A DNA stretch of 64,000 bases from Leucoraja erinacea (taxonomy: Eukaryota). Positions 1 through 64,000 of the stretch are shown one piece after another. Location: the NCBI RefSeq assembly GCF_028641065.1, contig NC_073405.1:17422001-17486000 (forward strand), given 5' to 3'. Each line of letters begins with the position of its first letter. The first letter of the stretch is position 1. Under the pieces are notes generated by a model that saw only the letters and a program-made list of their open reading frames with translations, ran no database searches and was not told where the DNA came from. Both the position numbers and the translations under genes were made by a program.

Positions 1-29
1 AAGGCCACATGATACTGGCAAAGAACGTG

Positions 30-990
30 CTTGACCCGAGGCTCCCGATCAACCAGCATATGTCAATAACATTTTATAAGCCGAGGGTATTAATTGTCAT
101 GTGTGCAATCATGATATAGTATGGATTATTTATGCTGATATTCTCGTATCAGTATTGCCACTGTAAAACACCAAGCGCAATTTAGTAAGCACAATGCTCA
201 CAGCACCAGAAGAATAAATACTATCAAATAGTACACTCTCTCGATGTTATCCCCCGGGTGTTGGAATTTTGGCCAAAAACACTCAGTGGAAGAGATCTAC
301 CCTCGAGGCAGAGGATCGGAAGTGTGGCTGCCCTTCCCATGGGCGCCTTGTTTCGGTCCAACCCTTCAACTTTGGACTTGTCAACAATGTGGTTTCAAGA
401 CCCATTGACCCACGAACCAATATTTGGGCATCCGTCTGTGCCAGGGATACTTGTGACAAAAACTCTCGTCTGTGGCAGGGATGCTTGATTCTCACTCTAC
501 CCCTCCCTCTGTCCCCCATCCCGACGAACTTCAAACTCCTTCCTTGCCCACTTTTCTATCCGCTGGGCTGTGACTTACCGCTCCGGATGTCTACACACAC
601 CTCATTCCAATCCTCCCTTCTCCTCCCCCTTGCTCCACCCTTTTCCTGCAAATTCCGCTGTCCCTTTCAATTGAAGGCGGCAGGAATTCACCCATTATTT
701 AAAATTCGGAACTTAATTACTATATGCCGACCGTTTATTGAGCTAACCCCGGGAATGAGTGCTCTTGCAGCTGCGGTGGCGGGTTCTGAGCCGGACTGCA
801 GAGCTGATGGAGAGGGAAAATAATGATCGAGCAATGCAGTATAAAGGTGTCTAGTTCATAGAAGTGGAGAAAATGTAAACGAGAACAAGGCTTCGGCCCA
901 AGAAAGCTGAAACTGAAACACAGAATCAGTGCATTTGGGGGCGAATACTCTACAAACAGAATGACGAGGCCCCGAACAGTGAACAGAGGA
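30..990. repeat. Copy 1 of a diverged ~0.9-kb direct duplication
   Basis: Collinear similarity to 3640-4520 (e.g. GAGGGTATT..GTCATGTGTG, GGAAGTG.GGCTGCCC, CACCCATTATTTAAAAT). Confidence 0.85.
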
Positions 991-997
991 TGACGAA

Positions 998-1301
998 CGG
1001 TCACGTTGGCGCAGCGGTAGAGTTGCTGCCTTACAGCGAATTCAGCGCCGGAGACCCGGGTTCTATCCCGACCACGGGTGCTGTCTGTACGGAGTTTGGA
1101 CGTTCTCCACGTGCCCTACGTGGGGTTTCTCCCACACTCTATAGACGTATATGGTTGTAGGTTAATTGGCTTGGTAAATGTATAAAATGGCCCTAATGGA
1201 TGTAGGATAGTGTTAATGTGCGGGATCGCTGGCCGGCGCGGACTTGGTGGGTCGAAGTGCCTGTTTCCACGCTGTGTCTCCAAACTAAACTAAACTAAAC
1301 T
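998..1301 (+). mobile_element. tRNA-derived SINE (V-SINE/HE1-like)
   Basis: A box TGGCGCAGCGG, B box GGTTCTATCCC, V-core-like body, (CTAAA)n tail. Confidence 0.85.
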
Positions 1302-1314
1302 GATGAGTAGAACC

Positions 1315-3240
1315 AGGATGTTTAGGCACTAAAAAGACTGAAAAAGACTGAAATCACGCAGGCAAAAGGGCTAAATAAAATTACAAAAAAGGCACGGAAA
1401 GGCATGTATTTCCACCACCAAAATATGGTTGAAAATGATAATATAGTTATACTACATTAAACGACCAAAGTGGTTGCAGATATTTACTAGCATTTTTTTT
1501 TCAAATTATCTGGTATTAAATTATGCCGTCTGTCAGACAGAATATGCTTCAGTTGTGAAAAACCTATTTGTACCTCAGCTGAAGTCATGGTGCATACCCG
1601 AAACAAGCTACAGACTCTATATTCATGTCATTATCTTGTGCATTACAACTACCTTTGAGAACTTCAGATATTTTTTTGTATTTCTTCAAGATCTTTGTTA
1701 ACTAAAATCACTCTCTCACATTTTCCTTGCATATCTTTACCTGCATCGCCAGGAACTTTACGAATATCGTCAGTTACTTTGTTGAATACCTGCAAGTTAT
1801 TCACTAATGCTTTGCCACGTTTCTCAAGGGAAGTGATAGCTTGTGAGAAGTTTGCAAAATTGGAAGCAATAAACACAAGGTCGCGGTGGAGGATTTTTTT
1901 CCTGCATGATTTCACTGACGATCCTGACTGCAGCAGATTCTTCTTCTTCAAAACAGTTGATGATTTATTTGATCATTTCAAAATTTGCAGCATAGTGGAG
2001 TACAGCAGAGAGCCAAGTACCCCACCTAGGCAAAACGGGCTGAATCTTGGGTGCCATTTCCTTGAGCAACTGCACACGTGACGGCGCTTTAAGGAAGATT
2101 TTCTTGACATTAGAAACTAGGCGATCGACATTTGGAAATAGGCTACCTATGTGCTTGGCAATTCTATGAAGTCCTTGAGCTAATAATGTCAAATGCAACA
2201 TTTTGGACAATGAAACTTTAAGAGTACGAGCACCTTTTTTTTCATGTATGGAGCTGCATCAGTCACAAACAGAAGAACATTCTCGTGTTTTATACCTTCT
2301 GGCCAAAGTACAGCAAGTGAAGATGTAAACAACTGAGCAATATTTGAGCTGTTTGACTTCTCCAATACCTCCGATGTCAACAAATACTCGTTTGATGGTT
2401 GACCTGCCTCCATTGTACCGATGACCGCATTGGCAACATATCTCCCCACAGCATCAGTTGTCTCGTCTATTGAGATCCATATTTTGTCGCATGCAACTTC
2501 ATCTCTAATTTTCTGCACAACAATGTTGAAGTTGCTGTCAACATAATTTTTCCGTAATGATGACTGGCTTGGTATAGAAACATAGAAAATAGGTGCAGGA
2601 GTAGACCATTCGGTCCTTCGAGCCTGCACAGCCATTCAATATGATCGTGGCTGATCATCCAACTCAGTATCCCGTACCTGCCTTCTCTCCATACCCCCTG
2701 ATCCCCTTAGCCACAAGGGCCACATCTAACTCCCTCTTAAATATAGCCAATGAACTGGCCTCAATTCCCTTCTGTGGCAGAGAATTCCAGAGATTCACCT
2801 CTCTGTGTGAAAAATGTCTTTCTCATCTCGGTCCTAAACGACTTCCCCCTTATGCTTAAACTGTGACCCCTTGTTCTGGACTTCCCCAACATCGGGAACA
2901 ATCTTCCTGTATCTAGCCAGTCCAACCCTTTAAGAATTTTGTACGTTTCTATAAGATCCCACCTCAATCTTCTACTTTCTGGCGAGTACAAGCCGAGTCT
3001 ATCCAGTCTTTCTTCATATGAAAGTCCTGACATCACAGGAATCAGTCTATGTTCCTCTGTGTATTTCTCTAAAAAAACCTCTGAGAAATTCTAGCATCAA
3101 TGAATGCCTTGCACAGATCACTCGAAAAGTCAGATGTGCAACTGGAGCCTGCAGTAAATGTAGTGAGGAGACCAGCTTGGGTCTTTCACTTGGGCAGTGT
3201 ACATCTCAGCGTATCAGCATTGACTTCTGTAATTTTAGAT
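1315..3240 (-). mobile_element. Decayed hAT-related (CGGBP1/DUF659-like) DNA transposase, interrupted by CR1
   Basis: Frameshifted fragments with [30 protein letters not shown] and PRWGTW; boundaries approximate. Confidence 0.75.
2574..3050 (-). mobile_element. CR1 LINE 3' fragment
   Basis: ORF2 C-terminus (LSYEERLDRLGL..DLIETYKIL..RTRGHS) and TTTCTATG repeat tail. Confidence 0.9.
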
Positions 3241-3639
3241 AGCCCTTGTCTTCTCCCTCCCCCTCCCCATCTCTCCTTCTAGTCCTACTGTTTCTGCCTT
3301 TTACTTTCTCCCCCCCCCCCCCTCCCCCCCCCCCCCCCCCCCCCCCCCCACATCAGGTTGAAGAAGGGTCTCGACCCGAAACGTCGCCTATTCCTTCTCT
3401 CCATAGATACTGCCTCACCCGCATTCTCCAGGACTTTTTTTTGTCTACCTTCGATTTTTCCAACATCTGTATTTCTTTCTTAAATAGATCTTGGAGAAGA
3501 CTGAACCAGCAGGCAGCGGCATTGTTGCGAAAAATAAAGATGTTGGCCAGGTAGACTTGTTTGCTGGAGTTCTGTCTCCTGAGAATTAGCATCGCTACGT
3601 TGAAGATAAGGGCTATCTAAAATTCACAAGAATTTTCCG

Positions 3640-4520
3640 CTTGACCTGAGGGGACACAAACTCGCGAAATGCGTGCACGTGTAAAAACATATATACAAGG
3701 AGGGTATTGTCATGTGTGTAACCATGATATATGATGGATAATTTATGCAGACATTCCCTTCCCAACAGACTCGGTAAATCTCCAAGCACAGTTCAGTAAG
3801 CCCAATGTTCAGAGCAATAACAATTATCAAATCGTACACCAGCTCTATTTTATCTCCAGTGTGTTGATAAAAGCATTGGCCAAAATTTCACAATGGATGA
3901 AATCTAAACCCGAGGGCAGGAAGTGCGGCTGCCCCTTCCCATGGGGTGTCTTGCTTCGGTACAAACTTTCAACTTTGGACCCGGCTACAATGTGGTTTCA
4001 TGGGCCCAGGAACCAATATTCGGCCTCGCGAGTGTTGACGATTGAGGTAGGAGGGTTGTGAGAAAGAGGGGAGGAGAAGATCATCCGTCTGAATCTCAGT
4101 CTATCCCTCCTCCCTCGGTCCCCGATCCCTACGGATTTCCAACTCCCTCCTTGCCCACCTTTCCATCCGCCGGGCTGTGACTTACTCCTCAGCTTGTCTC
4201 CCCACTCTTCCTCCTTCCCATCCTCCCTTCCCCTCTCAATTCTTCCATCCTTCTCCCGTCAATTCCGCCGCCGCGTTCAATAAGGCAGAAGGCACCCATT
4301 ATTTAAAATGCGGAACGGAATTGATATATGCCGACCGCCCCCAGAGAGAAATACTCTCCCAGCTGCGGTGGTGGTGCTCTGTCTACTTCGTGGGAGTAGA
4401 GAAAATTTAAACGAGAACAAGTCGTCAGCTCAAGAAAGCTGAAACTGGAACTGAAACCGAGAAGCAGTGCGTTTGGGGGCGGGTGCATTGCAAAGGAAAT
4501 GATGAAGGCCCGCTCACCCT
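3640..4520. repeat. Copy 2 of a diverged ~0.9-kb direct duplication
   Basis: See 30-990. Confidence 0.85.
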
Positions 4521-5183
4521 GTCACATACCAGAGGCTGCAGCCTCGGCATCAGGTGACCCCCAACAACGGATTCAATTTAACTTCTGTGCTGCACCGTCT
4601 GTGTTCTACATGCTACGTAAACTCTTTCCATGTTTTTAATTATTCAGTCCCCCTCCACTTTACATTGCAGCCTCTAAACTGCAAACGATTATCCTGGCCA
4701 TAACAGAGAGAGAAAGGGGATGTGTAACGTGAAGCTCAGGGAACATCATCTCACCTTCTGACTTAATTCAGTACTTAGCCTACATTGTAACCGCTTCAAA
4801 TAACCAACCATTGTAGTTTGTGTCTGAATTGGTCAATTCTGGTGAAAGGTCATTGCCCGCAATGTAACTTCAGTTTTAAAGTTCTCCGCAGGTGCGGGCT
4901 GACCACCTGAATATTCCCAGCAATTGTTAAATGTACTTTATTTATTATCTTTCCCAAATATTAAATGTCTTGTTTTAATCTTATCATCACTGCCTTCCAA
5001 TTACCCTGTCCCTATTCTTCCCAGCACCCCAGCAATGGAACTTCCCGCCGCTCCTCCCTGATACCCCATGTCCGAAGCTGCAGCAGAGAGACGAGTCTCC
5101 ACCCTCCTCCCACCTAGAGTCAGAATGGGAAGAGATCCCAAGATAACGAGACACACACGTAAATCATTTCTGCATTGATCATC

Positions 5184-5189
5184 TTTATT
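5184..5189 (-). terminator. polyadenylation signal, IgL cluster 1
   Basis: AATAAA about 330 nt after the C stop, conserved in cluster 2 (34072-34077); a second AATAAA at 5248-5253 is not conserved. Confidence 0.7.
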
Positions 5190-5515
5190 GGTAGTTTGAC
5201 GTCGTTACAGATGGTCAGTCTGATACTGATGAAGATTTACAAACACTTTTATTAATCAGATCTATGCCTGATGCCTGAGAAAACAATGTTGATCAGGCCA
5301 AGTTACTGACCACTTTAACCCGTGTCGCCTAACGGTGAAAGAAACAGAACAACAATCAACTCGAGTACAAATGTTTCAATAACACGGTGGAAACAGGAGA
5401 ACGCGGATCGGAAACAGGTAATACAGAGAACAGCGGGCGCACACAGTGGGAGGAAGATGAGAGGCAGTGACCTCCCAGTAATCCGGGAGCAAACACGCCC
5501 GGAGCCGCGCTCACT

Positions 5516-5838
5516 TTAACAGCTGGATTGTGTGATTGTGGCGGATATTTTCGAGGCTGCTCCTTGCTGAACTGTGCAGGAGTACAACTTCCCACTGCTC
5601 CAGTCTGCGCCGAGCACCGCCAGATAGCTGCTGAGACTGAAGGTGTTGTCCGTGTCCCGCCTCACCGCGCTGGTTTGCACCTCACTGCTCGGCGGACTCC
5701 CGTCCACTGTCCAGCTGACGGCGGGGAAGCCCGCGGACAGTTTACTGACCAGGCAAACTAAGGTGCCCGCTCCTTTAGCGGACATCTCCTCGTCTGACGG
5801 CCCCAGCAGTTTCACTGAAGGATCTGGGAGCTGCGAAG
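5516..5838 (-). CDS. IgL constant exon, cluster 1
   Basis: TTGCAG acceptor in phase with J; C1-set motifs (TLVCLV, W, FSLSSYL, YSCTV); terminal Cys then TAA. Confidence 0.95.
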
Positions 5839-7096
5839 CTGCAATGGGAACAATAGAAGACATGTTTCAGGGGACGGAAGAGCTCGGTCATCTCAGCGTT
5901 TGACAGTTGCAGCTTCCTCTAGTGGGGACCCGAGTCTCACTGAGGGACGGAGCGGTGCCCACGGAGGTCGCCCCATGGATGTCCACACTGGGGAACGAGA
6001 AATGTGAGGCCAAGTTCCTGTTTTAGGGCCCTGCTAATAACTCGCTGGTTCACTGCATCAGCCACTCGGTGACCCCTCGCCCTGGGACCAACTAGTGCCG
6101 GTGGGGAATCGACTCCAACTGGTGGGGCGACCCCGGGTCACTTCAATGTGCCCACTCACGGAGCCACTAGCTACACGTTCCTCCTCTTCCCTTCGCCCCA
6201 CCCCATCCATCACTGATGTCCCCGCTGTGCCCCCCACAGCTGCCCGGAGAATAAACACATCTCAAACTCTGCACCGCCCCAGAGGGCGAGGACAGCTGAG
6301 CTTCACGGAGCTGCGACGGTGCCGAGGGATTCGGGTCCCATTCACTGTGGGGGGGGGGGGGGGGGGGGGGGGCAGGTGCGATTCTCCCCAGACCCGGAGC
6401 TGCGACCTCAGTCGCTGCAGAGACGGCAATCGCTGAGCGGCGGTGAAGGGGAGAGATGGCAGGAGAGAGGAGGCAAGGACTGGGGAACTGGGTGAGGGGC
6501 TTTTATTGGGCAGGAGAGTTCGTCGTCACCGGGAGGATTGGAGTTTCCGTGAAATTCCGGGGGAGATTCCGCTGTGGGATCCTCATGCAATAGTGAAACG
6601 TATAGTTCCACTGCCTCAACAACCCCGGGCTGTCTCCAGTCGCCAATGTCCTCTCCCCACTGTGACACCGGGCTCCACTTTAGGAAGCTGGGGCCCCTCA
6701 CATTCAATTGGATCAAACCGGCACAAAGCGGATGAACTAACGGGAGTAACACCGCGCAAACTCAGAGATGAAGTTAGTCTCCGAAACACAATATTCACAA
6801 GCACATGCAGAGACAGAGCAACAACACCACACAAAGAAGTGATTAACCGAGAGTGTACCTTTGTGAAATATCAAACAAGCTTCACGAAATAGAGAATGTG
6901 GTCATTAAAATACAGTAACAATTCACTGAACACAACTATATTTATTGGAACTGGTGCTGGACACAGAACTTAAATGGATTGAAAAATAAAAATTCTCGAT
7001 AAAATTAGCCAGGTAATAATAAAGGTTAAAGAATTAGTTGCCAACTGACCGTATTCTCGCGGTTAGTAATTGCGGGATGATTTCCCAGACACTTAC

Positions 7097-7134
7097 CTGT
7101 AACAAAGAGCTTGGTCCCTGGGCCGAACATGCCC
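7097..7134 (-). CDS. IgL J segment, cluster 1 (GMFGPGTKLFVT)
   Basis: FGxG motif; 38 nt; phase-1 GTAAGT donor; abuts the heptamer. Confidence 0.95.
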
Positions 7135-7172
7135 CACAGTGTGTGGTTCCGGCTTCAGCCCTGACAGTTATC
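7135..7172 (-). promoter_or_regulatory. J1 RSS (perfect heptamer, degenerate nonamer at 22 bp)
   Basis: Heptamer at 7135-7141; the best nonamer near 23 bp is ACAGTTATC (7164-7172, 5/9 match). Confidence 0.7.
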
Positions 7173-7488
7173 CCGGGCCCTGGAATCAGACAGAAAACAC
7201 GGGCAGACGCTCCAGTTTCCGCATGAAAGTCGACTTCACACATCCCGAGTGTCCCTGCCGGTGTGGGTTGGGGAAGGGATGAACTCACAGCCGCATCGCC
7301 AGGCTTGACATTAAACGGCATCGAATCCCGGCAGTGGGCGGTGGGACTCTGAAACTTCAAAAAAAAAGAAATATTGAAATTGGAAAATACTGTATAAAGG
7401 ACAAAATTAAAGCGACTTTGTGAAGAATGAAAGATTAGAATGTTTTCATTGATTAAAAGATGTAAAGTGCATCATGTTTGTTGCCTCC

Positions 7489-7516
7489 AGTTTTTGTTTT
7501 ACCTTCTCTCACTGTG
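7489..7516 (-). promoter_or_regulatory. V1 recombination signal sequence, 12-bp spacer
   Basis: CACAGTG + 12 nt + ACAAAAACT on the minus strand. Confidence 0.95.
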
Positions 7517-7840
7517 TGTAAGTACTGCTCGCTGGAAACCACTTCATACAGTAATAGACGGCAGCGTCATTCACCTCCGCCTTGCTTATGATCAACTGGT
7601 AAACGGTGGCGGCGCCGTTGGCTTTCGAAGTGAAACGGTCGCTGCTAAACCCAGACCCATAGGTCGGGACGTTGTTTCCGTGATAATACCGGAGGATCCA
7701 TTGAGGAGTTGTTCCCGGTATCTGTTTGTACCAATAAGAGTATCCGTTATCCTTTATTCCGACATTGCAGTCCAGCGTGGCCGTGTCCCCTGGATTCACC
7801 GACACGGTCGCAGGTTGGATTACGGTCTGACTCTCCCCAG
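7517..7840 (-). CDS. IgL sigma-type V segment, cluster 1 (germline, unjoined)
   Basis: TTTACAG acceptor; Ig V motifs C, WYKQ and DAAVYYC; short CDR1 and long CDR2 with the YGSGFSSDRF motif typical of sigma (teleost L2 / Xenopus sigma) V domains; ends at an RSS heptamer. Confidence 0.93.
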
Positions 7841-7936
7841 CTGTAAAGTAGAAGGAATTCAATTTTAACTATTGACTCTTTAATGTGACCCCCCAGAGCC
7901 CACATCACACCCGCTGACTTGCAGCCCTGTACTTAC

Positions 7937-7982
7937 AGCTCAGCCACAGTGCCAGGGACCAGATAAAGCACAGCGTTTGCAT
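7937..7982 (-). CDS. IgL cluster 1 leader exon (MQTLCFIWSLALWLS)
   Basis: ATG at 7982; hydrophobic 15-codon exon of 46 nt, phase 1; GTAAGT donor; a 96-bp intron leads to the V exon. Confidence 0.93.
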
Positions 7983-8063
7983 CGTTACTGCCCTCGGTTT
8001 CCTGCCTCACTCCAGCCGCTGTATCTGCGACAAGACTGTGGACGCCGCTGCCGATGGAACCCA

Positions 8064-8109
8064 CTTATACCATTCACACAGGAAGCAAATGCGTGCAAAT
8101 CAGGGCGGG
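8064..8109 (-). promoter_or_regulatory. V1 promoter: GC box, octamer variant ATTTGCAC, TATAAG
   Basis: ATTTGCAC at 8093-8100 and TATAAG at 8064-8069, upstream of the leader ATG; same layout in cluster 2. Confidence 0.75.
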
Positions 8110-8619
8110 TCACAGTGAGCGACCGGAGCGCGGATCTGAAACCCTCCCATTCGCCATCAGACACGGTCGGGTTGAGGCGGTGACACTGTCAGCCACTGGC
8201 TGGTCTGTTAAACACAACCCGTGAATGAGCAGATCGTCTGTTGTCTGATATTCCCCAGGTTCTCCCTCCATCCCCCTGAGTCAGTGGTTGCAACAATCCA
8301 TTCCTCAGTCCAGCGATGCCTCTCACACCTGCAGTCACAACAGGGTGGGACAGTGCAGTCTTCCTGTCCCACATCAATAATCCAGACACAAGAGACTGTA
8401 GATGCTGGATTCTTGAGCAAAAATGAAACTCTCGCTAGATCTCAGCGGGTCCGACAGCGTCTATAGAGGGAAAACCCTCTTGACCAGAAACGTTGTCTGT
8501 CTTTGTCTATTCGCTCCACAGTCGCTGAATTCCTTCAGGAGTCCATTTTGTTACTCAATAATTTAGACATCGAGTTAAACCCATCCTTACTGATGATGTA
8601 GTGTATTCAATTCAATTTG

Positions 8620-10040
8620 AGGACACGACATTGGGTTGGTGGTAGGACGCAGGGGATGGTTTTGAAGGATTGTTTCCCAAATGGGAGTTCTGTGACTAGT
8701 GGTGTGGCACAGGGCTGGTACTGCTCCACTGCAGCTTGCCACATTAATTCATGATGATGGGGATTCTCCCTCCATTTCCCTGATTCAGTTGTTCCCGCAC
8801 CTCATCTCTCAGTCCAGAGATGCCCCTTACACCTCCAGTCACAACAGTGTGCGACAGAGCAGGCTTCAGATACAATAGATTGAAGATACTGCCACATTAA
8901 ATCATGATGGGGAGGAAAATAGGTGTCATTATTACTACGTTTCTGGAAGGCATCAAAATTGGTGGGAGAGTAGGCAGTGAGGAATGCTGTCTAACCTTAC
9001 AACAGGATATTGATCAACTGGGAACGTGGCAATGTAATGGTAAATGGATTTTACTCATACAAGTGCAAAGTGATTCAGTTTGAAGCATCAAGCAGGCAAG
9101 GACATAATAATGAATGGCAGGACCCTGGGTAGTATTGCTGAAAATAAAACATTGGGGTAGATGTATATAGTTCCCCGAAGGTACCAACACGGGTTTACAA
9201 GATGGTGATGAAGGCTTGTGGCTTGCTGTTGCTTAAAAGATTTGGAAGGTTATGTCATGGTTGTACAAAATATTAGTTAGACTGCACGTGGAGTATTGCT
9301 GAGGCTCTATGAAGCACTGGTCATGTTGCATTTGGAGTACTGTGAGCAGATTTGGACCCCATATCTGAGCAAGGATGTGCTGGCAATGGAGAGAGTCCAG
9401 AGGAGGTTTACAAGAATGATTCCAGGATTGAGTGGGTTAGGATATGATGAAGTTTAGAGGTTTGAGGGCGGACCTCATTGAAACTTACAGAATAATGAAA
9501 GGCATAGAAAGAGTGGCTGTGGAAGATGTTTCCACTGGTGGGAGAGTCTAGGACCAGAGGTCGTAGCTTCAGAATTAAAAGGCGCTCTTTTAAAAAGGAG
9601 TTGAGGAGGAACTTCTTTAGTCAGAGGGTAGTTAATCTATGGAACTTACTGCCATAGAGGGCTGTGGGAGGCAAGTTAGAGGATATTTTTAAAGCAGAGA
9701 TAGACAAGTTCTTGATTAGAACAGGTATCAAGGGTTATGGGGACAAGGCAGGAAAATGGAATTAGGTGCCAGAGATCAGCCATGATTGAATGGTGGAGTA
9801 GACTCAATGGGCCAAATGGCCTAATTTTACTATAACTTGTGAACTTGTATGCAGTTCCCATCGCTGTGCTGTGGGAAGGATGGGATTAAACCAGAGAGGA
9901 TCCAAAGAAGATCCACAAAGATGTAACTTGGATTGGAGGGCTTGAGTTAAGAGGAAGATGTGGATAAGATGAGACTTTTTCCCATAAATGAAATAAACTC
10001 AGGGGTGACCTGATAGAGGTTTATAGCATTATTTAAGATA
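8620..10040 (+). mobile_element. Nested CR1 LINE fragments
   Basis: Old reverse-transcriptase-region fragment with a younger 3' end at about 9290-9850. Confidence 0.75.
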
Positions 10041-10388
10041 GATAGTAGTCACAGTGACACCACTTCCTCCATTTGTGGGAGAAAATCTACCATATGTACC
10101 TGGACTTTCTCTATCTCCAATCCCATCTGTGCCCTCTGCAGTGACCCAGCAACACTGCCATTGCCCGTGACAAACAATGGAAGACCCTCGCCCATCACAT
10201 TCTCCAGGTATCTCTGGATGGACAGCAATTGTCAGTTCTGCCAGTGACAGCCACATTCAAAAGTGTGGAAATCAGAAGTTGACCAGTTTCTGTGTCTGAG
10301 GCAAAGCGTTGAGTAAATGTACTACTGGAAGCAGAGTCCCACTGAGTTTACACTAGTATTTGTCTTCAATAAAGACCCAGGAATTAAA

Positions 10389-10528
10389 GGGTTATCAGTC
10401 TGAAGAAGGGGTTTTGGCTCGAAACGTTGCCTATTTCCTTTGCTCCATAGATGCTGCTGCACCCGCTGAGTTTCTCCAGCATTTTTGTTTACTTCGATTT
10501 TCCAGCATCTGAAGTTCCTTCTTGAACA
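10389..10528 (+). mobile_element. Short Penelope-derived element with hammerhead-like core
   Basis: CTGAAGA..GAAACGTT; flanked by the 11-bp duplication CAGGAATTAAA. Confidence 0.7.
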
Positions 10529-11029
10529 CAGGAATTAAATAAGTTCATTGTGGGTAAGTAAGTCAATAGGTAATTGAATAGTGATGGTATATTGTGTGTA
10601 TCCCATACAGTACGTGAATTTATACCGTACGTGTGTGGGTCGTATTTGTAAATCTACCCTTGGATATGGGGACTATGTTTAACCTGCTCCAGCGCTGAAA
10701 TAACTGCCTATTTTATTTTACACACGCAATTAGATGTACTTACATATATATATTCATAGTTACGTTATTTTCTTAAGAGGAAAGATGTAGATCTGCTTTA
10801 CTTATATGTTAACCAATACTAACACACAAATGCTACACACCACTATTATCTATAATCCAGTCCGGCTTGTTATCATACTGGCACCATTCATACTAACGCT
10901 CCTGACACAAGCTGCCAGTCGTGATGCAGACACAGTGATGCCAACATGCTGTGTAACTTTCTTATATGCCAATAAACTTGTTGGATCTTCACTTTGAGTA
11001 TGTGTCAGTTGCTCTACAGATATCCACCT

Positions 11030-11650
11030 CATTCTTGAAAGTATTTAATATATATTGGCCTCCACTGCCTTCTGTGTAGAAAATCCCCAAGGATTCAACA
11101 CACTCGGAGTGGAAAAATTCCTCCTGTTCTTGTACTAAAAGGCATCCTCTGAATCCTGAGGGCATGAGCCCTGGTTTTGGACTCTTCAGTAATTTGTGAT
11201 ATCTTCCTGGGAACAGGTCTGTTCAATCCTTCCAAACATTATTGTTATCTATGAGACCCACTCTTACTATCTTCTACTCTGGTGAATATAGGCCTAATCG
11301 ACTCATTCTCTGCCCATACATCAGTCCTGCCAACACAGGAATCAGTTCAATAAACCATTGTCGCACTCCCTTAACGGCACCAACATCCTTCCTCAGATGA
11401 GGAGACCAAAACTGCACAAAATTCCAAATGGACTCTCACCAAAGCCTTGTCTAGTTGCAGCAGATTATCCATTACTGATGTACAATAATATCCAGGTCTT
11501 GCCTCCCCTTATCTATATTCAGATAATAATTCATTTTTCTGTTTATGAAACCAAAGTGAATAATCTCACATTTATCTACAGTGAACTACATCTCCCACAC
11601 ATTTGCCCACTTATCCCACTTGCCCAAATCACATTGGAGTTTGCTTGCAT
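11030..11650 (-). mobile_element. Decayed CR1 LINE fragment
   Basis: Similar to the CR1 copy at 53.3-54 kb. Confidence 0.7.
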
Positions 11651-14287
11651 CCTCCCCACATATTCGCACACCCCACCCACAACCATAACCCCTGAAACAC
11701 AGCAGTTGTGGAATCTAAATTCAGTTAATAAGTTGCATTTCGAAATAAGAAAACAAATCGGTTGACTCAGAATTCTAATGAAATGTGGTAAAAACTCACC
11801 TGATTTACTGATTCAGCATTCCCACGGGATCACCCTCATCCACTCCACTGGATACACACTCATGACCTCCAATTGAGCAGTCAAATATGACTTTTTTCAC
11901 AAATCCATGCTGACCATGTTCAATAATGTAATTATTTTCTTGGTAACTTACAGTCATCACACGTGCTTGATTATACATTCCATTAACTGCTTATGTCAGG
12001 GTAATTGGTTGGCAATTCCCAGTTCACTTGCTTCATAAACAGTGAGGATGACTTGTAACAAAAGCTTCCTCCCAAACACTGAAAGTAGCTTGGCTGCCCA
12101 ATCAATATAAGGTGACACTGTACTGAAGAAGATAGCCGACAAAACTGAGTAATCAGCAGGTAGTGATGAACGTACGTGACCACATCTGCACCACTCTACC
12201 TGTGGCAGATGCACCCATCCATGACAACATTGGTTGAACATGTGCACAGTCCTTGTGAAGGCAAAGTGTTATCTTCACACTAAGGACACCTTCCATCGTG
12301 ATCTGTGGCTTTGGCAAACATGCTAACTTGAATAGATTCAGAACAAAGTAGACAGCTTGAAACTGGGTGTACTTGAGATGTCCTGGGCCATCGGCAGCAG
12401 AAATGTCCGCCAGAAAAATAACCTCATTGCCCAGCATATCCCTCACCTCACCATTACTATAAAGCCAGAGGAATAACACGCGTTCAGTGAGGAACGTGGA
12501 TGCTCATGTTGGGACAAGTACCACACATACTTGAACAAGTGGTGTCAGCTTAGTGAAGCTGCAGCAGAGGATTGCTGGCACATTTAGCAATAAACTCAGT
12601 GTGGAATGGCATAACCTAACAACTAATGGACCAGATCAAAGCCCAAAAGTCAGCCATGCTGGGTCAGAAATGATGGAAGACAATTTAAACAGGTAACCGG
12701 TGAAAGAGGCTCCAAACACATCCCTGTCCTCAACCATTATGCAACCTACTCGGTGAGTGCTAAAGATAAGGTTGAAGCAGGCACTTAAACGGCAAGGCAT
12801 AAAATACAGACCTAGCTTGGGTACATGGGATTGTGTAGATGGGCGCGAATGTGGGCATGGATGAGATGGGTGAAAGGGCCTGTTGCTGTTCTGTGCAAAT
12901 CTTTGAATCTCTGGTCACTTGCCTGAGATCTCCAGATCAGATAGCAGGAGGTAGAGGAGCAGAAATGCAGACAAATCACAGACTGGTGTAAGAGGAACAG
13001 TTACTGCAATGGGATGTAATTCCCCCAATATTGATTGGGATTACTGAAGTATGAAGAGCTTAGATGGGGTGGAATTCATGACAAGCATCCAGCAGAGTAT
13101 TTTTAGCCAATACATAGATGGTTAGACTAGTGCCTGTCTGTACTAGAACGTATTTTGGGAATGAGGTTCAGCAAGTAGTGCAAGCGTCAGTGAGGAACAT
13201 TTTGAGGATAGGGATTGCAATTCCGCAAGATTCAAGGCAGTTGTGGAAAATGGTAAAACTACTCTGGAAGTTCATATCCAAAATTAGGGGAAGGCTGTTT
13301 CCATAGCATAAGCCAGGAGCTGGAGAAAGTTGGCAGGGAGCAGCAGCTTGTGGGTACCACAACAATCCAACCAGTCAAATTTTTTTTCAAAAGAGAGAGG
13401 GTGAGTGTTCAGGGAAAACATGTTCTCATTTGGATGGCAAGGTTAAAGGAATCCTAGATATCAAATGATATTGAGAGTTTGAAGAAAGGAAAGCAGTATA
13501 TGGCTGGTACAAGTGACTGAAATGGGAGAGTCCCTTGAAGAGCATATATATTGGAGGAGTGAAGTTCAAAAATATATTTGTAGGGCATTGAAGGGCCTTG
13601 AAACATCACTGGGATATGACAACATAGATCTAGTGTGAACGGGTGACCAATAGTCAGTCGGCGTGGATGTGGTGGGCTGAAGTGCCCATATCCATCCATA
13701 TCTTTTTTTTAAAGATGATGGAGAAACTGAAAGGATTTTATGAGGATTTTAGGTGCAAGAGGGCCTGTTCCTATGATGGACAATTCTATAATTCTGTAAC
13801 TAGACCAGAGAGCTGAATTCCAATGGTGAGGAGAGAGTGAGTGGCCGTGACACCAAGGCAACATTTGACCAAGTGTGATATCAAGCTGTCCTGGTTACAT
13901 TAAAGTCAATGTGCATCGAGATGAAAATACACCAAAGGATGGAATCAATAACATTCCTTCTTTCACAAAGTCAGAAGTGGTGTTGTACACTTGTGATTGC
14001 AGCTCCTCAGCAAATGAACGAGTCCATAACTACTGTATTGTAACTGTAATTTTTAATATAAAAATTTTTTTTTTTTAAATATTTAATATAATCTTTAAAC
14101 ATCTGCCTAAGAATACTACCTATTCATCCTTCACCATTTTGCCTTTATAGATATGTATATAGCGCCGCAGAATTGTGCACCTATCCCGCCCCCTCCCCCT
14201 TTTGTTTTGTTTTCTGTTTCTTGTTTTTTGTACTAAATTATATGTATGCACTGAGTACGAGCTGCTTTTAATCTCATTGTACATGTA

Positions 14288-14443
14288 NNNNNNNNNNNNN
14301 NNNNNNNNNNNNNNNNNNNNNNNNNNNNNNNNNNNNNNNNNNNNNNNNNNNNNNNNNNNNNNNNNNNNNNNNNNNNNNNNNNNNNNNNNNNNNNNNNNNN
14401 NNNNNNNNNNNNNNNNNNNNNNNNNNNNNNNNNNNNNNNNNNN
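14288..14443. other. Assembly gap (156 N)
   Basis: Run of N. Confidence 1.
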
Positions 14444-14844
14444 CCAAGACAACATCCAGACATTGGCTGATATGTGGCAATGAGGCCACCATTTACCATC
14501 ATTTAATATGGACCAGACATATGAATTGTACAGTAACGAGCAAACCAAAGGCTGGATCAGCCCTAGGTGAATGACTCGCCCTCTGACGGCACAGATCCTT
14601 TCACCATTTGCAAGGACAGAATACTCTCCACTTGTTGAGATGAGCACAGGTCCAATAACATTCCAGAAGCTCACCATTATCCAGGACAAAGCCACTCATC
14701 CACCATCTGGAATATTCATTCCCGCCAACATTGGACAGTCAGAACTTTTTTCCAGGATGGAAATATCAAACACTAGGGGCCATAACTTTAAGGTGAGTGG
14801 GGTAATGTTTACAGCAATATGCATGAGATGTATTTTATACACTT

Positions 14845-15812
14845 AATAATAATAATACTAAATTTTATTTATGGGCGCATTTCAAGAGTCTCAAGGACAC
14901 CTTACAAAATTTAGTAACAGAATAAAAAACATGTAAGCAGAATGAAACAAAATAAAAAAATAACGACAAAAAAAAATAAAAATAATAAAGACATCAACAA
15001 TACACAATTCAAAGAGAGAGCAGCGGCAGCTAATTGCGCCAGCGTTCACTCTCCCTTCCGGCAGCCATCTTGGAAACGGAACAAATTAAGAATCATTTAA
15101 CATAGAAACATCCCCCCACAGTGGTTACCATTATGAGTGAAGGCACAATGTCCAGTCCCCAACCCCAGTTCACCTATAGTCGGGCCTATTGAGGCCACCA
15201 CAGTTGCCTCTACGGAGGCCCGATGTTCCAGGACGTTCTCACCGGGTGATGTTGGTCTGGCATCGGGAGAGTCCTCATAGCGGTTTGGCACACCTGGAAC
15301 GGCCACTTCCTTACCGGAGACCGCAGCTTCCGAAGCCGACAAGGCCGCGACGGTTGGAGCTCCACCTCTGGCGATCTCATCGAGAGATCTCAGGCTCCCG
15401 ATGTTGAAACCAGCGGCGCCGCCCGCAGCTGGTCGCTCCGCAGACCCGCAGCTCCGCGATGTTTTCCTCGGGGCGGTCCAGCGCGGCGACCCAGGCAAGG
15501 CATCGTCCGCTCCGCTCCGCGATAGCGCTCCAGCACTGTGCCGCCACCAAAGCAGAAGGTGCTGGGCGGTCCCCGACAGGAAACGCCGCTCCAGGCCCGC
15601 TGGTAGGCCGCGAGGACGGGTCGAAACTGCAGCCCGGAGAAAAGCTGCCTCTCCAACCAGGTAGGGACCTAGAAAGTAGTTTCCCCATCCCCCCACATAA
15701 AAAAGTCTAGACTGCCTAAGATAAAATACAAAACTCACTAAAAATTAAAGAAAAGAGTGGGAAAAACGGACAGCTACTAGCTAGGCAGCCGTGCCCCAAG
15801 ATGGCGGCCCCC
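14845..15812 (-). mobile_element. GC-rich non-autonomous retroelement with L2-type 3' tail, inserted in a CR1 3' end
   Basis: Minus strand ends TGTAAGGTGTCCTTGAG...ATAAAT..(TTA)n; CR1 sequence resumes on both sides; possible CACTT duplication. Confidence 0.6.
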
Positions 15813-16329
15813 ACTTGGTGGTGAGTGCGTGGAACATGCTGCCTGGAATGGTGGTGGAGGCAAATATGATAGTGGCATTTAAGATAATTTTAGATAGGCA
15901 CTTTCTGGAAGTGGAGAGATATGGATCATGTGCAGGCAGGTGACAGTTGGTGTTTGCAGCATGTTGGGTACAGACATGATTGGCTGAAGGGCCTCTTCTT
16001 GTGCTGTATGTTCTATGATCTGTTCTATGATCTGTGTTCTAATGTTCTATGATCTGTGTTCTATGTTCTACAGTGCTGATAGACTAATGCTGAATATTGT
16101 ATTCCAATTTGCTATTAATAAAAAGCAGAATATTAAGACCATATATGCTACTCAAAGTTAATGTGGGTCTGCTAGAAATCAGGATATTAATCATGAATTG
16201 AACTAATTTTAATGCAGAAATTAGATTGGAGGAGGCAAGGTTGCAGAGAGTTGGTACTGTACCAATCAGTTTCCAGTATTTCAAATTGGCTTCATCAAGC
16301 TTGAGTAGGTTATGAATGGAGGAGGATTG

Positions 16330-19000
16330 TCATCTAATCCAGTGGGAAATAACTCCTTGGGATATTGGACAATATTCCCTTGTGTTAATACGAGGGAAAC
16401 TAACATTTCTCATGCTCCATCATTGTAAATAATAAATGCTACTTCGTTCAGAGAAAGAAGTGTTTAAATCAGCTGCCGCCTGAGTGTGAAAATAACAAAC
16501 ATCTGTGGGCCGAGCAGGAAACGAGCTGTTATTTTAAGGAGAGGGGCTGTCCAGAACTGAAACAAGACGTTTAGATCTGCCTTTTATACCACTTTATCCA
16601 AATATCACAGTCTCTGTTCCACCCGCAACGTTGCTTTGAGCATCTATCAGGTACTTGACTATTTAAAGGGCCATTACCTCTGGTACTCTCTTTGAGCTAT
16701 AACAGTCAGCACAAGAATTGCTTTAGATATTTTGCCATATTGGTTGCCTGATTAATTTCAACCCACTGACTTTTCAGTGAATTCTGGGGGGAGGAAAATG
16801 TAATTATTGCTGATGGCTTAGAGGGCTGAAAGTTAATTCATCCCCATTACATAGTCAACACCTGGTTTATTTTCCACTGTATTCAAAGGAATTGAGAAGT
16901 GATAGGAAAGAACTGCAGATGCTGGTTTAAATCTGGAGAGAAAGAATGGGAGAAAGGTCTCGACTCAAAATGTCACCCATTCTTTCTCTCCAGAGATGCT
17001 GCCTGGCCCACTGAGTTACTCCAGCATTTTGTGTCTACCTTCAAATTGAGAAATGAAGTGAGTTGTGCAACGGGGCTTGAATTCAATCCACATATTTAAT
17101 CCACACAAAGTTAAACTGCCCTTGTGTGTCCTTCCATTCTCATGACCTTCCATTTATTATTATTTTTTGGTCAAATCTACCCTCCAAGTCTAAAATCTGT
17201 GAATCAGCCTGGTCTGTGCATCAGCAACATCAGTCTCACTGATCCAGTGACCACTCCTCCCTTGGGTCACCGCACAGTGAGTGTGGACATGCAAGTTCAA
17301 GTGAAACCAATTGGCCCAGAGCTGCCCTCCTCTCACACCCACCGCTCAGGAACACTGATGGTGAGCAGGTGGACAAATCCTAAGTGCGTCTGATCTGTAA
17401 TCCTGGTCATCTCAAGGAAGATCTCATGGCATTAGACCGTGCACCTTCCTATTCAGCACACGCTCCCACCACAGTCAAAGCTATTTCACGCAGAGATAGT
17501 CAATTGCTCATGTCTGTATCTACATATAATGTTTATAAAGACACACAAGAAAAATGTCTCCCTAGGAATAAAGACAAAAGCTAAAATAAAGACAAAAGGC
17601 CACATCCCGTACCTTAAATTATAGCATTGGAACAGTGTATAATCTGTGCCAGGATAAGCAGCATAACAGGCACTTGAGAGCTGTGGAGCTGAAGGATAGG
17701 AGGGTGCCCATGAGACCACAAAACAGTCAAGTCTAAACCTTACGTTAATGTTATCTAACGTATGACCAAAACTAAAAGGCAACACAATTCAGTGATGTAC
17801 TCAAAATTGGAGCACTCTGCCTTGTTATCTGCTGGAGAGTGAAATGGCTCAAGCACAGGTCTACAGATTTGACATCCATGACATATTCAGCAATCGCTTC
17901 ACTTTTCATGGTTCTTCACGCTCAACAACAGCAACCTGCATTAAAAAATACCATTACAAAATTGGAAAAACGACAAGACCATTTTCCGGATTTTGACCCA
18001 GAGATTAACAATCACACCACGTGTTTGAAATTAAAGTAAATCACTTTGTGTTCAATGTGGGGCAGGTTCATAAAGCCATGTGGTATCCCAAGGGGTGAGT
18101 GTGTGGGCTGGAGAGGGTAAAAGTGAAGAGCTGCTGGCAGTAAGGGAAAAGTCATGTTGGAGTCAAAGCACAAACCTGGGGTAACGTTATAACTGGGGTA
18201 AGAGGGTCACATGAAGCAAGAGGCAAACAAACTCTCAAAGGGAAAGGGGTCACAGGCAAAATGATACTATCCCAGTGCAAAAAGGACTGAGACCTTGCGA
18301 AATATAACAATGTTTAATTTTGCTGTTCTCTGCTCAGGGAAAGATGAGGTAAATGTTATTTTGTCCCACAGAATTAGATGTGATTGATGGAGAAATGTTG
18401 TGCAATTTAATCAGAAACGGAATTACAAGACTCCTTACACTTGAGAATGATGTGAATGAATGATCTGTGAATTTGAAGTATTGCAGAAATTCGGGGATAT
18501 TTGAAGTAAATTTAATTAATTCTCTCGATGTCCTGCAACACACATTGCCCCCGATTGCTGGGTGTGAGAGGAGGGCAGCACAATGCCAGTAGTTTCACTT
18601 GAACTTGTCTCTCCACACTCAATGTCCGGCTTCTCAGTATTGCAGAAATTTGGGAATATTTAAAGTCAATTTAATTTACACAAAGAGAATAAAATGTAGG
18701 AGAGAGAAAGAGAGAGAGGGGGAAAGCTAAAGGGTTGTTGATTTTAACTGTTCTGCACTGGGAGGAAGTTGCGGTATTTGTTATGTCCGCGGTTGGATGT
18801 GACTGAGAGAAAGATCTTGTGCAATTTAATCATAAATTTAAGTTGCAGGATCTCTTACATTTTAGGAGGCACTGTCACTGTGAAAATGCATTGTGTGAGG
18901 AAGAGAGCTGTCTCAGCTTCCACCCACTGATACCCTCTTCCTCTAGTCTTTGGAATGAGTGTTAAAGATGTATTTTACTGGAGATCTTTAAAATATTTTA
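16330..19000. repeat. Left inner arm of an old inverted duplication
   Basis: Reverse-complement matches: 16330-16560 to 23163-23400, 17190-17490 to 21830-22145, 18640-19000 to 21090-21530. Confidence 0.85.
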
Positions 19001-21347
19001 TCCTTTATTTATTCCTTAAGAATCCCAATAAAGGAAAACTAAAGGAGGGATTTGTTCTTTATTTCCCATTTTAAAAGGTTGTTTTTTCCTTCCCTCTCTT
19101 TTCTTTTTCTTCATTTATTATCTGAACATCTAAAGTATCTATCTTTATTTATATCTATCTATCTTCTATATAACATTAATACTCTGTGGCTGCTGGCTGG
19201 CTGTGTATCTGCCTGCCAGCCTTTGATTCGTTGCTACACCAACACCAGACCTACAAACACCCAGATTTTTTCCATTTCGGGAGAGATTTCACTTTTCATT
19301 CCAAGTATCCACTCCTCATTAAATTTCGCCATGTTTATGTAGGGAATGGCTGCGTTGGGGGAGCAGTCTGCACTTGGTCTAGTATATTACTAAATATCCT
19401 TGAATCCGAATTACTCCTTTGGGAAATAACTTGGGACAGTTGGGTGAAATCTCAAATATTGATTTCCAATTGCAAATACTTTATCCTCGAAAGGCTAGTC
19501 TTGATATTTACTATGCTTTTTGCATTTCTAACCATATTTCAGTTTTTCAAATGTGCGTGTGTTCAACTAAAAGCATAAATGTCTGGAACAAACACAACAT
19601 TCAACATAGGCTGAAGAATGGTCTCAACCTGAAATGTCACCCATTGCTTTTCTCCAGAGATGCTGCCTGTCCCGTTGAGTTACTCCAGCATTTTGTGTCT
19701 ATATTCAGCGTTCAACTGAAAAAGTGATTTTCTTCAATGCCCATGTAAGGCATTCAGAATTTGTATTCCACGGATCTGTTTCAGCTACAAAGACTTAAAA
19801 ACTGCAGTTGCCAACAAATGACTCATCATCACTAAATAGAGCTCTGAAAATAATACGTTGGTTTTAATTTGGTTACAGGTTAAAACAGTTTTAGACTCTG
19901 GAATTCAATTATTTGGTCTGTGTTTTTAATCCCGAGTTTATGAAGATAGCAAGTTCCTGGGGGAAATCCAAACTGAGCATCAGTGAGTTGGTCACTTTAG
20001 AATGAGTGCCACTGTTGACAACAGCTTGCATCACTTTACAGATGATTGATTGGTACTTAGCCACATTAAATTTGTCCTTAGTTTTGTGGATTGGTCATAG
20101 CTTTGCATTTTTCTAGCTCAAAAGCTCAAGCTGCTTCATCTGAGCTGCCAAAATTAAAGAATGTTCCCCATACAATGTGCTTTGAAAGGATCTTCATATT
20201 ATTTAAGGGGATTGAAGAAGGGATGGTGTCCTACCATACAATTTGATCATCCTGGGGTACTGAAGATGAAACAATTGGTGCACTTTGATGTATCATTGAT
20301 TTGTGTAGCAAGAGTAGAAGGGGTAAAGGAGGTGGACTGGTTCTGCCAGGGTGGACTCAAACTCGATGCCGGTTATTCTGTCTGTGTAACAAAATAAAAA
20401 CCGCTACCTTCACAAGGATCCCTGGAATGCCTCAATGCCAGTAACTACAAGTCAGCTCTTCCCCGAGTAATCAGCCTATGGAAGAAAAAGGAAAATCATG
20501 TCACCAACTCACACTGAGTATGCCAATGCAGGTAACAATTGAAGATAGGCACAAAGTGCTGGAGTCACAAAGTGGGTCAGGCAACATCTCTGGAGAAAAA
20601 AAGATGGGTGACGTTTCAGGTTGGGACCCTTCTTCAATCTGAGGCCAACTGGCCTCCCTCTTTCTTGTGAAATGTGAAAATATGGAATATTTAAAATATG
20701 CAGGAATTCAGCACAAATCCTTTCACCTCTGTCTGATATTATGTATCCGTTTTATATCTGCCTTGATATAAGTGCAACACATTACATAAGGTCAAATTAT
20801 ATTTTCCCATCTACATCCTCCAGCCTCACTTTCTAAATTCTGTTTGAGATTCATCCAAACTGCCCCAAACCATTAACTAAATTAATAATTAAGAATCAAT
20901 TGTATTTGATCAGGATTTTCATTCCAAGAATTCAAGAAACACACATAGATTACCAAGTTAACCCGAAAAGCAAAATGGATTGTACAACTCAGGTTATTAT
21001 TTCTTGCAAAACTATAGTCAGGATATCAAATCCATGCCCGGGTTTTCCTGCATTCGGGACCATTGTGAATAACTGTAAAACATTAAAAAAAATTAAATTC
21101 TACAATCTGTTAAATCTTTATCACTCATGGCAAAATGGAGGAAGAGAGAATGTGTGGGCAGAAGCTTAAAGAGTTCTCTCCTTAGTGCAGCTCAGTCACA
21201 TTGTGGCATTGCCTCCTAAAATGTAAGAGGTCCTGCAATTTACTTTCCCATTAAATTACACAGAATCTTTCCCTCAGTCTCATCCAATTCTTTGAGTCAT
21301 AAAAACAATACATTCAACTTCCTCCTTGTACAGAACAGCATTTTAAG

Positions 21348-21350
<3 letters not shown>

Positions 21351-21393
<43 letters not shown>
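21351..21393. repeat. (CT)n microsatellite
   Basis: Read directly from the sequence. Confidence 0.95.
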
Positions 21394-21398
<5 letters not shown>

Positions 21399-22528
21399 CA
21401 CTCGCTCTCTCTCCCTCTTTCTTTCACTGTTTCTCACTTGCTATGTCTCTCGATCCCTTGTTCTTATTCCCTTTGTGCAAAGCAAACTGATTTCAAAAAA
21501 TCCCATAACTCTGCAATGCTCTAATCTCACAGATCAGTCGCACACATCATTCTCAAGGGTCAAACGTGCAGGGAAACCTAAAACACAATAATTCACATTT
21601 CAAAAGAGAACTTCGAATGGACAGGCTTTAAAAAGAAAAGAATGATCGAAGATACTGATCATGCAAAATCTCACATATAAACACCCCACATCAGCCAGAA
21701 CTCTAGTAGCCTCCAAGCATCCTCACTTTCTAATCTTCCAACCTGTTTCCTGGATCTGACTATTTGAAGACTGAATTAGGTCCTCGGTGCACTGGGAGAG
21801 GGTCAACCCCTTGGGATGTGAAAATTGAATAAACATTTGACTGTAGTGGGAGGGTGTACCGTCTAGGAAGGTGCACCAGCTTATTGGCAACAGTCTTGGC
21901 AATGCAAGGTCATCTTTCCCTAGATGTCCTGCAACACACAGCAGAACTCAGCCAGTATTTCCTAATTCCTGCTCACCCTCATTGCCCCCGATTGCTGGGT
22001 GTGAGAGGAGGGTGGACGATGCCATTAGTTTCACTTGAACTTGTCTCTCCACTCTCAATGTCCGGCTTCTCAATGGAAGAGAGGCCAATGGGGCAGTGGG
22101 ACTGACGCTGTTGATGCACAGACCAGGCTGATTCACAGATTTCAAAAACAAAGCGATCAATTCATCAAAGAAAAATAATAAAATAACATCATGAGGACAC
22201 AGATATACAGAGGATCAGTTGGATGGATGTAAAGTGGGTGACATTGAATTGATGCTGCATTCTGCATCGAACTACACAAATTTCTCTGATTTCAGTGGAA
22301 AGGAAACCAAACTTTTTCAATGTAATGGAGGTGAACTCGCTGTCATAATGTAAACCATCAACATGAATTAACATTTCATCCCAGAGAATTCAGAGAAAAA
22401 TCTATGGAGTGAAGTTATTCAGGAAAACAACATGCCAGAATTTCTGAAGCAATTCTTGTTCTAACTGTCACAACTCAATGAGAGCGCCAGAGAATATGTC
22501 CCTTTAAACAGTCAAGTGCCTGATTAAT

Positions 22529-23070
22529 ATAGAAACATAGAAATTAGGTGCAGGAGTAAGCCATTCGGCCCTTCGAGCCTGCACCGCCATTCAATATGAT
22601 CATGGCTGATCATCCAACTCAGTATCCCGTACCTGCCTTCTCTCCATACCCTCTGATCCCCTTGGCCACAAGGGCCACATCTAACTCCCTCTTAAATATA
22701 GCCAATGAACTGGCCTCAACTACTCTCTGTGGCAGAGAGTTCCAGAGATTCACCACTCTCTGTGTGAAAAAAGTTCTCCACATCTCGGTTTTAAAGGATT
22801 TCCCCCTTATCCTTAAGCTGTGACCCCTTGTCCTGGACTTCCCCAACATCAGGAACAATCTTCCTGCATCTAGCCTGTCCAACCCCTTAAGAATTTTGTA
22901 AGTTTCTATAAGATCTCCTCTCAATCTCCTAAATTCTAGAGAGTATAAACCAAGTCTATCCAATCTTTCTTCATAAGACAGTCCTGACATCCCAGGAATC
23001 AGTCTGGTGAACCGTCTCTGCACTCCCTCTATGGCAATAATGTCCTTCCTCAGATTTGGAGACCAGAACT
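22529..23070 (-). mobile_element. Young CR1 LINE 3' fragment
   Basis: Open ORF2 C-terminus (WSPNLRKDIIAIEGVQRRFTRLIPG...) and octamer-repeat tail. Confidence 0.92.
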
Positions 23071-23686
23071 CAATACTAATACTCAAAGTAACATCTATGA
23101 TAGAAGAGAAACTAAGATATTTGGATAATATGGTAAAAAAGGCACAATCTAAACATCTTGCCTCAGTTCTGGGCAGCCCCGCTCCTTAAAATAACAGCTC
23201 GTTTCCTGCTGGGGCCGCAGATGTTTGTTATTTTCACACCCAGGGTGCAGCTGATATCAACTGTACCAGACCTCTTTCTTTAAACGACAAGCACATTTTC
23301 ATTAAAAAAGTTGGAGCATTGAAAAGAATGCATCTTCCACATTTACACTGCTCAATAATGCTGGAATATCCCATGGAGTTCTCTCCCACTGGATCAAGTC
23401 ACAGACCTCACTCATCACAATATAAACCATGTGCTGAAGCTGATCTGAAATAATGTAAACTGATTGGTGTAGTACTAACTCTCTGCAGCCGTGGCTCAAT
23501 GAATACAATTTCTCTATTAAAATTAACACAGTTGACTTCAATATCCTGATTTTATTTGAATTAGATTTATCACACTGATCAATTGAATGCATGAGTAGAA
23601 TATATGACCAACAAGGCACTACTGTTCATTGATAGCATATTAAAATTCAACTGACAACGGCATGAGTCCATCAGCTCTATTTATAA

Positions 23687-23769
23687 GGTAGACACAAAAT
23701 GCTAGAGTAATTCAACGGGTGAAGCAGTGTCTCTGGAGAGAAGTTTCGGGTTGAGACCCTTCTTCAGAT
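23687..23769 (-). mobile_element. Short Penelope-derived element
   Basis: Flanked by the 14-bp duplication AGCTCTATTTATAA. Confidence 0.7.
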
Positions 23770-26700
23770 AGCTCTATTTATAATATCAGTTCTATGGAGT
23801 GAAACAGAATTATTCACAGATGAAAAATAGAAACAAACACACAAAGGTCCCGACACAAAATGTCACCTATCCATGTTCTCCAGAGATCTTGCTTGACCTA
23901 TTGAGTTACTCCAGCACTTTGTGGGTTTTTTTGTAAACCAGCATCTGTAGAAAGGTCTCGACCCAAATCATCACCCATTCCTTCACTCCACAGATGCTGC
24001 CTGTCCCGCTGAGTTACTCCAGTGTCTATCTGCAGTTCCTTGTGTACTCAGTAACGTTGGCTGAACAAAAACTGAACAGTTAACTTCCATTTTCCATCGT
24101 CTCCATTTTTAACATTTTGCTGTGAGGATTCTGTTGTAAGGAGAAAATTTTAGACACTTTGTGTGGTTGACATCTACCAACAATGCGACTTAACTTGCAT
24201 CATTGTTCTCGGGGTTAAAGGATTCTACACAAATGAGAGAGTCATGGCTTTGGAAGCACTGGATCTGACAAAGGAAGGTGTTTGCTGGAGCCACGAGCTG
24301 CCATTTCATCTCCGTGACTGGACAGGGCAGAAACAAAGCAGGACACTAGGAAATAACTGCCATTACTAATAACTACCTTACTAACCGCTCCAAGTCAGGA
24401 GATGCTCAACTGGAATAGAGCTGCTCGCATTGGTGTCACTGTCTCAGCATCAGAGTTCAACATTGGAGGGTAAGAATCACAGACTCGCAGAATGGTTACA
24501 TCACGGAAAGGTGCCTTTCAGCTTGTTGACTCCAAACCACTCCTATGTAAGAGAAGTCCAGCATCCCAACCCCCAGTCCTCTCCCCACAGCCCTGCAGAT
24601 TCAGATACTGTACATGTCCAATTCCTTTCTGAACATTGCATTGATGCTCCACTGGTATTGCATTATATCGTGCTCTCTGTTGCACTGCTGCAAGTAAAAA
24701 TGTCATCATTCCATTTTGCGACATGTGACAATAAAAGTTCCTTCACTCTTCTTCTTCACAGTCACTCAGCACTCTCCAGATACATAAATGTTCTTAAAGT
24801 CACTTTTCCATTCCCTTTTATTCCATTCCCCCTGATTCTTTGCCCTCTACCGATGTAAACAGTCTCTTCCTTTCTACTCTGTCGATTCCTTATAAGCTTT
24901 TAAATACTACTGTGAGATTTCCATTATCTGAACAAGACAATCCACACAACCAAAGTCAATCACATTTTAGTTACATTTTAATTTCTCTGTCAAGCTTTAT
25001 TTGTCCTATCTGCCCATGGGAAAGTGGTAGTGACCTGTCTTCTGGAATGTTTACATTCCTACTGGTGAAGGTGCTCCAAGAGTGTGGGTGGATAGGGAGA
25101 TCCAGGATTTATACTCATTAACAATAAAGGTCTATCAATATAAATGTCCAATACAGGATGCTATTGAAGCTTAGAAGTGACCATACAACCGTGGTGGTAC
25201 AACCATGCATCTTCTGCCATGTGTTCTTGGTAGACAGTTTTGGACGTGTTATCGTTGTAACCTGGGGAAGTAACATGAGAGCATTTGTAGATTGGACACT
25301 GTGCCGATATTGTACTCCAGTGTTAGAAGTAATAAATCTTCAGGGTGGTGGTTAAGCAGCCATCCAATGGCTTGTCTTGTCTATGCCTTGTCTGAAACAG
25401 TGTTAAACATTAGGAATGTTGTTGGAGATGTGTTCATCTCGCTGGATGAAGAGTATTCCAATCAAGAGCACTTGACTTGGACCTTGTAAATGGTGAAAGT
25501 TTCTGCGGTATCGGGAGTTAGATCAATCAATTCAACATATGCTGCATTTGGCCTTTCTGTTCGTGGAGAATTCACAACTGGTCTAGTTGAATTTATGCTC
25601 AAGCTGATCCTCAGGAAATTGATCATGGTGGGGAAGAGGCTCAGAGATAATGATGGCATTGAATGCCAAAGGTAGGTGGTTAGACTTACACTTGTTAGAC
25701 ATGGTCATGGTCTGGCATTTCTATATTGTGGACATTACTTGCCACTTATCTGCCCATGTTTCAACATTGCCTAGATACACTGCATGCTGAAAGGCATTAA
25801 AGTCCCCAAATAGAGAACACCTGCCACCTCACCACTATCATTTCTTTTCCCATGGTTTTTTGATATGTTCCAGCGGGACTTCCATTGAGCCAATCCCATT
25901 GTATAAGACAGAAGAAAAACTGCTCACTACCAATCTGTTAGACTGGCATCAATACCTACAATCAAGGGTGTGAGATCAGGCCTCCTAGGAAATAATTACA
26001 TGATTAAGCAGAATCAACACAGATTTGTGAAAATCACACTTTACTGATCAATTGGATGTCTGAGGATGTATCTGGTAAAATAGATGAATATTATACCCTG
26101 GGATTGCTGAATAATTATGAACTCAATATGTATGAGTTCAACAGCCCAGAGCTCAACAGAAAACGCCAGTTTTGGCCGAACCAGTGTTTTCTCAAAGTTC
26201 CTATCATGACTTACTTACTGTTGCTCTGTCTCTGCTGATGAGGACCTGTGTCACCTTGACTTGTGCTTTTCATTAAAACATGCACATACACCTCTAGATA
26301 GCTCTGTTCTTGCACTGTTTTTATATTTGTACACTCTGCTTGGTATTGCACTTTCAGATTCCTTCTACCAAACAGTAACTCCCACCATTCTTCTTTGTTA
26401 ATTTATATATTGGACAAAGTCAACATAAGTTGATAGAATGTGACTTTCAGCAGCGGCTGAACCAGATAAGTGGCTAAGAGATTATTATCTCAGTGCAGAT
26501 AGGTTGGCAAAGTGGAGACCTGGATGTTGTTGTACGCCAGTTGCTGAAGGCAAGCAGTGAGGAGGCCAAGGAGGAGATTGTCCATCTCACCAAACCTTTG
26601 ACTCTCAATCGTGAGCGATTGTTGAATACCCTCCTCAAGTTTGGCTCCCAATGAAATACATTTCCAGTTTATGTTTATTCTGCAAATTTTCTACAACAGA

Positions 26701-29700
26701 ATCATTCGTTCTGAAAACCAGTGGTGAATGAAGGTGCCCAGCTGCACAAACATTTTTCTCAATGTTTCTTGCTGCATGTTGCATCAAATTGGGAGTGGAG
26801 ATGATGGGAATCATCTGGGAATGGAAAGCTAATGGGAAATTGTTAAACCTCTGGTAACAGCAATCCAGACAGAAAGTTAGCCAAACCTTAGTAGTCAAAC
26901 TCCTCATGGAGATGATGCTACTATGATGTGCCTTTCACCATTGCATTAAATGTGTCAGCACACATTTTGGGGGAAATAGTATTTGAAGACCAAGACTGTA
27001 GCACTGGCACAAACCCATGGTCTACCGGGGAACTGTAATTCCTGCTTCCTATCTGTTTCTGACAACTGAACTTGCTACACCAGGCATCACATGACACTGC
27101 AGAAGAACCGCCAACAGTATCTCCATGGAATCCATCAAATTCATTGTAGACACCAGTGATACAATGCCATTGTCCACTCCAAGATAAACATCACCCGTTC
27201 TGTGGCCCTAGTCATGTCTAGTTGCCTGTGTTGTGCAGGTTGATTTGTTCGCATACCCTTGTCCGTACTCTTGCAACACATAGACTATTATAAGTTCTGT
27301 CATGGGTAAGGCCACACGCAAACTGGAGGATCAGCTCCTCATATTGTAGTTTACAACCCGACAGTATGAAGTCAATTCAAATAATTTCCCCATCTAACCC
27401 TTCTCTCGTTTCTATGCCTCCTCTACCACCTGGGTATGCATCTAATTCTCCCTACATCTGCCCCACTCACCCTGCTCCACCCCTTCACTCATCTCCCATC
27501 CCCATGTCCCCATTTTCCTATTATCTGTCCCTCTTTCCCTTCCCCTCTGCCTCTTCCCTTCCATTTCACTCTCTCTGGCTTTATACGATAATGACGACAC
27601 AATCTTTTAACTTCTGAACTTCTGACAAGGTCTCACATGGCAGCAAAACAGTAAAATGCAGTGGGACCCATGGGTTGTGGCTCCTCGTCTGACTGATGAA
27701 GTAGAGGACAATGAAAGCTGAAGAAGTGGGGTGGGGTTGGGAAAAATACTGATAAGTCTGTGTCAGATGAGTGGTTGTGATTGGCAGATGGGTGGACTAA
27801 GTGACAAAGGCTGGAGACTAAAAGGGCACAAAAGCTTGTCAGTTACGGAGCGCAGAGGAAGGATGAAATATAAACCTCCTCTATTGCATTTGGAGCTCCT
27901 TATGTGGCCTCCTTTACATCAGTGAGACCAAGCATTTTGTAGACAACCATTTTGCCAAATACTTGCACTCTGTCCACCAAGGTCTGCTGGATCTCCCAGT
28001 TCCTGTCCTTTTAACTCACCTTCCCTTTCCCATACTGATCTTTCAGACCAGGAGGACCATGGACCTGATTTATAGGCATGTTCAAAGCCGTTTGAAGTAA
28101 TGCAACATCACCACTAACTCCAGGGACTCTATGGCCCATGAGCATTCAGGTCGAAATGGAGCATTCGGCTTTGAAACTTGTACTTGTTGAGGTCATGTGT
28201 CAGCAACACAGACAAACCTATCTGTGATGGAGGGAGTGGACCAGCTCACTAACTACACACCCTCATACTGAAGGGTCTGTGATTCCACGTTAACCTCATT
28301 GGCCAGTTCATGTGGAACAAAACTGGAATTCACCCTCCATCCCTAGGGATTGGCTAAGAAGATTCACACCACATTCACCCTTCCCTCATTCACCCTCCTC
28401 TCATTGCTCCCCTACCCTACCATGTATGGAGGAATATTTAGTCCTTCATTGCCCTTCATTAATTATACCCCATTGCCACTATATTACATGCTCTTTTTCA
28501 TCTTCTTTACAATGCTACTTTCCTAAGTTCATTCTCTGCCAAACCATCTTAAACCTCTCCTCTTTCTCCAGCTACACTATCCATGATGTGGCTCCTTCTA
28601 GGTCTTTGAGGAAGAATCGTGCAGGCCTTGGATGTGCCCATTCTGCAACTGGATCCTCCACTTCCTGACCCACAGCAATCAGTAAGGATGTCTGACAACT
28701 CCTACTCCACGGTATTTCTCAACACTGTTGCCCTGCAAGGCATTGTTCTCAGACACTTATTGTGCTCCCAATACACTCTCAACTGTGTGGCCAAATTCTG
28801 CTTTAACTTTGTTTACCGTTTGCAGATGATATCACAGTGCCACAACAATCAGATGGAGTAAAGGAAGGGCAGAGAGAGCAGGGTGCCACACAGATGCCCT
28901 GACCCATCTGCCACTTCTTTGTCTCTCTAGTGGTTTCCCGCTCCCCCACTGCCAGCACTCACTTTAGGTGGAGGATGACCACCTCCTGAAACCTGCTGCA
29001 CATGAAACAATCGGCCTTGGGATCAAGGTCCATTTGGGCATGGACTGTTGGTGCTCGAGCTCCAAACGCAGAGCTTGAGCTGATCTAACTGGCATCACTT
29101 CCTGTATCTGAGCTTCCAGGAATCAGGAAGCATTGTAAGTTCCCAGGCCCCACTGTTTGCCCATTTCTATGACTTAGAGATTCCCTCCCATGAGAGAGTC
29201 CCTCTCAATGAATAAAGAATTCAATCAAAACACTATGACTATTCAATGGACCTTTGCCCAACTTCAACCAAACAAACGTATTTAATTCCCTGGGTCTTTG
29301 TTGAAGACAATTGGTTGTGTAACTCACTGGGACCCTGTCTCCTGCTCTATGTTTACACAAAGTATTTCACTAGACCCTGGGACTGATCAAGCTTTAATTT
29401 TCCACATTCTTGGAATACGGATGCCACTGGCAAAGCCAGTTGTTGCCATTCCAGTGGTGCCTGGACACATTAATGGCTGAGGCCCTTCTATTGGTGGTTG
29501 TAGACAACTGACTGGGTTGCTGGGAAACTTCTGAGGCAGGCTGTGGGACTGGAAACATTCACAGGGAAGCATGGAAGTTAATGAGTCTTCTGGTGTTTCA
29601 GGTCATCAACAATTCATTGTGACTGAGACCATTTTCCATCCTCACGCTTAGATTGCATACGTAGGTTTAGGGATTCCTTAAATGATACAGCATTGAAACA

Positions 29701-30858
29701 GGTCATTTGGCACACGTTGTCCATTCCAACCAGGATGCCAATCACAAATAATCCAATTTCCCGGCATTTGACACACCTGTAAACCATTCCTATCCATGCA
29801 CTCTAAATGCTTGCTCCTCTGACAGCTCATTCCATATACCCATCCCCTTTGTGTGAAAAACCTGACCCATAGCACATCTTCAAACGATGCCCTCTTGTAT
29901 TAGACTGTGACTATCTACCTTATCTATACCCCGCACACTTTATAAGCTTCTAGAAAGGTCACCTCTAGCCTTCCTCCACTCAAGGGACTAAAGGTTCAAG
30001 CCTTTACAATCTCTCCTTATGAATCAAACCGTCCAAACTAAGCTTGTGCACCTGATCTGAACTGTTTCTAGATCCAACATATATTCTTTGAGCATGGCAG
30101 GAACTGAGCACAATATGCCAAGTGCAGCCTAAACAAGGGCCCCTCGGTCCTGCAACACTGTCTGAGTCAAATATATTTTTCCCATTCATTTTCCTACTTT
30201 CCCAGTTAAAGTTTGGTTGCAAACGTAGACAGTATTTTCCACGTGTCCACTATACCCCAATTCTTGCGTCATATACAGATTTAATAATCATGCCACCTTC
30301 ATTCTCATCCAAATCATGAATATATGTGACAAGCAACATTGGCCCTAACACCAGTCCCTGTGGCACCACTGGTCACAGACGAACTTGAGAAACAATGCTC
30401 TACTATCACCCTCTCTGTCTTACCACCAAGCCAATGTTGGATTCTCAATTGTAGCGGTGGGTTTCAACTTAAAGTCTAAATTAGTACGAAAAAACAAACT
30501 GACTGAGGAATTCCGGGTTTAAAGAATCATCTGTGGAGGAAATTACACAGACCGCGTTTTGGGCCAAGATTGAAGTAGGGTCCCGACCGCACATCTCCAA
30601 CCCCTCGTGCCTGAAGCCTGCACTGTCCCACCGTGTTGTGTATTGAGGTGCGAGGAGCATCTCTGGACTGAGGGATGAAGTGTTGCAACCACTGACTCGG
30701 GGGAATGGTTGGAGAAGGTGGGGGATATCAGACAACAAACGACCTGTTCATTCACGGGTTGTGTTTAACAGAGCAGTCAGTGGCTGACATTGTCACCGCA
30801 TCAACCCGACCATGTCTGATGGCGTGTCTGATGGCGAATAGGAGGGTTTCAGATGTGA

Positions 30859-30907
30859 CCCGCCCTGATTTGCACGGATTTCCGTCCTGTGGCAATGGCT
30901 CTATAAG
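30859..30907 (+). promoter_or_regulatory. V2 promoter: GC box, octamer variant ATTTGCAC, TATAAG
   Basis: ATTTGCAC at 30868-30875, TATAAG at 30902-30907, ATG at 30986. Confidence 0.75.
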
Positions 30908-30985
30908 TGGGTTCCATCGGCAGCGGCGTCCACAGTCTCACAAATACAGCGGCTGGAGTGAGGCAGGAAACTGAGAGCAGCAACC

Positions 30986-31031
30986 ATGAAAACGCTGTGC
31001 TTTTTGTCGTCTCTGGTACTGTGGCTGGGCT
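30986..31031 (+). CDS. IgL cluster 2 leader exon (MKTLCFLSSLVLWLG)
   Basis: Kozak context ACCATG; 46 nt, phase 1; GTAAGT donor; 89-bp intron. Confidence 0.93.
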
Positions 31032-31120
31032 GTAAGTACAGGTGGCAAATGTGCGGGCAGTGATGTGGGCTCTTGGGGGTTACATTAAATAGTTAAAATT
31101 GAATTCCTTCTACTTTACAG

Positions 31121-31444
31121 CCGGAGAGTGTCAGACTCTGACTCAACCTGCGACCGTGTCGGTGAATCCAGGGGTCACGGCCACGCTGGAATGCAACATC
31201 GGGACAGATGATAACCAATATGTTTATTGGTACAAGCAGACGTTGGGAACAACTCCTCAATGGGTTCTCCGGTATCATCAGTCAGAGGCCGCCCCGACCT
31301 ATGGGTCTGGGTTCAGCAGCGACCGTTTCACATCGAAAGCCAACGGCGCCGGCACCGTTTACCAGTTGATCATAAGCAAGGCGGAGGTGAATGACGCTGC
31401 CGTCTATTACTGTATGAAGTGGGTTTCAGCGAGCAGTATTTACG
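31121..31444 (+). CDS. IgL sigma-type V segment, cluster 2 (germline, unjoined)
   Basis: Open 324-nt exon, paralog of V1, with intact C/W/YYC motifs. Confidence 0.93.
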
Positions 31445-31472
31445 CACAGTGAGAAAGGGTCGAACAAAAACT
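31445..31472 (+). promoter_or_regulatory. V2 RSS, 12-bp spacer
   Basis: CACAGTG-AGAAAGGGTCGA-ACAAAAACT. Confidence 0.95.
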
Positions 31473-31787
31473 GGAGGCAACAAATATGATGCACTTTACA
31501 TCTTTGAAACGATGAAAACATTCTAATCTTTCATTCTTCACAAAGTCGCTTTAATTTTATCCTTTATACAGTATTTCCCAATTTTAATATATCATTTTTT
31601 TTGAAGAATCGTTGTCCCACCGCCTACTGCCGGGATTCGATGCCGTTTAATGTCAAGCCTGGCGATGCGGCTGTGAGTTCATCCCTTCCCCACCCACACC
31701 GGCAGGGACACTCGGGATGTGTGAAGTCGACTTTCATGCAGAAACTGGAGCGTCTGCCCGTGTTTTCTGTCTGATTCCAGGGCCCGG

Positions 31788-31825
31788 GATAACTGTCAGG
31801 GCTGAAGCCGGAACCACACACTGTG
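31788..31825 (+). promoter_or_regulatory. J2 RSS (perfect heptamer, degenerate nonamer)
   Basis: GATAACTGT + 22 nt + CACTGTG; identical to J1. Confidence 0.7.
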
Positions 31826-31863
31826 GGGGGTGTTCGGCCCAGGGACCAAGCTCTTTGTTACAG
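31826..31863 (+). CDS. IgL J segment, cluster 2 (GVFGPGTKLFVT)
   Basis: FGxG motif and GTAAGT donor. Confidence 0.95.
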
Positions 31864-31929
31864 GTAAGTGTCTGGGAAATCATCCCGCAATTACTAACCG
31901 CGAGAATACGGTCAGTTGGCAGCTAATAT

Positions 31930-32295
31930 TTCAACCTTTATTATTATCTGGCTAATTTTATCGAGAATTTTTATTTTGCAATCCATTTGAGTTCAGTGTC
32001 CAGCACCAGTTCCAATAAATATAGTTGTGTTCAGTGAATTGTTACTGTATTTTAATGACCACATTCTCTACTTCGTGAAGCGTGTTTGTTATTTCAAAAA
32101 GGTGCACTTTAACCTTTATTATTTCCTGGCTAATTTCACAGAGAGGATGTTAATTTTTCAATTAATGTGAGTTCTGTGCCCAGCGCCAATTCAACTAAAT
32201 GTTGTTGTGTTTAGATATTTTTGTCACTGTCTTTGATTGACCACACTTCTCTTTTTCGTGAAGTTTGTTTGATTCAAAAAGGTGCACTCTCCGTG
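31930..32295. repeat. ~180-bp diverged tandem duplication in the cluster 2 J-C intron
   Basis: AACCTTTATTATT...AAAAGGTGCACT occurs twice here and once in cluster 1. Confidence 0.85.
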
Positions 32296-32299
32296 AATC

Positions 32300-32582
32300 G
32301 GTTTTGAACCAAAAAATATTTAATCAATTATTTACAATAATATTTACAGTACGAAATCAATCAAAACAAAATCCACCGCCATAATTCAAGGCAAACAAAT
32401 ATACTAAATACTATACTATACAACTTTAGTACAATCCTTATTGAGAATGACTTCCACCCCACGCAGAGCCCAACATTCCCGGAAATCCCCCAGGGCGCCC
32501 GTGGACAGCGCGTAATCCCTCTCAAGTATCACCCGGGTGCGGCGGTAACCCCAGAAAAGGGGCAGGCTGCCGGCTCGGGCAT
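32300..32582 (-). mobile_element. 5'-truncated Tx1-like non-LTR retrotransposon 3' end
   Basis: LPLFWGY..RVILERDYALSTGALGDFRECW resembles Tx1 ORF2 C-termini, followed by a T-rich UTR; absent from the cluster 1 intron. Confidence 0.7.
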
Positions 32583-33398
32583 TAATCATTCTCTTTGTGG
32601 TGCAGTTGCTCTGTCTCTGCATGTGCTTGTGAAAATTGTCTGCCTGAGACTAACTTCATCTCTGAGTTTGCGCGGTGTTACTCCCGTTAGTTTATCCGCT
32701 TTGTGCCGGTTTGATCCAAGTGAACTTGAGGGGTCCCAGCTGCCTAAAGTGGAGCCCGGTGTCACAGTGGGGAGAGGACATTGGCGACTGGAGACAGCCC
32801 GGGGTAGTTGAGGCAGTGGAACTATACGTTTCACTATTGCATGAGGATCCCACAGCGGAATCTCCCCCGGAATTTCACGGAACCTCTAATCCTCCCGGTG
32901 ACGACGGAACTCTCCCGCAGACACCCGCCCAATAAAGGCACCTCTCCGTTCCCCAGTCCAACCCAGCGGCATGAACTAGGGCAAAGTCTCCGCGCATCCC
33001 ACCTCTCCGCATCTCCTCCATCAAAAGTCGGATAATCAGCTCCACAGTTCGCAACGATATATCCCTCCCGGGATCTCACCGTCCCTCGCCAACAAACAGA
33101 GCCACCCTGTGTGCTGGTCTTTTCTTGCTTCCAGTTCATTCCCCGATACATTCAGCCTAAAGAAGGGCCCCGACCTGAAACCTCCTGTTCTAGCATTTTG
33201 TGTCCATCTTTCCTAAAACAGGAACTTGGCCTCACATCTCTAGTTCCCCGGAGTTGATCCATGCGACGACCTCCATGGGCACCGCTCCGTCCCTCAGTGA
33301 GACTCGGGTCCCCACTAGAGGAAGCTGCAACTGTCAAACGCTGAGATGACCGAGCTCTTCCGTCACCTGAAACATGTCTTCTCTTGTTCCAATTGCAG

Positions 33399-33721
33399 CT
33401 TCGCAGCTCCCAGACCCTTCAGTGAAACTGCTGGGGCCGTCAGACGAGGAGATGTCCGCTAAAGGAGCGGGCACCTTAGTTTGCCTGGTCAGTAAACTGT
33501 CCGCGGGCTTCCCCGCCGTCAGCTGGACAGTGGACGGGAGTCCGCCGAGCAGTGAGGTGCAAACCAGCGCGGTGAGGCGGGACACGGACAACACCTTCAG
33601 TCTCAGCAGCTACCTGGCGGTGCTCGGCGCAGACTGGAGCAGTGGGAAGTTGTACTCCTGCACAGTTCAGCAAGGAACAGCCTCGAAAATATCCGCCACA
33701 ATCACACAATCCAGCTGTTAA
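33399..33721 (+). CDS. IgL constant exon, cluster 2
   Basis: 323-nt exon with one amino-acid difference from C1 (QQGTAS vs QQGAAS). Confidence 0.95.
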
Positions 33722-34071
33722 AGTGAGTGAGCGCGGCTCCGGGCGTGTTTGCTCCCGGATTACCGGGAGATCACTGCCTCTCATCTTCCTCCCACTGTGT
33801 GCGCCCGCTGTTCTCTGTATTACCTGCTTCCGATCCGCTTTCTCCTGTTTCCACCGTGTTATTGAAACATTTGTACTCGTGTTTATTGTTGTTCTGTTTC
33901 TCCCACCTCTAGGCGACACGGGTTAAAGTGGTCAGTAACTTGGCTTCATCAGCAATTTCAACATGAATTGTTTTCTCTGGCAACAGGCATGGATCTGACT
34001 AATAGAAATAATATATGTTTGTAATTTTTCATCAGTATCAGACTGACGGTCTGCAACGACGTCAAACTACC

Positions 34072-34077
34072 AATAAA
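34072..34077 (+). terminator. polyadenylation signal, IgL cluster 2
   Basis: AATAAA followed by GT-rich sequence; mirrors 5184-5189. Confidence 0.7.
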
Positions 34078-34570
34078 GATGATCAATGTTGGAATTATTT
34101 CCCTGTGTGTGTCGTTAACTTGGAATCTCTTCCCAATCTGACACTGGGTGGGAGGAGGGAGGAGACTCGTCTCTCTGTTCCGGTTCGTGTCCTTTGTTCC
34201 GTGAAGTGAGAGGAAAGCGCTCCTTCGCGGCAGCCTTGGACATGGGATATCAGGGAAGACCGGGTGGAAGTTCCATTGCTGGGATACTGTAAAGAATGAC
34301 AAGTGAAGGGCTGGGGGTATTCAGGTGGTCAGACAGTATCGACAGAGAGCGTTTAAGTAGAAGTTACATTGCGGGCCATTGAACAGAACAGACCACTTCT
34401 GACACAAACTGGAAGGACTGGTTGTCTGAAATGGGAGAGTTGTAGACTGGATCGAAGCGTTGATACCCGAATTTGTGTTGGTGACCGGGTATAGGAGTCT
34501 AGGGACAGACTGGCCGGAGAGGGAGAGGGGAGGAGAAATGAGTGAGTCGTTCGCTGTGGGGTGGGGGTGT

Positions 34571-34604
<34 letters not shown>

Positions 34605-35770
34605 CCCAGTTGTCGAGGCTGTAGCGTCTGGTGTGGGCTGGTGGGTGACAGGGCGTGGGCGGGGATTGGTTTCTCATCAGTTCATCAACACTTCTCAGGT
34701 GCAGAATCCTCACCCTCCCTAACTTCTCCCCCTCCCCACCCGCCAGATCCCTCCGGCACCTCTACCTCCCCCCTCCCCAACCACATTGCACGTCGGTGGA
34801 CGGGGTTAAGTCTAGGAATTCAAAGGTTTCAAATATATTTTATTGTCACGTGCACCAATTAAGGTACAGTGATAGTCGTATTACCATACAGCCATACTAA
34901 AAAGCAACAATACACACAACTACATAAAAGTTGACATAACATCCACCACAACGGATTTCCCACATTCGACTGAACTGTGAGTCCACCATCCATGAGTGAC
35001 TGAACTGTGAGTCCAAGAATCTATTCGGCTCACAATGTCCATACTAGCCTTCTGGAAACCAGTCCCTTTGGCCCACAACACCATTCATCGCCAGCAAGCA
35101 CCCCCACCCCCACTGGTCACCAATATTGGAATTGGTGGAGAGGTGCAATATTGCGTTTGGGGACTAGCCATCCCGTGGGAGAATGGGACCCAACCAGTCT
35201 TGGTCTCACGAGGGTTGCCCATGGAAGAAAGAGGACGGTGTGAAATGGGAGCGGGAACAACTGAATCTGAACCTGGCAGTCCTGGCAGCCGCCGTGACCC
35301 CAACACCAGACGCCGCTCCGCACGGGTCATTGTCTCCCCCACCGCCTGGCCCACGCCACCTTCACTCACCCCCCCCCCCACCCCCCCCCCCCCCCCCCCC
35401 GCTGGGCCCACGCCACCTCCCCATTGGGCCCATGCCACCCCCGCCGGGCCCACGCCTTACTTCCCCCCACCGCAGGCCCTCTCCTCTCCCCCCCAGCCGC
35501 GGGCCTCCCCCTCTCCCCACGATGCGGGCCCACTCCTTGGGTTTAGACTCTGTTGCATGCTGCGAGGGGCAAGAAGAGTGTTTAATTGTATATGCACCAA
35601 AAAACGCTACAATGAAATCATTACCTGCCGCAGAACAACAAGTCTGCAAGAACAGTATTCATAGATAATACAATATCCATTCATATAACAATGATCTATT
35701 CACAGCTAGATCTATTCATAGATAACACAATAAACAAAAAACAGTAATACCTTAATAAACATTATTTTGA

Positions 35771-36068
35771 GCGGCACAGTGGTGCAACGATAGAGTTGCA
35801 CCCTCACAGCGCCAAAGACCCGGGTTTGATCCTGATTACGGGTGCTGTCTGTGTGGAGTTTGTACGTTGTCCCTGGGACCGCATGGATTTTATCCGAGTG
35901 CTCTGGTTTCCTCCCACACTCCAAAGACTTGTAGGTTAATTGTCTTCAGTAAGTTGTAAAATTGTCCCTAGTGTGTAGGATAGTGCTAGTGCATGGGGTG
36001 ATCGCTGGTCGGCACGGACTCGGTGGGCCGAAGGGCCAGTTTCCGCCCTGTATCTCTAAAGTCTAAAA
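35771..36068 (+). mobile_element. tRNA-derived V-SINE
   Basis: Same family as 998-1301. Confidence 0.85.
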
Positions 36069-36459
36069 AGCCCCAAAGTCCTTAGTGTAACCAAGACGGT
36101 TCGTTGTTCTTAGTTTAGTTAGTGTTTGTAGTGTTCAAGAGGTCGATGGCTGTTGGGTAGGAGCTGAAGAAGGTCTCGACACAAAATGTCATTCCTTCTC
36201 TCCAGAGGTGCTGCCTGTCCCGCTGAGATACTCCAGCATTTTATGTCTACCTTCGAATTTTAAAAAACCCAGCATCTGCAGTTCTTTCCTACAGAGCTTA
36301 TTTAGTTTAGTTTATACAACGAGGGATCAGGCCCTTCAGCCCACCAAGTCAGCACCGACCAGCGACCCCTGCACACTACCATTATCCCACACACACTAGG
36401 AACAATTTACAATTATACCAATCCAATTAACCTACGTCTTTGAAATGTAGGAGGAAATT

Positions 36460-36860
36460 GGGGGGAGAGAGGAGAGAGAGATGGGGGGGGGGGGGGGGGG
36501 AGAGGCCGGGGGAGAGAGGAGGGGGGAGAGGAGGGGGGAGAGAGGAGGTGGGGAGAGGGAGAGGGGGTGAGAGGAGGGCGGGAAGAAGAGAAGAGAGGGG
36601 AGAGGAGGGAGAGGAGAGGGAGAGGAGGGGGGAGAGGGGGCGGGGTATGTAGGAGGGGGGGGGGGGGGGTGGAGCGGGGGGGGGGGAAGAGAGGAGGGGG
36701 GAGAGGAGGGCGGGAAGAAGAGATGGGGAGAGGAGGGAGGGGGGAGGGGGAGAGGGGGGGGGAGGGGAGGGGTGGAGGGGTTATGAAGGGGAGGGAGGGG
36801 AGGGGGGGGGGGGGGGGAGGGGGGGGGGGAGGGGGGGGGGGAGCAGCGGGGGAGGAGGGC
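36460..36860. repeat. Polypurine (G/A) low-complexity tract
   Basis: Read directly from the sequence. Confidence 0.95.
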
Positions 36861-37129
36861 AGCGTGGAGTGAGCAGCGGAGAGCTGCATCATTCGCAGCA
36901 TGAGCAAGACGACGCAGATCCATCGTGACGTTATCAGCGAAAGAGTCGTTTCAAAGTTTATTTCAAAGTTTTGTCGGAATCTTGAACATTTTCATTAATA
37001 ACTCGAGAAATAAAGCATGAAATTTTCAGATAAGGAGATTTTGGGCTCCACAGAAAAAATCTCTACCGGAATATGTCAGAAATGTTACCGTTACCGCATC
37101 ATGTTTTCGAGAAGATGTGATTATACACA

Positions 37130-37540
37130 TACATAGAAACATAGAAAATAGGTGCAGGGGTAGGCCATTTGGCCCTTTGAGCTTGCACCGCCATTCAATA
37201 TGATCATGGCTGATCATCCAACTCAGTATCCTGTACCTGCATTCTCTCCATACCCCCTGATCCCTTTAGCCACCAGAGCCACATCTAACTCCCTGTTAAA
37301 TATAGCCAATGAACTGGCCTCAACTACCTTCTGTGGCAGAGAGTTCCAGAGATTCACCACTCTCTGTGTGAAAAATATTTTTCTCATCTTGGTCCTAAAG
37401 GATTTCCCCTTTATCCTTAAACTGTGACCCCTTGTCCTGGACTCCCCCAACATCGGGAACAATCTCCCTGCATCTAGCCTGTCCAACCCCTTAAGAATTT
37501 TGTAAGTTTCTATAAGATCCCCCCTCAATCTCCTAAATTC
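37130..37540 (-). mobile_element. CR1 LINE 3' fragment
   Basis: Near-identical to 22529-22940. Confidence 0.9.
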
Positions 37541-39669
37541 ACACACACACACACATCCAAGATCAGAGTTTTATAAGTATAGAGATGTTATTTATTTTTT
37601 ATATTATTAAATCAAAACCAAGAATTATAAATTCACATTTCAAAAGTGGTTTCATAATTCAGTAGTACTGATTTTCAGTATTCCATACTGATATTTGAGA
37701 ATACAGGTACATGAGGTTGCATGCAAAATACTGATTATCAAAAATCCAGTTTCTGTGTAGTACATTCTGTAGATTGGCTATTTCATACTAGCCAATTATG
37801 GTGTTTGTTACTAGTAACTCTGCCTACTATGTACTTCATATTATCAAGAGCTTGCTTACGCTAGTTAGAATGAACAGCAGCTCGGAGATGTGATGATTGC
37901 AGATCCTTGCTGTATGTAGATTTAATAAATATGTGTTGTATCTTGATGTGGGTTCGAGTTGACTCATTACATGGTGTCAGAGAGTAAATCTTGCTCCGCG
38001 CATGAGCAAGACGACGCAACTCGTGTCGCCGTCCCAAGTCCTCTGAAACATCAGTGGTGGGGGATCAACGTGGAGGGAGCAGCGGGGAAGGGAAGAAGGA
38101 TCTCCTGTGGCGTTCGTTGCTACATCTTTTAATGGATTGTCTAGATACTTTGTGCCCCAGTGTGTCATGGATTGAACATTACGGTCAATATGAACTCACA
38201 GAAATCCCCTCCATGAACCTCCCATTATCCAAGGACTGGATGGTGGCCTCTCCACAGAAAAAATCATCCTGGACCAGTCCAGTTTATTGTCCACCTACAA
38301 GGTATTTGCCAAAATGCATCCACACTATTGATGGAGGACAGGGGACAAGGGTGTTCATCTCCTCCTAAAGTCCAACACTAACTCCTTAGTAAAATGTGAG
38401 CTGCAGGTGATCGATGTGATCAACACATACTTGTGTGCTAGAAACCCCGAAAATAGGTATTTTAACTCACTAGTTCCATTTTCTCCCAATGGCCCATCGC
38501 CTTAGCTTGGGCATCTTGCCATGAAAATCTATCCCCAAATATCATCATCTCAAATTCCATCTCCATCTGTATTCTTTTCAGAATCAGTTTCCTGTGATCC
38601 TCCCTTCTCTTTGGGTAGGGTGTGATCCCTAGAATGATTACATCTCCAATGACTTACTACCACATCTAACTCCCTGTTATGGGTATAGCAATGGTTTCAG
38701 CCTCAACTTCCTTCTGTGGCAGATTCTTTTTTAGAGCAAAGACAAGTTGGAGCAAAACGTGAAGTTGTGGCCTTTATAGAGCTTTGGTTGTGAGGAAAGG
38801 ATTAGCAGGTCAACAATGAAAAATGTACAAATGGTGATAGAGGGAGTGAAAGGAGGGGGAGGGGTTATTATGCTTTAGTCAATGGAATTGAGAACGTCAT
38901 GGTGGCCACTCAAGAGAGGACATGGTTTGTCCATTAGGCAATATGGATAGAGCTCAAAAAATACTGCAATCACTCTAATGGTATTCTATATTAGCTTCTC
39001 AAATGGGCAGCAGTTGGAGGAACGAAACGTAAATAAATTGCGGAAATATGCAAAAGCAAAAAACAGGGTTGTCGTGGTTGGACTTAAAATCCTCAATATT
39101 GACCCAGGACTTAATACAAAAACACAAATTGCCAGTTCAGCAGAATCATAGCCTGTATTGTAAACCCCTATCTGCAGTTCTGAATTTGATAAGTTTCTCA
39201 AAAATGTCAGCATAAGAATAGAGCAGTAAAGGTATATGGTGTGCCCCCTTCATATCTCCTAAATTGTATGACATTGGTTAGACTGCATTTGGAATATCAT
39301 CAGGTCTCTATCATTACAAGATGTGGAGACTTGAGAATACAGATATGTTTGCCATGTTATGCTATTTTTTATTTTTATTAAAAGTTTAGGCAAACCTGGA
39401 ATGTATTGTCTGCATCATTTGTGGGAGAACCAACAGTAGATAAAATTATGAGGGCATTTCCGTGCAAATAAAACTTTTTCCCAAAAGTAGCTTAAAGTAA
39501 ATCAAAACAAATAATTGTGGGAGTTTCTTTATGCAGTGTGTGGTGGGTGCCTGGAATGCATGCTGGGGTGGAGGAGGAAGCAAATTCAGTATTCCTTGTA
39601 CTGTGGATATTATGGGGAATACAGGGATATGGTTGCATGCAAATACTGATTATCAAAAATCAGTTTCTG

Positions 39670-40010
39670 TGTAGTACATTGTGTAGATTGGCTATTTCAT
39701 ACTAGCCGTTCTATGGTGTTTGTTACTAGTAACTCTGCCTACTATGTACTTCATATTATCAAGAGCTTGCTTACGCTAGTTAGAATGAACAGCAGCTCGG
39801 AGATGTGATGATTGCAGATCCTTGCTGTATGTAGATTTAATAAATATGTGTTGTATCTTGATGTGTGTTCGAGTTGACTCATTACATGGTGTCAGAGAGT
39901 GAATCTTGCCCACTCCGCGCATGTTTATCGGGTTTTATTTTCTTCTGATTATTTTGTGTATTTTATATCTTAATCATGGCAAACTCATGTCGCCGTCCAA
40001 GTCCTCTGAA
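39670..40010 (+). mobile_element. Gypsy-like LTR, primer-binding site and truncated gag start
   Basis: TGTA...TACA (39670-39886) containing AATAAA, then TGGTGTCAGA, then MANSCRRPSPL. Confidence 0.65.
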
Positions 40011-40029
40011 ACCCCCCCCCCCGCGGGAC

Positions 40030-40545
40030 CAGTGGTGGGGATCAACGTGGAGTGAGCAGCGGGGAGCTGCTCCCAGGGAAGAAGGATCTCCTGTGGCGTT
40101 CTGTGCTACATCTTGGTGGAACCAGTCAGTTGCTGAAGATACTCCTCAGGTTGCCCAGTGTGTCATGGATGGGGGTGAGCTGTACGGTCCAAGATGCTGC
40201 ACAGTTTGAGAAGCATCCTCCCCTCCAAGACCACCTCCCATGAATACAACTCCACCCCCAGGATGGTGCCAGCCTTCCTGATGAGTGTCCGCGGCCTTCA
40301 CCCTACAAAGTACAGCCGGCTCTGTCCCTTCCTGTACGGAGCCTCAGCTTTCCTGGACCAGTCCAGTTTATTGTCCAGGTACACTCCAAGGTATTTGTAC
40401 TCCTTGGTAAACTGCACATCCACACCTATTGATGGAGACAGGGGACAAGGGTGTTCATCTCCTCCTAAAGTCCACCACTAACTCCTTAGTCTTGTCAATG
40501 TTGAGCTGCAGGTGATTCAGCTCACACCACTCAACACTTCCCTTG
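40030..40545 (-). mobile_element. Rex1/Babar-like LINE reverse-transcriptase fragment
   Basis: Minus strand encodes WCELNHLQLNIDKTKELVVDFRR and EYKYLGVYLDNKLDW. Confidence 0.75.
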
Positions 40546-43500
40546 TGTGTCTCTTCTTTATTACCCCGATATCTGCTTTGGCGTCCCGTATTTTAACTCA
40601 CTGGCAGTCCAACTAGCCTTTCTCCCACCACTGACTGCCATGCCTTCAGCCATCCAAATCCTGGGAATCTTTGAAATTCTCTCCCCAAAATATCCCTCCT
40701 CTCAACATCCATCTCCATCTGTATCTTTTCAGAATCCTTTTCTTTGATCCTCCAAAACCTCTTTGGGTGCCTTGGTGTTCAGTTAGACTGATTACATCTC
40801 CAACTGATTTACTCCACTTGAGGTAAGTCTGGTTTTATTGGGTAACAGTCTGGTTTCAGGCTCCTGATTTCCTTCTTCAGGAGGATTTTTTTTTTAAGAG
40901 GCAGATTTTAAAACAACCTTTGGGCGCAAAGACAAGTTGGAGCAAAACGTGGAATGATGAAGTTGTGGCCTTTATAGAGATTTGGTTGTGAGGACAGGAT
41001 TAGCAGGTCAACAATCCAGAATTTCAATGTTACAAATGTGATAGAGGGAGGAAAAGGAGGGGGGGGGTTATTGCTTTACTAATCAATGAGAATTGAGAAC
41101 GTCATGGTGGCACTCAAGAGAGGACATTTGGTTTGTCCATTAAGGCAATATGGATAGAGCTCAAAAATACGTAGGTGCAATCACTCTAATGGTATTCTAT
41201 TATTAGCTTCTCAATGGGCAGCAGTTGGAGGAACAGAAACGTAGATAAATTGCGGAAATATGCAAAAGCAACAGGGTTGTCGTGGTTGGCGACTTTAACT
41301 TCCTCAATATTGACCAGGACTTAATACAAAAACACAAATTGCTCAGTAACTCAGCAGAAGTGACATTTCAGCAATTTGTGCCTATATTGTAAACCCGTAT
41401 CTGCAGTTCCTGGTTAATGGTAATATGCATTCATATGCAGAGAAATCATAAGAGTCCACAGTTCTCTAAAAATGTCAGCACAAGTGAATAGAGCAGTAAA
41501 GGTATATGGTGTGCCTGCCTTCATTAGTTAAGGCATTGAGTCGGGAAATCATGACGCAGCATTGTATGACATTGGTTAGACTGCATTTGGAATATCATGT
41601 GCAGTTCTTTGCTTTATTACAAGATGTGGAGACTTGAGAATACAGATGATGTTTGCCAGAAAGCTGCTTGGTTCACAGGGTTTTAGGTCTAAAAGGTTAG
41701 GCAAACCTGGAATGTATTGTCTGCAACATCAGAGATTGAGTGGAGACCAACAGTAGATAAAATTATGAGGGGCATTGATAGTGCAAATATAAACTTTTTC
41801 CCCAAAGTAGCTTTAAAGTGAAAGGGGTAAATTTTAAATAATTGTGGGAGTTTCTTTATGCAGTGTGTGGTGGGTGCCTGGAATGCATGCCTGGGGTGGA
41901 GGAGGAAGCAAATACAATTGTGGCGCTTGTTAAGCTTTCGTGGATACATAGATATGCAGGGAATGGAGGGATATGGATCAGGTGCTTACAGAGATTAACT
42001 TTGCATCATGTTTGGTACAGACATTGTGTGTCCAAGATCCTGTTCCTATGCTGTTTGTTCTATGTTCCATATAGCACTACTAATTGAAACTAATGCACAC
42101 TGCATCATTAATGGATAAATGAAACCATGGAATAAATCTGTGAATTGTTAACATCTTGGCGAGAGCAGAAACTGAGACATTTGACCAATGGGACATTCAG
42201 TGATGATAGCATCAAAAATGTCACAATGAAGATGAGTTTCACTGATCACGTATCAAATACGTGAAAGCATTTAATCTACTTGAACATACATTGGAGATGT
42301 AGTCAGTGTTTAACTCAATTAAGGTATTTTAATGTGATAGTTCCATTTGCCTGCATTTGACCCATATCCATCTAAACCGTTCCTATCCATGTACATCTAT
42401 CCATGTATTTATATCTCAAGATCAAGTAGGACCAAGCTTTGGTTCTTTTTCAAAATGGATCAATTGATCTTCCTGGAGAATGCAGTTACAACCAGCTACC
42501 TTGCTCTGGCGTTACATGTTAAAACTCAGCCAGTTTTCACCACTCCAGCTTGCTATCAACATCCCTGATTGTTGGGTGCGAGAGGGCAGCACTGGGCTCA
42601 GTTCTAGAAATCGCAGTGAATTGAAAAGTATTAAATGTACCCCCACAGTACAAGAGGGTGGAATTATTAATCATTAGGCATTTAGCCTGACATCAATACT
42701 CAGGAAAATTTTGGAAGCTAATATTGAGCAATTAGAAACTTGGAAAACAAAATTCACAATCTGTTGTCAGATTTAACGGTATTATGAATGGAAACTTCAA
42801 TTTTCTATGGGCAATAGGCTTACTAATGGATATGAAATCTGGAGCAGTGATTATGTTAACATGGAGAGGATTGGCAAGTAAAACGTTTGCTCCCAGTTGT
42901 GCAAACATCTACAAGTATCTCAGTGTATCCAAAACATCTGGTGTGGTCCAAGACATAATAATTCACCCTACCCTCTGTGAAATTAACTCAGCAGTCTTCC
43001 AGTGAGTCTTGAAGGGTCCCGAACCAAAATGTTGTCTGCCCATTTCCCTCCATAGATGTTGCCTAACCCGATATATCCAAGTTTTCCCCCCTCATGAAGT
43101 TTCAGTATCCAGTTGCTCATCCTGCCATCAGGCAAGGAGAGGTAGCATCAAAAGCCCGGTCTCTAAACAGCTTCACCACAGGCTACTGCTAAACAGTCCT
43201 TACTCTGACGGATTTGAATACTGGCACTGGCCACTCACATCAGCATATCAAGGTTTCATTGAATTTTAGTGTTTTTTTTAGAACTATGTTCCATCAGAGC
43301 AAAGAGGATGCATTGTGACTCATGTGGGTAATAGGAAGAACATGATGATCATTGCAACTACTATCTCGAGTGACATCACGTTCTGGCTCTCGTACCTTAG
43401 TGTTCTCCCTCCTGCCTTGTATTCTGTATGAGGACTTATTTAGCCTCACTTATTATGAGGCTAAATAAGTCCTCATACAGAATAGTTGAGAAGAACTACA

Positions 43501-44292
43501 AACTGCATTATCCTGCAGCATTCACTCAATTTACCAGGTTTGAGAAAATGGTTATGAATTATGATGCAATCTATAGGGTCATGTTCTGATATTTAATATC
43601 ATGACTGACCTGAATGCAACCTCAACTCTACATTGTTCATACCCCAGGTAACCTTTCGCCCCCTTTATTTATTAAGAACCTACCCCTGCCATAAGAATAT
43701 CCATTGTTTCCACTGGTCCTTGAGGTAGACACCCAATCCTCAGAAAAAAAATCACTTATTTTTAAACAGTGAATCCTAGTTTTAGATTATCCCAGGAAAC
43801 TACCCCATAAAGACATCATCTGGGGCACCCCACCCAATCTGTGTGTAAGCCGAACCAGCCAATTCTGCCATACTCACCCGTTAACACAGAACTGTAGAAA
43901 TACACGGCAAAGCCAGACATGTCTAACAAGAGATATCAGGCAGACCTGGAGTCACATCCACTGTCTATATTTATTTTAGAGATACAGCATGGAAACAGTC
44001 CCTTCAGCCCACGCCAACCTGTTCACAATAGTTCTATGTTGTCCACATTCACACCCGACACACCAGAAGCTTTGTGAGAAACCCGCACGTCTTTGTGATG
44101 TGGGAAGAAACCCACATGGTCACAGGGGGAACATGCAACTCTACACAGATTGAACAGCCTATCAGCTACACAACTGTGCTGTCCCCATGCATTAAAAGTT
44201 TGTAGAGAAGTTTCCTTATTTTCAGATTGAGGTTAGATACTATTAGTCAAAAAAAATAATGGGGAAGGCAAGGTAACTTTCCAAATGATAGC

Positions 44293-44298
44293 TTTATT
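44293..44298 (-). terminator. rpl37 polyadenylation signal
   Basis: AATAAA about 25 nt after the stop codon. Confidence 0.85.
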
Positions 44299-44321
44299 TG
44301 TTACATTGGTACACCAACAGT

Positions 44322-52643
<8,322 letters not shown>

Positions 52644-52715
52644 TTTCACAGCGCGCTCGAAAGACCGGAAATAAGCCTCCGACAACTACTTATACTCTGA
52701 TATCGGAAGCGATTT
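52644..52715 (-). promoter_or_regulatory. rpl37 5'UTR/promoter (pyrimidine-rich TOP-like start, TATA-like box, ETS site)
   Basis: CTTATTTCCGGTCTTT upstream of the ATG, TATAAG near 52690, CGGAAG near 52704, and a CpG-rich start to intron 1. Confidence 0.65.
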
Positions 52716-52995
52716 GTTGCTGACCCTAGTCCCACCTTCAAATCCGTTGCTGAACAACTGATGGCAACTAATAGTTCCGACCTCAAGAAAACATACGCGG
52801 GCCTGCCTGCGAGTGGAAATATAACAGCAAGTTTGTAAACCTGCAGAACATTTTTTCTTAGTTGAAATACGGAACTGGAGAGAGCGAACTTCGAACTTCC
52901 CTCCCTCCCTCGCCTGCTTCCAAAACAAGGAGAGAGAGAGAGTCCATGTACTGCTTTGCCACCAAGGGGGACAATCCTGACATTGATCTCTTGAC

Positions 52996-55075
52996 ATAGA
53001 AACATAGAAAATAGGTGCAGGTGGAGGCCATTCGGCCCTTCGAGCCAGCACCGCCATTCACACAGAGAGTGGTGAATCTCTGGAACTCTCTGCCACAGAG
53101 GGTAGTTGAGGCCAGTTCATTGGCTATATTTAAGAGGGAGTTAGATGTGGCTAAGGGGATCAGGGGGTATGGAGAGAAGGCAGGTACGGGATACTGAGTT
53201 GGATGATCAGCCATGATCATATTGAATGGCGGTGCAGGCTCGAAGGGCCGAATGGCCTACTCCTGCACCTAATTTCTATGTTTCTATGTTCATTGTGATC
53301 ATGGCTGATCGTCCCCGATTAATAACCCGTGACTGCCTTCTCCCCATATCCCTTGATTCCACTTAGCCCCTAGAGCTCTAACTAACTCTCTCTTAAATCC
53401 ATCCAGTGATTTGGCCTCCACTGCCCTCTGTGACAGGGAATTCCACAAATTCACAACTCCGGGTGAAAACTTTTTTCTCAGTCTTAAATGACCTCCCCAT
53501 TATTCTTAGACTGTGGCCCCTAGTTCTGGACTCGCCCAACATTGGGAACATTTTCCTGCATCCAGCTTGTCCAGTCCTTTTATAATTGTATATGTTTCTA
53601 CAAGAATCCCCCTCATTCTTCTAAACGCCAGTGAATACAAGCCTAGTCTTTTCAATCTTTGCTCACATGACAGTCCTGCCATCCCAGGGATCAATCTCGT
53701 GAACCTACGCTGCACTGCCTCAATCACAAGGATGTCCTTCCTCAAATTTGGAGACCAAAACTGTACACAATACTCCAGATGTGGTCTTACCAGAGATACA
53801 ACTGCAGAAGAACCAATTTACTCCTATACTGAAATCCTGTTGTTATGAAGACCAACATCCATTAGCTTTCTTCATTGCCTGCTGTACCTGCACGCCAACT
53901 TTCAGTAACTGGTGTACAATGACACCCAGGTCCCCCTTATCTAACCTAACCCCATTGAGATAATAATCTGCACCCTTGTTTTTTGCTGCCAAAGTGGATA
54001 ACCTCACATTTATCTATATTATACTGCATCTGCCCACTCACTCAACCTGTCCAGGTCACCCTGCAACCTCCTAACATCCTCTTCACTGTCCACACTGCCA
54101 CCCAGCTTTGTGTCATCTGCAAACCTGCTAGTGTTGCTCCTAATTCCTTCTTCCAAATAATTAATATACATGATAAACAATTGCGGCCCCAACACCAAGC
54201 CTTGCGGCACTCCACTTGCCACTGCCTGCCATTCTGAAAAGGACCTGTTCACTCCTACTCTTTGCTTCCTGTCTGCCAACCAATTTTCTATCCATGTCAA
54301 CACCCTACCCCCAATACCATGTGCTCTAATTTTAGTCACCAGTCTCCCGTGCGGGACATTATCAAAAGCTTTCTGAAAGTCTAGATACACTACATGCATT
54401 GGCTCCCCTTCGTCCATTTTACTTGTCACATCCTCAAAAAAATCCAGAAGATTAGTCAAGCATGATTGCCCTTTCATAAATCCATGTTGACTTGGACTAA
54501 TCCTTTTACTGCTATCCAAATGCCCCCATTATTACCTCTTTAATAATTGACTCCAGTATCATTCCCACCACCGAAGTCAGGCTAACTGGTCTGTAATTCC
54601 CCTGTTTTCTCTCTCGCTCCTTTCTTGAAAAGTGGGATAGCATTAGCTACCCTCCAATCCACAGGAACTGATCCTGAATCTATTGAACATTGGAAAATGA
54701 TCACCAATGCGTCCACTATTTCTAGAGCCACCTCCCTGAGGACCCTGGGATGCAGACCATCCGGCCCAGGGGATTTATCATCCTTCAGTCCCATTAGCCT
54801 ACCCAATACTATTTCTCGCCTAATGAAAATTTATTTCAGTTCCTCTACCCCCTTTGTCCTCCAGTACATCTGGGAGATTGTTTGTGTCTTCCTTAGTGAA
54901 GACAGATCCAAAGTACCTGTTCAACTCTTCTGCCATTTCCTTGTTACCCATAATAATTTCACCCATGTCTGCCTTCAAGGGACCCACATTTGACTTTGCT
55001 ACTCTTTTCCCCTTAACATATCTAAAGAAGCTTTTACTGTCCTTCTTTATATTCCTGGCCAGCTTCCCCTCGTAC
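52996..55075 (-). mobile_element. ~2-kb CR1 LINE fragment (RT domain) with an oppositely oriented CR1 3' end nested at 53060-53289
   Basis: KSPGPDGLHPRVL, QHGF, YLDFQKAFD, GVPQG and FADD motifs, with frameshifts. Confidence 0.92.
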
Positions 55076-56330
55076 TGGAGCTGTAAGGAAGAACCCCCTG
55101 CCAACTATGTCACGATACAACCCCAAAAACTAATCATTGTTTATTTGAAATTCTTAATTGAATTTAAATTGCAGAGATGCCACAGTGGTATTATTTACTC
55201 AGTTGTCTGGAATGTTCTCTGTACTCCCACTGATAATTTAACCAGTACATCTATAGCTGGTATGAATGAATTTCATGGCATGCAGAAAAGGCACGAAGGT
55301 TAGTAGTAAGATACAGTAAGAATGTATTGCAGCCTCCCACTGAAAATTGTAGTCCGTCAGGCTGACTTATATGGTCTTGTAGTCTGGTGGGCTGATTTCT
55401 ACTGTGCTGAGGCCAGGCACTAGCTCTCGGACACCTCCTCATACTTAACCCTTGACAATGACCCTACAGACGAACACCAGGCCATCATCTGTCAAGCTAT
55501 TTCTAATCTCACTGCCTCTGGCGATCTCCCTTCCACAGCCTCCAACCTTCTATCGTTCCCCAGGCCTGAAACTCAACCTCCATTTACCCTGTGGTGGATT
55601 GGAGAAATACGCATCCACACTCTTGAATCAGAATTTAATGTATTATCTATTTCTGCTCAAAATTTGAAGGCCAGTAATTTAACTCAAATATTGGTCTCTT
55701 CAAAATTTGCGGTTTATAATGCTATTAAAAAAAACTCAAAGGATTGTCAGAATGTATGAATAGAATTGTCCTTGCTGTGGGACATTAACATTTATCAAGG
55801 AATAATTATTTGGCCTTGACCTTTTTTTAATACATTTCTGCAGTTTTGCGTGATCTTTAATATTTATTTATAATAGGTTTGCCTGCAGTTTCAATAGAGA
55901 GCCACTGGGCAGCAGCACAGTATGTGCAACCCTGTGCTGGATTGAGGAGGAAGTTCTTCGAGGCACCTGCAATCATGAAACCAGGAAATTAATAAGTAAC
56001 ATTTTCAGCCTGCACAAATAAGCAACAGGATTAGTACAGCTCCAGAGTTAAGAATATCTGACAGAAGATACTCTTACCAACACGTCTTACAGCAAGTAAG
56101 GGCTCGTAAATGATGAACCCCACTTCCATAACATTAAATAGAGTAAGCAATTCTGATGTCATTTCACTCTTATCCCCAAGTTTTTGATGATAAAATCAGA
56201 GAACATGGATTTATTTTTGGCGCTGAAGGGCGTCATTCTTGCTTTTGCACAGGATGCATCCCAACTGCCCTTGTTCAGACAGCTTTTTTACCCACCAGCC
56301 AGGCCTCCATATTATCTGACCTTTGCCAGC

Positions 56331-56365
56331 ATTCAGATTCAGATTCAGATTCAGATTCAGATTCA
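56331..56365. repeat. (ATTCAG)n microsatellite, probably a retroelement tail
   Basis: Read directly from the sequence. Confidence 0.9.
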
Positions 56366-58140
56366 ATTTAATTGTCATTGTCAGTGTACAGTACAGAGAC
56401 AACGAAATGCATGTGCAGTACAGAGACAACGAAATGCAAATTCTCCTACTGCCAGCTTGATGCAGTCTGAAAATGTAGTTGCTGCAGCCCATTCTTACAT
56501 TGTTGCCAATACAGTTACCCGCCCACTCATTAAAGCATTGAACCACTTCTGGCTCTCATGTAGCAGGGAATCCCAGGATGTATTGTCAAAGTGGACTTTA
56601 CATCTCTGCATATCACTGGTCTGATGATAATATAACTTTGGTAGTCTCACCTCCCTATCATTTGATAGCATTATTTATGCCTTTCTTACATTTCCTTGAC
56701 CAAATTTACCAGTTTACCCACACCATATTGTGTGTCACTAATAGAGAGTGAATACAGCAACGTTTTGGGAATTACTGAAGAGAGTTCCTAACACGTAGTG
56801 TAGCATACCATGGTTGCTCAGGAAATATTTAACTCAGACCGTTGATGCGAGTCTGGCTTTTAAAAGCTCAAAGTCGGCTTTACCAACAGAAGGTCCACAT
56901 CAAGAACCAGTTCTGATCTCCCAAAGTCGGGGAATGATTTCAACATGGCTGGGGAACAATGACAATGATCTTGAGGGAAGGGTGAACTACAGGTGGAAGC
57001 CTGAGATTAACATGCCCACTCCTTCGAAACCCGGACTGAGCTGCGGGACAAGTCCAAAATTGCCAGCGCCACCACACATGCGCCCTGACGGTGAGGAACA
57101 GTGCCCCCATGCAGCCCAGGACTTACTTACCACTGTAAATAAATTAGATCATCATGAGGTCACCCTGCTGCGAGTGTTGATGTGGTCACTGCCAAACCTT
57201 TTTTTTAAATTTATATTTTTATTTATTAGAAGCAAATGTACAAAAATAGAACCAACGGCATAAAATAATACAGTTATTGTACAGCTTCAATTTTAACTTT
57301 TAGCTATAGTTGGAAGAAAAGAAAGAAGAAAAAGCAAGAAAGAGAAAAAGAGATGTGCAAAGATAGAACCCCTAGACTACCAAAGTGGAGTAGCCAAAGT
57401 GTGAATAAATGAAAGAAAGAAGAGAGGAATAGAAAAAAGGACAAAAAGAGAAAGAAAGAAAAAAGTGGTGATATACCTGCCCCACCCACCTCACCCAACC
57501 CGTAATTACATTTAAATCCAAAGTTGTGTTGTACCGTACTATCCTTGTAATAAATCAAGGAATGGTATCCATGTCTTCGAAAAATGATCTGGTTTTTCTG
57601 CCAAGACAAGTCTAATATTTTCAAGATGTAGTGTCTCGGACATGAAGGCTCATCAAGTCCTTGTAAATCCTGCACTCTTCCCAACTTAACGAATCCTTCC
57701 TATAGCAGAGTAACCAAAACTATACCGGGGGGGGGCAAAACAACGTAATCTCTTGTGCGAAATTTTTACTTTTATTTTCTTGAAGTCTATTTAAAATATA
57801 TCTATATATCCATGCCAACTATATTCATGTCCTCCATTTCCATTCCAACACTGCCCCCACTGAGCAACCCCCCAAACCCTCACCATGGCCCAAATCACAG
57901 GCAGTTGCACCCTGAAATAATTCCGTTATGTTACAATATGACCTCCATAATGTTTGGGACAAAGACCCATCATTTATTTATTTGCCTCTGTACTTCACAA
58001 TTTGAGATTTGTAATAGAAACAAATCACGTGATTAAAGTGCACATTATCAGATTTTAATAAAGGCCATTTTAATACATTTTGATTTCACCATGTAGAAAT
58101 TACAACATGTTTCATCCCTCCATTTCAGGGCACCATAATG

Positions 58141-60673
58141 CAGGGCTGCCAACATTGGGTGAGAGTTGGGAGTGAGAAATTGCGAGAGACCAAGCCCGAG
58201 GGAGCATAGCGGCCGGGGGGGGGGGGGGGGAGGTTGGACAACTCCCATTGGTACGGAACATTCGCATTTTTCAGCTTGAAATTGTGGAATATGGTGCATA
58301 CTGCAGCGAGTCTTTTAACTTACACTTGAATACAATATATATGCTTTAAATTGGAGCGTTTTTGAAAGGGGGGAGGCTGTGCGATCACTGATCACTGACC
58401 TTGGGGGTACCCGGTGAGGGAGTGGAGCAACCGAGTGGGGAGAGGGTGTGGAAGAAGGGGGTCCCCCCTCCCAGGGTAGGAACATTTTGAAATTTGATGT
58501 ATTAAAATCATGTTTTAGTGCACTGTAGAAGTATGATTTCAATGTTTTTTGTATGAAGTGTTTTTAAGAGGTAACTTTTTAAGGGGTAACTTTATCCACA
58601 CAAAGGGTGATGGGTATATGGAACAAGCTGCCAGAGGAGGCAGTTGAGGCAGGGACCATCCCAACATTTAAGAAAAAAGACTGATACATGGATAGGACAG
58701 GTTTGGAGGTATGGACCAAAAGCAGGTAGCGTAGCTGGGACATGTTGGTGGGTGTGGGCAAGTTGCGCCGAAGGGCCTGTTTTCACACTGTATCACTCTT
58801 TGACTACATTATACCTCCACCATGCATGAATGCTTCAAAATCAAGTGATCGAGTTTTATTGCCATATAGTCAAGCATAGAAACATAGAAAATAGGTGCAG
58901 GAACAGGCCATCGGCCCTTCTAGCCAGCATTGCCATTCAATATGATCATGGCTATTCGTCTAAAATCAGTACCTCTTTCCTGTTTTTCCCCATATCTCTT
59001 GATGTCGTTAGCCCCAATAACTAAATGTAACTCTCTCTTGAAAACATCCAGTGAATTGGCCTGCACTGCGTTCTGTGGCAGAGAATTCCACAGATTCACA
59101 ACTCTCTGCGTGAAGAAAGTTTGTTCTCATCTCAGTCCTAACTGTTCCCCCCTTTACTCTTAAACTGTGACCCATAGTTCTGAATGCCCCCAACATCGGG
59201 AACATTTTTCCTGCAGTTACAGTAAGTGAAAATCTAGCAGGCAAGCAGGATGCTTTCTCTAACCACCCCCATTTGAAGTCCACTATCTTCCACCGTTTCT
59301 ACCCTTGTGCTTGGTACTTACTTCCAGCAGCCACTGGTTGTCCTCCAGGATGCACCAAGCCGCAGCCTGATCCATGCCGGTCACCTGGGCAAATTCGGCA
59401 CAGAGACTCTCTCTCTCTCTCCCCCCTCTCTTCCGCTCTCTCTCCTCTCAACCCCCTCTCTCTCCCCCCTCTATCTCTCCCCTCCCCCTCTCTTTCCCCT
59501 CTCTCTCTCCTCTCTCCCTCTCTGTCTCTCCTCTCCCCCCCTCTCTCTCCCCGCCTCCCCCCTCCCTCCCCCCCCTCCCCCCTCCTCTCTCTTTCCCCCC
59601 TCTCTCTCCCCCCCCTCTCCTCTCTCCCCTCTCTCTCCTCTCTCTCCCTCTCTCCCTCTCCTCCCTCTCTCTCCCTCCCACCTCACTCTCCCCCTCTCTC
59701 TCATCCCTAACCCTCTCTCTCCCCTCTCTCTCCCCCCTCTCTCTTTCCCCCTCCCTCTCTCCCCCCCCGCTCTCTTCCTCCCTCCTCCCCTCTCTCCCCC
59801 TCGCTTTCTCTCCTCTCCCCATCTCTCTCCCCCCCTCTCCTCTCCACACATTCTCCCCTATCTCTCGGTCTCTCCTCTCTCTCTTCCCCCCCTCTCTCTC
59901 TCTCATCTCTCTCCTCTCTCTCTCCCCATTTCTCCCTCTCACCTCACTCCCCCCTGGCTCCCTCTCCCCTCTCTTTTTCCTCTCTATCTCTCTTTCTCTT
60001 TGCCCCTCCATCTCTCTCTCTTTCCCCCTCTCTGTCTCTCTCTCTCTCTCTCTTCCCCTCTCTCTCTCCCATTCTCTCCTACCCTCTCCACTCCCTCTCC
60101 ACCCCCTCTCTCTTCCCTCTTTCCCTCCACTCTCACCCCTCTCTCTCTTCCCCCCCTCTCCCACCTCACTCTCCCCCCTCTCTCTCTGCTACCTCTCCCT
60201 CTCCCTCTTCTCTCTCTCCATTCATGCCCCCTCTGTCTCTCCCCTCTCTCTCCTCTCACACCCCCTCTCTCTCTCCCCCCTGTCTTGCTGTCTCCTTCCC
60301 CTCTCTCTCTCTCCACCTCCCTTTGAGAGTCTGTCCCTTCGGCACAGAGACTCTTGCGGCAGCGACACAACGCTTCTGAAGGCTCCGCGGCCCGGGACAC
60401 TCGCACTGTCCGGAGTGCTCCATGACCAGAGCTGCAGCGAGCGACTCACAGCGCCGCAAACACTCGAAAGTCCCGGCTCCCCGCATCTGTTCCCGCCGCT
60501 GGTTCTGCTCCCATCCCTCCCGCAGCCCCGGCTTGCCATCCGAGTTTTGAAATTTTCGTTGATCACAAAATTTCTCACCACTGAGAGTGAGAAATTTCTG
60601 ATGAGCGTGAGGGCGTGAGAGTTTGCTTGAGGGCGTGAGTCTCACGCTCAAAGCGTGAGAGTTGGCAGCCCTG
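58141..60673. mobile_element. Non-autonomous TIR element (CAGGGCTGCCAAC ends, 6-bp TSD)
   Basis: Perfect 13-bp inverted termini; ATAATG duplicated at 58135-58140 and 60674-60679; contains CR1 pieces and a CT-rich tract. Confidence 0.85.
59405..60325. repeat. ~0.9-kb polypyrimidine (C/T) tract
   Basis: Read directly from the sequence. Confidence 0.95.
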
Positions 60674-61310
60674 ATAATGTTTGGGACGCAGCAATGTCAT
60701 GTCAATGAAAGTAGTCATGTTTAGTATTTTGTTGCATATCCTTTGCATGCAATGATTGCTTGAAGTCTGCGATTCATGAGCATCACCAGTTGCCAGGTGT
60801 CTTCTCTGGTGATGCTCTGCCAGGCCTATATTGCAGCCATCTTTAGCTCATGCTTGTTTTGAGGGCTTGTCCCCTTCAGTTTTCTCTTCAGCATATAAAA
60901 GGCATGCTCAATTGAGTTCAGATCGGATGATTAACTTGGTCATTCAAGAATTTACAATTTTTTAGCTTTGAAAAACTCCTTTGTTGCTTTAGCAGTATCT
61001 TTGGGATCATTGTCTTGCTGTAGAATGAACCGCCGGCCAATGAGTTTTGAGGCATTTGTTTGAACTTATTTGCACCAAGCAGCCATAGTACCCAAAATTT
61101 AGTAAGGACTCATGTATTGCTAGGCCATTTTGGTCAAGTCTGGTGTGCTCTGCAGATATAAGACAAGCTTCAGAATTGTGCCAGTAAGTCTAGGGTCCGG
61201 ATCAGTGTTGCATATTCAATTGACAGATGGATGGGATTTCTGCAGAGGACATCCAAGGAAATGTAAAATGCATGAAGTTAATTGGATCAATGCAAACAAA
61301 GTGTGCATAT

Positions 61311-61832
61311 TGTAAATAATGTTGCTAGACAATTACCCTGCTGTGTGTTGATTGGTTAAAGTGTTAAGCCTCTGTTTGGATTCCAGGGTGAATGTTGCAT
61401 TATTTAAGCTCTGTTAGCTTCATCTGGAAGCCTCTTCTGCAACAATGTTAGGGAGATTCTGTTATTGGTCTGTGTAAATGTCAATAATTTATTGTTGTAA
61501 GTTGTTATGTTTGATTGGATTGTAAACAGACTACCCCTCTGTAGTTCGGCCCCTCAAGGTTTGGGGACCTATAAAAGGCAGCTCCCACAAGGTCCTTTGT
61601 CGATCTTCTGGAAGAACGCTTGGGACTGCATGACCTTTTGGAGCGTTTCTGTTTGCACGAGGCTGAAGGGCTTGGCCAGGCAGATACAAGGATCGAACCT
61701 GCGATTGGTTTAGTTATCGTATAGGGTGATTTTTTGTGCTATCCAAAAATAAAGTTTAGTTGTTACAGTGCTTGAATCAGTATTTTATTGACTGGACTAG
61801 ACTGGGGGGAAGCTTAGAGGAGCTTATTTACA
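61311..61832 (+). mobile_element. Probable solo LTR
   Basis: TGTAAATAA...TTATTTACA inverted termini; internal TATAAAAG and AATAAA; no clear TSD. Confidence 0.5.
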
Positions 61833-62740
61833 TCTACGCTGAACTTCTCTGCTTAACTTACATTTATCTCCGCTGATCTATGTTGGTGACTTTCTTACAA
61901 CTGACATATCTGCATTTATCTAGTTATTTTCCTTGACCAATGGAGTAACAGTAGCAAATTTTCAAATTGAATGTCTATGAAAGAACATTGGAAAATTATT
62001 AATCTGTGTGCAATTTGTTTACTTTTTCCAAGTCATGACCATGGGACTAAATTATCAGCACCTGGACATTTGTCTCTTGACTGTCACTATGCAAGCCCAT
62101 ACCATATTTTTCATTTTTCATTCAGTTAGTTTTTTCACTTGATTCATTTTGACTTTCATATAAGAACTGCATTTTTATGTTTGTTCCTTAATGTGAAGCA
62201 GAATTCAAAACATTTCTTTAATATCAGTCCATTCTTTATTTTCAATAAAATTTCACCTCTGCAAACCTTTCCGGTTATCTACCCCATTTTGCTAATAATT
62301 TATTAAAAAGCTCTGCTGTTAATTTAACATGCTGCAGTGGTTTTGCAACTTATCGCTTTTCTTCCTCTAAATATTTTATTTGTGTCCATCCAAGGCTTTT
62401 TATAGCATCTCTAATGCACTGGATTTTGTTCTTTCTTCCATTTTAGTAAATATATTTTTAGCTGGATACCGCCCTTCCTTCATTTGTTTAATGTGGTTGC
62501 CTTTTTAAGGTATGTACTGGTTTTGTACTGCACAGAATATTTCTTTGAATACTTTCAATTGCGTGGTTCACCCATTCGGTTTATTCCACTATTTATTCAA
62601 CCTAGCTTCCTGTGGTGAATTGCTATCTTATCATGTCAAAATTTGTCCTACTTGTGTTTAAAACCTCTTTTTTTAATCTGTCACTCATTTAGCTCATCAT
62701 GCATAAAACTCGTAGTCGAAAAGAACTACTAATTAATTCT

Positions 62741-62952
62741 AAGATAGACACAAAAGCTGGAGTAACTCAGCGAGACAGACAGCATCTCTGGAAAGAAGGA
62801 ATGGGTAATGTTTCGGGTCAAGACCTTTCTTCAGTCTAAACCCGAAATGTTACCCATTCCTTCTCCCCAGAGATACTGCCTATCCCGCTGAGTTACTCCA
62901 GCTTTTTGTGTCTATCTTCGGTTTAGACCAGCATCTGCAGTTTCTTCTAACC
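62741..62952. mobile_element. Fold-back (inverted dimer) Penelope-derived element
   Basis: About 75-bp arms that are reverse complements; flanked by an AATTAATTCT duplication. Confidence 0.75.
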
Positions 62953-63399
62953 AATTAATTCTGCTCCGCTTTCTTTCCCCCATTGTTCTGTGTGCCTTAC
63001 TTTTAAACTGCAATCCAATTTTCTTTGGAAAGTTACTTGAATCTGCATGTACCCATCTGATAGGCACAGCATTCTGGATCAAGAAGGTGAAGCATAGAAC
63101 CAAGTAAGACATGGTTGGAGCATGACTGCTGAATGGGCTCTTTCACTAATATCATCCAAAGACTTCCTGCCTGCTGCAAGTCACCCCGAGTTGTTTTGCA
63201 GGCAAGTAAATGCTCACAGAATCATGCAATGGGACCCATCAAACACATCATTGACAACTATTTAATACTGGAGTGCTGTAGTAACTCAGTGGGTCAGGCA
63301 GCATCTCTGGAGAAAAATGATAGATGATGTTTTGGGTTGGGACTCTTCTTCAAACTGAAAGGGATGAAGAATGGGAACTTTTTTTCTGATTGGAAGTCT

Positions 63400-64000
63400 G
63401 TTACAAGTGGTGGATTGTAGGAATCTGTGCTGACACATTTGTTTTGCAATATCTATGACTTAGATGATGGGATAAGCAATCTGATTAGTAAGTTTGTGAC
63501 AACAGGGAAATTGGTGGAGTCATAGATAATGAAGGTGGTTTTCTAAGGCTACAGCAGGGTATAGAAGAGCTCAAGAGTAGAGCAGAGCGGTGGTAGATGG
63601 AATTTGTTCCACACTAGTGTGAGTTAAGGCACTTCGGGAAGTCAAATTTAGGTTGGACATATATAGTAAATGGCAGGAATATTTGGAGTGCTGATGTGCA
63701 GAGAGATCTTGGAGTACAAGTCCATTGATCCCTGACAATGGTGACACAGATGGATAGGGCAGGGAGGCAATGTGGTATGCTTACTTCATAGACAATGCAT
63801 TGCGTTTAAGAGTCAGGAGATCATGTTGCTGCTGTACAAAACTTTTGTTGGACCACATTTGTGGTTTTGTGCAAAATCCAGGAAGCATGTGGTAGCTGCA
63901 ATGAGAGTGCAAAAGAGGTCCACCAGGATACTGCTTGAAATAGAGGGCTATAGTTGTATGAAGATATTGGGACTTTTTCTGGCTGGAATTCTGTACGTGG
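63400..64000 (+). mobile_element. Old CR1 LINE fragment
   Basis: Decayed RT C-terminal region similar to other CR1 copies. Confidence 0.7.

What the first reader, a model, noticed from the sequence alone, without database searches (positions are those of the whole stretch)
4840..34390. Two sigma light-chain clusters form the outer arms of a ~30-kb palindrome with a sharp identity gradient
Seen: two intact L-V-J-C units in divergent orientation. Inverted homology continues inward to about 19000 vs 21090, leaving a centre near 20.05 kb and a spacer of at most about 2 kb. The inner arms are gapped and heavily diverged, whereas J, the V-J spacer, C and the 3'UTR are nearly identical (1 aa difference in C). 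Inference: one old inverted duplication whose Ig portions are repeatedly homogenised by arm-to-arm gene conversion. Selection alone would not easily keep the non-coding V-J spacer this similar.
Basis: partly seen in the sequence, partly recalled or inferred. Interest (0 to 1): 0.75.

Follow-up and report, generated by a model that had tools for sequence, protein, structure and literature searches.

The report
Head-to-head skate antibody genes swap DNA
A skate carries its two sigma antibody light-chain genes head to head inside an old mirror-image duplication, and their constant and joining parts are about 99% alike while the binding loops and the DNA between them are about 73-75% alike, most likely because the copies keep overwriting each other in short patches, a known process seen here in a new gene pair.

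Summary
Confirmed with corrections. Two intact L-V-J-C sigma light-chain units lie head to head (left on -, right on +); they are the only two sigma C exons found in the genome. Twelve collinear inverted blocks (72.5% identical, 21% of the inner arm) run in to 19456/20843. The pattern is a patchwork, not a gradient: C 99.1%, 3' V-J spacer 99.0%, 5' spacer 90.5%, CDR1-CDR2 74.5%, UTR falling from 95% to 76%. DNA contigs of four related organisms hold both inner arms, so the duplication is at least about 6 times older than their split from this genome. Yet both window arms share states that the relatives lack (a 16-base indel in the J-C intron, several spacer sites, one FR3 site where both resolved copies in two relatives differ). 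That supports gene conversion after speciation and argues against selection alone. Two broken sigma relics just left of the window show a longer history than one duplication. This is concerted evolution of inverted duplicates, a known kind; the scan noted a similar sigma pair in another genome. The untested bolder reading is V-J joining between the clusters by inversion.

The parts
5516..5838 (-). Left sigma C exon with stop
   Evidence: protein = NCBI record P0056
7097..7134 (-). Left J segment (starts G-M-F)
7135..7172 (-). Left J RSS: perfect heptamer, weak nonamer (5 of 9) at 22-base spacing; identical in both arms
7142..7340 (-). Left 3' V-J spacer, 99% to the right arm (recently converted tract, inferred)
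7489..7516 (-). Left V RSS, 12-base spacer, nonamer 8 of 9
7517..7840 (-). Left sigma V exon
7937..7982 (-). Left leader exon; octamer-like site 118 and TATA 87 bases upstream
4795..5515 (-). Left 3'UTR and downstream flank; identity to right arm falls 95, 90, 87, 83, 76%
8617..19456 (.). Left inner arm: 12 collinear inverted blocks, pooled 72.5%; holds the N stretch 14288-14443
19457..20842 (.). Central spacer (at most about 1.4 kb; the inverted match 19612-19707/20540-20636 inside it is a high-copy repeat)
20843..30448 (.). Right inner arm; its 22279-23552 block is split by a repeat insertion at about 22525-23078
30986..31031 (+). Right leader exon; octamer-like site 118 and TATA 84 bases upstream
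31121..31444 (+). Right sigma V exon (older V lineage; CDR1-FR2-CDR2 74.5% to left, FR3 97.4%)
31445..31472 (+). Right V RSS, 12-base spacer, nonamer 8 of 9
31473..31620 (+). Right 5' V-J spacer, 90.5%; arm-specific states shared with relatives (older layer)
31621..31918 (+). Right 3' V-J spacer, J RSS (31788-31825), J (31826-31863) and first 55 intron bases; about 99% to left arm
33212..33398 (+). 3' end of right J-C intron, 94.1%; both window arms lack 16 bases that organisms C, D and E have after 33330
33399..33721 (+). Right sigma C exon with stop; 99.1% to left
   Evidence: protein = NCBI record P0001
33722..34430 (+). Right 3'UTR (polyA signal 34072) and downstream flank, end of homology

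Best explanation
Two Ig sigma light-chain clusters sit head to head in an inverted duplication whose arms are shared with four related organisms, and their C exon, J region and 3' V-J spacer have likely been re-homogenised by short germline gene-conversion tracts after those species split. Inferred mechanism: purifying selection on C, FR3 and J keeps seeds of near identity; repair from the inverted partner 24-28 kb away copies these and spills into neighbouring non-coding DNA, fading with distance (UTR 95 to 76%); insertions and divergence cut the inner arms and the mid intron off from exchange long ago; CDR1 and CDR2 likely escape because selection keeps two different binding sites. The outcome is two distinct V domains on one effectively shared J-C.
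For: Shown: feature-by-feature identities. Both inner arms are in single-copy contigs of organisms B, C, D, E, 126/9433, 220/8399, 260/5461 and 293/5097 different from the window on the longest listed pieces, against JC 0.34 between arms: ratio 25, 13, 7.0, 5.7. C-exon contigs stand at 1.5-2 times single-copy depth in all four, and the 5' spacer gives two 1x contigs in each of C, D, E, so these organisms have two clusters. A 16-base stretch after 33330 is in C, D, E and absent from both window arms and B; a 4-base insertion after 33387 is at full depth in C alone. At 31345 both window arms read G while both resolved copies in D and both in E read A; at 31691, 31692, 31757, 31767 all three relatives differ from both arms; at 33822 all four do. 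In 31626-31818 the arms differ by 1 substitution, each relative by 5-8 listed sites from both arms (Fisher p 0.03, 0.02, 0.11). Proteins: the V tree places the right V outside (Amblyraja, (left V, Rhinoraja pair)), 98/96, and rejects a left+right clade (p-AU 0.019), while C differs by 1 residue within the pair and by 4-12 from the other skates.
Against: Contigs drop bubbles, so one hidden copy in a relative may differ from the path shown (3' spacer contigs are only about 1.4x depth); tables showed 40 of 1493 and 40 of 72 difference rows. The C protein tree alone is weak (left+right 78/61) and does not reject the V topology (p-AU 0.34). Position 31345 changes a residue and the Gly state also occurs in some sawfish copies, so convergence is possible there. 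Inner blocks were found by similarity, so 72.5% overstates average identity; the genome search missed a known 70% partner, so old repeat origin of single blocks is not excluded, and block 11806-11943 has 3 dispersed matches. No population data, so no tract was caught segregating. The selection steps are inferred, not tested.
Confidence: 0.85

Rival explanations
1. Selection alone: both arms diverged independently since the duplication, and C, J and the spacer stayed alike because they are strongly constrained.
For: The most alike parts are coding or next to the RSS; C diverges slowly between species (9 of about 400 bases to organism E).
Against: Only 2 differences at 77 synonymous sites in C (p about 8e-9 at inner-arm divergence) and 1 in 193 spacer bases; the same spacer changes at 3-5% between species; both arms share a derived 16-base loss.
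Confidence: 0.03
2. One recent replacement: a whole cluster was re-copied over the other arm once (or re-duplicated) in this lineage, rather than many short conversions.
For: The locus turns over: two relic units lie beside it and rays carry 6-8 copies in the protein set.
Against: Identity inside the unit ranges from 74.5% to 100%, parts of the intron do not align, 5' spacer differences are shared across species, and organism C shows its own shared insertion: several events of different age.
Confidence: 0.05
3. Assembly artefact: short-read polishing or collapse made the two copies look alike, or the layout across the N stretch is wrong.
For: Near-identical paralogs are prone to this (established knowledge); an N stretch lies at 14288-14443; I did not lay DNA runs of the best-holding organism.
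Against: The copies still differ at scattered sites; independent contigs of organism B also lack the 16 bases at double depth; the inverted chain continues in order on both sides of the N stretch against a right arm with no N.
Confidence: 0.03
4. Conversion is seeded by RAG cuts at the J signal in germ cells, not only by preserved identity (an add-on to the best explanation).
For: Identical runs of 88 and 91 bases flank the J start, with the only 2 differences at the coding end; RAG action in germ cells is invoked for germline-joined shark genes (PMC4279169, passages).
Against: The longest identical run (197) is in C, 1.6 kb away; the V RSS with the better nonamer is only 85.7% alike; the J nonamer is weak.
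Confidence: 0.07

Closest known systems
Cartilaginous-fish IgL sigma miniclusters (nurse shark and horn shark sigma, P0022 and P0019)
   Same: One V, one J, one C per unit, split leader, unjoined V-J; 70% identity (174 of 250) to nurse shark sigma; C 81-82%.
   Different: Here the genomic layout is resolved as a head-to-head pair in an old inverted duplication with two relics; I found no description of this layout in searches (the two primary sigma papers were not held).
Human IGK proximal/distal inverted duplication (bioRxiv 10.1101/006866, passages)
   Same: Ig light-chain locus in inverted duplicate with signs of interlocus conversion.
   Different: IGK arms are hundreds of kb and over 98% alike, V genes only; here whole V-J-C units are doubled, arms are about 72% alike and conversion is confined to islands.
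Concerted evolution with a divergence peak, as in primate red/green opsins (PMC3924837, passages)
   Same: Duplicates about 24 kb apart, paralogs closer than orthologs, a peak of divergence at the selected sites, exchange ended by insertions and divergence.
   Different: Opsins are in tandem (recalled); here orientation is inverted and the peak is over antibody CDR1-CDR2.
Sex-chromosome palindromes with arm-to-arm conversion (PMC8981503, start of abstract in listing)
   Same: Inverted arms around a short spacer exchanging sequence.
   Different: Those keep over 99% identity along the arms; here only 21% of the inner arm aligns, at 72.5%.
Zebrafish IgL clusters with inversional rearrangement between clusters (PMC3014032, abstract)
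   Same: Opposite-facing V and J of neighbouring clusters make inversional joins geometrically possible.
   Different: No inter-cluster join was shown here; reviews say shark and ray clusters rearrange within a cluster (PMC5192425, PMC4279169, passages).

Membership tests
IgL sigma minicluster | Single V, J and C with split leader, open frames, splice sites | tested here: met
IgL sigma minicluster | Sequence groups with named sigma chains rather than other isotypes | tested here: met
   C 81-82% to records named sigma, 70% full length; next C family in own genome 51%
IgL sigma minicluster | 12-RSS after V | tested here: met
   perfect heptamer, 12 spacer, nonamer 8 of 9 in both (consensus recalled)
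IgL sigma minicluster | 23-RSS before J | tested here: inconclusive
   perfect heptamer; best nonamer 5 of 9 at 22 spacing
IgL sigma minicluster | Both units rearranged and expressed | tested here: inconclusive
   P0002, from an unnamed run, is a V-J-joined left-type chain; one RNA run gave 1 read; nothing for the right unit
Concerted evolution by interlocus gene conversion | Duplication older than speciation | tested here: met
   both inner arms in 4 of 4 relatives laid; arm divergence 5.7-25 times species divergence
Concerted evolution by interlocus gene conversion | Paralogs closer than orthologs, with derived states shared by both copies | tested here: met
Concerted evolution by interlocus gene conversion | Tract-like, patchy identity | tested here: met
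   74.5-100% within one unit; identical runs of 197, 91, 89, 88 bases
Concerted evolution by interlocus gene conversion | Shared polymorphisms between copies within the species | not tested
Sex-chromosome-type palindrome | Arm-to-arm identity over 99% along the arms | tested here: not met
   inner arms 72.5% over 21% of their length
Inter-cluster inversional V-J rearrangement (zebrafish type) | V and J of different clusters in opposite orientation with complementary RSS | tested here: met
   left V 12-RSS on -, right J signal on +, 24.3 kb apart, and the reverse
Inter-cluster inversional V-J rearrangement (zebrafish type) | Transcripts or DNA joints with V of one cluster and J-C of the other | not testable with these tools
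   the two ends are over 20 kb apart, the limit of a lay; RNA run had 1 read; P0002 has left-type V and left-type C residue

The most novel reading that the evidence does not exclude
The head-to-head pair is kept as a working editing cassette: because J and C are homogenised, left V can join right J (or the reverse) by a 24-kb inversion, which leaves the other V next to the unused J for a second, deletional join. That would be inter-cluster V-J rearrangement and receptor editing in a cartilaginous fish, hidden so far because the two J-C parts are almost the same.
Probability: 0.15. Interest if true: 0.75.

Novelty: new member of a known kind. Interest (0 to 1): 0.42.

Why it matters
It is a clean, dated case of segment-selective concerted evolution in an antibody locus: J-C are kept uniform while two V lineages older than the split of skate genera persist. 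It warns that C-based trees and copy counts of elasmobranch light chains misdate duplications (in 16 of 16 species with several copies the mean V distance exceeds the mean C distance). With only two clusters and diagnostic bases in V, C and UTR, the locus is a simple place to test the standing claim that sharks and rays rearrange only within a cluster.

Tried and rejected
A possible V pseudogene at about 17115-17280 (a heptamer at 17274): profile, tblastn and nhmmer searches found no Ig remnant in the inner arms; rejected. Expression: no RNA holder listed as such; RNA run X24 gave 1 read on 31295-31930, no evidence either way. Genome searches for uniqueness of inner blocks: 3 of 5 found only the partner or a local copy, 1 found nothing but itself and missed its 70% partner, 1 found 3 dispersed matches; too insensitive to prove uniqueness, so collinearity carries that point. 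The matches 1157-1294/36301-36435 and 19612-19707/20540-20636 were not counted as arm homology (multi-copy). C-protein tree alone does not decide. Three primary papers were not held, so prior description of the sigma layout in nurse shark or skate cannot be excluded; their supplements and those of PMC12227049 (gene coordinates) were not seen. Earlier notes near this place: none.
Full report
What is there. The window holds two complete light-chain units, left on the minus strand (L 7982-7937, V 7840-7517, J 7134-7097, C 5838-5516) and right on the plus strand (L 30986-31031, V 31121-31444, J 31826-31863, C 33399-33721), facing away from each other. The encoded proteins match two NCBI records named Leucoraja erinacea and are sigma chains: C is 81-82% identical to records named sigma, the right chain 174 of 250 to nurse shark sigma. 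Of 54 matches to C in the own genome only these 2 exceed 51%. Each V has a good 12-RSS; each J has a perfect heptamer but only a 5-of-9 nonamer at 22 bases (consensus recalled). The NCBI models read through the unjoined V-J gap and are not real transcripts.

The inverted duplication. Sensitive self-comparison gives homology from 4795/34430 in to 19456/20843. Of 20 inverted hits between the inner halves I kept 12 and dropped 8 (6 in high-copy repeats, 2 locally duplicated); direct hits were 6, and two control stretches gave 3-4 hits per strand. The 12 are in strict mirror order, pooled 72.5% identical (JC 0.34), and cover 2269 of 11056 bases; the order test is partly circular because out-of-order hits were dropped. 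The chain passes the N stretch in order, against a right arm without N. Three blocks found only their partner or a local copy in the genome, but the search missed another known 70% partner and one block has 3 dispersed matches, so uniqueness is not proven; collinearity is the argument.

The identity profile is a patchwork: upstream 87%, promoter 92%, leader 85%, FR1 86%, CDR1-FR2-CDR2 74.5%, FR3 97.4%, 5' V-J spacer 90.5%, 3' spacer 99.0%, J 36 of 38, first 55 intron bases 100%, alignable intron 93-95% with unalignable pieces between, C 99.1%, then 94.9, 89.7, 86.9, 83.1, 76.0% outward. Only the 3' end is a true gradient.

Age of the duplication. Contigs of four coded relatives (B, C, D, E) were laid on 15600-34400. 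All 4 have single-copy contigs on the left inner arm (about 16.0-16.9 kb) and on right-arm partner blocks (23077-23718 in C and D; 20613-21941 in B, D, E). On the longest listed non-Ig pieces (32 rows were shown) they differ from the window by 1.3, 2.6, 4.8 and 5.7%, so the arms are 25, 13, 7.0 and 5.7 times more diverged than the species, a lower bound since only conserved blocks were aligned. One contig of D joins 26660-27273 to the right promoter. In protein trees the five skate V sequences form a clade apart from sawfish (98/96), the right V falls outside (Amblyraja, (left V, Rhinoraja pair)) at 98/96, and a left+right clade is rejected (p-AU 0.019; 14 rows picked from 65; same order in the 65-row tree). 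So the V lineages likely split before the skate genera did.

Evidence for conversion. In the relatives the C region comes as one contig at 1.5-2 times single-copy depth (19.9, 88.4, 22.9, 10.3 against about 9-10, 45-52, 10-16, 4-6), and the 5' spacer as two single-depth contigs in C, D and E, so they too have two clusters. Sixteen bases after 33330 are present in C, D, E and absent from both window arms and from B; four bases after 33387 are inserted at full depth in C alone. At 31345 both window arms read G, while both separately resolved copies in D and in E read A. At 31691, 31692, 31757 and 31767 all three relatives laid differ from both arms, and at 33822 all four do. Over 31626-31818 the arms differ by 1 substitution and 1 gap, while C, D and E differ from both arms at 7, 8 and 5 listed sites (Fisher p 0.03, 0.02, 0.11 against equality, although the arms are the older pair). 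Thus the spacer is free to change between species yet stays the same between arms. C has 2 differences at 77 synonymous sites. In the 5' spacer the arm-specific states recur in the relatives' two contigs, marking an older layer. Limits: contigs hide bubbles, 3' spacer contigs are only about 1.4x depth, tables showed 40 of 1493 and 40 of 72 rows, site 31345 is a residue change that also occurs in sawfish, and the C protein tree alone is weak (78/61; V topology not rejected, p-AU 0.34).

How it likely works. Shown: old inverted arms, young identity in islands, shared derived states. Inferred: germline repair from the partner arm, seeded where purifying selection keeps identity (C, FR3, J), spreading into adjacent non-coding DNA and blocked by insertions and divergence; CDR1-2 stay as diverged as the inner arms, likely because selection keeps two binding sites. 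This is the model reviewed in PMC3924837 (passages). The Amblyraja V looks left-like in CDR1 and right-like in CDR2, which fits exchange between V genes. Across the protein set, 16 of 16 species with several copies have mean V distance above mean C distance, so the pattern is likely general for elasmobranch sigma.

Longer history. A V search gave 4 matches at E 1e-12 or better: the two window V exons and two relics 2.7-4.3 kb left of the window. One is promoter, leader and half a V on minus (79% and 77% to the left and right units); the other is a V with a stop on plus (about 70%) running straight into the end of J and the intron, without RSS or C. The order is relic, relic, left, right in alternating directions. 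Loose ends in contigs of C and D match the second relic by eye.

Against what is known. Inverted Ig duplicates with conversion are known for human IGK (bioRxiv 10.1101/006866, passages); conversion of Ig-like C exons is reported in sharks for UrIg2 (PMC12227049, passages). Reviews state that shark and ray clusters rearrange within a cluster by deletion (PMC5192425; PMC4279169; passages), while zebrafish rearrange between clusters by inversion (PMC3014032, abstract). Searches gave no description of this skate layout, but three primary papers were not held. PMC5985310 and PMC13320880 (passages) added nothing on it. The scan has an unreviewed note of a similar head-to-head sigma pair in another genome; my reading was written before that look-up.

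Verdict. Real, well supported, and a new member of a known kind: interest 0.42. The bolder reading, inversional V-J joining between the clusters with a second join left open, is allowed by the geometry but has no evidence here: the RNA run gave 1 read and the one joined chain seen (P0002) is left-type in V and C. Probability 0.15.

Noticed in passing
L001:5678-6326 (-) and L001:6943-8610 (+), i.e. 1.4-4.3 kb left of window base 1: Two broken sigma relics: promoter, leader and half V; and a V with a stop fused by deletion to the end of J, without RSS or C. The second also shares 89% inverted identity with window 4783-5011.
   Followed up: partly
window 16041-16928: The left copy of the largest inner block changes about half as fast between species as its neighbours and its right partner (organism C 10 of 877 against 24 of 637; D 26 of 912 against 33 of 649): a candidate shared enhancer between the two promoters.
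   Followed up: no
window 31439-31462: Six substitutions in 24 bases, one a tandem pair, at the V end and RSS spacer are private to the right arm against the contigs shown for C, D and E, which read as the left arm; origin unexplained.
   Followed up: partly
window 31788-31825 and 7135-7172: The J signal has only 5 of 9 nonamer bases at 22 spacing in both arms, with a 7-of-9 nonamer 48 bases away, yet V-J joined chains exist in skates.
   Followed up: no
window 31621-31818 against inner blocks: The most homogenised non-coding parts are GC- and CpG-rich (3' spacer 58% GC, CpG ratio 0.78) against 32-47% GC and CpG ratio 0-0.3 in inner blocks; GC-biased conversion or an unmethylated island could explain it.
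   Followed up: partly
window 31930-32288: A 180-base tandem duplication (78% alike) in the right J-C intron; the left intron has one copy.
   Followed up: no
window 8260-8363 and 8764-8867: A 104-base direct duplication upstream of the left promoter, both copies matching right 30593-30716.
   Followed up: no
proteins P0037, P0041, P0044 against P0043, P0047, P0048: In catsharks and smooth-hound two V lineages cross species while C groups mostly by species, the same V-old, C-young pattern.
   Followed up: partly
G000:C25:22.30-22.98 Mb: At least 19 other light-chain C exons (41-51% to sigma C) in mixed orientation form a separate cluster array.
   Followed up: no

What the first reader, a model, noticed from the sequence alone, without database searches (positions are those of the whole stretch)
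16469..16560. Conserved 92-bp motif-dense element present in both decayed inner arms: candidate light-chain enhancer
Seen: 16469-16560 matches the reverse complement of 23163-23254 with no gaps and 8 mismatches by eye, while the flanks are far more diverged. It holds two E-boxes (CAGCTG, CATCTG), an ETS core (CAGGAAA), a forkhead-like AACAAACA and a perfect internal inverted pair AAAATAACA...TGTTATTTT (MEF2-like). Each copy is about 8 kb upstream of a V promoter. Established: E2A, ETS, FOXO and MEF2 factors act at Ig enhancers. Inference: a purifying-selected upstream enhancer between the divergent clusters.
Basis: partly seen in the sequence, partly recalled or inferred. Interest (0 to 1): 0.7.

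Follow-up and report, generated by a model that had tools for sequence, protein, structure and literature searches.

The report
Candidate skate antibody light-chain enhancer
A short non-coding stretch lies about 8 kb in front of each of two sigma antibody light-chain genes of a skate, is better preserved than its surroundings both between the two copies and in related species, and likely works as an enhancer that opens these genes in B cells, although no activity has been measured.

Summary
16469-16560 matches the reverse complement of 23163-23254 at 84 of 92 bases without gaps. The rest of the aligned inner arms is 70% identical, and such a peak arose in 3 of 5000 simulations. A genome search returned only these two copies. 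They lie 8.4 and 7.6 kb upstream of the promoters of two head-to-head, unjoined sigma light-chain V-J-C clusters. Contigs of related organisms carry both copies. Only 1 of 13 cross-species changes falls in two motif-bearing cores of 22 and 29 bp (P 0.0005; P 0.18 without CpG columns), and conservation extends to about 16620. The inverted AAAATAACA pair fits forkhead sites better than MEF2. There is no Rfam family, stable fold, reading frame or repeat family, and no homologue in 400 kb of other Ig loci. Best reading: a likely sigma-specific enhancer using forkhead, E-protein and ETS factors (0.5). Rivals: a constrained element with another target, or an old gene-conversion patch. Nothing here tests activity, cell type or conservation in sharks.

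The parts
16469..16560 (+). Conserved non-coding element, copy 1; its CAGCTG end faces V1
16484..16505 (+). Core A: 22 bp identical in both copies; forkhead-type AAAATAACA overlapping ACAAACA and the E-box CATCTG
   Evidence: one cross-species change, at its edge (16484, copy 2 of run X18)
16513..16541 (+). Core B: 29 bp identical in both copies; ETS core GGAA, an unchanged CpG, second forkhead-type site on the minus strand with a one-mismatch MEF2-like overlap
   Evidence: no listed change in the four runs
16470..16475 (+). E-box CAGCTG
   Evidence: centre changed but still CANNTG in copy 2 of run X3
16543..16552 (+). One-mismatch NF-kB-like 10-mer; weak, such sites occur 0.19 times per 92 bp of background
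16561..16620 (+).
   Evidence: profile; loose ends equal to 16577-16606 in 4 of 4 runs
23163..23254 (-). Conserved non-coding element, copy 2; its CAGCTG end faces V2
23103..23162 (-). 3' extension of copy 2 (approximate), followed by a dispersed-repeat insertion near 23079
5519..8102 (-). Sigma cluster 1: promoter decamer 8102, V frame 7868-7512, 12-bp RSS 7516, J heptamer 7141, C frame 5866-5519
30866..33718 (+). Sigma cluster 2: decamer 30866, ATG 30986, V frame 31093-31449, 12-bp RSS 31445, J heptamer 31819, C to 33718

Best explanation
The element is a duplicated, constrained non-coding block of about 150 bp that lies 8 kb upstream of each of two sigma light-chain clusters, and it likely acts as their B-lineage enhancer. 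Shown: two copies, same position and orientation relative to each V, non-coding, two cores nearly free of change across paralogs and related organisms. Inferred: forkhead factors (FOXO1 or FOXP1 would be the lymphoid candidates) bind the two inward-facing AATAACA sites and the overlapping ACAAACA; E2A-type proteins bind the two E-boxes; an ETS factor binds GGAA. The complex would contact the decamer/TATA promoter of the nearer V, start germline transcription and open the small V-J interval to RAG, and later sustain expression. The old inverted duplication copied the enhancer with the cluster, and both copies were kept while the spacer decayed to 70% identity.
For: Paralog peak beyond chance. 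Two copies found, not a repeat. Both copies present in 4 of 4 runs in each lay, and the paralog-specific letters at 16483, 16509 and 16542 are shared across organisms, so there has been no homogenisation there since they split. 1 of 13 cross-species events in the 51 core columns (P 0.0005). After removing own-lineage changes: 1 seen, 6.0 expected (P 0.018). Run X18 has 0 differences in 16513-16606 against 52 in the other 690 bases (P 0.001, post hoc borders). Four of five CpG sites vary; the unchanged one lies beside the ETS core. The full motif set (chosen after seeing the element) arose in 0 of 5000 shuffles and 0 of 5733 background windows. Established: E-box, ETS, MEF2 and NF-kB sites are needed in Ig enhancers (PMC3972084, passages); FOXO1 binds the kappa intronic enhancer (PMC13639285, passage); AHAACA is a FOXO1 site (PMC8501956, passage).
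Against: No activity, chromatin or expression data. Overall cross-species change in the 92 bp is only modestly reduced: 10-12 events against 18 expected (P 0.03-0.09); 3 of 92 against 49 of 692 for run X18 (P 0.12). The core-versus-spacer contrast largely rests on CpG columns (P 0.18 without them). The runs were found by sharing words with copy 1; the less biased copy-2 cores alone give P 0.20. Runs X11, X13 and X18 share most differences and count as about one lineage. Known Ig enhancers lie in the J-C intron or 3' of C, not upstream of V (for lambda; general rule recalled). No homologue or similar motif cluster in 400 kb of lambda, other light-chain and heavy-chain stretches. Forkhead, E-box and ETS sites also mark non-lymphoid enhancers (recalled).
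Confidence: 0.5

Rival explanations
1. The block is a constrained regulatory element, but not a B-cell enhancer of sigma: it silences the locus outside B cells, or serves a neighbouring gene or another tissue and was carried along by the duplication.
For: All evidence of constraint fits equally. Other genes are near: RRM-domain exons about 60-75 kb to the left, and CDO_I, TPR, TRIF-NTD and arrestin-domain exons 70-140 kb to the right. E-box plus A/T-rich sites also fit muscle enhancers (recalled).
Against: Both copies were kept in the same position relative to each V, where one copy would do for an outside gene. No muscle gene was recognised among the top 140 of 171 candidate exons printed for 264 kb (a crude finder).
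Confidence: 0.22
2. The block is an old gene-conversion patch with no function of its own. One arm overwrote the other before these skate lineages split, and A/T-rich, CpG-poor parts have since changed slowly.
For: The gene bodies are 88-92% identical including introns, with 92-bp windows up to 92 of 92; the element's 91% is the same level. The footprint loses significance without CpG columns. An earlier unchecked note reports self-homogenising blocks elsewhere in this genome (e1-9508093).
Against: Conversion alone predicts flank-level (about 7%) change among orthologs; core B and 16513-16606 show none or nearly none. Paralog differences in other organisms stay near 8-10 of 92 and hit the same columns (my tally). 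The core CpG is unchanged.
Confidence: 0.2
3. The inverted pair forms a hairpin RNA (pre-miRNA-like or other) or a small coding exon.
For: The invariant cores are the two arms, and the variable 16506-16512 would be the loop. Three paralog changes are spaced by three.
Against: No Rfam match over the element among 7 hits at E up to 5. Folding z-scores from -1.16 to +1.52 in 12 of 12 folds, and -8 to -11 kcal/mol for the 57-nt core. No compensatory change in the 9-bp arms. Only 4 of 12 cross-species substitutions share the third-position phase, and run X18 has a 1-bp deletion.
Confidence: 0.05

Closest known systems
Tetrapod Ig lambda 3' enhancer (chicken, mouse, human; PMC3972084 passages and Fig. 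S4)
   Same: Short block of E-box, A/T-rich and ETS sites at a light-chain locus. Nine letters (AGGAAACGA) equal the chicken PU.1-IRF4 site. A one-mismatch kB-like site lies next to a one-mismatch MEF2-like site.
   Different: Upstream of V rather than downstream of C. The IRF half-site is broken (2 mismatches to the recalled composite). MEF2 and kB sites are imperfect, and the ETS site lies on the other strand and much closer. Forkhead sites dominate.
Mammalian kappa intronic enhancer (PMC13639285, passage)
   Same: E2A, PU.1 and FOXO1 bind it; it controls stage-specific opening of a rearranging light-chain locus, the role inferred here.
   Different: Intronic, and a single enhancer for a translocon; here one upstream copy per V-J-C minicluster. 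Sequence homology was not tested.
Duplicated conserved non-coding elements (general class, recalled)
   Same: Short non-coding block kept in both copies after a duplication while the flanks decay.
   Different: A local inverted duplication; conservation shown only among organisms about 7% diverged.

Membership tests
Ig lambda-type 3' enhancer | E-box | tested here: met
   Two in both copies
Ig lambda-type 3' enhancer | Canonical MEF2 site | tested here: not met
   1 and 2 mismatches to the recalled consensus; one-mismatch sites occur 0.26 times per 92 bp
Ig lambda-type 3' enhancer | NF-kB site | tested here: inconclusive
   One-mismatch 10-mer at 16543, background 0.19 per 92 bp
Ig lambda-type 3' enhancer | PU.1-IRF4 composite | tested here: not met
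   ETS half present, IRF half has 2 mismatches
Ig lambda-type 3' enhancer | Position downstream of C | tested here: not met
   Upstream of both V segments
Ig enhancer (functional class) | B-lineage accessibility and enhancer activity | not testable with these tools
   No chromatin or reporter data
Duplicated conserved non-coding element | Low copy, non-repetitive | tested here: met
   2 matches; the tool warns that counts are lower bounds
Duplicated conserved non-coding element | Slower change than flanks across species | tested here: met
   Cores P 0.0005-0.018, but P 0.18-0.20 in the strictest subsets; moderate support
Duplicated conserved non-coding element | Deep conservation (rays, sharks, chimaera) | not testable with these tools
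   No such genomes held; the run search finds only near-identical DNA
Structured RNA or pre-miRNA | Rfam match, stable fold, covariation | tested here: not met
Transposon or MITE | Dispersed copies with terminal inverted repeats | tested here: not met
   2 copies; the inverted pair is internal and not enriched
Ig light chain sigma (the linked genes) | C domain closest to named sigma chains; unjoined V with RSS | tested here: met
   81% and 82% to horn shark and nurse shark sigma chains, at most 51% to other loci in the genome; 12-bp RSS

The most novel reading that the evidence does not exclude
This is the recombination enhancer of the sigma light chain, the one isotype reported to remain unjoined in skates: a forkhead/E-protein/ETS module placed upstream of V, one per minicluster. 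It would be a first defined Ig enhancer of a cartilaginous fish and the physical site of the limiting promoter-enhancer complex proposed to explain exclusion among shark Ig miniloci (PMC2435157).
Probability: 0.3. Interest if true: 0.72.

Novelty: new member of a known kind. Interest (0 to 1): 0.45.

Why it matters
Cartilaginous fishes keep Ig genes as many independent miniclusters. How one cluster is chosen per B cell has been put down to rare formation of a promoter-enhancer complex (PMC2435157, passages). My paper searches and the passages I read named no such enhancer, but most subscription-journal papers are not held. A 150-bp candidate with two short cores makes the idea testable by ATAC-seq and reporter mutagenesis. 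If true, it shows that forkhead/E-protein/ETS control of light-chain opening was in place in the oldest lineage with antibodies, in an unusual position upstream of V. If it is only a conversion patch, it is ordinary.

Tried and rejected
Rfam and folding gave nothing. The coding reading was rejected. The inverted pair is not enriched in the genome, 7 against 12. The forkhead-E-box word looked enriched (44 against 16 for the reversed control), but Markov models of order 2-5 expect 32-59, and none of the 13 other near-matches that I fetched carries the second half. The core B word has only 4 two-mismatch matches elsewhere, against 4 for the control. Two apparent counterparts 3' of lambda C exons were dispersed repeats. 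No homologue in the lambda, C1433/C1206 or heavy-chain stretches: 400 kb, only part of those loci. No exact match in viral contigs. No RNA holder listed, which says nothing on expression. No look-alikes in earlier findings. A nurse shark light-chain exclusion paper that I recalled was not held. My check of whether the C1433 genes are germline-joined printed no row, so it is unsettled.

Full report
Observation. The two stretches match at 84 of 92 bases without gaps. In the 14 syntenic inner-arm alignments that I kept after dropping dispersed repeats (2757 columns), identity outside the element is 69.7%. The best 92-column window scores 84 and the next 74. A Markov null reached 84 in 3 of 5000 runs, and chunk permutations in 1 to 73 of 5000. 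Identity stays at 24-29 of 30 from 16462 to about 16620, so the block is nearer 150 bp.

Setting. The window holds two head-to-head light-chain clusters, each with an open V, a 12-bp RSS, a J and a C. The C domain is 100% identical to a protein that NCBI labels Leucoraja erinacea, and 81-82% identical to chains named sigma in horn and nurse shark. Among 54 genome matches only these two are close; the next is 51%. Reviews report lambda and, in skates, sigma-2 genes as germline-joined (PMC5192425, passages) and list kappa as ND for little skate (PMC5985310, Table 2). I saw joined V-J at 11 lambda sites but did not settle sigma-2. The copies lie 8367 and 7612 bases from the promoter decamers, with the same end facing V. 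Flanking exons carry RRM, CDO_I, TPR, TRIF-NTD and arrestin domains; the gene names ELAVL1, FEM1A, TICAM1, ARRDC5 and RPL37 are my recall.

Copy number. DNA searches found only the two copies; the tool warns that this does not prove rarity. No Rfam family overlaps the element, 12 of 12 folds are no better than shuffles, and the change pattern is not coding.

Related organisms. 20 of 24 listed runs hold part of the stretch, under seven organism codes and one uncoded row. I laid 5 of them. On 16070-16930, four runs cover copy 1 at about 93% identity (run X18: 52 differences in 784 bases) and also carry pieces of copy 2; 44 of 84 rows were hidden. On 23125-23335 all 26 rows were shown. I assigned contigs to copies by depth and checked them against the per-piece counts, because differences near piece ends are not listed. 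Copy 1 differs from the window at 0, 2, 3 and 2-3 places in X3, X11, X18 and X20; one X20 difference is unplaced in 16540-16576. Copy 2 differs at 2, 5, 5 plus a 1-bp deletion, and 3 places. Of 13 placed events one falls in the 51 core columns (P 0.0005); counted as columns not already variable between paralogs, 1 of 6 (P 0.03); without CpG columns, 1 of 4 (P 0.18). Removing own-lineage changes gives 1 against 6.0 expected (P 0.018), or 1 against 3.0 for copy 2 alone (P 0.20). The whole element gives 10-12 against 18 (P 0.03-0.09). These rates are rough, X11, X13 and X18 are nearly one lineage, and the runs were found through copy 1. Constraint is likely, not proven.

Motifs. The inverted pair misses the recalled MEF2 consensus by 2 and 1 bases. 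Both arms contain AHAACA, described as a lower-affinity FOXO1 site, and the second arm shares 12 letters with the FOXD3 NMR site (PMC8501956, passages and Table 1). The ETS site shares 9 letters with the chicken lambda PU.1-IRF4 site but lacks the IRF half (PMC3972084 supplement Fig. S4). A cluster of two E-boxes, two forkhead sites and one ETS site within 70 bp occurs at 4 places in 664 kb, two of them these copies, and at none in 400 kb of other Ig stretches; the motif set was chosen after seeing the element.

Mechanism. Shown: a two-copy, non-coding, position-fixed block with two near-invariant cores. Inferred: binding by forkhead, E-protein and ETS factors, contact with the V promoter 8 kb away, and opening of the V-J interval in developing B cells. 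FOXO1, E2A and PU.1 at the kappa intronic enhancer (PMC13639285, passage) and site-dependent activity of Ig enhancers (PMC3972084, passages) make this plausible. I give it 0.5. A constrained element with another target gets 0.22. An old conversion patch gets 0.2, because the gene bodies sit at the same 88-92% identity. An RNA or exon gets 0.05.

Comparison and novelty. It would work like an Ig enhancer but fails membership of the lambda 3' type on position, MEF2 and ETS-IRF. It is best filed as a duplicated conserved non-coding element and candidate Ig enhancer. Seven searches aimed at this question listed no paper that I could see describing a cartilaginous-fish Ig enhancer; I read only listings and keyword passages (also PMC4279169, PMC12227049, PMC9936319, PMC4034164), and subscription papers are missing. 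PMC2435157 (passages) proposes such a complex; the passages I saw name no sequence.

Verdict. A real and probably constrained element; function untested; interest 0.45.

Noticed in passing
window 17193-17340, 22142-21990 and 18531-18636: Second-best inner-arm block (52 of 60). It is confined to this locus, in three copies, and all three share a 14-letter word with an E-box and an IRF-like half-site, and a 17-letter pyrimidine-rich word; possibly a second module.
   Followed up: partly
L039:5661-5816 (-) and L039:7026-7286 (+), 3-4 kb left of the window: Two decayed sigma V segments, one truncated beside a repeat and one with a stop, head to head about 1.2 kb apart with no copy of the element between them.
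   Followed up: partly
window 7141 (-) and 31819 (+): Both J segments have a clear heptamer but no good nonamer at 23 bp, and the flanking 40 bases are identical in the two clusters; this bears on how well they rearrange.
   Followed up: no
window 8102 (-) and 30866 (+): The V promoters carry an octamer variant (TGATTTGCAC) followed by a TATA-like box; no exact octamer lies near either V.
   Followed up: partly
window 8260-8363 and 8764-8867: An 81% direct duplication upstream of promoter 1, also matching 30716-30593.
   Followed up: no
window 16583-16590 (-): A TATA-like word in the 3' extension of copy 1, kept in four runs but absent from copy 2.
   Followed up: no
window 49713-49793 (-): An exon whose peptide I recall as ribosomal protein L37; no Pfam hit on the 27 residues.
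   Followed up: partly
G000:C25:22.30-22.50 Mb and 22.91-22.98 Mb: 19 C exons of another light-chain type, with germline-joined V-J in the part fetched; several units are near-identical over kilobases.
   Followed up: partly
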